NCBI RefSeq assembly: GCF_000021865.1
Contig: NC_014034.1
Span: 660,001 to 692,000, forward strand
Direction: 5' to 3'
Length of the DNA: 32,000 nucleotides
Origin: Rhodobacter capsulatus SB 1003
Lineage (GTDB): Bacteria > Pseudomonadota > Alphaproteobacteria > Rhodobacterales > Rhodobacteraceae
The notes under the pieces were generated by a model that saw only the letters and a program-made list of their open reading frames with translations, had not been told where the DNA came from and ran no database searches. The first letter of the stretch is position 1; the number at the start of each line of letters is the position of its first letter. Below, in pieces: positions 1 to 32,000 of this stretch. The translations under genes and the position numbers were made by a program.

Positions 1-2
1 AC

Positions 3-1028
3 CAGCTTTTGGGCATGGCCGGGCAAAGCCCGAAACTGATGGCCGTGCGCCCGAACGGGGTCGAGGATGCGGCGCAGTTCCGTCTGGATATCGACTGGGC
101 CAAGGCGGGGGCCGTGGGGCTGACCGCGGCGGATGTGGGCGATTTCCTGAACACGATCTGGTCTTCGGCCTATGTGAACGACTTCCTGCACGAAGGCCGC
201 GTCAAGCGCGTCTATGTGCAGGGCGAGCCCTGGGCGCGCTCCACCCCGGCCGATTTCGCGCTCTGGCGGGTGCCGAATGCGAATGGCGATTTCGTCTCGC
301 TCTCGACCTTTGCCACCGAGAAATGGGTCTACGGGCCGCAGCAGATCGTGCGCTATGACGCGCTGCCCGCGATGGAGATCCAGGGCTCGCCGGTGCCGGG
401 CCTGTCCTCTGGGGCGGCGATGACGGAGATGGAGACGCTTGCCGCGCAATTGCCGCCCGGTTTCGCGCTGCAATGGTCGGGCCTGTCGCTGGAGGAAAAA
501 GAGGCGGGCAACAATGCCATGGCGCTTTATGCGCTCTCGCTCGCCGCGGTCTTCCTGTGTCTGGCGGCGCTTTACGAAAGCTGGGTCATTCCGGTGGCGG
601 TCATTCTGGCGATGCCGGTGGGCATCATCGGGGCGCTGATCGGTGCCTGGCTGGGCGGTCAGGCGAACGGGGTCTATTTCCAGGTCGGGCTGCTGACTGT
701 TGTCGGTCTGACCGGCAAGAACGGCATCATGATCGTGGAATTTGCCCGCGACCGCATGCGGACCCTTGGCGAAGACGCGCTGACCGCCGCGGTCGAGGCC
801 GCCCGGCTGCGCTTCCGTCCGATCCTGATGACTTCGCTCGCCTTCACCCTGGGCGTCGTGCCGCTGATCCTGTCGACCGGCGCGGGCGCGGGGGCGCGCG
901 AGGCGATCGGCTACACCACGCTCTTCGGCACGCTGACGGGGACGGGGCTGGCGATCTTCTTCGTGCCGCTCTTCTTCCGGCTGACGAACGCGATGTTCAC
1001 GCGGCGCAAGAGCCCGGCCGCCGCCTGA
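3..1028 (+). CDS. RND (HAE1, AcrB/MexB-type) efflux permease, C-terminal ~340 aa; 5' end lies outside the window
   Basis: The frame is open from the window edge; the TTG at 9 is only the first start-like codon. The translation shows typical AcrB C-terminal porter and TM8-12 sequence (ALYESWVIPVAVILAMPVGIIGA, LLTVVGLTGKNGIMIVEFA, RFRPILMTSLAFTLGVVPL). Confidence 0.85.
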   Translation, partial: QLLGMAGQSPKLMAVRPNGVEDAAQFRLDIDWAKAGAVGLTAADVGDFLNTIWSSAYVNDFLHEGRVKRVYVQGEPWARSTPADFALWRVPNANGDFVSLSTFATEKWVYGPQQIVRYDALPAMEIQGSPVPGLSSGAAMTEMETLAAQLPPGFALQWSGLSLEEKEAGNNAMALYALSLAAVFLCLAALYESWVIPVAVILAMPVGIIGALIGAWLGGQANGVYFQVGLLTVVGLTGKNGIMIVEFARDRMRTLGEDALTAAVEAARLRFRPILMTSLAFTLGVVPLILSTGAGAGAREAIGYTTLFGTLTGTGLAIFFVPLFFRLTNAMFTRRKSPAAA

Positions 1029-1036
1029 ACATGGCC

Positions 1037-1062
1037 GGCAGGGGCGTTCCGGCGCCCCTGCC
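1037..1062 (+). terminator. GC-rich hairpin 9 nt after the RND stop codon; candidate intrinsic terminator
   Basis: GGCAGGGGCG-TTCCGG-CGCCCCTGCC gives a perfect 10-bp stem. It is followed only by a weak T-containing tract (GGTTCTTCC), so termination efficiency is uncertain. Confidence 0.45.
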
Positions 1063-1179
1063 ACCGCCGGTTCTTCCGGGCGCAAATCGCCCGCCCCGCC
1101 CGTCCGGCGGCATTGTGCGCTTGACGCCGCCCCGCCACAGGTGAACCCTACGGTTCAGAGTCGTTTCGGAGTTGAAGTC

Positions 1180-2184
1180 ATGTCCTTGCCCGCCGCCTGC
1201 CGCCTCTCTCTTGCGCTGTTTCTGGCCCTTGGCCTTCCCGCGCAGGCGCAATCGCCCTTTGCCGGGCTTCTGGCGCGGATCGAGGGGGCGGGGGATCAGA
1301 CCGGCGTGACCGCCTCGAACGGGCGGCTGGAGGCGCAAAGCGTCGATGTCGCCGGGAAATATGCCGGGCGGCTGACCGAGGTCACGGCCGCCGAAGGGCA
1401 GATGGTCGAGGCGGGGGCAGTGCTGGCGCGGCTTGACGACCGCGATGCGCAGGCGAAATTGCTGGCGGCCGAGGCGGCGGTGCTGCAGGCCGAGGCGGCC
1501 AAGGCGGGCGCCGAAGCGGCGGTGATGCAGGCGCAAAGCGCGCTCGACGTGGCGGTGACGACCCGGACCCGCGTCACCACGCTGCATGCCGAGGGCCATG
1601 CGGCGCAGGCGGTTTTGGACGATGCGGTGAACGGGGCAACGGCGGCGGCGGCCTCGCTCGCCTCGGCGCGGGCGCAGGTGCAAAACGCCACCGCGCTGAT
1701 CGCCGCGGCCGAGGCCAGCCGCGAACAGGCGAAGATCGCGCTGGAAGATCTGGTGATCCGCGCGCCGATCCGCGGCCGGGTGCTCTACCGGCTGCACGAG
1801 CCGGGCGAGGTGATCGCGGCGGGCACGCCCGTGGTGACGCTGCTCGATCTGACCGATGTTTACATGGTGCTCTATCTGCCCGCGTCTGTCGTGGGGACCT
1901 TGGCGCTGAATGACGAGGCGCGGCTGGTTCTGGACCCGGTGCCGCAATATGTGGTGCCCGCGCGGGTCAGTTTCGTTGCGCCCCAAGCGCAATTCACCCC
2001 GAAATCGGTTGAAACCAGCACCGAGCGCGCGGACCTCGTGTTCCGCGTCAAGCTGGCGATCCCGCGCGATCTGCTCTTGCGCTTTGCCGACAGCGTCAAG
2101 GTCGGCGTGCGCGGCATCGGCTTCGTGCGCGCGACGCCCGACACGCCCTGGCCCGCCGATCTGGCGGTGAAGCTGCCCGAGTAG
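1180..2184 (+). CDS. HlyD-family periplasmic adaptor (membrane fusion protein), YhiI-like
   Basis: The ORF track opens at GTG 1141. ATG 1180 gives a signal/anchor-like N-terminus (MSLPAACRLSLALFLALGLPAQA). It has a long Ala-rich coiled-coil hairpin and a beta-barrel motif (IRAPIRGRV), and sits directly upstream of ABC genes. Confidence 0.8.
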   Translation: MSLPAACRLSLALFLALGLPAQAQSPFAGLLARIEGAGDQTGVTASNGRLEAQSVDVAGKYAGRLTEVTAAEGQMVEAGAVLARLDDRDAQAKLLAAEAAVLQAEAAKAGAEAAVMQAQSALDVAVTTRTRVTTLHAEGHAAQAVLDDAVNGATAAAASLASARAQVQNATALIAAAEASREQAKIALEDLVIRAPIRGRVLYRLHEPGEVIAAGTPVVTLLDLTDVYMVLYLPASVVGTLALNDEARLVLDPVPQYVVPARVSFVAPQAQFTPKSVETSTERADLVFRVKLAIPRDLLLRFADSVKVGVRGIGFVRATPDTPWPADLAVKLPE

Positions 2185-2188
2185 GCCG

Positions 2189-4897
2189 ATGCAGCCCGTT
2201 GCCCGGCTGAGCGGCGTTTCCCATCGCTACGGCGCGGTGACCGCGCTTGACGCGGTGACGCTCGATATTCCCGTCGGCGTGATGGCCGGGCTGATCGGCC
2301 CCGATGGCGTCGGCAAATCGACGCTGATGGCGCTGGTGGCCGGGGTGCGGCGGGTGCAGACCGGCCTTGTCGAAAGCCTCGGCGGGTCGATGGAGAGCCG
2401 CGCCCATCGTGCCGCCGTCGCCCCGCGCATCGCCTATATGCCGCAAGGTCTGGGGCGGAACCTTTACCCGACGCTGAGCGTGACCGAGAACCTGCAGTTC
2501 TTCGGGCGGCTGTTCGGTCAGGGCGCGGCCGAGCGGGCCGAGCGCATCGCGATGCTGCTGGACGCCACCGGCCTTGCGCCCTTTCCCGACCGTCCGGCGG
2601 GCAAGCTCTCGGGCGGGATGAAACAGAAGCTGGGCCTGTGCGCCGCGCTGATCCATGACCCGGATCTGTTGATCCTTGACGAGCCCACGACCGGCGTCGA
2701 TCCGCTGTCGCGGCGGCAGTTCTGGGAGCTGATCGCCCGGGTCCGCGCCACCCGGCCCGGCATGAGCGTGCTGACCGCAACCGCTTACATGGAAGAGGCC
2801 GACCGTTTCGACTGGATCGCCGCGATGGACGGGGGCCGGGTCATCGCCACCGGGGCGCCCGCCGATCTGCGCGCGCGGACCGGGGCGCAAAGTCTGGAAG
2901 AGGCCTTCGTCGCGCTTCTGCCCGAGGAAATCCGCGCCCGGCACACGCCGGTGCCGGTGCTGCCGCGCCCGGCAAATCAGGGCCGCATCGCCATCGAGGC
3001 CGAGGGGCTGGTGAAACGCTTCGGCGCCTTCACCGCGGTCGATCACGTCGGCTTTTCGATCCCCGAGGGCGAGATCTTCGGCTTTCTGGGCTCGAACGGC
3101 TGCGGCAAGACCACGACAATGAAGATGCTGACCGGGCTTCTGGACCCGACCGAGGGCACGACGAAGCTCTTCGGTCGCGAACTGGGCCGGTCCGACATGG
3201 CGGCGCGGCTGGGCATCGGCTACATGTCGCAGGCGTTTTCGCTTTATGGCGAGCTGACGGTGCGGCAAAACCTGATCCTGCATGCGCGGCTTTACGGCGT
3301 GGCCCCCGAGCGGCGTGCGGCCCGGGTGGCCGAGGTGATGGCGGAATTCGATCTGGCCGCGGTGGCCGAGGCGATGCCCGAAAGCCTGCCGCTGGGGCAG
3401 CGCCAGCGGCTGCAACTGGCCGTGGCGATGATCCACGAACCGCCGATCCTGATTTTGGACGAGCCCACCTCGGGCGTCGATCCGGTGGCGCGCGACGGGT
3501 TCTGGACGGTGCTGATGCGGCTCTCGCGCGACAAGGGCGTGACGATCTTCATCTCGACCCATTTCATGAACGAGGCGGCGCGTTGCGACCGGATCTCGCT
3601 GATGCATGCGGGGCGCGTGCTGGAGTTGGGCACGCCCGCCGAGATCGTCGCGCGGCGCGGCGCCGACACGCTGGAGGCCGCCTTCATTTCCGTGCTGGAG
3701 GCCGAGGGGGACGGCGACGATGCCCCGCCCGAGGCCCGGATGCCCGCCCCCGCCGCGGCGCCGAAGGGCAGGGGGCTGGCCGCCCTCACCCGGCTTTACG
3801 CCTATTCCTGGCGCGAGACGCTGGAACTGGCCCGCGATCCGATCCGGCTTTTCTTCGCGCTTCTGGGCCCCGTGATCCTGATGCTGGCGATGGGGTTCGG
3901 GATTTCCTTTGACGTCGACCGGCTGTCTTTCGCGGTGCTGGATCAGGATCAAAGCGCCGAAAGCCGCCGCCTGACCGAGGGCTTCACCTCGATCCCGCAA
4001 TTCGCCGAAGCCCCGCCCTTTGCCAGCCCGGCCGAGCTGCCGGGCCGGATGGGGCTGGGCGGGCTGACGCTGGCGCTGGATATCCCCGAGGGTTTCGGGC
4101 GCGATCTGCACCGCGGCGCGGTGCCGGAAATCGGCCTGACCTTTGACGGCGCGATGCCGTTTCGGGCCCAGACCGCGCAGGGCTATGCCCTTGGCGTGCT
4201 GCAGGATTTCAGCGACAAGATCGCCGCCGAGGAAGGGATCGGACAGACCGCCAAGGTCGGCTTCGAGACCCGCTATCTCTTCAATCAGGCGTTTGAGAGC
4301 GCCAATGCCATGGTGCCTTCGGTGCTGATGCTGATCCTGATGCTGGTCCCCGCGGTGATGGCGGCGGTCAGCGTCGTGCGCGAAAAGGAAACCGGCACGA
4401 TCGCGAATTTCCAATCCACCCCGGTCAGCCGGATCGAGTTTCTGGTCGGCAAGCAGCTGCCCTATCTGGCGCTGGCCTGGCTCAGTTTCTGGGTGCTGGT
4501 GACGCTTGGAGTGACGGTCTTTGGCGTGCCGCTTTCGGGCAGCCTGCCCGCGCTGGCCTTTGCGGCGCTGGTCTATGTCACCGCCACGACCGGCTTTGGC
4601 CAGCTGATCTCGGCCTTCACCCGGACGCAGGTGGCGGCGGTCTTTGCCACCGCCGTCGTCGCGATCATCCCCACGGTGAACTTTTCCGGGCTGGTGGTGC
4701 CGGTGTCGTCTTTGGGCGAAGGCGGGCGGATCTTCGGTCTGGCCTTTCCGGGCGCCTGGTTCCAGCCGGTCTCGGTCGGGGCCTTCCTCAAGGGCTTCGG
4801 CTGGCCCGAGGCGATGACCGCCGCATCCGTCCTTGGCCTTTTCGCGGCGGTCTATCTGGGGCTGGCGATCCTGTCCCTTCCCAAGCAGGAGCGGTGA
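2189..4897 (+). CDS. rbbA: Fused ABC protein: two ATPase cassettes plus a C-terminal ABC-2 membrane domain (RbbA/YhiH architecture)
   Basis: 902 aa. Cassette 1: Walker A GPDGVGKST, signature LSGGMKQKL, Walker B LLILDEPTTGVD. Cassette 2: GSNGCGKTT, LPLGQRQRL, ILILDEPTSGVD. The C-terminal ~370 aa are polytopic and hydrophobic. The adaptor / fused ABC / ABC-2 permease gene order matches E. coli yhiI-rbbA-yhhJ. Confidence 0.85.
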   Translation: MQPVARLSGVSHRYGAVTALDAVTLDIPVGVMAGLIGPDGVGKSTLMALVAGVRRVQTGLVESLGGSMESRAHRAAVAPRIAYMPQGLGRNLYPTLSVTENLQFFGRLFGQGAAERAERIAMLLDATGLAPFPDRPAGKLSGGMKQKLGLCAALIHDPDLLILDEPTTGVDPLSRRQFWELIARVRATRPGMSVLTATAYMEEADRFDWIAAMDGGRVIATGAPADLRARTGAQSLEEAFVALLPEEIRARHTPVPVLPRPANQGRIAIEAEGLVKRFGAFTAVDHVGFSIPEGEIFGFLGSNGCGKTTTMKMLTGLLDPTEGTTKLFGRELGRSDMAARLGIGYMSQAFSLYGELTVRQNLILHARLYGVAPERRAARVAEVMAEFDLAAVAEAMPESLPLGQRQRLQLAVAMIHEPPILILDEPTSGVDPVARDGFWTVLMRLSRDKGVTIFISTHFMNEAARCDRISLMHAGRVLELGTPAEIVARRGADTLEAAFISVLEAEGDGDDAPPEARMPAPAAAPKGRGLAALTRLYAYSWRETLELARDPIRLFFALLGPVILMLAMGFGISFDVDRLSFAVLDQDQSAESRRLTEGFTSIPQFAEAPPFASPAELPGRMGLGGLTLALDIPEGFGRDLHRGAVPEIGLTFDGAMPFRAQTAQGYALGVLQDFSDKIAAEEGIGQTAKVGFETRYLFNQAFESANAMVPSVLMLILMLVPAVMAAVSVVREKETGTIANFQSTPVSRIEFLVGKQLPYLALAWLSFWVLVTLGVTVFGVPLSGSLPALAFAALVYVTATTGFGQLISAFTRTQVAAVFATAVVAIIPTVNFSGLVVPVSSLGEGGRIFGLAFPGAWFQPVSVGAFLKGFGWPEAMTAASVLGLFAAVYLGLAILSLPKQER

Positions 4898-6016
4898 ATG
4901 CGCAGCCTTCGCAACATCCTTTGGCTGACCGGCAAGGAGCTGCGGGCGATCCGCACCGACCGGGTGATGCTGGTGCTGATCGCCTATGTCTTCACCCTGG
5001 CGGTCTGGCTGGTCTCCGACGCCGCCAGTACCGAGGTGGATCATCTGGCCACCGCCATCGTGGACGAGGACCGCAGCCCGCTCTCCGCCCGGCTGAGCGA
5101 TGCGATCCGCCCGCCGCTTTTCGCCGCGCCGGTGCCGATGACCGCCGGGCAGGCCGCCGCCGCCCAACGCGCGGGCGAGGCGATCCTGGTGCTGACGATC
5201 CCGCCCGATTTCGAGCGCGACCTGCATGCGGGCCGCGCGACGACGCTGCAGATCCTTGTCGATGCGACGGCGGTGGCGCAGGCGGGCAATGGCGCCAGTT
5301 TCCTGCGCCAGACCCTGTTGCAGGAGCTTTCCGCCGCGCTGACGCCCGGGGCCGCCAGCGCCGATCCGGTCACCGTCGTCTTTCGCAACGCCTTCAACCC
5401 GAACCTGACCTCCAGCTGGTTCAGCGCGGTGATGCAGCTGATGAACAATGTCACCATCCTGATGCTGATCTTGTCCGGGGCCTCGATGATCCGCGAGCGC
5501 GAACATGGCACGATCGAACATGTGCTGGTGATGCCCGTCCGCCCGCACGAGATCGTCGCGGCGAAGATCCTCGCCTCGGGGGCGGTGATCCTTCTGGCCT
5601 CGCTCTTCAGCCTGGTCGTGGTGGTCGAGGGGGCGATGGGCGTTCCGGTGGCGGGCTCGCTTTGGCTTTATGCCGGGGGGGCGGCGATCTATGTGGTGGC
5701 GGTGGCCAGCCTGGGTCTGCTTCTGGCGTCGTTCACCCGGACGATGGGGCAATTCGGGCTTCTGGTCATTCCGGTGATCGTGCTGATGATCCTCTTGTCG
5801 GGGGGGATGACGCCGCTGGAATCGATGCCCGACTGGCTGCAGGGCACGATGCGGACGATTTCCCCGGCGACGCATTTCGTCATCTTCGCCCAGGCGGTGC
5901 TCTATCGCGGCGCGGGGCTGTCGCTGGTCTGGCCGGAAATGGCGGTGATGGCGGGCATGGCGGCGGTGGCGGTGACGATCGTTCTGGCGCGGTTTCGCAA
6001 GGTGCTGGCGGGCTAG
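4898..6016 (+). CDS. ABC-2 type transporter permease (YhhJ-like)
   Basis: The ATG abuts the rbbA stop (TGAATG). 372 aa, with one N-terminal TM, a large extracytoplasmic loop and a C-terminal bundle of hydrophobic helices typical of ABC-2 permeases. Confidence 0.8.
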   Translation: MRSLRNILWLTGKELRAIRTDRVMLVLIAYVFTLAVWLVSDAASTEVDHLATAIVDEDRSPLSARLSDAIRPPLFAAPVPMTAGQAAAAQRAGEAILVLTIPPDFERDLHAGRATTLQILVDATAVAQAGNGASFLRQTLLQELSAALTPGAASADPVTVVFRNAFNPNLTSSWFSAVMQLMNNVTILMLILSGASMIREREHGTIEHVLVMPVRPHEIVAAKILASGAVILLASLFSLVVVVEGAMGVPVAGSLWLYAGGAAIYVVAVASLGLLLASFTRTMGQFGLLVIPVIVLMILLSGGMTPLESMPDWLQGTMRTISPATHFVIFAQAVLYRGAGLSLVWPEMAVMAGMAAVAVTIVLARFRKVLAG

Positions 6017-6093
6017 GAAAGCCTGCTTTACCGGGCAAACCGATCCTTAACGACTTGCCGTTACTGTCGGCCCAAACCCTTCGGGAGGGCCGC

Positions 6094-7926
6094 ATGACCA
6101 TTCTCGTCATTGATGACGAAGCCGCCGTTCGCGACGCATATCGCCTTTTGTTTTCCGGCACCGTTTCATCCCGCCCCGTTTCGCGCGCCGATGCCCTGGC
6201 CGAGGAGCTTTTCGGGGCCGCCGTGCCGCAGGCCGCCCCGGGGCCGAGCATGGGATTCGAGATCAGCCTTGCCGCGCAGGGGCTTGAAGGCGTCGAACTG
6301 GCGGCGCGGGCGCTGCAGGAGGGCACGCCCTTCAAGGTCGCCTTCGTCGATGTGCGGATGCCGCCGGGGATCGACGGCAAGGAAACCGCGCGCCGGTTGC
6401 GCGCGCTTGATCCCGATCTGAACATCGTCATCGTTTCGGCCTGGTCGGACCATTCGGTGACCGACATCACCGCCGTGGCCGGTCCGGCCGACAAGATCTT
6501 TTACATCTGCAAGCCCTTCGAGCCCGACGAAGTGCGCCAGATGGCCCGGGCGCTCAGCGAAAGATGGGACAATGACACCCGGCAGCTGATGTTCCTGCGC
6601 GCCAAGGTCGCCGAACTCGCCGCCAGCGAGGCCCGCGCCCAGCACATGGCCAGCCATGATTTCCTGACCGGGGCGGCGAACCGGATGGCGTTCCAGAACC
6701 GGCTGATCGAACGGCTCGAGGCCGGGACGAACGATCTTTTCGTCGCCTTCCTCGATCTCGACCATTTCAAGCATGTGAACGACACCTTCGGCCATGATGC
6801 CGGGGACGAGGTGATTCGCATGGCCTGTGCCGCCTTTGTCTCCCGCGCCCCCGCGGGGACGATGGTGGCACGGCTGGGCGGCGACGAATTCGGCGTGCTG
6901 CTGACCGGGATGGACCGGGAGACGGCGGTGGCCACCTGTCAGGGGCTTTTGGAAACCTGTTCGGGGGATTTCTCGGTCTTCGGCAATTCGGTCTTCATCG
7001 GCGCCTCCTGCGGGCTGGTCGACGGGTCGTGCCATCCCGGTTGCGACGCCGCCGATCTGATGCGCTTTGCCGATCTGGCGCTGTTTGCCGCGAAACAGGA
7101 CGGCGGCCAGACGGTGCGGGTCTTCGACAAGCAGCTCGACGCCAGCCAGCAGTTCCGCCAGCGCATCGAGGCGGGGCTCTTCTATGCGCTCGCCAGCGAG
7201 GAATTGTCGATCCATTACCAGCCCATCGTCGCCTCGGACACGCTGGATGTGGTGGGTTATGAGGCGCTCTTGCGCTGGAACAGCCGCGATTACGGCACCG
7301 TGCCCCCGGGCGTCTTCATGCCGATCGCCGAGGAAAGCCCGGTGACGCTGCTTCTGGGCGACTGGGTGGTGGAACGGGTGCTGCGCGATGCCCGCGGCTG
7401 GCCGGGCCTGTTCACCGCGATCAACTTCTCGCCGCGGCAATTCCAGCGTCAGGATTTCGTCGCCCGCCTTGCGGCCGAGGCGCGGCAGAACGGCCTTGCC
7501 CCGGCGCTGATCCAGATCGAGGTCACCGAAACCACGCTGCGCGCGCATGCCCGGCAAAGCCGCAAGATCGTCGACGAGTTGCGCGCCCAGGGCTTCCGGG
7601 TGGCGATCGACGATTTCGGCACCGGCGCCTCCAGCATCGCCAGTCTGCAGGATCTGGCCGTCGACGCGATCAAGATCGACCGCAGTTTCATCGAGGGGAT
7701 GGACCGCGACCGCCCCTCGGCCGCCATCGTCACCGCGCTGTCGCATCTGGCCGCCGGGCTGGGCCTTGAAATCGTCGCCGAGGGGGTGGAGCGGATCAGC
7801 CAGCGCGATGTGCTGCGCCAGCTTGGCTGCACGCATCTGCAGGGCTTCCTGTTCGGTCAGGGTCAGGCGGTGGACCGCCTTCTCTCCGCCTCCGGGGGGG
7901 AACCCGGCCGCAGTGCCGCGGGCTGA
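6094..7926 (+). CDS. Response regulator with receiver, GGDEF and EAL domains (c-di-GMP turnover)
   Basis: ATG 6094 is preceded by GGGAGGG. The ORF-track start at 4894 is a spurious in-frame extension across yhhJ. Receiver: MTILVIDDE ... FVDVRMPPGIDG. GGDEF motif intact (RLGGDEFGVLL). EAL motif intact (GYEALLRW), plus DDFGTG and EGVE motifs. Confidence 0.9.
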   Translation: MTILVIDDEAAVRDAYRLLFSGTVSSRPVSRADALAEELFGAAVPQAAPGPSMGFEISLAAQGLEGVELAARALQEGTPFKVAFVDVRMPPGIDGKETARRLRALDPDLNIVIVSAWSDHSVTDITAVAGPADKIFYICKPFEPDEVRQMARALSERWDNDTRQLMFLRAKVAELAASEARAQHMASHDFLTGAANRMAFQNRLIERLEAGTNDLFVAFLDLDHFKHVNDTFGHDAGDEVIRMACAAFVSRAPAGTMVARLGGDEFGVLLTGMDRETAVATCQGLLETCSGDFSVFGNSVFIGASCGLVDGSCHPGCDAADLMRFADLALFAAKQDGGQTVRVFDKQLDASQQFRQRIEAGLFYALASEELSIHYQPIVASDTLDVVGYEALLRWNSRDYGTVPPGVFMPIAEESPVTLLLGDWVVERVLRDARGWPGLFTAINFSPRQFQRQDFVARLAAEARQNGLAPALIQIEVTETTLRAHARQSRKIVDELRAQGFRVAIDDFGTGASSIASLQDLAVDAIKIDRSFIEGMDRDRPSAAIVTALSHLAAGLGLEIVAEGVERISQRDVLRQLGCTHLQGFLFGQGQAVDRLLSASGGEPGRSAAG

Positions 7927-7934
7927 GGCCGGGG

Positions 7935-9794
7935 ATGCGCCTGCGCCTGCTTCGCCTGCGCGCCAAAAGCCTGCGCGCGACCCTGATCTTCGATCTGACG
8001 GTGATCGGCATCACTGCGGCGGCGCTGTTTGCGGTGGTGCTTGGCGTGATGATCCGCAGCAGCTTCGGCGCGCTTGAAAGCGTCGAGATCGGCCGCGATG
8101 TCGACCGCGCCCGGGCGGCGCTGAGCGCCGATCTGGTCGCCAACGAGGCGCATGTGCTTGACTGGGGGCTTTGGGACGAGACCTTCTTCTATCTGCGCGC
8201 TTTCGATCGCGCCTATGAAGACCGCAACATCAATGCGATCTCTTTCGAAAATGCCGAGATTTCCTGCGCCGCCTTTCTGCGGCTGGACCGGTCCGCGCAG
8301 CGCGCCTTCTGTTTCGACCCCGGGACCGGGGCGCCCGACCCCGATCTGGCGGCTGCCGTCCTGACCGATTTCGACACGATGGCGCTGCAACCCTCGCGCG
8401 CGGGCAAGACCTCCTCGGCGGGGTATTGGCAGCAGGGCGGGCGCCTGTTCGCCGTCGCCAGCACCCCGGTGCGGCGCAGCGACGGCTCCGGCACCGCCGA
8501 GGGGCTTCTGGTCTTCCTGCATCTGATCGAGGCGGCGACCCTGTCCCAGTCCCTGCAGGTTCCGGTGCGGCTCGATTTCTCGGCGTTCTCGCCGGTGCCG
8601 GTGGTGGTCGGCGAGGAAGACGTTCTTGACGTCGCGGTTCCGGTGGCGATGGGCTCCGGCCCGCCGATGGCGATGTTGCGCTTTCAGCTGCCGCGGCTTG
8701 TGCTGGCGGCGGGGGAACGGCTGCGCGATCTGACTGTCCTTGCGCTGCTGGGCCTGCTGGCGGCGCTGATGGCGCTGCTCGGGCGGCGGCTGTCGACGCA
8801 GGTTCTGGCGCCGATCCTCGCCTTTCGTCAGCATGTGGTGCAGATCCGCCAGGCGGGCGAACTCGTCCCGATCGAGGGCCCGCCGCGGACTGACGAGATC
8901 GGCGCCCTGCACCGGGATTTCAACGAGATGGCGGCGGAGCTCGAGGCCCTGCGGCTGGCGCATGCCGAGCAGTCCTTCGCGCTTGGCCGCGAGCAGAATG
9001 CGACCGGGCTTTTGCACAATCTGCGCAACAGTCTCAGCCCGGTGCGGGTGATCCTGGCCGATCTGGAGCGGCATCTGCTGCCGGATCTGCCGCCCGAGGC
9101 GGGCCGGGCGCGTCAGGAACTGGCCGATCCGCTGACCGCCGACGACCGTCGACGGCGGCTTGTCGCCTATCTCGAGGCGCTTGATGCCGACCGTGACCAG
9201 CGCGGGGCCGAGGCGCGGGCGCTGTTGCAGGAGGCGGGACGCAGCCTGACCGAAGCGCTCGAGGCGATGCGGGCGCCGCGCGATCCGGCCCGGGTGAACC
9301 GCGACGAGGCCTGCGACCTCGGCCGCGCGCTTGGCCATGCCGCAACCGCGGCGCGGTTCGTCGAGGGGCCGAAGATCGATCTGTCGATCGATTGTCCGCC
9401 GGGGCTGCAGGTGCGCGGCAACCGGGTTCTGCTGGCGCAGATCCTGGAAAATCTGGTCGTCAACGCCACCGAGGCGATCGCCGCCAGCGGCCGGGCGCAG
9501 GGGCGCATCGCGATCAGCGTGACCCCGGCCGAGGACGGGCGGCGCTGCAGCGTCACGCTGGCCGATGATGGCGACGGCTTCGATGCCGCCACCGGCGCGC
9601 GGCTGTTCGAACGCGGCTTTTCCACCCGCACCGACAAGCACGGCGGGCTCGGGCTGCATTGGTGCGCCAACACGCTCTCGACGCTGGGCGGCGCCCTGTC
9701 CCTGACCAGCCCCGGCAAGGGGCTGGGGGCGGTGGCGCGTCTCGACCTGCCGCTGACCGAGGCCTCGGCCGGGCGGTTGCGCCCGGCGGGCTGA
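7935..9794 (+). CDS. Sensor histidine kinase: CHASE4-like periplasmic domain, HAMP, HisKA-like H-box, HATPase_c
   Basis: N-terminal TM, then a DWGLWDETFFYL motif typical of CHASE4. A second TM is followed by HAMP (EIGALHRDFNEMAAEL), an H-box (LLHNLRNSLSP), and N/G boxes (ENLVVNATEAI, DDGDGF, GGLGLHW). Starts 8 nt after the REC-GGDEF-EAL gene. Confidence 0.8.
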   Translation: MRLRLLRLRAKSLRATLIFDLTVIGITAAALFAVVLGVMIRSSFGALESVEIGRDVDRARAALSADLVANEAHVLDWGLWDETFFYLRAFDRAYEDRNINAISFENAEISCAAFLRLDRSAQRAFCFDPGTGAPDPDLAAAVLTDFDTMALQPSRAGKTSSAGYWQQGGRLFAVASTPVRRSDGSGTAEGLLVFLHLIEAATLSQSLQVPVRLDFSAFSPVPVVVGEEDVLDVAVPVAMGSGPPMAMLRFQLPRLVLAAGERLRDLTVLALLGLLAALMALLGRRLSTQVLAPILAFRQHVVQIRQAGELVPIEGPPRTDEIGALHRDFNEMAAELEALRLAHAEQSFALGREQNATGLLHNLRNSLSPVRVILADLERHLLPDLPPEAGRARQELADPLTADDRRRRLVAYLEALDADRDQRGAEARALLQEAGRSLTEALEAMRAPRDPARVNRDEACDLGRALGHAATAARFVEGPKIDLSIDCPPGLQVRGNRVLLAQILENLVVNATEAIAASGRAQGRIAISVTPAEDGRRCSVTLADDGDGFDAATGARLFERGFSTRTDKHGGLGLHWCANTLSTLGGALSLTSPGKGLGAVARLDLPLTEASAGRLRPAG

Positions 9795-9798
9795 GCGC

Positions 9799-11043
9799 TC
9801 AGCGCGCCCCGGCCTCGAAGGTCTGCCAACAGATCGGCGTGCCGACGCTGACCCGGGCGGTCTCGGCCGGGACGAAGCCCAGACCATCGGCCTCGGCCAG
9901 CGGGAAAAGCGTGGCCGAGGTGCCCTCGCCCAGACGGTGCACCACCGGCAGGCCGTCGATTTCCCGGTTGCCCAGCCGGATCGGGAAGATCTCGGCCCGG
10001 TCCGGCTTGCGGGTCCAGTCGAAGCCGGCCCGCCCGGCACAGTGGAACAGCGGCGCCGGAACCGCCCCCTTCAGCCGGGCGATCTGCGCCGAGACGAAGA
10101 GCGTGAACCCGACCATCGCCGAGAACGGATTGCCCGGCAGGCCGGTCACCGCGGCATTGCCCAGACGGCCGAACATCACCGGCTTGCCGGGTTTGAGCGC
10201 CACTTTCCAGCCGTCGATCTGCCCGCCCGCCGCGATCAGGGCCGGGCGCAGGTGATCGCGCCCGCCCATCGACACCGCGCCCGTCGTCACGATCAGATCA
10301 TAGCGCCCCTGCAGGCTGGCGAATTTCGCCACGGTCGCCTCGGCATCGTCGGGCAGGATGCCGTGATCGTCGACCTCCGCCCCGGCGCCCTGCGCCAGCG
10401 CGATCAGCATCGGCCGGTTCACATCGGGCATCGTGTCCCGTGACGCCGCTTCGGCCCCCGGCCGGTGCAGCTCGTCGCCGGTCGAGAGGATCGCCAGCCG
10501 CGGACGGCGCACCACCGCGACCTCGGCCACGCCGTTCGAGGCCAGAAGGCCGATGTGATGCGCCCGGATCCGGGTGCCGCGGCGCAGCAAAAGCCCGCCC
10601 AGCGGCTGTTCCGACCCCACGGCGCGGATATGCGACCCCGGCGCGGGGGCGGCGGTCAGCTGCACCTCGGCGCCGGTCTCGGTCACCTCTTCGACCGGCA
10701 CGACGGCATCGGCGCCCGCGGGGATCTGCGCCCCGGTGAAAATGCGCAGCGCGGCGCCGTCGGGCAGGGGCGGCGCCTGCATCCCGGCCGCGACCGTGCC
10801 CGCGACGGGCAGCGTCAGAGCGGCGGCCAGATCGGCGGTGCGCAGCGCAAAGCCGTCCATCGCCGAGCGGGCGGCGCGGGGCAGGGCGATCTCGGCGCGC
10901 AGGCTGGTGGCAGAGGTGCGCCCGGCCGCCTGCGCCAGATCGAGGGTTTCGCTGTCGCCGATGGGCGCGACCAGACCGCAGGCCAGACGGCGGGCGGAAT
11001 CGAGGTCGAGCATCGCGGATGCCGGGTGATCGAGTGCGGGCAT
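9799..11043 (-). CDS. moeA: Molybdopterin molybdotransferase MoeA
   Basis: Conserved MoeA motifs are present: AILSTGDELHRPG, GGVSMGGRD-like AVSMGGRDH, and GLPGNPFSAMV. ATG 11043 is preceded by AAAGGAACGGCAG, giving a typical 414-aa protein. The ORF-track start at 11115 adds 24 non-conserved residues. Confidence 0.9.
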   Translation of the reverse strand: MPALDHPASAMLDLDSARRLACGLVAPIGDSETLDLAQAAGRTSATSLRAEIALPRAARSAMDGFALRTADLAAALTLPVAGTVAAGMQAPPLPDGAALRIFTGAQIPAGADAVVPVEEVTETGAEVQLTAAPAPGSHIRAVGSEQPLGGLLLRRGTRIRAHHIGLLASNGVAEVAVVRRPRLAILSTGDELHRPGAEAASRDTMPDVNRPMLIALAQGAGAEVDDHGILPDDAEATVAKFASLQGRYDLIVTTGAVSMGGRDHLRPALIAAGGQIDGWKVALKPGKPVMFGRLGNAAVTGLPGNPFSAMVGFTLFVSAQIARLKGAVPAPLFHCAGRAGFDWTRKPDRAEIFPIRLGNREIDGLPVVHRLGEGTSATLFPLAEADGLGFVPAETARVSVGTPICWQTFEAGAR

Positions 11044-11094
11044 CTGCCGTTCCTTTCGTGTCGGACCGGCCGTCGCTTGCGGGCGGTGGGCCGG

Positions 11095-11119
11095 AAAAAG
11101 CGGGGTGGAAACCATCCCG
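11095..11119 (-). terminator. Hairpin plus U5 tract inside the moeA 5' leader; candidate attenuator or the 3' end of a leader/small RNA
   Basis: The minus-strand RNA reads CGGGAUGG-UUU-CCACCCCG-C-UUUUU (8-bp stem, one mismatch). It lies 52 nt upstream of the moeA ATG. No minus-strand gene lies upstream that it could terminate. Confidence 0.35.
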
Positions 11120-11359
11120 GTCGGGGCCCGCGGCGGGATCGGAAGCGAGGGGCGTCGCGCCGCGGCCCGGGCAGAGCATCGGACCCGCGTGGCGGAAGGT
11201 CAACTGGCTCCGCTTGCGATATTTTCTCTTCTCCCTGTGCGGGAAAAGCCGTGCCGGTGGTTGCGCCGATGTGCGCCGCTGCCTGCAATCGCGGCACTTC
11301 GCCTGCCCGAGCGCGGTTTTTCCGCCCCGTTCCGGGCTTGGCGCTTGCAAGCAAAATGC

Positions 11360-11395
11360 AATCGACGTCTTTGTGACAGAAAGCTGACATCGATT
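11360..11395. promoter_or_regulatory. Imperfect inverted repeat (10-bp arms, 16-bp spacer) in the moeA/rpiR divergent region; candidate operator
   Basis: AATCGACGTC-N16-GACATCGATT matches at 9 of 10 arm positions. It lies in the only AT-richer part of the intergenic region, next to the perfect palindrome GCTTGCAAGC (11343-11352). Confidence 0.3.
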
Positions 11396-11477
11396 CGCGG
11401 AGCCGATCCTGACCGAGACCGACCAACAGCCCCTGCGCGCGCGGCTTGCCCTGGCCGCCGAGACCGGCTCGCCGTCG

Positions 11478-12308
11478 ATGCGGGCGATTGCGCATTTCAT
11501 GCTGGCGCAGTTTCAGGACCTGCCCTTCGAGACGGCGGCGACCCTTGCGGCCAAGGTTCAGGTCAGCGAGGTCAGCATCGGCCGGTTCTGCCGCGCCATC
11601 GGCTATGCGAATTTCAAGGATCTGAAGGACCATCTGAAGGGCGACATCGGCGATCAGCCCTGGCTGATCAAGGACCGGCTGGAGGCGCTGCGGCGGGCCT
11701 CGGATCAGCGCGACGAACGGCTGTCGCAGGGGCTGAAGGCCGAGATCGCCGGGCTGGTGGGGGTTTACGAACTGGCCCGGACCGAGGCCTGGGCGCGGGT
11801 GGCCTTGCGGTTTGCCCGGGCCCGGCGGGTGCTGGTGGCGGGCTTCCAGACCGAGCGCGGCCTGGCGCAATATTTCGCCGCGCAGATGCAATATGTCCGC
11901 CCCGGGGTGCAGAGCGTCGATCTTTCGGCGGGCAATTTCGCCGAGGTCCTGGCCGAAACTGACGCGCCCGAGGACACCTGTCTGGCGATTTTCGAGGCGC
12001 GTCGTTACGCCCGGCAGGCGCTGGTTCTGGCGCGCGCGGCGCAGGCGCGGGGCATTGCGGTGACGATCTTCACCGACCGCTATTGCAGCTGGGGCGCCGA
12101 TCACGCCTCCGAGGTTTTCAGCGTGGCGACCGAGGTGAACCAGTTCTGGGATTCGACGGCGCATCTGGCGCTTTTGGGCAACCTTCTGATCAACGACATC
12201 TTTCTGGCGCTGGGCGAGGGCGCCGAGACCCGTCTGAACGAAATCGCGCGGCTTTACGGCGCGTTCAGCGGCCATGTCGGCAATCCGCTGACACAGGTCG
12301 CGCAATGA
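11478..12308 (+). CDS. MurR/RpiR-family transcriptional regulator (HTH_6 + SIS domain)
   Basis: HTH region: AATLAAKVQVSEVSIGRFCRAIGYANFKDLK. The C-terminal half is SIS-like. Family-like sequence appears to continue upstream of the ATG, so the true start is uncertain (see findings). Confidence 0.8.
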   Translation: MRAIAHFMLAQFQDLPFETAATLAAKVQVSEVSIGRFCRAIGYANFKDLKDHLKGDIGDQPWLIKDRLEALRRASDQRDERLSQGLKAEIAGLVGVYELARTEAWARVALRFARARRVLVAGFQTERGLAQYFAAQMQYVRPGVQSVDLSAGNFAEVLAETDAPEDTCLAIFEARRYARQALVLARAAQARGIAVTIFTDRYCSWGADHASEVFSVATEVNQFWDSTAHLALLGNLLINDIFLALGEGAETRLNEIARLYGAFSGHVGNPLTQVAQ

Positions 12309-12331
12309 CCACCACCAACAGGGGAAATCAC

Positions 12332-13108
12332 ATGACACTGCGTTCGAAACTTCTGGCCTGCACGCTGGCCCTTGTCGCGATGACGGGCGCCGCGCAGGCC
12401 GAGAAACTGCGTCTGGGCACCGAGGGCGCCTATCCGCCCTTCAACTTCGTGCAGCCCGACGGCACGATCGCGGGCTTCGATCTCGATATCGGGCTGGAGC
12501 TGTGCAAGCGCATCGGCGCCGACTGCGAGGTGGTGGCGCAGGATTGGGACGGCATCATCCCCGGCCTGATCGCGCAGAAATACGATTTCATCATCGCCTC
12601 GATGTTCATCACCGAGGAACGCAAGCAGCAGGTGGCCTTCACCAACCCCTATTACATGGCGGCGATGACCCATGTCGTTCCGAAAGAGTCCGAACTGACC
12701 GAATTTTCGAACGAGACCCTGTCGGGCAAGGTCGTCGGCGCGCAATCGGGCACGACGCAGGCGGATTATGCGGTGAAGATGTATCCCGATGCCGATGTGC
12801 GGCTGTATCCGACCCAGGACGAGGCAAGCCTCGACATGGCCTCGGGGCGGCTTGACGTGATGGTGGGCGACATGCTGCCGCTGCTTGATTTCGTCGAGAA
12901 ATCCGAAGACGGCAAATGCTGCAAGCTGGCCGGTGCGCCGATCACCGATCCGGCCTTTGTCGGCGAGGGCGTGGGCATTGCCGTCCGGCAGGAGGACAAC
13001 GCGCTGCGCGAGCGTCTGAACAAGGCCCTGGACGAGATCCGCGCCGATGGCACCTACAAGAAAATCAACGACAAATACTTCTCGATCGACATCTATTCGA
13101 TGAAGTGA
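12332..13108 (+). CDS. Polar amino acid (His/Arg/Lys/opine-type, PAAT family) ABC transporter substrate-binding protein
   Basis: ATG 12332 follows AGGGGAA. Signal peptide MTLRSKLLACTLALVAMTGAAQA. Contains GTEGAYPPFNF, DLDIGLELCKR and DFIIASM motifs typical of HisJ/ArgT/OccT-like binding proteins. The ORF-track start at 12083 is a spurious extension. Confidence 0.9.
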   Translation: MTLRSKLLACTLALVAMTGAAQAEKLRLGTEGAYPPFNFVQPDGTIAGFDLDIGLELCKRIGADCEVVAQDWDGIIPGLIAQKYDFIIASMFITEERKQQVAFTNPYYMAAMTHVVPKESELTEFSNETLSGKVVGAQSGTTQADYAVKMYPDADVRLYPTQDEASLDMASGRLDVMVGDMLPLLDFVEKSEDGKCCKLAGAPITDPAFVGEGVGIAVRQEDNALRERLNKALDEIRADGTYKKINDKYFSIDIYSMK

Positions 13109-13132
13109 TCGCGGCCCCGGCCGAGGCGGCAG

Positions 13133-13843
13133 ATGATGGAAACGCTGTTCTCATATGGCCCCCAAGGCTGGGGCGACGAACTCCTCGCGGGGCTCGGGGT
13201 GACGCTGCAACTTGCGGCGGCCACCCTTCCCTTGGGGCTTTTGCTGGGCTTTTTCGTGGCGGCGCTCTCGCTTTCGCGCCGCCCCGGGCTGCGGGCGATG
13301 GGCTGGGGCTACACGACGGTGATGCGCGGGATGCCGGAAATCCTGACGCTGTTCATCGTCTACAACGGGCTGGGGCTGGGGCTGAACCGGCTTCTGGATG
13401 CCTTTGCGCCGCAGTTTGGCGCGGTCGATTTCCCGCCCTTCGCGGCGGGTGTCATCGCGCTCGCCCTCGTCTTTGCCGCCTTCGCCGCCGAGGTGCTGCG
13501 CGGCGCCTTTCAATCCGTGCCCGAGGGGCAGGTGCTGGCGGGCCTTGCCATCGGCATGACCGGGCGGCAGGTGTTCTGGCGCATCAAGCTGCCGCAATTG
13601 TGGCGCTTTGCCCTGCCGGGCATGGGCAATCTCTGGCTCAACCTGCTGAAAGATACGGCACTTGTCTCGGTCATCGCGCTCGATGATCTGATGCGGGCGA
13701 CCAAGGTCGCGGTCGGCGTGACGAAACAGCCCTTCACCTTTTATCTGGCCGCCTGCCTGATCTATTGGGCGCTTTGCCTTGGCTCGGAATTGGTGCTGGC
13801 GCGGCTTGAGGCGCGGGCGAACCGCGGCCTGCGGAGGGTCTGA
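13133..13843 (+). CDS. Amino acid ABC transporter permease (HisQ/OccQ-like)
   Basis: 236 aa polytopic protein with an EAA-type loop (EVLRGAFQSVPEGQVLAGLAIGMTGRQVFWRIKLPQ). Confidence 0.88.
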   Translation: MMETLFSYGPQGWGDELLAGLGVTLQLAAATLPLGLLLGFFVAALSLSRRPGLRAMGWGYTTVMRGMPEILTLFIVYNGLGLGLNRLLDAFAPQFGAVDFPPFAAGVIALALVFAAFAAEVLRGAFQSVPEGQVLAGLAIGMTGRQVFWRIKLPQLWRFALPGMGNLWLNLLKDTALVSVIALDDLMRATKVAVGVTKQPFTFYLAACLIYWALCLGSELVLARLEARANRGLRRV

Positions 13844-13844
13844 G

Positions 13845-14543
13845 ATGAGCCTGATCGAAAGCCTCTCCGCCAATCTGCCGAAACTGCTCGACGGCCTGGA
13901 AACGACGCTGATCCTGACCGGCCTTGGCGCCGCGCTGGCGGCCGTCTTCTCGCCCGGCCTGGCGCTGATCCGTCTCTCCGGCCCCGCCCCGGCCAAGGTG
14001 CTCTTGCGGGTCTATATCTCCTTCATGCGCGGCACGCCCCTGCTGGCGCAGCTGTTTCTGGTCTTCTACGGCTCGGGGCAATTCCGCGCCGAGCTGACCA
14101 CGCTGGGCCTGTGGTCGTTCTTTCGCGATCCGTTCAACTGCGCCGTGCTGGTTTTCGTGCTGAATTCCTGCGCCTATCAGACCGAAATCCTGCGCGGCGG
14201 CTTGCAGGCCGTGCCGCCCGGAGAGATCGAGGCCGCCCGCGCCATCGGCATGACCCGGGCGCAGGTGCTGGCCCGCGTCACCTTTCCCCATGCCTATCGC
14301 ATCGCCTGGCCGGCTTTGGGCAACGAGGTGATCTTGCTGATGAAAGCCTCGGCGCTCGCCTCGATCGTCACCGTCTTCGACCTGATGGGACGGACGCGGC
14401 AGATCTTTTCGCGCAGTTTCGAATTTTCCGTCTATTTCGAAGCCGCCGTGCTTTACCTGCTGATCACCGTCCTTTTCGTCTTTTTGTGGCGGCAGATCGA
14501 ACGCCGCCTGACCCGCCCGATGCGCCGCACGCAAGGAAACTGA
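13845..14543 (+). CDS. Amino acid ABC transporter permease (HisM/OccM-like)
   Basis: The ATG lies 1 nt after the previous stop (TGAGATG). EAA loop: EILRGGLQAVPPGEIEAARAIGMTRAQVLARVTFP. The ORF-track start at 13779 overlaps the upstream gene and is unlikely. Confidence 0.88.
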   Translation: MSLIESLSANLPKLLDGLETTLILTGLGAALAAVFSPGLALIRLSGPAPAKVLLRVYISFMRGTPLLAQLFLVFYGSGQFRAELTTLGLWSFFRDPFNCAVLVFVLNSCAYQTEILRGGLQAVPPGEIEAARAIGMTRAQVLARVTFPHAYRIAWPALGNEVILLMKASALASIVTVFDLMGRTRQIFSRSFEFSVYFEAAVLYLLITVLFVFLWRQIERRLTRPMRRTQGN

Positions 14544-14546
14544 GCC

Positions 14547-15326
14547 ATGCCCCCGAAACCCGCAACCGATCTGGTGCTGAGCGCGCAGGACATCCACAAG
14601 AGCTTCGGCGCGCAGGAGGTGCTCAAGGGCATCACCCTGGGCGCGCGCAACCATGACGTGATCTCGATCCTCGGCACCTCGGGCTCGGGCAAGTCGACCT
14701 TTCTGCGTTGCCTGAACTGTCTGGAAATTCCGAACAGCGGCACCGTCGCCGTCCATGGCGAGGAAATCGTCTTTCGCAACGGCCGCATCGGCGATCAGCG
14801 CCAGATCGAGCGGTTGCGCCGCCATCTGGGCATGGTGTTCCAGCAGTTCAACCTCTGGACCCATCGCACGGCGCTGGAAAACGTGATGGAAGGCCCGGTC
14901 CAGGTCAAGCGCATGGCCAAGGCCGAAGCCCGCGATCTGGCCGAGGGGCTTTTGGCCCGCGTCGGTCTGGCCGACCGGATGCATCACTACCCGGCGATGC
15001 TGTCGGGCGGGCAGCAGCAGCGCGTGGCGATTGCCCGGGCGCTGGCGATGGAACCCGACGTGATCCTGTTTGACGAGCCCACCTCGGCGCTCGACCCGGA
15101 ACTGGTGGGCGAGGTCCTCAAGGTGATGCAGGATCTGGCCGCCGAAGGCCGCACGATGATCGTGGTCACCCACGAGATGGCCTTTGCCCGCGACGTCTCG
15201 ACCGAGGTGGTGTTCCTGAACGAAGGCCGGATCGCCGAACAGGGCCCGCCCGACAGGCTTTTCGAGCACCCCGAAACCGAGGTGTTCGCCCGTTTCATCT
15301 CCAAAACCCGCCGAGACATCGCATGA
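14547..15326 (+). CDS. Amino acid ABC transporter ATP-binding protein (HisP/OccP-like)
   Basis: Walker A GTSGSGKST, Q-loop FQQFNLW, signature LSGGQQQRVAIARAL, Walker B VILFDEPTSALD, H-loop VVTHEM. Confidence 0.92.
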   Translation: MPPKPATDLVLSAQDIHKSFGAQEVLKGITLGARNHDVISILGTSGSGKSTFLRCLNCLEIPNSGTVAVHGEEIVFRNGRIGDQRQIERLRRHLGMVFQQFNLWTHRTALENVMEGPVQVKRMAKAEARDLAEGLLARVGLADRMHHYPAMLSGGQQQRVAIARALAMEPDVILFDEPTSALDPELVGEVLKVMQDLAAEGRTMIVVTHEMAFARDVSTEVVFLNEGRIAEQGPPDRLFEHPETEVFARFISKTRRDIA

Positions 15327-16450
15327 CCCAAGCCTTTGCCGGGCTGACGATCGACAGCGCCGAGCTGCGCGTCGTCAACCTGCCCCTGATCACCCCTTTC
15401 ACCGTGTCGAACCAGACCCTGACCGACAAGACCTTTCCGCTGCTGACGCTGCGGGCGGACGGGGTCGAGGGCTATGGCGAGGGGGTGATGGACCCCTATC
15501 CCGATTATCTCGAAGAAACCCTGCCCGGGGCGCTGGCCTTCCTGCGCGATCTGATCCTGCCGCAGATCGTCGGCAAGCGGATCGGCAATCCGGCCGAGCT
15601 GACGGCGCTGCTCGCCCCCTGGCGCGGGCACAAGATGAGCAAGGCGCTGGTCGAGCTGGCGTTCTGGGATCTTTGGACGAAGGCCCTGAACCTGCCGCTT
15701 TGCGCGGCTTTGGGCGGCCTGCGCGACGCCGTGCCGGTGGGGGTGTCGCTCGGCATCACGCCGATCGAGCGCACGCTTGAACGCATCGCCGAGGCCGAGG
15801 CCGCGGGCTACAAGCGCATCAAGCTGAAGGTGGCGCAGGGCCATGACCTGAAGCTGCTCGAGGCGGTGCGGCGCGAGTTCCCCGCCGTCAAGCTGACGGT
15901 CGATGCGAACACGGCTTACGGTCTGGCCGATCTGGCGACGCTGCGGGCGATGGACCGTTTCGATCTGGATTACATCGAGCAGCCCCTGGCGGTCGATGAC
16001 ATCCACGATCACGCGCTGGTGCAACGCGAAATCGCCACCGCGATCTGTCTCGATGAATCGATCCGCACCCCCGTCGATTGCCGCAAGGCGCTGGCGGCGG
16101 GGGCGGCACGGGTGATCAACATCAAGGTCGGCCGGGTCGGCGGCTATAGCGCGGCCAAGGCGATCCATGACGTGTCGGAGGCCTTCGGCGCCCCGGTCTG
16201 GTGCGGCGGCATGCTCGAAAGCGGGATCGGCCGGGCGCATAACATCCATCTGGCAACCTTGCCGAATTTCACCAAACCGGGCGACACTTCCTCGGCCAGC
16301 CGCTATTTCCACCGCGACATCATCGCCGAACCGCTGGAGGCCACGGGCGGGCTGATGCCGGTTCCGGGGAATGGCGCGGGGATCGGGGTGACACTGGATC
16401 GGCCGTTCCTGAACACGGTCACCCGTTCGACCGAGGAGTTTCGCCCGTGA
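15323..16450 (+). CDS. Enolase-superfamily enzyme of the MLE subgroup (o-succinylbenzoate synthase / N-succinylamino acid racemase type)
   Basis: ATGA overlap with the ATPase gene. KxK motif (YKRIKLKV); metal ligands in VDANTAY, YIEQP and LDES; second catalytic Lys in NIKVGRVGG. The 375-aa length fits the OSBS/NSAR family. Confidence 0.8.
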   Translation: MTQAFAGLTIDSAELRVVNLPLITPFTVSNQTLTDKTFPLLTLRADGVEGYGEGVMDPYPDYLEETLPGALAFLRDLILPQIVGKRIGNPAELTALLAPWRGHKMSKALVELAFWDLWTKALNLPLCAALGGLRDAVPVGVSLGITPIERTLERIAEAEAAGYKRIKLKVAQGHDLKLLEAVRREFPAVKLTVDANTAYGLADLATLRAMDRFDLDYIEQPLAVDDIHDHALVQREIATAICLDESIRTPVDCRKALAAGAARVINIKVGRVGGYSAAKAIHDVSEAFGAPVWCGGMLESGIGRAHNIHLATLPNFTKPGDTSSASRYFHRDIIAEPLEATGGLMPVPGNGAGIGVTLDRPFLNTVTRSTEEFRP

Positions 16451-17172
16451 CCGCCGCGGTGATCCTGCGCGAGCTTGCGGGCGTTGCGGAACTGCAGCAG
16501 GCCGAACGCTTTCAGGTCGAGGTCTGGGGCGAGGGCGAGCGGCCCGACAACAGCGACATCATGCTGGCGCTGCAGCACGAAGGCGCGCTGGTGGCCGGGG
16601 CCTTCGCGGGCGATCAGATGCTGGGGTTTCTCTTCGGTTTCCCCTCGGCCACGCCGGGGGTGCAGCATTCGCACCGGCTGGCGGTGTCGCAAAAGGCGCG
16701 CGGGCTGGGCCTTGGCGCGCGGCTGAAATGGTTCCAGCGCGACTGGTGTCTGGCGCGCGGCATCACGCTGGTGCGCTGGACCTATGATCCCCTGCGCGCG
16801 ATCAATGCCGGGCTGAACATCGCCGTTCTGGGGGCGACGGCGCGGGAGTATCTGCCCGATTATTACGGCCCGATGCCCGGCATCAATGCCGGTCTGCCCT
16901 CGGACCGGGTGATGGCGGTCTGGCAGCTGGACGCGCCGCAGGTCGTCGCCCGGGCCGCGGGCCAGTCCCCGACCTTGCCGCCCGCCGCGGCCACAGCCGG
17001 GATCCCGGCCGATATCGATGCGCTCTTGCAGGCCGATCCCGACCGCGCCCTGGCCGAGCGGATGCGCCTGCGCGCCGCGCTGCAGGAGGCCTTCGCCGCC
17101 GGTCTGGCGATCACCGGCTTCGACCGCCAGAGCTGCCGCTATCTGCTCGACCGGCCTGCGGCGGCCGCTTAA
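16447..17172 (+). CDS. GNAT-like acyltransferase-fold protein, specific function unknown
   Basis: GTGA overlap with the upstream enolase-family gene. Acyl-CoA-binding-like motif (ARGLGLGARLK), followed by WTYDPLRAINAGLNI ... DYYG. The CDS call is solid; the function is tentative. Confidence 0.6.
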   Translation: MTAAVILRELAGVAELQQAERFQVEVWGEGERPDNSDIMLALQHEGALVAGAFAGDQMLGFLFGFPSATPGVQHSHRLAVSQKARGLGLGARLKWFQRDWCLARGITLVRWTYDPLRAINAGLNIAVLGATAREYLPDYYGPMPGINAGLPSDRVMAVWQLDAPQVVARAAGQSPTLPPAAATAGIPADIDALLQADPDRALAERMRLRAALQEAFAAGLAITGFDRQSCRYLLDRPAAAA

Positions 17173-20100
17173 AGCGACAGCGCCGCGATCTGCGCCGCCG
17201 TCATCGCGTCGCGCTGCGTCTCGGTGAAGGCGGCCACCTGCAGTCCGGTCAGCGCCCGGATGTCGGCGGTTTCCAGCGCCGCGATCTGATCGAGCGTGAA
17301 AGCCGCGATCTGCGCCGTGGTCCAGCCGCCCATCTGCGTCGTGCGCAGGGCGCGGATCGCCCCCGTCGACAGCGCCGCGACGGCACCGGTGCTCAGCGCA
17401 TGGATCTGCGCCGTGGTCAGGCTGGCGACCTGCGCGGTCATCAGCGCCGCCGCCTGCGTGCTGACCAGGCTGCCGATCTGCGCCGTGCCAAGCCCGACGA
17501 TCGCCGCGGCGCTGATCCGGGCCAGGTCCTGCGCCTCCAGCGCCCGCACCTGGCTTGTCGTCAGCGCCGCCACCTGGCTCAGCGTCAGGCTTGCGGCCTG
17601 CGTCGTGGTCAGCGCCCGCACATCCTCGGTGCCAAGGCCGCGCAGCGCCGCGGTGGACAGCGCCGCCAGCGCCGCGGTGCCGATCGCGGCCACCTGATCG
17701 GTCGAGAGCGCCGCGATCTGCGTCGAGCCGAGCGCGCGGATCGCGGTGGCCGAAATGCCGCGCACCTGATCGGTCGAGAGCGCCGCGGCCTGCGCCGTGG
17801 TCAGCCCGGCAAGCGCCGTGGCGGTCACCCGGGCGATCTGCGGCGCGGAAATCGCGGCGATCTGCGCGGTGTCCAGGCTGGCAAGCTGGCCCGAGCCCAG
17901 ACCGCCGAAAGCCGCCGCCGAAAGCTGCGCCAGATCCTGCGTCTCGAAGGCGGCGATCTGCGCGGCGCTCAGCGCGGCGATCTGCGCCGAGCCGAGAACC
18001 GGCGCCTGCGCCGTGGTCAGAGCGGCGATCTGCGCCGTCGAGAGCCCGCGCAGCGCTGCCGTGCCAAGGCCCGCCACCGCCCCGGTGCCCAGGGCCGCGA
18101 TCTGCCCGGTCTCGAAGGCCGCAAGCTGCGCCGAGCCGAAAGCCGGGGCCGCGGCGGCGGCGATGGCGCGGATCTGCGCCGTCGTCAGCGCCGCGATCTG
18201 CGGCGCGCCGAGGCCCGCGATCGCCGCCGATCCCAGCCGCGCCACCTGCGTTTCGGTCAGCGCGGCGATCTGCGCGGCGTCAAAGGCCGCCATCTGCACC
18301 GCGCCGATCCCCGCCATCGCCCCGGGCGCAAGCTGCGCGACATCCGCCGCCTCAAGGGCGGCGATCTGCGCCGCCGACAGCGCCCGGATCTGCGCCGAGC
18401 CGAGCCGGGCGACGTGCGCCCCGGTCAGCGCCGCGACATCGGCGGTTTCCATTCCGCGCAGCGCCGCCGTGGTCAGCGCCGGAATGACCGCGCTGCCCAG
18501 CGCCGCGATCTGCGCCGTGCCAAAGGCCGCCAGCTGCGCCGAGCCGAGCGCGGTGACCGCCGCGCTCGACAGCGCCGCGACCTGCGCCGTGCTCAGCGCC
18601 GCGACTTGCCGCGTCGTCAGCCCCGCAATCGCCGCGCTGGTCAGCCGCGCGATCTGCGCCGTGGTCAGGGCGCGGATCTGCGCCGTGCTCAGGCTTGGCA
18701 TCAGCGCCGTCCCGATCCCCGCCATGGCCGAGACCGAAAGCTGGGCGATATCCGCGGTTTCCAGCGCCGCGATCTGCGCCGTGCTCAGCGCCGCGATCTG
18801 CGTCGCGCTCAGCCGTGCCGCCTGCGCCGTGGTCAGCGCCACGATGTCATTCGTGCCCAGCCCCTTCAGCGCCGCGGTGCTCAGCGCGCCGATCGCCCCG
18901 GTCGACAGCGCCGCCACCTGCCGCGTCGACAGGGCGGCAAGCTGCGCCGAGCCCAAAGCCTGCAGCGACGAGGGGGCGATCTGCGCCAGATCCTCGGTCT
19001 CGAAGGCGGCGATCTGCGTCGTCGTCAGCGCGCCGATCTGCGCCGAGGTCAGCCGCGCCGCCTGCGCCGTGGTCAGCGCCGCGATATCCTCGGTCGCAAG
19101 GCCCGCCAGCGCCGCCGTGGTCAGCGCCGCCACCGCCGCCGTGCCCAGCGCCTCGATCTGCCCGGTGGTGAAGGCGGCCACCTGCGTGGCGCTGAAGCCG
19201 CGCGCCGCCGCGGCGGAAATCCCCCGCGCCTGATCGGTCGAGAGCGCCGCGATCTGCGCGGTCGAAAAGGCCGCGATCGCCGCCGTGCCCAGCTGCCCGA
19301 TCCGCGTCGCGCCCAGCGCCACGATCTGCGCCGTGCCCAGCCCGGCCACCTGCGGCGCGCCGAAGCCCGCCATCGCCGCGCTGGACAGACGGCCGAAATC
19401 ATCGGTTTCCAGCGCCCCGATCTGGGTCGAGGTCAAGGCCGCCAGCTGAACCGAGGTCAGCGCCGCCACCGCCGCGTCGTTCAGCGCGGCCATGTCCGCC
19501 GTGTCCAGCCCCGCCAGCGCCGCCGTGCTCAGCGAGGCCACCGCCGCCGTGCCCAGCGCCGCGATCTGCCCGGTGTCGAACCCGGCCAGCTGCGTCGCGC
19601 TCAGCGTCCGGGCCGCGGTCGCCGACAGCGCGCCGATCTGCTCGACCGAGAACCCGGCCAGCTGCGCCGTGCCCAGGCCCAGAACCGCCGCCGTGCTCAG
19701 CCGCGCCACCTGCGCAAGGCTCAGCGCCGCGATCTGCGCCGTGCTCAGCCCGACGATCTGATCCGAACTCAGCCCCTGCAACGCCAGCGTGCCCAGCTGC
19801 CCCAGATCCGCGGTCTCGATCGCGCGGATCTGCGCCGTGCTGAAAGCCGCGATCTGGCTCGAGGTCAGCGCCGCCACCGCCTCGCCCTCCAGCGCGGCGA
19901 TGTCATTGGTGCCCAGCCCGGCCAGCGCGGCGGTGCCCAGCCCGCCGATCGCCGCCGTCGACAGCGCCGCGACCTGCGCCGTGCCCAGCGCGGTCAGCTG
20001 GGCCGAACTCAGCCCGCGCGCCGCCGTGGCCGAAAGCGCGCCCAGCTGCTCGAGCGACAGGCTGGCGATCTGCGCCGTGCTCAGCCCGGTCAGCGCGCCG

Positions 20101-23100
20101 CTGGAGAGCGCCGTGACCTGATCGGTGGAGAGGCAGGCCAGCTGCGCCGTCGACAGCGCCCGCGCCTGCGCCGAGGTCAGCCCCCGGATCGCGGTTGGGG
20201 CCACCTGCGCCAGATCCTCGGTCTGGAAGGCGGCGATCTGCGTCGTCGTCAGCGCGGCGATCTGGCGCGACATCAGCGCCGCCGCCGCCTCGGCACTCAG
20301 CGCGACGATGTCATTCGTGCCCAGCCCCGCCAGCGCCGAGGGGCTCAGCGCCGACAGCGCCGCCGTCGACAGCGCGGCGATCTGCGCGGTGGAAAGCGCG
20401 GCGATCTGCGCCGAGCCCATCCCGGCGCCGCCGCCCGCCGAAAGCGCCGCCAGCTGATCGCCCGCCAGCGCCGCCACCTGCGCCGTCGACAGCGCGCCCA
20501 TCGCCGTGCTTGTCAGGCAGGCCACCTGTTCCGTGCCCAGGGCCGCCATCTGCGTCAGGCTCAGGCCCTTGACCTGATTGGAGCCAAGCCCGGGCATCGC
20601 CGCGGTGCCCAGCCGCGCCAGATCGCCCGCTTCCAGCGCCGCGATCTGCTGCGAACTCAGCGCCGCGACCTGGGTCGAGGTCATCGCGCCGACCTGATCG
20701 CCGCTCAGCGCCGCCACCGCCGCCGCGTTCAGCCCCTTGAGCGCCGCCGTGCCCAGGGCCGCCATCGCCACGGTGCTGAAGGCCGCGATCTGCGCCGTGT
20801 CCAAAGCCGCGATCTGCGACGAACTCAGCGCGCCCGCGGCGGTGCTCGACAGCGCCGCGATCTGATCGGCGGTCAGCCCGGCGATCTGGCCGGTGGTCAG
20901 CCCGGCAATCGCCGCGCTCGACAGGCTGGCGATCAGATCGGCGCCAAGCACGCCGATCTGCGCCCCGCTCAGGCATTTGATCTGCGCCGAGCCGAGCCCG
21001 GCCAGCGCCGTCGTCGAAAGCCGGGTCAGATCCTCGACCTCGATCGCCGCCAGCTGCGCCGTGCTCAGCGCCGCCACCTGCTGCGAGGTCATCGCCGCCA
21101 TCTGATCGCCGGTCAGCGCGACGATGTCATCGGTGCCGAGGCCCTTGATCGCATTGGCACTCAGCGCCGTCACGCTGGCCGTATTCAGCGCCGCAAGCTG
21201 CGTCGTGCTCAGCGCGGCCATCTGCGCCGAGGTCAGCCCGCGCACCGCATTGCTGGACAGCGCCCGGATCTGCGCCGTGCCGAAGGCGCCGATCTGGCCA
21301 GCACTCAGCCCCGGGATCGCGCTGCCGGTCAGCCCGGCGATCTGCCGCGTCGACAGCGCCGCGATCTGCGCGCCTGAAAGCCCGGCCATCGTGGCCGAGC
21401 CCAGCCCGGAGAGCGCCGTCGCGCTGATCTGCGCCAGATCCGCCGCCTCGAGCGCCGCGATCTGCGTGCTGGTCAGCGCGCCGATCTGCGCCGAGCCCAG
21501 ACGCGCCGCCTGCGCCGTCGTCAGCGCCACGATGTCATCGGTGCCAAAGCCGCGGATCGCCGCCGTGCCCAGCGCCGCCACCGTCGCCGAAGCCAGCGCC
21601 GCGATCTGCGCCGTGCTCAGCGCCGCCGCCTGCACCGAGCCAAGCCCGGCCACCGCAAGGCTGGAGAGCGCGCCGACCTGATCGGTGCTCAGCTTGCCGA
21701 TCTGCGTCGCGCTCAGGCCCGAAACCGCCGCGCTGCCCAGCCCCGCGATCTGCGCCGTGCCCAGCGTCGCAAGCTGCGCCGTCGACAGCGCCCGCGCCTG
21801 CGCCGAGCCCAGCCCCGCCAGCGCCGCCGACCCGAGCACGGCCATGTCCTCGGTCTCCAGCGCGGCGATCTGCGCCGTCGAGAGCGCCGCGACCTGCGCC
21901 GATTTCAGCGCCCGCGCCTGCGCCGTCGTCAGCGCCGCGATATCCTCGGCCGAAAGCCCGCGCAGCCCCGCCGTCGACAGACCGGCAATCGCCGCCGTGG
22001 CCAGCGCCGCGATCTGCCCGCTCTCAAGGCCCGCCAGCTGCGCCGAACTCAGCCCCGCCGCCCCGCTGCCGCTGATCGCCGCCAGCTGCGCCGTGCCAAG
22101 CGCGGCGATCTGCGCCGTGCTGAACCCCGCCACCGCGGCACTGCCCAGCCCCGCCAGGATCGCCGTGCCCATCGCCGCCAGATGCGCCTCTTTCAGCGCC
22201 GCGATCTGCGCCGCGCCCAGCCCCGCCGCCGCCTCGCCCGAGAGCCGGGCGAAATCCTCGACCTCCAGCGCCGCGATCTGTTCGGTGCTCAGCGCCGCCA
22301 CCTGCGTCTCGGTCATCGCCGCCGCCTGCGCCGTCGTCAGCGCCACGATATCCTCGGTCGTCAAGGCCCGCAGCGCCGCCGTGCCCAGCGCCGCAAAGGC
22401 GCCACTGCCCAAAGCCGCGATCTGCGCGGTGGACAAGGCGTCGATCTGCGCCGAACTCAGCGCCTCGGCGGCCTCCTCGGACAGCGCCGCGATCTGCCGC
22501 GTGCCCAGAACCCCCAGCTGGGCCGTGCTCAGCGCCGCCATCTGCGCCCCGGTCAGCGCCGCCAGTTCGATCGTGCTCAGCCCGGCCATGTCCTCGGTCG
22601 AAAGCCCCTTCAGCGCGGCGGTGCCGATCGCCGCAAAGGCCGCGCCGGAAAAGGCGCCGATCTGCTCGGCCGAGAGCGCCGAAAGCTGCGCCGAGGTCAG
22701 CGCCGTCGCCGCCCGGCTGGCCAGCGCGCGGATCTGCGCCGTCGAAAAGGCGCCGATCTGATCGGTGCCCAGCCCCTGGATCATGCCGCTGGTGAGCCCC
22801 GCCATCTGTTCGGTCGCCAGCGCCGCCAGCTTGTCGGTGGACAGGCTGCGGATCTGCGCCGAGCCGAGCCCGGCCAGCGCCGCAGTGCCCAGATGCGCGA
22901 AATCGACGGTCTCGAAAGCTGCCAGCTGCTCGGTGCTCAGCGAGGCGAGCTGCGTCGCGGTCAAGGCCGCCGCGGCATCGGCGCTCAGCGCCGCCACATC
23001 CTCGGTCGCCAGCCCGCGCAGCGCCGCCGTGCCCAGCGCGGCCACCGCGGGCTCGTTCAGCGCGGCGATCTGCGCCGTGCTCAGCGCCGAAAGCTGCGCC

Positions 23101-23618
23101 GAGCTGACCGCCGCCGCCGCCGTCGCGGTCAGCACATTCAGTTGATCAAGGGTCAGCGCCGCGATCTGCCGCGTGGCCAGCGCCCGCATCTGCGTCGCGG
23201 TCAGGCCAAGCATCGCATCCGGGCCCAGCATCGCCAGATCGGCGGTTTCAAAGGCGCTGATCTGCAGCGTCGAAAGCGCCGCCACCTGCGCCGAGGTCAG
23301 CGCCGCCGCCTGTTCGGTGGTCAGCGCGACGATCGCCTCGGTCGAAAGGCCGCGCAGCGCGACGGTGTTCAGAACGGCGATCTGCGGAAACAGCAGCGCG
23401 GCGACCTGGTCGGTGGTCAGCATCTGCATCTGCAGCGGCGTCAGCCCCGAGACGAACTCGGTCGACAGCGCCTGGATCTGCGCCGCGCCCAGGGCGCGCA
23501 TCTGCTCCGAACTGACACCGACGATATCGCCCGTCGTCAGACCGGACATGACCGAGGTCGACAGCGCCGCAATTTCCGCCGTCGTCATCGCGCTGAGAAG
23601 GGACATTCTGCCACTCAC
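17169..23618 (-). CDS. Giant (2149 aa) Ala/Leu/Thr/Ser/Gln-rich octapeptide-repeat protein, function unknown
   Basis: Single 6.45-kb ORF. GTG at 23618, with an alternative ATG at 23606 preceded by GGGTGAG. No signal peptide, TM segment, RTX (GGxGxD) or other known domain was recognised by eye. The whole protein is built from 8-residue units. Confidence 0.8.
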   Translation of the reverse strand: MSGRMSLLSAMTTAEIAALSTSVMSGLTTGDIVGVSSEQMRALGAAQIQALSTEFVSGLTPLQMQMLTTDQVAALLFPQIAVLNTVALRGLSTEAIVALTTEQAAALTSAQVAALSTLQISAFETADLAMLGPDAMLGLTATQMRALATRQIAALTLDQLNVLTATAAAAVSSAQLSALSTAQIAALNEPAVAALGTAALRGLATEDVAALSADAAAALTATQLASLSTEQLAAFETVDFAHLGTAALAGLGSAQIRSLSTDKLAALATEQMAGLTSGMIQGLGTDQIGAFSTAQIRALASRAATALTSAQLSALSAEQIGAFSGAAFAAIGTAALKGLSTEDMAGLSTIELAALTGAQMAALSTAQLGVLGTRQIAALSEEAAEALSSAQIDALSTAQIAALGSGAFAALGTAALRALTTEDIVALTTAQAAAMTETQVAALSTEQIAALEVEDFARLSGEAAAGLGAAQIAALKEAHLAAMGTAILAGLGSAAVAGFSTAQIAALGTAQLAAISGSGAAGLSSAQLAGLESGQIAALATAAIAGLSTAGLRGLSAEDIAALTTAQARALKSAQVAALSTAQIAALETEDMAVLGSAALAGLGSAQARALSTAQLATLGTAQIAGLGSAAVSGLSATQIGKLSTDQVGALSSLAVAGLGSVQAAALSTAQIAALASATVAALGTAAIRGFGTDDIVALTTAQAARLGSAQIGALTSTQIAALEAADLAQISATALSGLGSATMAGLSGAQIAALSTRQIAGLTGSAIPGLSAGQIGAFGTAQIRALSSNAVRGLTSAQMAALSTTQLAALNTASVTALSANAIKGLGTDDIVALTGDQMAAMTSQQVAALSTAQLAAIEVEDLTRLSTTALAGLGSAQIKCLSGAQIGVLGADLIASLSSAAIAGLTTGQIAGLTADQIAALSSTAAGALSSSQIAALDTAQIAAFSTVAMAALGTAALKGLNAAAVAALSGDQVGAMTSTQVAALSSQQIAALEAGDLARLGTAAMPGLGSNQVKGLSLTQMAALGTEQVACLTSTAMGALSTAQVAALAGDQLAALSAGGGAGMGSAQIAALSTAQIAALSTAALSALSPSALAGLGTNDIVALSAEAAAALMSRQIAALTTTQIAAFQTEDLAQVAPTAIRGLTSAQARALSTAQLACLSTDQVTALSSGALTGLSTAQIASLSLEQLGALSATAARGLSSAQLTALGTAQVAALSTAAIGGLGTAALAGLGTNDIAALEGEAVAALTSSQIAAFSTAQIRAIETADLGQLGTLALQGLSSDQIVGLSTAQIAALSLAQVARLSTAAVLGLGTAQLAGFSVEQIGALSATAARTLSATQLAGFDTGQIAALGTAAVASLSTAALAGLDTADMAALNDAAVAALTSVQLAALTSTQIGALETDDFGRLSSAAMAGFGAPQVAGLGTAQIVALGATRIGQLGTAAIAAFSTAQIAALSTDQARGISAAAARGFSATQVAAFTTGQIEALGTAAVAALTTAALAGLATEDIAALTTAQAARLTSAQIGALTTTQIAAFETEDLAQIAPSSLQALGSAQLAALSTRQVAALSTGAIGALSTAALKGLGTNDIVALTTAQAARLSATQIAALSTAQIAALETADIAQLSVSAMAGIGTALMPSLSTAQIRALTTAQIARLTSAAIAGLTTRQVAALSTAQVAALSSAAVTALGSAQLAAFGTAQIAALGSAVIPALTTAALRGMETADVAALTGAHVARLGSAQIRALSAAQIAALEAADVAQLAPGAMAGIGAVQMAAFDAAQIAALTETQVARLGSAAIAGLGAPQIAALTTAQIRAIAAAAAPAFGSAQLAAFETGQIAALGTGAVAGLGTAALRGLSTAQIAALTTAQAPVLGSAQIAALSAAQIAAFETQDLAQLSAAAFGGLGSGQLASLDTAQIAAISAPQIARVTATALAGLTTAQAAALSTDQVRGISATAIRALGSTQIAALSTDQVAAIGTAALAALSTAALRGLGTEDVRALTTTQAASLTLSQVAALTTSQVRALEAQDLARISAAAIVGLGTAQIGSLVSTQAAALMTAQVASLTTAQIHALSTGAVAALSTGAIRALRTTQMGGWTTAQIAAFTLDQIAALETADIRALTGLQVAAFTETQRDAMTAAQIAALSL
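17178..23609 (-). repeat. Coding tandem array: 268 consecutive 24-nt (octapeptide) units, with a 17-unit (408-nt) higher-order repeat
   Basis: I parsed the translation manually into 8-mers from residue 4 to residue 2147. Every unit ends in a hydrophobic residue and no register shift occurs. The most common plus-strand 24-mer is close to CGCCGCGATCTGCGCCGTGCTCAG, the reverse complement of codons for L-S-T-A-Q-I-A-A. Confidence 0.9.
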
Positions 23619-23785
23619 CCTGAAGGGGCCCCTGCGGGCCCGGATCCGTTTCTGGCACCGCCGTTCTGGAATGCCGCGGGGCCGATCATCGGTCAGGGGA
23701 GTGAAGGAAATCTTAAATGCAAAGGATCATTGCAGATTTCGCCTTTGCGGCGGGCCGGTTCGCGGGCCGCCCGCCCGGCGGCCGC
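23619..23785 (-). promoter_or_regulatory. 167-nt intergenic region holding a GC-rich hairpin, an AT-richer island and small inverted repeats; candidate terminator and/or promoter between the orphan gene and the giant gene
   Basis: On the minus-strand RNA a GGCGGGC...GCCCGCC stem lies just after the upstream stop. GCAAAGG-N16-CCTTTGC follows (23719-23725 / 23742-23748), then AUUUAAGAUUUCC. This is the only AT-rich stretch in the cluster. I could not identify a convincing -35/-10 pair. Confidence 0.3.
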
Positions 23786-24583
23786 TCAGTTCCGTTGCGG
23801 CTGGCTGAGCTGGATGCCCGCCTCCAGCCCGGGGGTGCGTTTTTGCGCCTCCTGCGCGGCCAGTTCCGCGACGTTCTCCCTGAGGATCTGCGACGACTTG
23901 CCGAAAGACAGGTCGTCGATCGCGAAACCGGCCCCCTCCGCCCCCACCAGCGAGAACTGAACCCCGGCGATCCGGTCCGATCCGTCGCCGGTGACCAGCG
24001 CCAGATATTCCATGCCGGTGCCCAGGTTGCGCACGCCGCCGATCAGCCGCCCCTGCCGGTCAAAGGCTTGGATCGCGGTCGATTGCGGGGTGTCGAAATA
24101 GCCCCCGGCCAGCCCGACCCCGGCGACGTCGCGATCGAAGATCATCGTGACCGGGCCGTTGAACACCGGCGTTCCCGAGAGCGAGGGGCTGTGCGGGTTT
24201 GCCCCGTCCTGCCTGATCTGCGTCGCGGGCGCGGTCTGCGCCAGGCGCAGCGGCGCCAGCGGCGTGCCGATCACGCAGCCGGTCAGCGCGGCCCCGGGCG
24301 GACAGGTCGCGGCGGTGCCGATCGCCTGACCTTCGAAGAAACCGCCGAACCCCACGATCACCCCGCCCTCGGGGGCGCCATAGGTGGGCGGCGCATAGAT
24401 CGGGTTCCGGCTCCCCCGCGGCAATTCGTCAAAGGTGATCTCTCCGGCGTCGGGCCCGAAGGCCTCGCGCGGGATCCGGATCACGCTGCCGAATTCCCCG
24501 GACGTCTCGGCCCGCGCCGGATCGCCGCCGCCCGTGGCCAGCGCCAGCGCCATCAGCGCCGTGACCAGAAAAGGGTGCATCAT
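23786..24583 (-). CDS. Secreted protein of unknown function (265 aa)
   Basis: Strong RBS (GGGGGAGGAG) before ATGATG. Signal peptide MMHPFLVTALMALALATGGGDPARA. The mature part is Gly/Thr/Pro-rich and looks beta-rich, ending with GFAIDDLSFG and then a polar tail. No known motif was recognised. Confidence 0.7.
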   Translation of the reverse strand: MMHPFLVTALMALALATGGGDPARAETSGEFGSVIRIPREAFGPDAGEITFDELPRGSRNPIYAPPTYGAPEGGVIVGFGGFFEGQAIGTAATCPPGAALTGCVIGTPLAPLRLAQTAPATQIRQDGANPHSPSLSGTPVFNGPVTMIFDRDVAGVGLAGGYFDTPQSTAIQAFDRQGRLIGGVRNLGTGMEYLALVTGDGSDRIAGVQFSLVGAEGAGFAIDDLSFGKSSQILRENVAELAAQEAQKRTPGLEAGIQLSQPQRN

Positions 24584-24613
24584 CTCCTCCCCCTCGCGCT
24601 CATTTCGCCCGTC

Positions 24614-26245
24614 TCATTGCGTCAGGGCCAAGGCCAGAAGCGCGCCCTGATCCATGTCGGGACGCAGCTTGTATTGTGCAAGATCGCGCCAGAACTGATC
24701 CAGACCGACCACCAGCGCCTGTTCTTCCGACAGCAGAAGCGACTCGCGCAGCTCGCGATAGGCGGCGCGGGAATCGGCCTCGGTGATGTCGACGGCCAGC
24801 GTGCTCAGGGCGCGCGACATCGACAACAGGAATTCGTGCTGCCGGGCCCGGGTCGCGCGCAGCCGCGTGCCCAGCGTCTCGATCTGCACCTGCCGCTGCG
24901 GATCCGGTGCGATCGCCTGCAGATCGATCAGGGTCTTGACGTTGTAGACAAGCCGCCCGATCTCGGCGTCGGTCTGGATCAGCGAGGCCTTGAAGATCGT
25001 GCCCGCCAGCAGCGTCGATCCGGCCGACTGCCGCCGGGCGGCGTTTTCGCTGTCGCGCGCCGCCCGCAGATCGGCCTGCAGCGCCACAAGCGCGGTGCGG
25101 CGCTGCGGGTCCAGCTCGTTCTCGATGATCTCCGCCAGCGCCCCGGCCTGATCCCGCGCCGCCGCCCCGCCTTGCCCGCCGCCGCCTTCCCCCTCGGTCG
25201 CCCGCGCCACCCAGTGATCGCGCAGCCGCGTCAGTTCCGCATCCGAGGTGGCGACATGCATCGACAGCACCAGCCGCAGCCCGAAAGTCTCGGGCGCGGT
25301 GGCCTTGCCGGTCTGGGCCTGAAACGGCGGATATTCGGTGCGCGCGGCGGAATAGATCTGCTCGGCGCTCGACAGGACCGAGCCGCCGCGCGTCACCAGC
25401 CCGCCCACCTGTCCCTGATCGCGGCCGAAGATGTTGACATGAAAGGGTTCCAGCATCAGCTCTTCGACATTGCCATAGACGTCGAAAAGCCCGAGCGGAT
25501 TGGGCCGCCGCAGCCCGACCGGGCCGATCGTGCCGCGCGCCGAGCCGGGGGCGAAATGAAAAGCGTAATCGCCCAGCGCGCCTTCGGCGAAAAAGCGCAG
25601 CGCGGCGAACTGGTTCGCATCGACCCGTGCGCCGCCGCGGGCGGCAAATTCCCATTCCGTCTCGGTCGGCAGGCGCAGATGCGGCAGCGCGCCATCCTGC
25701 CGGGGCAGGGCCGCGGCGGCATGTCCGTAAAGCCATTCCGTGTAGCGCCCGGCCAGATCGACCGCGGCAAGCCAGCTCAGCCCGCCCTGCGCCAGCCGGT
25801 CCTTGCGCCCGGCCTTGCCGCAGGGCCGGGTCAGGGCGTTGAACTGCCCCTCGGTCAGCTCGTAGCGGGCGATGAAATAATGCGTGCTGGCCGGGGTCGT
25901 GCCGGAAAAGCCGCCGCGCAGCCAGGTCTGGCGCAGATATTCCGCATAGCCCTTTTCCGGGTCCGACCGGCCCAGCCGGATCCGCAGATCCGACAGCGGA
26001 TCGCCCGCATCCGAGGGCACGTCGACGCGCTGGAACGCCATCGCCCCGCCGCAGGGCATCGGTAGCACCAGATCGGCCGGGCTGCCGCCGGGCGTCGCCG
26101 CGCCGGGGTCGTAAAGCGCGACCGGCCAGTCGATCGCCGGACCCTCGGGCGCGGGCCCCCCGGGCGCCGGGTCGGCGCCGCCCGGCTGCGGCGCGGCCAG
26201 ACCCGCAAGCGCCAGCGCAAAAGCCGAAAGGGGCACCAACCGCAT
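24614..26245 (-). CDS. Secreted FGE-sulfatase (SUMF1/formylglycine-generating-enzyme fold) domain protein with a ~200-aa C-terminal helical domain
   Basis: Signal peptide MRLVPLSAFALALAGLAA. Family motifs: RLPTETEWEFAARGG, NPLGLFDVYGNVEELM and TRGGSVLSS (equivalent to RGGSW). The FGE-like region is about residues 60-330 (25256-26068). The tail is predicted helical (Leu/Arg/Gln/Ala-rich). Confidence 0.8.
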   Translation of the reverse strand: MRLVPLSAFALALAGLAAPQPGGADPAPGGPAPEGPAIDWPVALYDPGAATPGGSPADLVLPMPCGGAMAFQRVDVPSDAGDPLSDLRIRLGRSDPEKGYAEYLRQTWLRGGFSGTTPASTHYFIARYELTEGQFNALTRPCGKAGRKDRLAQGGLSWLAAVDLAGRYTEWLYGHAAAALPRQDGALPHLRLPTETEWEFAARGGARVDANQFAALRFFAEGALGDYAFHFAPGSARGTIGPVGLRRPNPLGLFDVYGNVEELMLEPFHVNIFGRDQGQVGGLVTRGGSVLSSAEQIYSAARTEYPPFQAQTGKATAPETFGLRLVLSMHVATSDAELTRLRDHWVARATEGEGGGGQGGAAARDQAGALAEIIENELDPQRRTALVALQADLRAARDSENAARRQSAGSTLLAGTIFKASLIQTDAEIGRLVYNVKTLIDLQAIAPDPQRQVQIETLGTRLRATRARQHEFLLSMSRALSTLAVDITEADSRAAYRELRESLLLSEEQALVVGLDQFWRDLAQYKLRPDMDQGALLALALTQ

Positions 26246-26248
26246 CGT

Positions 26249-27448
26249 TCAGGTTCCTTCCCGCAGGGTCCGGGCCGGATCGACCCGCTGTGCCGCCCAG
26301 GCCGACAGCGTCGCCGACACCAGCACCAGACCCAGGATCGCCAGGATGATCGCCCCGCCCTGCGCCGGGCTGATCCGGGCGATGCTGCCCTCGGCTTCCA
26401 GCCCCGCGCCGAACATCCGCGTGGCGATCCGGGCGGCCAGCGCATAAAGCAGGAAGGACACCGCGATCCCGATCAGCGCCGTCGCCAGCGCCTGCACCAG
26501 CGGCAGCAGCGCCAGCGCCCGGGCGGGCAGACCAAGCATCGCCAGCGCGGCCAGCGTGCCCCGCTTGCGCATCGCATCCGACCAGAAGCCGAACAGCAGC
26601 GCCGCCGCCAGCCCGCAGCAGGCCAGCGCCGTGGTCAGCCCCAGCGCCAGATCCAGATTGCGCCCCAGCCCGAGCAGCATCGCCACGTCACGGCTGCGCG
26701 CCGAGGTGGCCAGCCCCAGCGCCGTCTCGACCCGTTGCTGCAGCGGCCCCAGATCCTCCAGCCGGCGCGCATAGATCCGCACCCCCGCATAGGTCGCGAC
26801 CCGGTCCGCCAGCGGCCGCCCCTCGGTGATACCGTGCTCGGGCAGGGCATAGGCGTCATAGAAGGCCTCGACCGTCTCCAGCGTGGCAAAGGGCGCAAGC
26901 ACGCTGCGCCCCGCGCTCACCGTCTCGGGCAGCACCGCCCGCACCGTCATCGGCAGGCGCAGCTGCTTCGGGCGGGTCTCGGCCTGGGTCACCAGATCGA
27001 CCGTGTCGCCGGTCGCGATCTGCATCTGCTGCGCCAGCCCCGCCGAGACCGCAACCTCGGCAGGGCCCAGCACCAGCCCCGGCGGCAGGTTCGGATCCCC
27101 CGCGCCCGAGGGGATCAGCAAGGCCTCGCGCAGCGAGACCCCGGGCCCGGCGTGATGCACGGTCACATAATCGAACTGGCTGCGGACCTTCGGGGTCACG
27201 AAGGCGACCTCGGGCCAGGCGCGCAGCGGCGCGATCCGGGCCTCGGTCAGCTCGGCATTGCCCTGGCTGTCGATCTGCAGGCTGGCGGGATCGGCCATCA
27301 TCCGGCCGATCAGCGTGGAATAGACACCGTTCTTCACCCCGAACAGGATCAGGAGCGGCACCAGAACCCCCACCATCACCGCGACATTGCACAGCAAAAA
27401 CAGCCGGTCGCGGAACAGGTCGCGCAGCGCCAGAGAGACGATCAGCAT
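26249..27448 (-). CDS. FtsX/MacB-type ABC transporter permease (4 TM with a large periplasmic domain)
   Basis: TM1 (LFLLCNVAVMVGVLVPLLILFGV), then a ~210-aa extracytoplasmic domain, then three C-terminal TMs in an FtsX-domain arrangement. The start overlaps the ATPase stop by 7 nt (ATGCTGA). Confidence 0.8.
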   Translation of the reverse strand: MLIVSLALRDLFRDRLFLLCNVAVMVGVLVPLLILFGVKNGVYSTLIGRMMADPASLQIDSQGNAELTEARIAPLRAWPEVAFVTPKVRSQFDYVTVHHAGPGVSLREALLIPSGAGDPNLPPGLVLGPAEVAVSAGLAQQMQIATGDTVDLVTQAETRPKQLRLPMTVRAVLPETVSAGRSVLAPFATLETVEAFYDAYALPEHGITEGRPLADRVATYAGVRIYARRLEDLGPLQQRVETALGLATSARSRDVAMLLGLGRNLDLALGLTTALACCGLAAALLFGFWSDAMRKRGTLAALAMLGLPARALALLPLVQALATALIGIAVSFLLYALAARIATRMFGAGLEAEGSIARISPAQGGAIILAILGLVLVSATLSAWAAQRVDPARTLREGT

Positions 27449-28182
27449 CGGACCTCCCGCGCTTCGGACCGCACCAGCCCCGGACGCAGCTCGCGGGCGA
27501 CGAATTCCAGCCGCCGCGGGCCCAGCCCCTCGATCCGCGCCAGATCATGCGACGACAGCACCACCCCCGCGCCGTCCTCGCGCGCGGTGTCGAGCAGCAA
27601 CCGCATCACCGCATCGGCCGCCGCGGGATCGAGCGCCGCCGTCGGCTCGTCGGCGATCACGAAGGCCGGGCGATGCGCCAGCGCCCGCGCGATCGAGACC
27701 CGCTGCCGCTGCCCGATCGACAGCGCCGAGGGCGGCAGATCGGCCAGCGCGTTCAGCCCGAGCCGGTCGAGCAGCGCCGCGACCCGGGCCGGATCGCGGC
27801 GCCCGCTGATCCTTTGCGTCAGCGCCACATTGGCCCGGACCGACAGGAACGGCACCAGCGCCCCCGCCTGCGGCACGAAGCCGAACAGCGCGCCGCGCAT
27901 CCGCGCAAGCCCGGTGCCGCGCGCGCCAAAGCGCCACAGCCGCGCCAGATCGGTCCGCCGCCGGTCCGGCGCGGTCCAATGATATCCGGCCGGGGGCTCT
28001 GGCGCCCGCAGAAGGCTCAGCAGTTCCAGAAACAGGGTCTTGCCGGTGCCGCTGGCGCCGGTGACGCAAAGCACCTCGCCCGACACCAGCTCCAGCGCCG
28101 CGACGCGCAGCGTGAAGCTGCGCTCCCCCTTCGACAGGGTCGTCGCGAGCTGGTCGATCCCGAGCACGCCGCCTGTCCTCAT
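27442..28182 (-). CDS. ABC transporter ATP-binding protein (MacB/LolD/FtsE-like)
   Basis: Walker A GASGTGKT, signature LSIGQRQRVSIARAL, Walker B FVIADEPTAALD, H-loop LSSHD. ATG 28182 lies 1 nt after the vWA gene stop. The ORF-track start at 28437 would overlap that gene. Confidence 0.85.
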   Translation of the reverse strand: MRTGGVLGIDQLATTLSKGERSFTLRVAALELVSGEVLCVTGASGTGKTLFLELLSLLRAPEPPAGYHWTAPDRRRTDLARLWRFGARGTGLARMRGALFGFVPQAGALVPFLSVRANVALTQRISGRRDPARVAALLDRLGLNALADLPPSALSIGQRQRVSIARALAHRPAFVIADEPTAALDPAAADAVMRLLLDTAREDGAGVVLSSHDLARIEGLGPRRLEFVARELRPGLVRSEAREVRC

Positions 28183-28183
28183 C

Positions 28184-30100
28184 TCAGGGCAGGACGTCGA
28201 AGGGCATGGCAAAGACATATTCCCCGTCCGGCGCCCCCGGCTCCAGCGGCGTCCAGACCGTCGGATCCAGCAGCCATTTGCGATATTGCACGATCTTGCG
28301 GTGCAGCCCGTCGAGGATCTCGCGCCGCTGCACCGCGCTTTGCGCCCAGATCGTGCGGTCGATCGACAGAAGCTGGCTGCGATAGGGCAGATCCTCCAGA
28401 AATTCCAGCGCGCCGCCCAGCGATCCGGCCTCGGCATCGATCAGCCGGTCCGGGTTTTGGGCCATCCGCGCGATCACCGACTGGATCTGGTCGAAAAAGG
28501 CGTCGGTCTCCTCGGCGCTGCGGTTCTGCTCGCCTGCGGTGCCGATCTCGGTCAGCAACTCCGCCATCGTCGCCATCTCGTTCTTGCTGACCAGAAGCCG
28601 CGGTTCGACCGCCAGCCGACGCGGATCCTCGACGGCCTTTTCCGACATCCAGCCGCGCAGCACGTCGGGCGGCGCCACCCCGGGCTGCCCGCCCAGCCAG
28701 GCCAGCTGCATCGCCAGACCCAGTTCGGCGATCCGCGCATCGCCCCCCGCCTCGGGCGGCAGGGCGGGTTGCTGCCCCATCGCGGTGCGGATCGTGTCGG
28801 TCAGCGCCACCACCATGCGCTCGACCGTGGCGGCAAAGACCGCCTCGTCGCCATTTTCGATCGGATAGTAGAAATCCCGGCCGCCAAAGCCCGAGAGCTG
28901 GCGATAGGCCGCCTCGGCATAGCCGTGCTGCGCCGTGCCCCCGGCGGGGGTGCGCAGATGCAGCGTCAGCACCGCGATTCCATGCGCCTCGGCATCGGCG
29001 CGCAATTCCGCCGGGCCGATCTGCGAGCGGGCATCGGGGTCGTCCTGCGCATCGGGCCCGGCATCGGTGATCAGGATCACGTAGCGCCCCTCGAACGGAT
29101 CGGCGCCGCCGCCGGTCCAGTCGATCGTGCCGACCGCATCCTCGACCCCGGCCATGCTGTCCTCGTTGAAGCCGGGGGTCGAGACCGTCGCCACCTCGGC
29201 CGCGGCATCGAGCGCCGCCAGCACCTCGGCCTGATCCGCCCGCCGCGCCAGCGGGGCCAGCGTGCGGGTGCGGTAGCCGATCCCGGCCGGATCGCTGGCG
29301 GGGTTGTCGCGAAAGCCGATCACCCCGAACTGCACCCGCGCGCCCAGATCGGTGGCACGCAGCGACTGCACGATCCGCGCCACCGCGGCGCGGGTGCTGT
29401 TGATATAGGGCCGCATCGAGCGGGTGGTGTCGATGACGAAGACCACCCCGGCATCAAAGGGCGAGGGCGGCGCGGCCGCGGGCGGCGATGGCGCCCGCTG
29501 CGGGATCGAGGCCAGTTCCAGCAGCAGGTCGGGTTCATAGGTCAAGGGATGCAGGATCTCCTCGAAGGAGAGGATCGGCATCAGATAAAGCTTTTCGCGG
29601 ATGTTGATGAATTCGGCCGGTTCCACCGACACCACCTTTTGCGCCGGATCGACATGGCCGCTGTCGCTTTGCGCCACCAGATCGGCCAGCCGGGCGCGGA
29701 CATCCTCGTCCTGCATCAGGGCTTCCAGCGTCGCGCGGTCTTCCAGCATCACCTGACGGCTGCGTCCGGCGGCATTGGTGAAGGCGGCGGTGATGTTCTG
29801 CTTCCACTCCACCACCGACCCGGCCCTGACCCAGCCGGTCGGCCCGGCCGAAGCCGAGGTGCCGACGCGCAGCCACTCCGCCTGGCGTTCATAGACGTAA
29901 AACGGGTGAAAGGCCGCCTCGGTCTTCAGAACCGCGCCGTCGGGGGCGGCAAGGACCTGCGTTCCGGGCCGGGTCAGCACCCGCTGGAACGTCGCCTGCT
30001 TGCCCTCCATCAGCAGCGGACGGGCCTGCAGCTCCGCCCCGGCCAATCCGAGGGCAAGCCCGAGCGCGATCAGCGCGGTCCTAGCGGCAAAAGTCATCAA
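28184..30100 (-). CDS. Secreted von Willebrand factor type A (vWA) domain protein with a MIDAS motif, flanked by N-terminal beta-rich and C-terminal helical regions
   Basis: Signal peptide MMTFAARTALIALGLALGLAGA. MIDAS: VVFVIDTTRSM (D-x-T-x-S, codons at 29417-29431), with a later VILITDAGPD strand. An SH3-like segment (WLRVGTSASAGPTGWVRAGSVVEW) lies near the N-terminus. Confidence 0.8.
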   Translation of the reverse strand: MMTFAARTALIALGLALGLAGAELQARPLLMEGKQATFQRVLTRPGTQVLAAPDGAVLKTEAAFHPFYVYERQAEWLRVGTSASAGPTGWVRAGSVVEWKQNITAAFTNAAGRSRQVMLEDRATLEALMQDEDVRARLADLVAQSDSGHVDPAQKVVSVEPAEFINIREKLYLMPILSFEEILHPLTYEPDLLLELASIPQRAPSPPAAAPPSPFDAGVVFVIDTTRSMRPYINSTRAAVARIVQSLRATDLGARVQFGVIGFRDNPASDPAGIGYRTRTLAPLARRADQAEVLAALDAAAEVATVSTPGFNEDSMAGVEDAVGTIDWTGGGADPFEGRYVILITDAGPDAQDDPDARSQIGPAELRADAEAHGIAVLTLHLRTPAGGTAQHGYAEAAYRQLSGFGGRDFYYPIENGDEAVFAATVERMVVALTDTIRTAMGQQPALPPEAGGDARIAELGLAMQLAWLGGQPGVAPPDVLRGWMSEKAVEDPRRLAVEPRLLVSKNEMATMAELLTEIGTAGEQNRSAEETDAFFDQIQSVIARMAQNPDRLIDAEAGSLGGALEFLEDLPYRSQLLSIDRTIWAQSAVQRREILDGLHRKIVQYRKWLLDPTVWTPLEPGAPDGEYVFAMPFDVLP

Positions 30101-31193
30101 GCGCCCCCCGTGACAAGGTATCTTCCGCCGCGCGCAGCCGCGCGCAGACCGCGGTCAACCGGCCCGCCGCCGCGGCCGAGCCCGCCGCCCGGGCCCGCGA
30201 ATAGTAATCGGCCGCCTGGGCGGGGGCATCGGCAAAGCTCAGCCCCAGTTGCGTTTCCACCGTCGGATCGGTGACGGCGGCGTCGTAAAGCGTGCCGAAC
30301 AGCAACAGCGCCTCGGCATCGCCCGCCTGCGCCGCGGTCTCGACGAAGATCAGCATCTGGTCGCGCCCCACCCGCTGGCCGCAGGCCCCGGCGGCGCGGG
30401 TGATCGCGGTGATGCCGCCCAGCGCGCCCAGCGCCTCGGGCGTGCAGGGATCGGCCTGCCCCGGCGTCGCGGCGGCCGGTTCCGGTGTCGGTGCAGGCGC
30501 CGGTTCCGGTGTCGGTCCGGGCGGCGTTTCCGGGGCTGGCGGGGGCTCCACCCCGGCCGAAAACGGCCATTGCTGCTGCAGGTATCGGGAATAACCAAGC
30601 CCGAGCAGCGCCGCCAAAACCACCAGCGCCAGCGCGAGCACCAGCCAGAGCCAGCGGCGGCGCCTCGGTTCGGGGGCCGCGATCCCGGCGCTGTCCTGCT
30701 CCGTCATCGGCGCGTCGGGCGGCAGCGGCGGCGGCGCGGTCACGCCCGCCTCGGCCTGCCGCAAGGCCGGTTCCGGCCCCTGTGCCGCGCCGGTCCTGCG
30801 CGCGACCTGCAGGCCGATGCGCTGCCGGGCCAGATCGAGCGGCTGGATGTCGTTCGGCCAGAACAGATGGCCCTCGACCGGGCCCGCGACGATCCTGACC
30901 TGGGTATAGCCCTCGATCTTGTTGACGATTTCCGGGCCGATGGCGATTTCGGCCGCGCCGTCGCGGCGCTGCACCCGGTAGGGGCCGAACAGGTGCCGCC
31001 CGGCCTGCCAGTTCGGCGCGCCAACGGAAATCCCCGCCGGGCCGTCCTGCGCCGAGGGCGCAAGCCAGCGTTCGGAATAGGTTTCGAACACCGAAACCGT
31101 CACCTCGTCGGGCAGCGCCGCGCCGTTTTCGACCCGAAGCAGCGCATGCCCGCCCGCGCCGTGGCCGGGATCGCGCTGAACCGTCAGCGTCAT
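30081..31193 (-). CDS. Bitopic membrane protein: ~180-aa cytoplasmic domain, one TM, Pro-rich linker, periplasmic Cys-containing Sel1/TPR-like domain
   Basis: ATG 31193 forms an ATGA overlap with the upstream ORF. RRRR precedes the TM (WLWLVLALALVVLAALLGLGY), consistent with positive-inside topology. Linker: PPPAPETPPGPTPEPAPAPTPEP. Sel1-like segment: AAQAGDAEALLLFGTLYD ... AQAADYYSRARAAGSAAA. Four Cys lie in the C-terminal domain. Confidence 0.7.
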   Translation of the reverse strand: MTLTVQRDPGHGAGGHALLRVENGAALPDEVTVSVFETYSERWLAPSAQDGPAGISVGAPNWQAGRHLFGPYRVQRRDGAAEIAIGPEIVNKIEGYTQVRIVAGPVEGHLFWPNDIQPLDLARQRIGLQVARRTGAAQGPEPALRQAEAGVTAPPPLPPDAPMTEQDSAGIAAPEPRRRRWLWLVLALALVVLAALLGLGYSRYLQQQWPFSAGVEPPPAPETPPGPTPEPAPAPTPEPAAATPGQADPCTPEALGALGGITAITRAAGACGQRVGRDQMLIFVETAAQAGDAEALLLFGTLYDAAVTDPTVETQLGLSFADAPAQAADYYSRARAAGSAAAAGRLTAVCARLRAAEDTLSRGALDDFCR

Positions 31194-31999
31194 CGCCGCC
31201 CCTCCCGATGCATGCCCTCGAGGATGGCGCCAAGACGCAGGTTCTGTTCGATGTCGATGTCGCCGCCCAGCCCGTCGCGCGCATTCGCATCCATCACCGC
31301 ATCCAGCGCGAAAGCCCAGTCCTCCCACATGTCGCTGGCGGTGGCGCGCGGCGTCGCGGGCAGCCCGGTCACATCATCCTGCCCGGGCCGCCGCGCAAAG
31401 GCGGGACGCGGCGGTCCGACCTCTGGCGTCACCGTCGGACGCGCCGTTTCGGGCAGCGCCGACATGCCCAGCGTGGCGACGAAATCATTGATCATTTCTG
31501 CCGTCAGCACCGCGGCCGTGGGCGCCAGCCGCTCCACCGTCAGGCCGAAATTCAGCTCCGAGAGCCGCTCCGCCATCCGCCCCGACAGCCCGGTCCGGCG
31601 CGCGGCATGGATCAGCTCCGCCACCAGATCGGCGATCGACTGCGGCCGCAGGCCATAGCCGGAGGCCCGCGCCGGATCGTCGCGAAAGGCCTTGATCCCC
31701 TCGATCCAGAGCAGGATCGACTGTTCCGCCTGAAATTCCTCCAGCGTCAGGGTGCGGACCTGCTCGCCGCCGCGTGCCGCCGCCTCCGGCGTGGCGGGCG
31801 CCGGGCCGCCGCCGGGCCGCGCCACCGTGGCGCCGCCCGGTCGCGCCGGGGCCGCCGGACGGACCGGCCCGGCCCCGGCCGAGCCGGTGCTGGCCGCCGC
31901 ACTCACCGCAGAGCCGATGCGGATCGAGCTGGGCACGCGCACGATGTTTTCGGCGATCGCATCCTGATCGACGCCCAGCGCCGAGAGCACCGCGCCGAA
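31190..31999 (-). CDS. Unknown protein, C-terminal ~270 aa; the frame is open to the window edge, so the N-terminus is probably missing
   Basis: The frame stays open through 31999 (FGAVLSALGV...); the GTG at 31990 is only the first start-like codon. It contains a Pro/Ala/Gly-rich linker followed by a ~190-aa domain with no motif I recognise. Confidence 0.6.
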   Translation of the reverse strand, partial: FGAVLSALGVDQDAIAENIVRVPSSIRIGSAVSAAASTGSAGAGPVRPAAPARPGGATVARPGGGPAPATPEAAARGGEQVRTLTLEEFQAEQSILLWIEGIKAFRDDPARASGYGLRPQSIADLVAELIHAARRTGLSGRMAERLSELNFGLTVERLAPTAAVLTAEMINDFVATLGMSALPETARPTVTPEVGPPRPAFARRPGQDDVTGLPATPRATASDMWEDWAFALDAVMDANARDGLGGDIDIEQNLRLGAILEGMHREGRR

Positions 32000-32000
32000 G

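Follow-up and report, generated by a model that had tools for sequence, protein, structure and literature searches.

A srfABC-linked gene cassette of Rhodobacter capsulatus, conserved across Rhodobacterales, with the ppkA-tagT-tagS-tagR sensor block in kinase-less form

What do the eight co-directional minus-strand genes in a 32,000-nt stretch of the Rhodobacter capsulatus SB 1003 genome (the window) encode, and do they form one system? A preliminary description had treated them as a single cluster matching no recognised system. All eight open reading frames were found where it had placed them (Table 1), each of its junction lengths matched on direct reading of the sequence, and its topology agrees with a hydrophobicity scan, which gave a bitopic protein, a permease, three signal-like N-termini and a giant protein lacking a signal peptide. 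The start of the bitopic gene overlaps the srfC stop as ATGA (31190-31193), the vWA and bitopic genes overlap by 17-20 nt, the vWA and ABC ATPase genes are 1 nt apart (TGA 28186-28184, ATG 28182-28180), and the ABC ATPase and permease genes overlap by 7 nt. The next three junctions are gaps of 3 nt (permease and FGE-fold genes), 30 nt (FGE-fold and 265-aa genes) and 167 nt (265-aa and giant genes; 179 nt counted from the ATG of the giant). As set out below, the window contains the last six genes of a nine-gene co-directional cassette of R. capsulatus, plus two genes that are not part of it.

Table 1. Cassette genes and other features in and next to the window.
Cassette gene	Feature	Position in window	Strand	Basis
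1	Bitopic protein, periplasmic trypsin-like peptidase	beyond window end		
2	srfA, bitopic	beyond window end		
3	srfB, Hsp70/actin-fold ATPase motifs	beyond window end		
4	srfC, P-loop GTPase motifs; 3' part, C-terminal 269 codons	31190..32000, cut by window end	-	PF10139
5	Bitopic Ig-like/Sel1-like membrane protein, 370 aa	30081..31193	-	start overlaps srfC stop
6	Secreted vWA protein, 637 aa	28184..30097 (alternative TTG start 30100)	-	homology, fold model
7	ABC ATPase, TagT/LolD/DevA-like, 246 aa	27442..28182	-	ABC_tran + motifs
8	Permease, MacB/LolC/E-type, TagS-like, 399 aa	26249..27448	-	profile matches, TM scan
9	Secreted FGE-sulfatase-fold protein, TagR-like, 543 aa	24614..26245	-	PF03781
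	265-aa secreted protein	23786..24583	-	ORF + homologues
	Intergenic region, giant / 265-aa gene	23619..23785	.	sequence + fold
	Giant ALTTAQ-repeat protein, 2145-2149 aa	17169..23618 (ATG at 23606)	-	ORF

The gene cut by the window end, earlier listed as a truncated unknown ORF, is srfC: the fragment matches PF10139 Virul_Fac at 1e-60, over profile positions 621-878 of 878. Extension upstream had been proposed as a check, and on same-species contigs (L001 and L085) it recovered full-length SrfC (889-890 aa; PF10139, E = 0), SrfB directly upstream of srfC (PF07520, E = 0), and, further upstream, a SrfA-like protein (NF040486, 3e-12) and a bitopic trypsin-like protease. We noted by eye conserved NTPase motifs in SrfB (DVGNSRTCG, DIGGGTTD, TGRPSRLP) and in SrfC (GPSQAGKS, DFPG, TKFD); judged from these motifs, SrfC is a large P-loop GTPase-like protein and SrfB is a protein with Hsp70/actin-fold ATPase motifs.

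The order srfA-srfB-srfC-bitopic-vWA-ABC ATPase-permease-FGE-fold is kept, co-directionally, in about 80 Rhodobacterales species (for the most part isolates and MAGs of genera with marine or otherwise aquatic habitats). This is far beyond chance in the gene-neighbourhood comparison that the preliminary description had suggested, and it bears out the view that the first six genes are a tightly coupled, envelope-spanning unit. Across 84 loci, the vWA gene is present in 84, the bitopic and ABC genes in 83 each, the permease in 79, SrfC in 78, the FGE-fold gene in 71 and SrfB in 68. Cassette junctions are tight, either overlapping or near-abutting, across the surveyed Rhodobacterales loci, and in 57/59 loci the trypsin-like gene ends ~9 nt before srfA. 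Outside Rhodobacterales, the same gene order is found in Klebsiella: NCBI annotation of one plasmid reads SrfA / SrfB / SrfC / hypothetical / vWA / ABC / permease / SUMF1, and we found 114 Klebsiella plasmids with a vWA homologue (identity ~31%).

The two genes that follow the cassette do not share this conservation. The 265-aa protein has a signal-like N-terminus and a conserved domain of ~195 aa. It had been called a secreted orphan; its 104 homologues (37-72% identity) place it instead in a widespread secreted-domain family, many members of which carry PEP-CTERM (PF07589) or PTPA-CTERM tails. In the NCBI annotation, the R. capsulatus member is called a PEP-CTERM sorting domain protein; neither kind of tail is present in the copy from the window. 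The position of the gene behind the FGE-fold gene is limited to R. capsulatus and a single related MAG (L088), and in Marinobacter the homologue stands alone. Going by this distribution, the 265-aa gene is a lineage-specific add-on and not a core component of the cassette.

The giant matches PF20080 ALTTAQ_rpt in 81 stretches (E = 0). The octad repeat described earlier is confirmed, with a period of exactly 8 residues (lag-8 identity 0.36 vs ~0.1 background) and 76/78 motif matches in one register. The super-repeat is 136 aa (408 nt), and in other strains the protein is 2281 aa, which is one 136-aa unit more. No signal peptide was found in the hydrophobicity scan. In the gap before the giant, a GC-rich hairpin directly after the stop codon is followed by an AT-rich stretch, and the minus strand gave neither a consensus sigma-70 promoter nor an intrinsic terminator; the gap is likely a transcription-unit boundary. 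None of the non-R. capsulatus loci that we compared has the giant, which, on this comparative evidence, is an R. capsulatus-specific neighbour outside the conserved cassette.

That all eight genes make up one system, with the giant as its cytoplasmic component or its cargo, might be suggested by their common direction, by the 30-nt gap after the FGE-fold gene and by the lack of a canonical terminator in the 167-nt gap. We regard such a system as highly improbable given that neither gene keeps its place beyond R. capsulatus or the Rhodobacter relatives, that 265-aa homologues occur alone in unrelated contexts, that the hairpin and AT-rich stretch lie between the giant and the cluster, and that other lineages have genes unrelated to both in the position behind the FGE-fold gene. 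The single eight-gene system is largely refuted by synteny.

We noted that the vWA-ATPase-permease-FGE block is collinear and homologous with ppkA (periplasmic part)-tagT-tagS-tagR of T6SS loci. Over its whole mature length, the vWA protein aligns with residues 411-1028 of PpkA P0340 (35% identity, E 3.4e-76), a true PpkA with a Pkinase domain and a vWA module, which sits in a Fha-TssJ-TssK-TssL-TssM-TagF-PP2C locus. A second locus (L092), with the order TagF, PpkA-like, ABC ATPase, FtsX permease, FGE-like, matches all four proteins: the vWA protein (32% identity over 645 aa, E 6.5e-88, to the PpkA-like protein), the ABC ATPase (42%, E 8.8e-47, to TagT-like), the permease (31%, E 2.8e-30, to TagS-like) and the FGE-fold protein (38% over 404 aa, E 1.7e-72, to TagR-like). 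Judged by these alignments, we are confident that the last four cassette genes are a copy, lacking the kinase, of the ppkA-tagT-tagS-tagR block of sensor genes. TagQRST-PpkA has a sensor function in T6SS (PMC7817224, PMC6657622), its components have COG assignments (PMC13584744), and its sensing mechanism is unresolved even in P. aeruginosa (PMC7817224). This reported role fits the ATP-driven sensing machine that the preliminary description had proposed.

Strong homology to the sensor block of the threonine phosphorylation pathway, and the listing of TagR, TagS and TagT for "Rhodobacter" in a 2026 review (PMC13584744), could also mean that the block regulates a T6SS elsewhere in the genome in trans, with its adjacency to srfABC incidental. 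We give this very little credence: neither the locus nor its surroundings contain a kinase domain, Fha, PP2C or any of the T6SS core genes, there is no PppA or TagF near the R. capsulatus block, the block is joined to srfABC through overlapping or near-abutting genes in ~80 species, and T6SS genes were found in only one of the srf-carrying Deltaproteobacteria studied (PMC3608642). Because the block is joined to srfABC and the kinase and T6SS partners are missing, its cytoplasmic output must differ from that of T6SS. Given the identity of SrfC, the srfA and srfB genes just beyond the window and the homology to ppkA/tagT/tagS/tagR, the cluster represents a known system, contrary to the preliminary description. 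The srf/tag neighbourhood is not new, having been published in 2013 (srfABC with tagQRST/ppkA in host-associated Desulfovibrio and Bilophila, PMC3608642) and in 2026 (bioRxiv 10.64898/2026.09.18.752743).

The vWA protein has a signal-like N-terminus and lacks cysteines, a TM helix and a kinase domain, and its MIDAS residues (D223-x-T225-x-S227, T277, D345) are conserved. Pfam vWA matches are weak; the AF2 model (pLDDT 84) has a vWA fold for which Foldseek matches integrin I-domains (E ~1e-8), which agrees with its earlier naming as a secreted vWA/MIDAS protein. The ABC ATPase matches ABC_tran at 1.3e-19 and the DevA, FtsE and LolD models at 1e-33 to 1e-28, and Walker A GASGTGKT, signature LSIGQ, Walker B IADEP and H-loop SSHD can be read from its sequence. 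In the permease, the hydrophobicity scan placed ~230 periplasmic aa between TM1 and a group of three further TM segments; Pfam matches are weak (MacB_PCD, FtsX), and against solved structures its profile matches LolC (7e-10), LolE (3e-5) and LolF (2e-3). The ABC ATPase and FtsX/MacB-type permease had been named correctly, and the earlier picture of a unit with a MacB/Lol-type (type VII) ABC pair at its centre, partnered by vWA and FGE-fold proteins in the periplasm, was also right.

Of the three bitopic cassette proteins, each with a single TM segment, the one in the window consists of a cytoplasmic Ig-like beta-sandwich (1-115), a disordered linker, one TM helix at about 178-208 (segment 182-200 in the hydrophobicity scan), a second linker, rich in proline, and, on the periplasmic side, a helical Sel1/TPR-like domain with four conserved cysteines (C250, C271, C350, C369; AF2 model pLDDT 81.7). 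Its N-domain is matched by that of the Klebsiella counterpart (hhalign probability 89%). The protein had been described as bitopic and Sel1-like; the first part stands, and the second is weakly supported, with Foldseek giving the Sel1 repeat protein 6orc_A at probability 0.99 and E 0.07, and Pfam Sel1 matching 1/34 family members at E 0.1.

Our preferred reading, by homology and with a probability of about 0.55, is that the cassette encodes an envelope sensor of the TagRST/PpkA type that lacks the kinase and is coupled to two NTPases, SrfB and SrfC. The sensor of T6SS loci has as its output the PpkA kinase domain, which phosphorylates Fha. Here, the vWA and TagR-like FGE-fold proteins, with the TagTS-like type VII ABC pair, would detect perturbation of the cell envelope, and the signal would be relayed across the inner membrane by ATP-driven conformational change in the ABC pair, not by substrate transport. 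It would then pass through the three bitopic proteins, replacing the missing PpkA kinase output, and SrfB and SrfC, the large NTPases, would be docked on the N-domains that these proteins have in the cytoplasm. Downstream, the two NTPases may remodel or repair membranes, or they may control the periplasmic protease. Counted against the sensor reading were the vWA protein having neither TM helix nor kinase domain, the missing TagQ-like lipoprotein, the SrfB, SrfC and vWA profiles, for which no sequence relatives were found among solved structures, and Xenorhabdus SrfABC, whose reported nature as a cytotoxic complex (PMC6950479) points to another role.

The Xenorhabdus complex is also reported as insecticidal (PMC6950479), and a model put forward in bioRxiv 10.64898/2026.09.18.752743 (section 9) gives the Lol-like ABC pair, vWA and FGE-family proteins to a dedicated apparatus that both matures and exports a tripartite SrfABC toxin: the FGE would modify the periplasmic domain of SrfA, and a LolF-like transporter would extract or export SrfA, for example into outer-membrane vesicles. 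The closest solved relatives of the permease, LolC, LolE and LolF, fit this model. We consider it unlikely, in part because of the FGE-fold protein. This protein matches PF03781 at 2.7e-18, has a signal-like N-terminus and an extra helical part of ~200 aa in its C-terminal half, and RLPTExEWE, PNxxGLxDxxGN and RGGS are conserved in its orthologues, but the cysteine after RGGS is absent in 18/18 of them. The catalytic cysteine pair is missing, so we predict that the protein is unable to make formylglycine; its earlier name, FGE-sulfatase-fold protein, is right, where "enzyme" would be wrong. The closest solved structures include non-catalytic TvpA (2y3c) and PorK/GldK. In addition, a scan of hydrophobicity and N-termini found no lipobox in the cassette proteins, cysteines are lacking in the vWA protein and, in the FGE-fold protein (65, 142) and the 265-aa protein (94, 103), are far from the signal peptides, the homologous T6SS block is reported as a signalling module and not an exporter, and an animal toxin would be unexpected in ~80 Rhodobacterales species of mostly aquatic genera.

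Plasmid-borne copies in Klebsiella, Cereibacter and other genera raise another possibility, a mobile conflict system (anti-phage or inter-bacterial) in which periplasmic sensors would notice an invasion and switch on the NTPases together with a variable effector, in this case the trypsin-like protease. Between Klebsiella and Rhodobacterales, the gene 5' of srfA keeps its N-domain (E 3e-7) but differs in its C-terminal domain, the vWA module also occurs in fusions with a kinase or with an AAA_22/AAA_16 ATPase, and attack by T6SS or T4SS elicits a response from the relative of the block in T6SS (PMC7817224). However, PADLOC models gave no match to Srf or accessory proteins except generic ABC ATPase matches, the locus flanks showed no sign of a phage or a defence island, and the variable-effector idea is based on two lineages, so that we regard a conflict role as quite unlikely.

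Among known systems, the extended srfABC locus of Haemophilus parainfluenzae and Xenorhabdus stockiae (vWA, Lol-like ABC, SUMF1/FGE; bioRxiv 10.64898/2026.09.18.752743) has the same components in the same order (SrfA-like, SrfB, SrfC, small bitopic, vWA, ABC, permease, FGE-family). The R. capsulatus copy differs in being chromosomal and in a free-living phototroph, in a SrfA that scores 46.7 bits vs the NCBIfam cut-off of 150 and lacks the FLNGxW motif of Klebsiella SrfA, in the bitopic trypsin-like protease gene before srfA, in having no TagQ-like outer-membrane glycine-zipper lipoprotein in the cassette, and in the family-specific secreted protein gene added after it. With TagQRST-PpkA of the Pseudomonas aeruginosa H1-T6SS (threonine phosphorylation pathway) it shares four homologous collinear genes, whereas its vWA protein has neither Ser/Thr kinase domain nor TM helix, its locus lacks PppA, Fha, TagF, T6SS core genes and TagQ, and its block is joined to srfABC. 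LolCDE/LolDF and other type VII systems (MacB, FtsEX) likewise have a 4-TM permease in which a large periplasmic domain separates TM1 from TM2, and the cassette ATPase is LolD/FtsE/DevA-like; in contrast to Lol, the cassette permease scores 32 bits vs the NCBIfam Lol cut-off of 362, stands as a single permease gene, and has no lipoprotein substrate encoded with it. The FGE-fold protein shares fold and motifs with SUMF1/formylglycine-generating enzyme, from which it differs in its cysteines and its helical C-terminal half, and it resembles the non-enzymatic FGE-fold proteins PorK/GldK and TvpA.

We identify this region, with a probability of about 0.9, as an extended srfABC cassette that carries a kinase-less ppkA-tagT-tagS-tagR block. 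The eight minus-strand genes of the preliminary description are all present at the positions it gave, in DNA of ~70% G+C, and each junction distance it reported matches our reading of the sequence (an ATGA overlap, a 17-20-nt overlap, a 1-nt gap, a 7-nt overlap, and gaps of 3, 30, and 167 nt). A hydrophobicity scan supports the topology it predicted, with one transmembrane (TM) helix in the bitopic protein, signal-like N-termini on the vWA, FGE-fold, and 265-aa proteins, and none on the giant protein. The claim that the cluster matches nothing known was wrong, given the Pfam match of its first gene to SrfC and the homology of four others to a ppkA-tagT-tagS-tagR locus.

Genes of the region, with their coordinates in the window, the loci in which each was matched by tblastn, and the identity to the counterpart in L092, the locus of the kinase-vWA protein P0331
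Product	Coordinates	Strand	Basis	Loci matched (tblastn)	L092 counterpart
SrfB				68/84	
SrfC C-terminus (ORF crossing window end)	31190 onward	-	sequence reading	78/84	
Bitopic protein	30081-31193	-	sequence reading	83/84	
vWA protein	28184-30097	-	sequence reading	84/84	PpkA-like (P0331), 32% over 645 aa, E 6.5e-88
ABC ATPase	27442-28182	-	sequence reading	83/84	ABC ATPase, 42%, E 8.8e-47
Permease	26249-27448	-	sequence reading	79/84	FtsX permease, 31%, E 2.8e-30
FGE-fold protein	24614-26245	-	sequence reading	71/84	FGE-like, 38% over 404 aa, E 1.7e-72
265-aa protein	23786-24583	-	sequence reading	5/84, R. capsulatus only	
ALTTAQ giant	17169-23618, ATG at 23606	-	sequence reading	5/84, R. capsulatus only	

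The ORF that crosses the window end, previously called a truncated unknown, is the C-terminus of SrfC, matching profile positions 621-878 of 878 in PF10139 at 1e-60, and its stop codon overlaps the start codon of the bitopic gene. The earlier impression of an unrecognizable system was largely due to the window end cutting off srfABC. The permease and vWA proteins of the window occur, identical residue for residue, on public contigs, and the upstream extension that had been proposed, made through two same-species contigs (L001 and L085), gave SrfC as the first gene, with the genes for SrfB, a SrfA-like protein, and a Trypsin_2 protein further upstream. Full-length SrfC has 889-890 aa on same-species contigs (PF10139, E = 0 on L085). 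SrfB, encoded upstream of srfC, has 1040 aa on both L001 and L085 (PF07520, E = 0), the SrfA-like protein has 438-443 aa and one TM segment and matches NF040486 at 3e-12, which is under the curated cut-off, and the protein before SrfA has at least 585 aa and a Trypsin_2 domain. Alignments of SrfB conserve DVGNSRTCG, DIGGGTTD, and TGRPSRLP, and those of SrfC conserve GPSQAGKS, DFPG, and TKFD; we read these as suggesting an ATPase of the Hsp70/actin-fold type and a GTPase, respectively. Sequence-profile searches of SrfB and SrfC against solved structures gave no meaningful match, and literature searches that paired SrfB with Hsp70 or dynamin brought up unrelated papers only; those on R. capsulatus with SrfB returned nothing relevant.

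Of the 59 loci whose flank was long enough, 57 have a conserved gene, for a ~575-aa protein, that ends ~9 nt 5' of srfA. The protein has a C-terminal trypsin-like domain and one TM helix, and its N-terminal domain is common to the Klebsiella and Rhodobacterales proteins (E 3e-7), the Klebsiella one being bitopic as well. The periplasmic C-terminal domain differs by lineage (L085:2-1759, L046:374-2101, and L086:2497-3609, the last on a Klebsiella plasmid) and looks like a swappable module: it is a trypsin-like peptidase in Rhodobacterales and, in Klebsiella, an unrelated domain to which NCBI gives the name "tellurite resistance domain protein". We also considered the 370-aa bitopic protein as a paralogue of SrfA and did not adopt this, the sole evidence being a weak NF040486 match over the linker and TM region (0.003).

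Scanning species-representative genomes with the vWA alignment gave 80 loci, nearly all in Rhodobacterales, plus one in Devosia. Together with four R. capsulatus contigs these make 84 loci from ~80 species, over which we ran tblastn with the R. capsulatus proteins. The order and direction of the core genes are constant in all loci and the junctions are tight throughout; where core genes are missing, this is largely because the contigs are short. R. capsulatus strain SP108 has the same locus, with a vWA protein 97% identical. The order is also kept on a Cereibacter plasmid and on a Klebsiella pneumoniae plasmid, where the NCBI names run SrfA family, SrfB, SrfC family, hypothetical, vWA, ABC ATPase, ABC permease, and SUMF1-EgtB-PvdO; the N-domain of the window bitopic protein matches the Klebsiella hypothetical protein (hhalign 89%), and a vWA homologue at ~31% identity occurs on 114 Klebsiella plasmids. 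The cassette is common in free-living Rhodobacterales and present on more than 100 Klebsiella plasmids, and the neighbourhood test that had been suggested for the vWA, FGE-fold, and FtsX genes came out as conserved order. Given that the order is kept in both Rhodobacterales and Klebsiella, the conserved unit has nine genes (the protease gene, srfA, srfB, srfC, and those for the bitopic, vWA, ABC ATPase, permease, and FGE-fold proteins), of which the last six are in the window, with two lineage-specific neighbours 3' of them. The rival reading, that the eight genes of the preliminary description form one system, has the wrong membership, as it counts these two neighbours, the 265-aa and giant genes.

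Genes 3' of the FGE-fold gene vary between clades. The idea that the 265-aa gene and a Klebsiella 167-aa gene fill one homologous "variable" slot was rejected, the two being unrelated by hhalign (probability 0.2%). A gene for a cysteine-rich coiled-coil protein of ~220-250 aa (L038:16431-17093, L064:476-1231) adjoins the cassette in 16-17 loci per side, 3' of the FGE-fold gene in some and 5' of the protease gene in others, and is absent from the R. capsulatus locus; by eye, the proteins on the two sides look like one family. In L003 (GCA_052362925.1) gene calling splits the bitopic, vWA, FGE-fold, and giant genes into several pieces, reflecting either decay of the locus in that strain or assembly frameshift errors. 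The exact sequence of the window 370-aa protein has no identical database record, as the strain differs.

The 265-aa protein had been described as an orphan, and we found 104 homologues (37-72% identity) among the Gammaproteobacteria, Betaproteobacteria, and cyanobacteria. The family (window protein and P0154-P0257) shares an N-terminal domain of ~195 aa, with 48-60% identity among the proteins of Rhodobacter, Marinobacter, Methylotenera, and cyanobacteria, for which there is no Pfam model and a profile search of solved structures gave no meaningful match. Many homologues end in a PEP-CTERM or PTPA-CTERM sorting tail, which is usual outside the relatives of Rhodobacter; unlike the Marinobacter, Methylotenera, and cyanobacterial homologues, the window protein has a tail with neither a PEP motif nor a TM helix. 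The NCBI record identical to it is from R. capsulatus. The gene lies 3' of the FGE-fold gene in R. capsulatus and one related MAG, and stands alone in Marinobacter.

The giant protein consists of PF20080 ALTTAQ repeats throughout (81 matched stretches, 1249 bits). The repeats keep strictly to an 8-residue period in a single register, and there is a super-repeat of 136 aa (408 nt). Counted from the ATG, it has 2145 aa in the window and 2281 aa in other strains (L001:13843-20688), a difference of exactly one super-repeat. A literature search on ALTTAQ found nothing relevant. Since the giant gene adjoins the cassette only in R. capsulatus, we regard it as separate. The intergenic region that parts it from the 265-aa gene has a GC-rich hairpin and an AT-rich stretch; the fold of this region is no more stable than shuffled sequence (z = -0.6), and a promoter and terminator scan of 23400-24700 gave nothing on the minus strand. 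The AT-rich stretch (23690-23740, minus strand), 5' of the giant gene, contains TGCAATGATCCTTTGCAT in surroundings of ~70% G+C and could be a regulatory site. A GNAT acetyltransferase gene converges on the stop codon of the giant. Window positions 1-17172 hold unrelated genes, including this GNAT gene and those for a HlyD-like adaptor with a fused ABC/ABC-2 exporter, a response regulator-GGDEF-EAL protein adjoining a CHASE4 histidine kinase, MoeA on the minus strand, and an amino-acid ABC transporter and an enzyme of the MR/MLE enolase family.

An exhaustive search with the vWA protein against 1.84 billion representative proteins gave 398 matches at E <= 1e-30, most of them ~650 aa and some ~1000 aa long. 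Among these, P0340 (1028 aa) has an N-terminal Pkinase domain, and from residue 411 to 1028 it aligns with the window protein (residues 24-637; 35% identity, E 3.4e-76). The gene order on its contig is Fha, TssJ, TssK, TssL, TssM, TagF, PP2C, and then the P0340 kinase, and based on this setting and the Pkinase-vWA architecture P0340 is a true PpkA of type VI secretion (T6SS). The contig (L091) ends in repeats directly 3' of ppkA and so yielded no TagT. A second kinase-vWA protein, P0331 (995 aa), is followed by genes for an ABC ATPase, an FtsX-type permease, and an FGE-like protein, with TagF upstream (L092), and four window proteins match the L092 genes in the same order (TagF, PpkA-like, ABC ATPase, FtsX permease, FGE-like). 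This is direct evidence that the last four genes of the cassette are homologous to and collinear with ppkA-tagT-tagS-tagR. The kinase output has been lost: compared with PpkA, the window vWA protein has no Pkinase match and no TM helix, and carries only an N-terminal signal-like segment.

Two other matches have further architectures. P0348 (1041 aa) has the full PpkA-type periplasmic vWA module with an N-terminal AAA_22/AAA_16 ATPase in place of the kinase; this sensor module seems to have been coupled to more than one kind of cytoplasmic output. P0281 (890 aa) combines the vWA module and an ABC_tran domain in one product, which probably results from read-through or a frameshift where a vWA gene adjoins an ATPase gene. 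A tblastn search of plasmids with the FGE-fold protein for T6SS-linked TagR found only srf-type cassettes and generic FGE genes. A gene for TagQ, the outer-membrane lipoprotein that partners TagR, was found neither in the window nor in the R. capsulatus cassette. The Klebsiella plasmid has a glycine-zipper lipoprotein-like gene (PF05433, Rick_17kDa_Anti; L086:1116-1853) two genes 5' of srfA, which fits the published description of TagQ as Rickettsia 17-kDa antigen-like.

In the AF2 model of the bitopic protein (pLDDT 81.7), a beta-sandwich at the N-terminus is followed by a TM helix and a helical domain at the C-terminus. Four cysteines are conserved in the periplasmic domain. The helical domain resembles the Sel1-repeat protein 6orc_A (Foldseek probability 0.99, 26% identity, but E 0.07), and two homologues are named Sel1-like by NCBI and UniRef; given that Pfam Sel1 (PF08238) matches just one of 34 family members, at E 0.1, we keep the "Sel1-like" label as tentative. 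The vWA protein has conserved MIDAS residues and a clear vWA fold in its predicted model, and its sequence profile found nothing meaningful among solved structures. In the FGE-fold protein the motifs of the fold are kept, but there is no cysteine after RGGS in any of 18 orthologues, so that, compared with the formylglycine-generating enzyme, the catalytic cysteine pair following RGGS is missing. The T6SS-linked TagR-like protein likewise has no cysteine in the RGGS region, and the nearest solved structures of the FGE-fold protein include non-catalytic FGE-like proteins. Based on these residues and structural relatives, it is unlikely to make formylglycine.

These results bear on a published model. 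In Haemophilus parainfluenzae and Xenorhabdus stockiae, the genes flanking srfABC encode a Lol-like ABC pair, vWA proteins, and an enzyme of the SUMF1 family, and a 2026 preprint proposes that such flanking genes serve toxin export and maturation (10.64898/2026.09.18.752743). As a model of an SrfABC export apparatus this is weakened by the missing catalytic cysteines, by the lack of a co-encoded lipoprotein substrate, and by the signalling role of the homologous T6SS block. The vWA protein has no cysteine, and in the other co-encoded secreted proteins (cysteines 65 and 142 in the FGE-fold protein, 94 and 103 in the 265-aa protein) no lipobox cysteine follows a signal peptide. Another rival reading, that the cassette is a defence or conflict system, has no PADLOC support; a scan of all window proteins and SrfA, SrfB, and SrfC gave generic ABC ATPase matches only.

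The srfABC genes have been annotated as a "virulence factor" operon since their discovery in Salmonella, and we know of no accepted function for them. That the accessory genes are a collinear T6SS sensor homologue minus the kinase gives a concrete, testable hypothesis on what the Srf proteins respond to. Tentatively, the TagTS-like type VII ABC pair may sense envelope perturbation together with the vWA and TagR-like proteins of the periplasm, and the three bitopic proteins may relay the signal, by their cytoplasmic domains, to SrfB and SrfC. A broader proposal, which we consider less probable still and on balance doubtful, is that SrfABC would not be a toxin but would form the cytoplasmic output of a machine for envelope surveillance that works independently of T6SS. 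Under such surveillance, damage to or attack on the envelope would be registered by a kinase-less periplasmic sensor of the PpkA/TagTSR type, and the three bitopic adaptors would let it switch on SrfB (a putative Hsp70/actin-fold ATPase) and SrfC (a putative large GTPase). At the damaged site, SrfB and SrfC would carry out membrane remodelling or repair, or control a periplasmic protease. The sensor module would be a portable input, coupled in the course of evolution to a kinase in T6SS, to an AAA ATPase in P0348, or to SrfABC. The ATP-driven periplasmic assembly or sensing machine suggested earlier was partly right, namely in its class of mechanism. R. capsulatus is a non-pathogen that is genetically tractable and, with no T6SS genes near the locus, would be a clean host for tests of the Srf sensor; the interest lies in this clean link of SrfABC to a kinase-less T6SS-type sensor in a tractable organism.

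The permease has TM segments at 16-34, 267-285, ~300-338, and 365-383, with ~230 periplasmic residues after TM1 (TM scan), and its MacB_PCD and FtsX Pfam matches are weak. With four TM helices, a large periplasmic domain between TM1 and TM2, and a separate ATPase, it has the type VII ABC architecture (MacB/FtsX superfamily). The best solved relatives of the permease are LolC, LolE, and LolF, but compared with LolCDE/LolDF the permease reaches 32.2 bits (TIGR02212 cut-off, 362) and the ATPase 97.7 bits (LolD cut-off, 307), and the pair is related to Lol at the superfamily level only. In the T6SS threonine phosphorylation pathway, the true PpkA of L091 is surrounded by Fha, PppA (PP2C), TagF, and T6SS core genes, whereas none of these was found within 10-20 kb of the cassette in the window, L001, L085, a related MAG (L088), or L090. 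TagQRST-PpkA is described as an envelope-damage sensor that triggers T6SS assembly, with the actual signal unknown (PMC7817224, PMC6657622, PMC13584744), and a rival reading would have the homologous block of the cassette regulate a distant T6SS in trans. The linkage of srf and tag genes is already known and not new: Campbell et al. (2013) described a ten-gene srfABC neighbourhood in Desulfovibrio and Bilophila from hosts, with homologues of tagQ, ppkA, tagR, tagS, and tagT, and the majority of those genomes have no T6SS (PMC3608642). The R. capsulatus locus is a further case of this known type of system.

Follow-up and report, generated by a model that had tools for sequence, protein, structure and literature searches.

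A gene built solely from in-phase octapeptides

The window, a 32,000-nucleotide stretch of Rhodobacter capsulatus SB 1003 (NC_014034.1:660001-692000), carries on its minus strand a real open reading frame that encodes an array of octapeptide repeats and covers 17169..23618 (2149 aa plus stop) when read from the GTG at 23618. This GTG is the alternative start; the ATG at 23606 is the likely start codon and is also the one chosen where the gene has been called in other assemblies (MSLLS...). With this ATG taken (2145 aa), the protein starts and ends almost on unit boundaries. The product is a 206 kDa protein composed of nothing but 268 eight-residue units. The features of the locus, with their basis in parentheses, are the following:

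23607..23785, minus strand: untranslated spacer between an upstream 265-aa gene and the ATG of the giant gene, 167 nt long if measured to the GTG at 23618 (sequence)
17169..23606, minus strand: giant gene, 2145 codons from the likely ATG at 23606, stop codon at 17169-17171 (ORF list and translation)
17178..23609, minus strand: octad array, 268 x 24 nt, with no break of register (octad cutting, autocorrelation, PSSM run, Tandem Repeats Finder)
23034..23609, minus strand: N-terminal units 1-24, more divergent, one block of 10 units and then one of 14, with no signal peptide (block table)
22626-23033, 18474-18881, 18066-18473 and 17658-18065, minus strand: further 17-unit blocks (block table)
22386..22625, minus strand: 10-unit block, units 42-51 (block table)
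19122..22385, minus strand: core of eight consecutive 17-unit super-repeats, units 52-187 (block table, alignment, Tandem Repeats Finder)
21120..21128, minus strand: junction of a 408-nt (136 aa) block missing from the window allele (comparison with three other R. capsulatus assemblies)
18882-19121, minus strand: second 10-unit block, units 188-197 (block table)
17178..17657, minus strand: C-terminal 20-unit tail, units 249-268, containing the sole Trp (block table)

Cutting the translation from residue 4 yielded 268 octads with 3 N-terminal and 2 C-terminal residues left over, exactly as the original prediction had claimed; the coordinates it gave (17178-23609) match the exact extent of the repeat array, although the minus strand had not been noted. 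A PSSM run-finder returned one in-phase run of 267 units, amino-acid identity reached 0.36 at lag 8 as compared to about 0.11 at lags other than its multiples, and Tandem Repeats Finder, independently of the autocorrelation, detected periods of 24 and 408 nt.

Position-wise counts gave the consensus octad [S/G/T]-[T/S]-A-[Q/A/D]-[I/L/V]-A-[A/G]-L. Position 8, earlier described as Leu in about four fifths of units and never polar, is Leu in 81% of them (L217, F24, I14, M8, V4, W1). An apolar residue occupies this position in 268/268 units and position 5 in 266/268 (I103, L60, V48, A26, M23, F6 being the commonest residues there). At position 4 Gln predominates (Q145, A72, D30), with Q, E or D in 177/268 units. 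Position 1 carries a residue competent for N-capping (S/T/D/N) in 165/268 units and Gly in 63 more, position 2 is Thr or Ser in the consensus and Pro in only 6/268, and hydrophobic staple pairs are found in 239/267 units. With a pI of 4.4 the protein is acidic; it contains almost no Cys and, at a GRAVY of +0.70, is unusually hydrophobic for a soluble monomer. The counts of Tyr (0), Cys (3) and Trp (1) agree with those reported before, and 12 of the 2149 residues are Asn. The earlier statement that signal peptide and transmembrane segment are absent was likewise borne out, the N-terminus not being signal-peptide-like and the longest purely apolar run measuring 9 residues.

A higher-order repeat of 17 units

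The octads are themselves organized into super-repeats of 17 units (136 aa, 408 nt), a level that the original prediction did not contain. Identity at lag 136 aa was 0.51, and the autocorrelation was also elevated at lags 80 and 216 aa. An alignment of 13 blocks spanned 136 columns and required no gaps, identity to the first block being 46-56%. In the unit-level spectrum the strongest harmonic lay at 3.4 units (holding 37% of the position-4 Ala power and 29% of the position-7 Gly power), a period that was picked after viewing the spectrum and that gives modest support for 3.4 units per turn.

Allelic variation and selection

Four independent assemblies contain an intact copy of the gene. In three R. 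capsulatus assemblies other than that of the window it numbers 285 units (2281 aa), and the 268-unit allele of the window corresponds to these minus exactly one 17-unit, 136-aa super-repeat, which is the only indel between the alleles; the junction displays an 8-nt microhomology, GACATCGT. The count of 268 units is thus specific to this allele; the original prediction did not contain this variation in copy number. In strain SP108 the orthologue is 8.4% diverged and its register is perfect. Comparison of the window allele with SP108 gave a dN/dS of 0.23 at a dS of 0.21, and the amino-acid changes between strains fell mostly at positions 1 (40) and 3 (45) and rarely at positions 4 (5), 8 (12) and 7 (13). 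The perfect register, the whole-block indel, the dN/dS and the sparing of positions 4, 7 and 8 all speak for the proposed maintenance of the phase by selection. Mean pairwise DNA identity was 55% for units and 65% for super-repeats, and the longest exact direct repeat in the array was 36 nt; the view that the units are too diverged for recent amplification was upheld.

These data also bear on whether the reading frame might be no true gene at all, being instead an assembly artefact or a chance frame opposite a plus-strand gene. The window allele is indeed 408 nt shorter than that of the three other assemblies and contains three private G<->C differences, and long plus-strand reading frames (e.g. 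17400-21377) overlap the gene. However, the frame is kept not only in the four assemblies but also in further contigs from short-read runs (Logan). The repeats are only 56-72% identical in DNA, and assembly collapse is therefore not expected. GC at codon positions 1, 2 and 3 is 0.70, 0.60 and 0.92 in the minus frame, so that GC3, together with the Pfam match described below and dN/dS, favours this frame, whereas translation of the plus strand yields an Arg-rich antisense product with an internal stop. We regard such an artefact as hardly credible and essentially refuted already: the giant frame is a true, selectively maintained gene of R. capsulatus.

An extreme member of a catalogued family

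The original prediction recognized no described repeat family, which turned out to be wrong. The protein matches the Pfam "ALTTAQ repeat" (PF20080, ALTTAQ_rpt) with E = 0 and 1249.2 bits in 81 stretches (gathering threshold 26.4 bits), the model being 38 residues long or about 4.75 octads, and is wholly one array of PF20080 octads. A profile built from two super-repeats retrieved 1,491 cluster representatives (50% identity) at E <= 1e-10. In our literature search we found no paper naming the ALTTAQ family and no experimental study of any natural member.

Relatives in PF20080 share the same in-phase ...A-L-[T/S]-[T]-A-Q... octad, and one of them, P0051, has ...LTTAQIAALTTAQVAAL... arrays. In the 333 retrieved relatives the array comprises no more than 105 in-phase units, does not exceed about half of the protein's length and is joined to other domains. 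The R. capsulatus protein, in contrast, has 268-285 units that account for 100% of its length and follow a regular 17-unit super-repeat. It is an extreme member of a family that is already catalogued in Pfam but unstudied.

Among the best 120 relatives, counted from the table of their domains, approximately 14 carry RTX repeats (PF00353) and approximately 21 carry TPS and/or ESPR domains (PF05860, PF13018). Other domains in this set are Big, Calx-beta, He_PIG, FG-GAP, G8 and LysM with SH3.

Predicted fold

AlphaFold2 models of 136 aa (pLDDT 94.3, pTM 0.83) and 272 aa (pLDDT 91.8, pTM 0.79) contained 17 helices of 4-6 residues and 33 helices, respectively, as assigned by DSSP, and no strand was predicted in either of these high-confidence models. 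The super-repeat profile matched PDB 9ZEM (HeliScrew4) with E = 1.1e-23, without gaps over 108 residues; this was the only solved structure matching by sequence. The best gapless identity to HeliScrew4 was 42%, in register, and at 6/8 octad positions the consensus residue class is common to both proteins. Crystallography has verified that 9ZEM is an 8-mer alpha-helical screw whose core is apolar and whose helices are N-capped by S/T, and 8-mer screws have 2.5-4.0 units per superhelical turn (bioRxiv 10.64898/2025.12.04.691947), a range into which the 3.4-unit sequence period falls.

The unit [S/T]-x-x-[Q]-[I/V/F]-A-A-L is common to HeliScrew4 and the giant protein, as are the single short, N-capped helix that each unit forms and the apolar core, both of them predicted features in the giant protein. 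HeliScrew4 was designed de novo, has about 14 units, Pro at N1 and a charged Glu/Asp/Lys surface, whereas the natural protein has Thr or Ser at N1, an Ala/Thr/Ser/Gln surface, about 20 times the length and a super-repeat. The helix-initiating Pro at N1, frequent though not obligatory in the designs, is nearly absent from it. The AlphaFold2 models, with one helix of 4-6 residues per octad at pLDDT 92-94, and the HeliScrew4 profile match lend support to the earlier guess of short helices N-capped by S/T-x-x-Q or a solenoid. A Foldseek search of the PDB with the AlphaFold2 models returned neither 9ZEM, which may be absent from the library searched, nor 7QLR, and the equivalence with HeliScrew consequently rests on sequence and on the pattern of secondary structure. 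The best Foldseek matches were to mesothelin (TM 0.3-0.48). Mesothelin and ARM-like alpha superhelices likewise consist of short helices wound into what looks like a right-handed superhelix (Foldseek probability up to 1.0), but their rmsd is 5-12 A and their repeat units are much longer, and with such low TM values we do not consider these folds equivalent.

We infer that the whole protein probably folds as an alpha-helical screw rod. Leu 8 of the preceding unit and Ile, Leu or Val at position 5 would pair as a hydrophobic staple that brackets a Ser/Thr-x-x-Gln capping box, and staple and box together would start the 4-6-residue helix of each octad. Positions 5 and 8, with Ala 6 and 7, could then pack as a continuous apolar core, the chain winding as a single-chain screw into a thin, rigid rod. 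The 17-unit super-repeat would probably represent five superhelical turns at 3.4 units per turn, in which case the units with small residues ("Ala4/Gly7") would be aligned on one side of the rod. Protein designers have recently termed the alpha-helical screw almost absent from nature.

A leucine-rich-repeat-like fold or beta-solenoid in which each coil takes 24 residues (three octads), or an array of the ice-nucleation type, is a very unlikely alternative. Weak profile matches to LRR proteins were obtained (E = 5e-8 to 1e-3), as was a whole-sequence E of 3e-15 for Pfam LRR_EndoS of which no single stretch passes. The HeliScrew4 match is, however, stronger by about 15 orders of magnitude in E-value, the strandless models are of high confidence, and the protein has no Asn ladder. 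The leucine-rich repeat (LxxLxLxxN/C, with one beta-strand in each unit of 20-30 residues) does not fit the protein: matches were weak and composition-driven, Asn is scarce and strands are not predicted.

Ice-nucleation proteins are beta-solenoids with Tyr ladders. The analogy drawn in the original prediction to their 8/16/48-residue hierarchy proved merely formal: in both, a very long array stays in phase and its periods are nested (8 and 136 residues here), but the giant protein lacks Tyr, is predicted as entirely helical, has no sequence relation to them and gave no match to the Pfam model of the AGYGSTxT-type 16-residue repeats.

Genomic context

Upstream of the giant gene lies an operon comprising srfB, srfC, a 370-aa gene and genes for a VWA protein, an ABC ATPase, an FtsX/MacB-like permease, an FGE-sulfatase-like protein and the 265-aa protein, which is secreted. 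The giant protein might be a cargo or partner of this operon, which would export, modify or assemble with it: the giant gene follows on the same strand after 167-179 nt, depending on the start codon, and the arrangement is present in all R. capsulatus assemblies examined. In a scan of 89 loci, 80 of which had a homologue of the 265-aa protein as anchor, an ALTTAQ reading frame nevertheless adjoins the 265-aa gene only in R. capsulatus (L001-L003, L005, L010), and at locus L006 the operon stops at a 287-aa homologue that is followed by an unrelated convergent gene. The link between the giant gene and the srfBC-VWA-ABC operon is therefore not conserved and, with a GC-rich hairpin also lying after the upstream stop codon, we consider such a partnership rather improbable. 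The spacer (23607..23785) contains, besides this hairpin, an AT-richer inverted repeat, and may hold a putative promoter of the giant gene's own. No sigma-70 consensus was found in it and its RNA fold was not significant (z = -1.3).

Cellular location and possible role

The relatives are for the most part giant proteins that are secreted or surface-located, and the domain partners of the family are mostly secretion or surface modules; by analogy the likeliest role of the giant protein would be that of a fibre, spacer or adhesin outside the cell or on its surface. Many ALTTAQ members belong to the RTX adhesins and TpsA/FHA-like proteins (type 1 and type 5b secretion; PF00353, PF05860, PF13018). 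The giant protein resembles such adhesins and exoproteins in being acidic and Cys-poor, a composition typical of proteins exported unfolded (T1SS substrates). Vectorial export would also be well served by a long rod whose small units fold locally. It differs from them in having no RTX nonapeptides, TPS domain, or retention or ligand-binding module. No Ca-binding GGxGxD motif and no match to PF00353 were found in it, Pfam detected no TPS domain (PF05860) with or without ESPR, the N-terminus being already repeat, and the C-terminal 20-unit tail contains no RTX motif or other recognizable domain by Pfam and motif scan. Export would bypass the Sec pathway and could be T1SS-like, a route that vectorial, unit-by-unit folding would suit. 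We give the explanation of the protein as an extracellular rod or fibre, taken as a whole, a probability of about 0.6.

The same rod might instead be kept inside the cell as a cytoplasmic scaffold, ruler or filament, which we consider unlikely, if the most serious of the alternatives. The absence of signal peptide, RTX repeats and TPS domain would fit this possibility. Within the window there are no secretion genes dedicated to the giant protein, neither a linked T1SS (ABC transporter, membrane-fusion protein and outer-membrane factor) nor a TPS partner, the nearby transporters being of the ABC-2/HlyD_3 efflux type (1141-6016) and, in the srf-linked operon, of the MacB/FtsX type. Moreover, the "pure" ALTTAQ relatives P0008, P0009 and P0051 are orphan genes amid unrelated metabolic genes. 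Against an intracellular rod stand the acidic, Cys-poor composition and the domain fusions of the family, each informative one of which is extracellular or linked to secretion.

A minus-strand giant gene built of octapeptide units

Translation of the plus strand at the coordinates of the array yields an Arg-rich antisense product with an internal stop, and this reading was rejected. The window has a G+C content of ~70%, and in the minus-strand frame of the giant gene the G+C values at codon positions 1, 2 and 3 are 0.70, 0.60 and 0.92 respectively, which is the pattern expected of a real gene in the R. capsulatus genome.

17169..23618, minus strand: long open reading frame covering the array, 2149 aa from GTG

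The ATG at 23606 (MSLLSAM...) is likely the true start of this gene, since gene callers use the same start in other assemblies. From this codon the product measures 2145 aa and 206 kDa, with a pI of 4.4 and a GRAVY of +0.70; the protein contains no Tyr, three Cys and one Trp.

Cut into 8-mers from residue 4, the translation gives 268 units with three N-terminal and two C-terminal residues left over, and a PSSM run-finder recovered a single in-phase run of 267 units. Identity of the protein with itself is 0.36 at a lag of 8 residues vs ~0.11 off-phase, and Tandem Repeats Finder reported periods of 24 and 408 nt in the gene. Together with the residue counts at each position, these results bear out the original prediction, which had described 268 in-phase octads of this composition with a period of 8 aa (24 nt).

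Most frequent residues at each position of the octad
Position 1: S98, G63, T57
Position 2: T133, S56, A41
Position 3: A127
Position 4: Q145, A72, D30
Position 5: I103, L60, V48, A26, M23, F6
Position 6: A162
Position 7: A155, G67
Position 8: L217, F24, I14, M8, V4, W1

The octads are organized in a 17-unit super-repeat

A second periodicity of 17 units is present in the giant protein, visible as autocorrelation maxima at lags of 136 aa (0.51) and 408 nt (0.65). The 268 units resolve into a head of 10 units, a block of 14, thirteen blocks of 17, two blocks of 10 and the last three units of a 20-unit C-terminal block. In an alignment built from non-overlapping blocks, the thirteen 17-unit blocks align without gaps and are 46-56% identical to the first of them. 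Units inside a block differ from one another: units 1, 7, 11, 14 and 17 follow the pattern "xxAA-h-x-G/A-L", and Asp occupies position 4 in units 2 and 6. Fourier analysis of units 52-187 (all-feature spectrum) gave a top harmonic of 3.4 units, i.e. 5 cycles per 17 units, which accounts for 37% of the power in the Ala signal of position 4 and 29% of that in the Gly signal of position 7.

The array is old and its register is conserved

Mean pairwise DNA identity is 55% among units and 65% among super-repeats (range 56-72%), and the longest exact repeat within the gene is 36 nt, indicating an old array without ongoing homogenisation. The giant gene is a real and conserved gene: its product is 2281 aa long in two assemblies near-identical to the window, and the divergent R. 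capsulatus strain SP108 encodes a 2281-aa protein of 285 units in perfect register with 91.6% amino acid identity. Comparison with SP108 gave a dN/dS of 0.23 at a dS of 0.21, and the amino acid changes cluster at octad positions 1 and 3 while avoiding positions 4, 7 and 8. Purifying selection maintains the register; that selection holds the phase had been proposed originally.

Relative to three other R. capsulatus assemblies, the window allele is short by exactly one block of 136 aa (408 nt). The flanks of the gene are nearly invariant between the window and L002, one of the two near-identical assemblies, with 1 mismatch in 8.4 kb upstream and 0 in 2.1 kb downstream. The same three assemblies reveal three private G<->C differences in the window allele, one of which changes CAG to CAC with the loss of a conserved Gln at position 4.

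21120-21128: junction of the missing block, with only 8 nt of microhomology; the flanking blocks are 66% identical
19222, 19213 and 18414: private G<->C differences of the window allele

The window allele, one super-repeat short, may hold an assembly or sequence error: the missing block and the G<->C differences may stem from mistakes in an older assembly, or else reflect a real, strain-specific in-register deletion.

Predicted fold of the giant protein

AlphaFold2 was run with an input alignment of non-overlapping paralogous blocks. Models of 272 aa (pLDDT 91.8, pTM 0.79) and 136 aa (pLDDT 94.3, pTM 0.83) display a helix of 4-6 residues in every octad and zero strands, a high-confidence prediction of a single helix for each octad. 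Weak matches to leucine-rich repeats are explained by the Leu periodicity and contradicted by the all-helical prediction and the scarcity of Asn.

The sole solved structure matching well by sequence is PDB 9ZEM, "HeliScrew4". A single segment matches it at E = 1.2e-13, and the super-repeat profile aligned to it without gaps across 108 residues (E = 1.1e-23). In register, the giant protein is 42% identical to 9ZEM, with a residue class in common at 6 of the 8 octad positions; its sequence bears a strong resemblance to that of a crystallised helical screw. Designed de novo, HeliScrew4 is an 8-mer "alpha-helical screw" solved at 2.2 Å in a 2025 design study, the first such structure, in which short N-capped helices surround an apolar core with 2.5-4.0 units per turn; its designers refer to a "dark matter" fold for which the PDB holds a single natural example (7QLR), and ask why nature has left it unused (bioRxiv 10.64898/2025.12.04.691947). 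The giant protein would be of interest mainly as a natural instance of a fold lately presented as nearly absent from nature. Two Foldseek searches against the PDB and one against viral models found no convincing neighbour, with neither 9ZEM nor 7QLR among the matches listed; the best matches were to mesothelin (TM 0.3-0.48).

In the octad, a hydrophobic staple made by Leu8 of the preceding unit and Ile5 would flank a capping box running from Ser/Thr1 to Gln4. Capping box and hydrophobic staple are reportedly established helix-start motifs (work ascribed to Harper and Rose in 1993 and to Munoz et al. in 1995). We infer a screw geometry for the giant protein, in which 17 units would make 5 turns. 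The protein would then be a single-chain rod, at a rough estimate 70-80 nm long if there are ~3.4 units per turn and the pitch is ~1 nm, and small residues (Ala4/Gly7) forming a stripe down this rod could mediate lateral pairing.

The giant protein is an extreme member of the ALTTAQ family

The Pfam "ALTTAQ repeat" (PF20080) matches the giant protein in 81 stretches (E = 0, 1249 bits), a profile match that assigns it with confidence to this family. No NCBIfam family matches it. Literature searches on the name ALTTAQ and on rcc00628-rcc00633 (guessed locus tags) returned no paper, and a search on PF20080 returned unrelated ones only. Out of 1.84 billion cluster representatives, a two-super-repeat profile retrieved 3,499 with E <= 1e-3 and 1,491 with E <= 1e-10. 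The best 120 relatives are giant proteins, 25-46% identical, in which the repeats are joined to diverse domains.

Domains joined to ALTTAQ repeats in the best 120 relatives (manual tally)
RTX repeats: ~14 proteins
TPS and/or ESPR (two-partner secretion): ~21
Calpain-like proteases: ~9
G8: ~12
Others: Big, Calx-beta, He_PIG, FG-GAP, DUF4347, LysM with SH3

Across the 333 relatives fetched, no in-phase run exceeded 105 units, and the repeat never made up more than roughly half of a protein. The R. capsulatus protein consists of repeat throughout and is the most regular of the members seen; its longest-array status holds for these 333 only, its own cluster being absent from the searched collections. 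An exact-sequence look-up of the protein returned no record. It is an extreme new member of a known, experimentally unstudied family, and placing it there corrects an annotation gap, as it is at present an unannotated hypothetical protein. Other "pure" ALTTAQ giants are likewise orphans amid metabolic genes. The apparent co-location of two relatives, P0010 and P0133, on one contig was set aside as coincidence, their contigs merely having the same length.

We infer that the giant protein acts outside the cell, as an extracellular or surface fibre, a spacer or an adhesin, with export by a route other than the Sec pathway. Its chief competitor is the reading as a scaffold in the cytoplasm, which would have the same fold. 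Several relatives carry secretion-associated two-partner domains; the giant protein itself displays no signal-peptide-like N-terminus and no RTX motif, and its longest apolar run is 9 residues. A bolder reading holds that ALTTAQ is a natural alpha-helical screw of which the R. capsulatus protein is the purest case, that 17 units make exactly five turns, and that the Ala4/Gly7 stripe pairs or bundles rods of 268-285 units into a previously unrecognised bacterial fibre; we give this combination about one chance in four.

The repeat is also used by phages, as indicated by two observations. The PHROG phrog_15773, of unknown function, matches the giant protein (E = 5e-48), and a phage-like contig, L009, encodes a 2189-aa protein (3359-9928) joining ALTTAQ repeats to He_PIG and Big_13, with a ribonucleotide reductase containing an intein, S21, ClpS and many small ORFs as neighbours. 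Against isolated phages, tblastn gave a weak Mycobacterium phage match and nothing else. Phage ALTTAQ repeats perhaps serve in fibres. Taken with the Pfam family, the giant gene suggests that nature does use the screw fold, and does so very extensively, in giant proteins of bacteria and in some from phages. R. capsulatus is genetically tractable; this, the lack of other domains, the perfect register and the regular super-repeat make the gene a clean natural test case for the appearance of the fold, for register keeping across 6.4 kb and for the job of such rods.

Genomic context

23786-32000, minus strand: srf operon, also present in three compared loci (L001, L002, L006)
23786-24583, minus strand: gene of the 265-aa protein, named "PEP-CTERM sorting domain-containing" by NCBI
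16447-17172, convergent: GNAT acetyltransferase gene abutting the stop codon of the giant gene

From its far end towards the giant gene, the minus-strand operon comprises srfB (outside the window), srfC / Virul_Fac, a 370-aa gene, a VWA protein, an ABC ATPase, an FtsX/MacB-like permease, an FGE-sulfatase-like protein and the 265-aa secreted protein; no description of this extended operon was found in the literature searched. A conserved linkage between the giant gene and the srf-VWA-ABC-FGE operon was rejected: the operon keeps its gene order in L006, a distant metagenomic contig, and among 89 loci (80 with a homologue of the 265-aa protein as their anchor) an ALTTAQ ORF lies beside the 265-aa gene in R. 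capsulatus loci only. The adjacency is thus species-specific and gives no evidence of shared function.

The spacer between the 265-aa gene and the giant gene measures 167 nt to the GTG and 179 nt to the ATG. Scanning this spacer for promoters and terminators and folding its RNA gave nothing significant, and no sigma-70 consensus was found. An AT-richer inverted repeat, AAATCTGCAATGATCCTTTGCATTTAAGATTT (~23700-23731, minus strand), stands out in the otherwise GC-rich spacer and could be a binding site for a regulator or part of a promoter. At the other end, the giant gene and the GNAT gene finish back to back at 17169-17172 with zero intergenic space, neither having room for its own terminator.

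Elsewhere in the window, 6016-7770, between ABC-2 transporter genes and a CHASE4 histidine kinase, holds no ORF with the GC3 signature of a gene, and Pfam gave no match for a 556-aa ORF on the minus strand at 6166-7836. ADE84396.1 of strain SB1003 has the same sequence as the 265-aa protein. In an alignment with 23 homologues, a PEP-CTERM-like tail is confined to the gamma/beta-proteobacterial and cyanobacterial members, and the R. capsulatus protein ends in ...GIQLSQPQRN, without the anchor.
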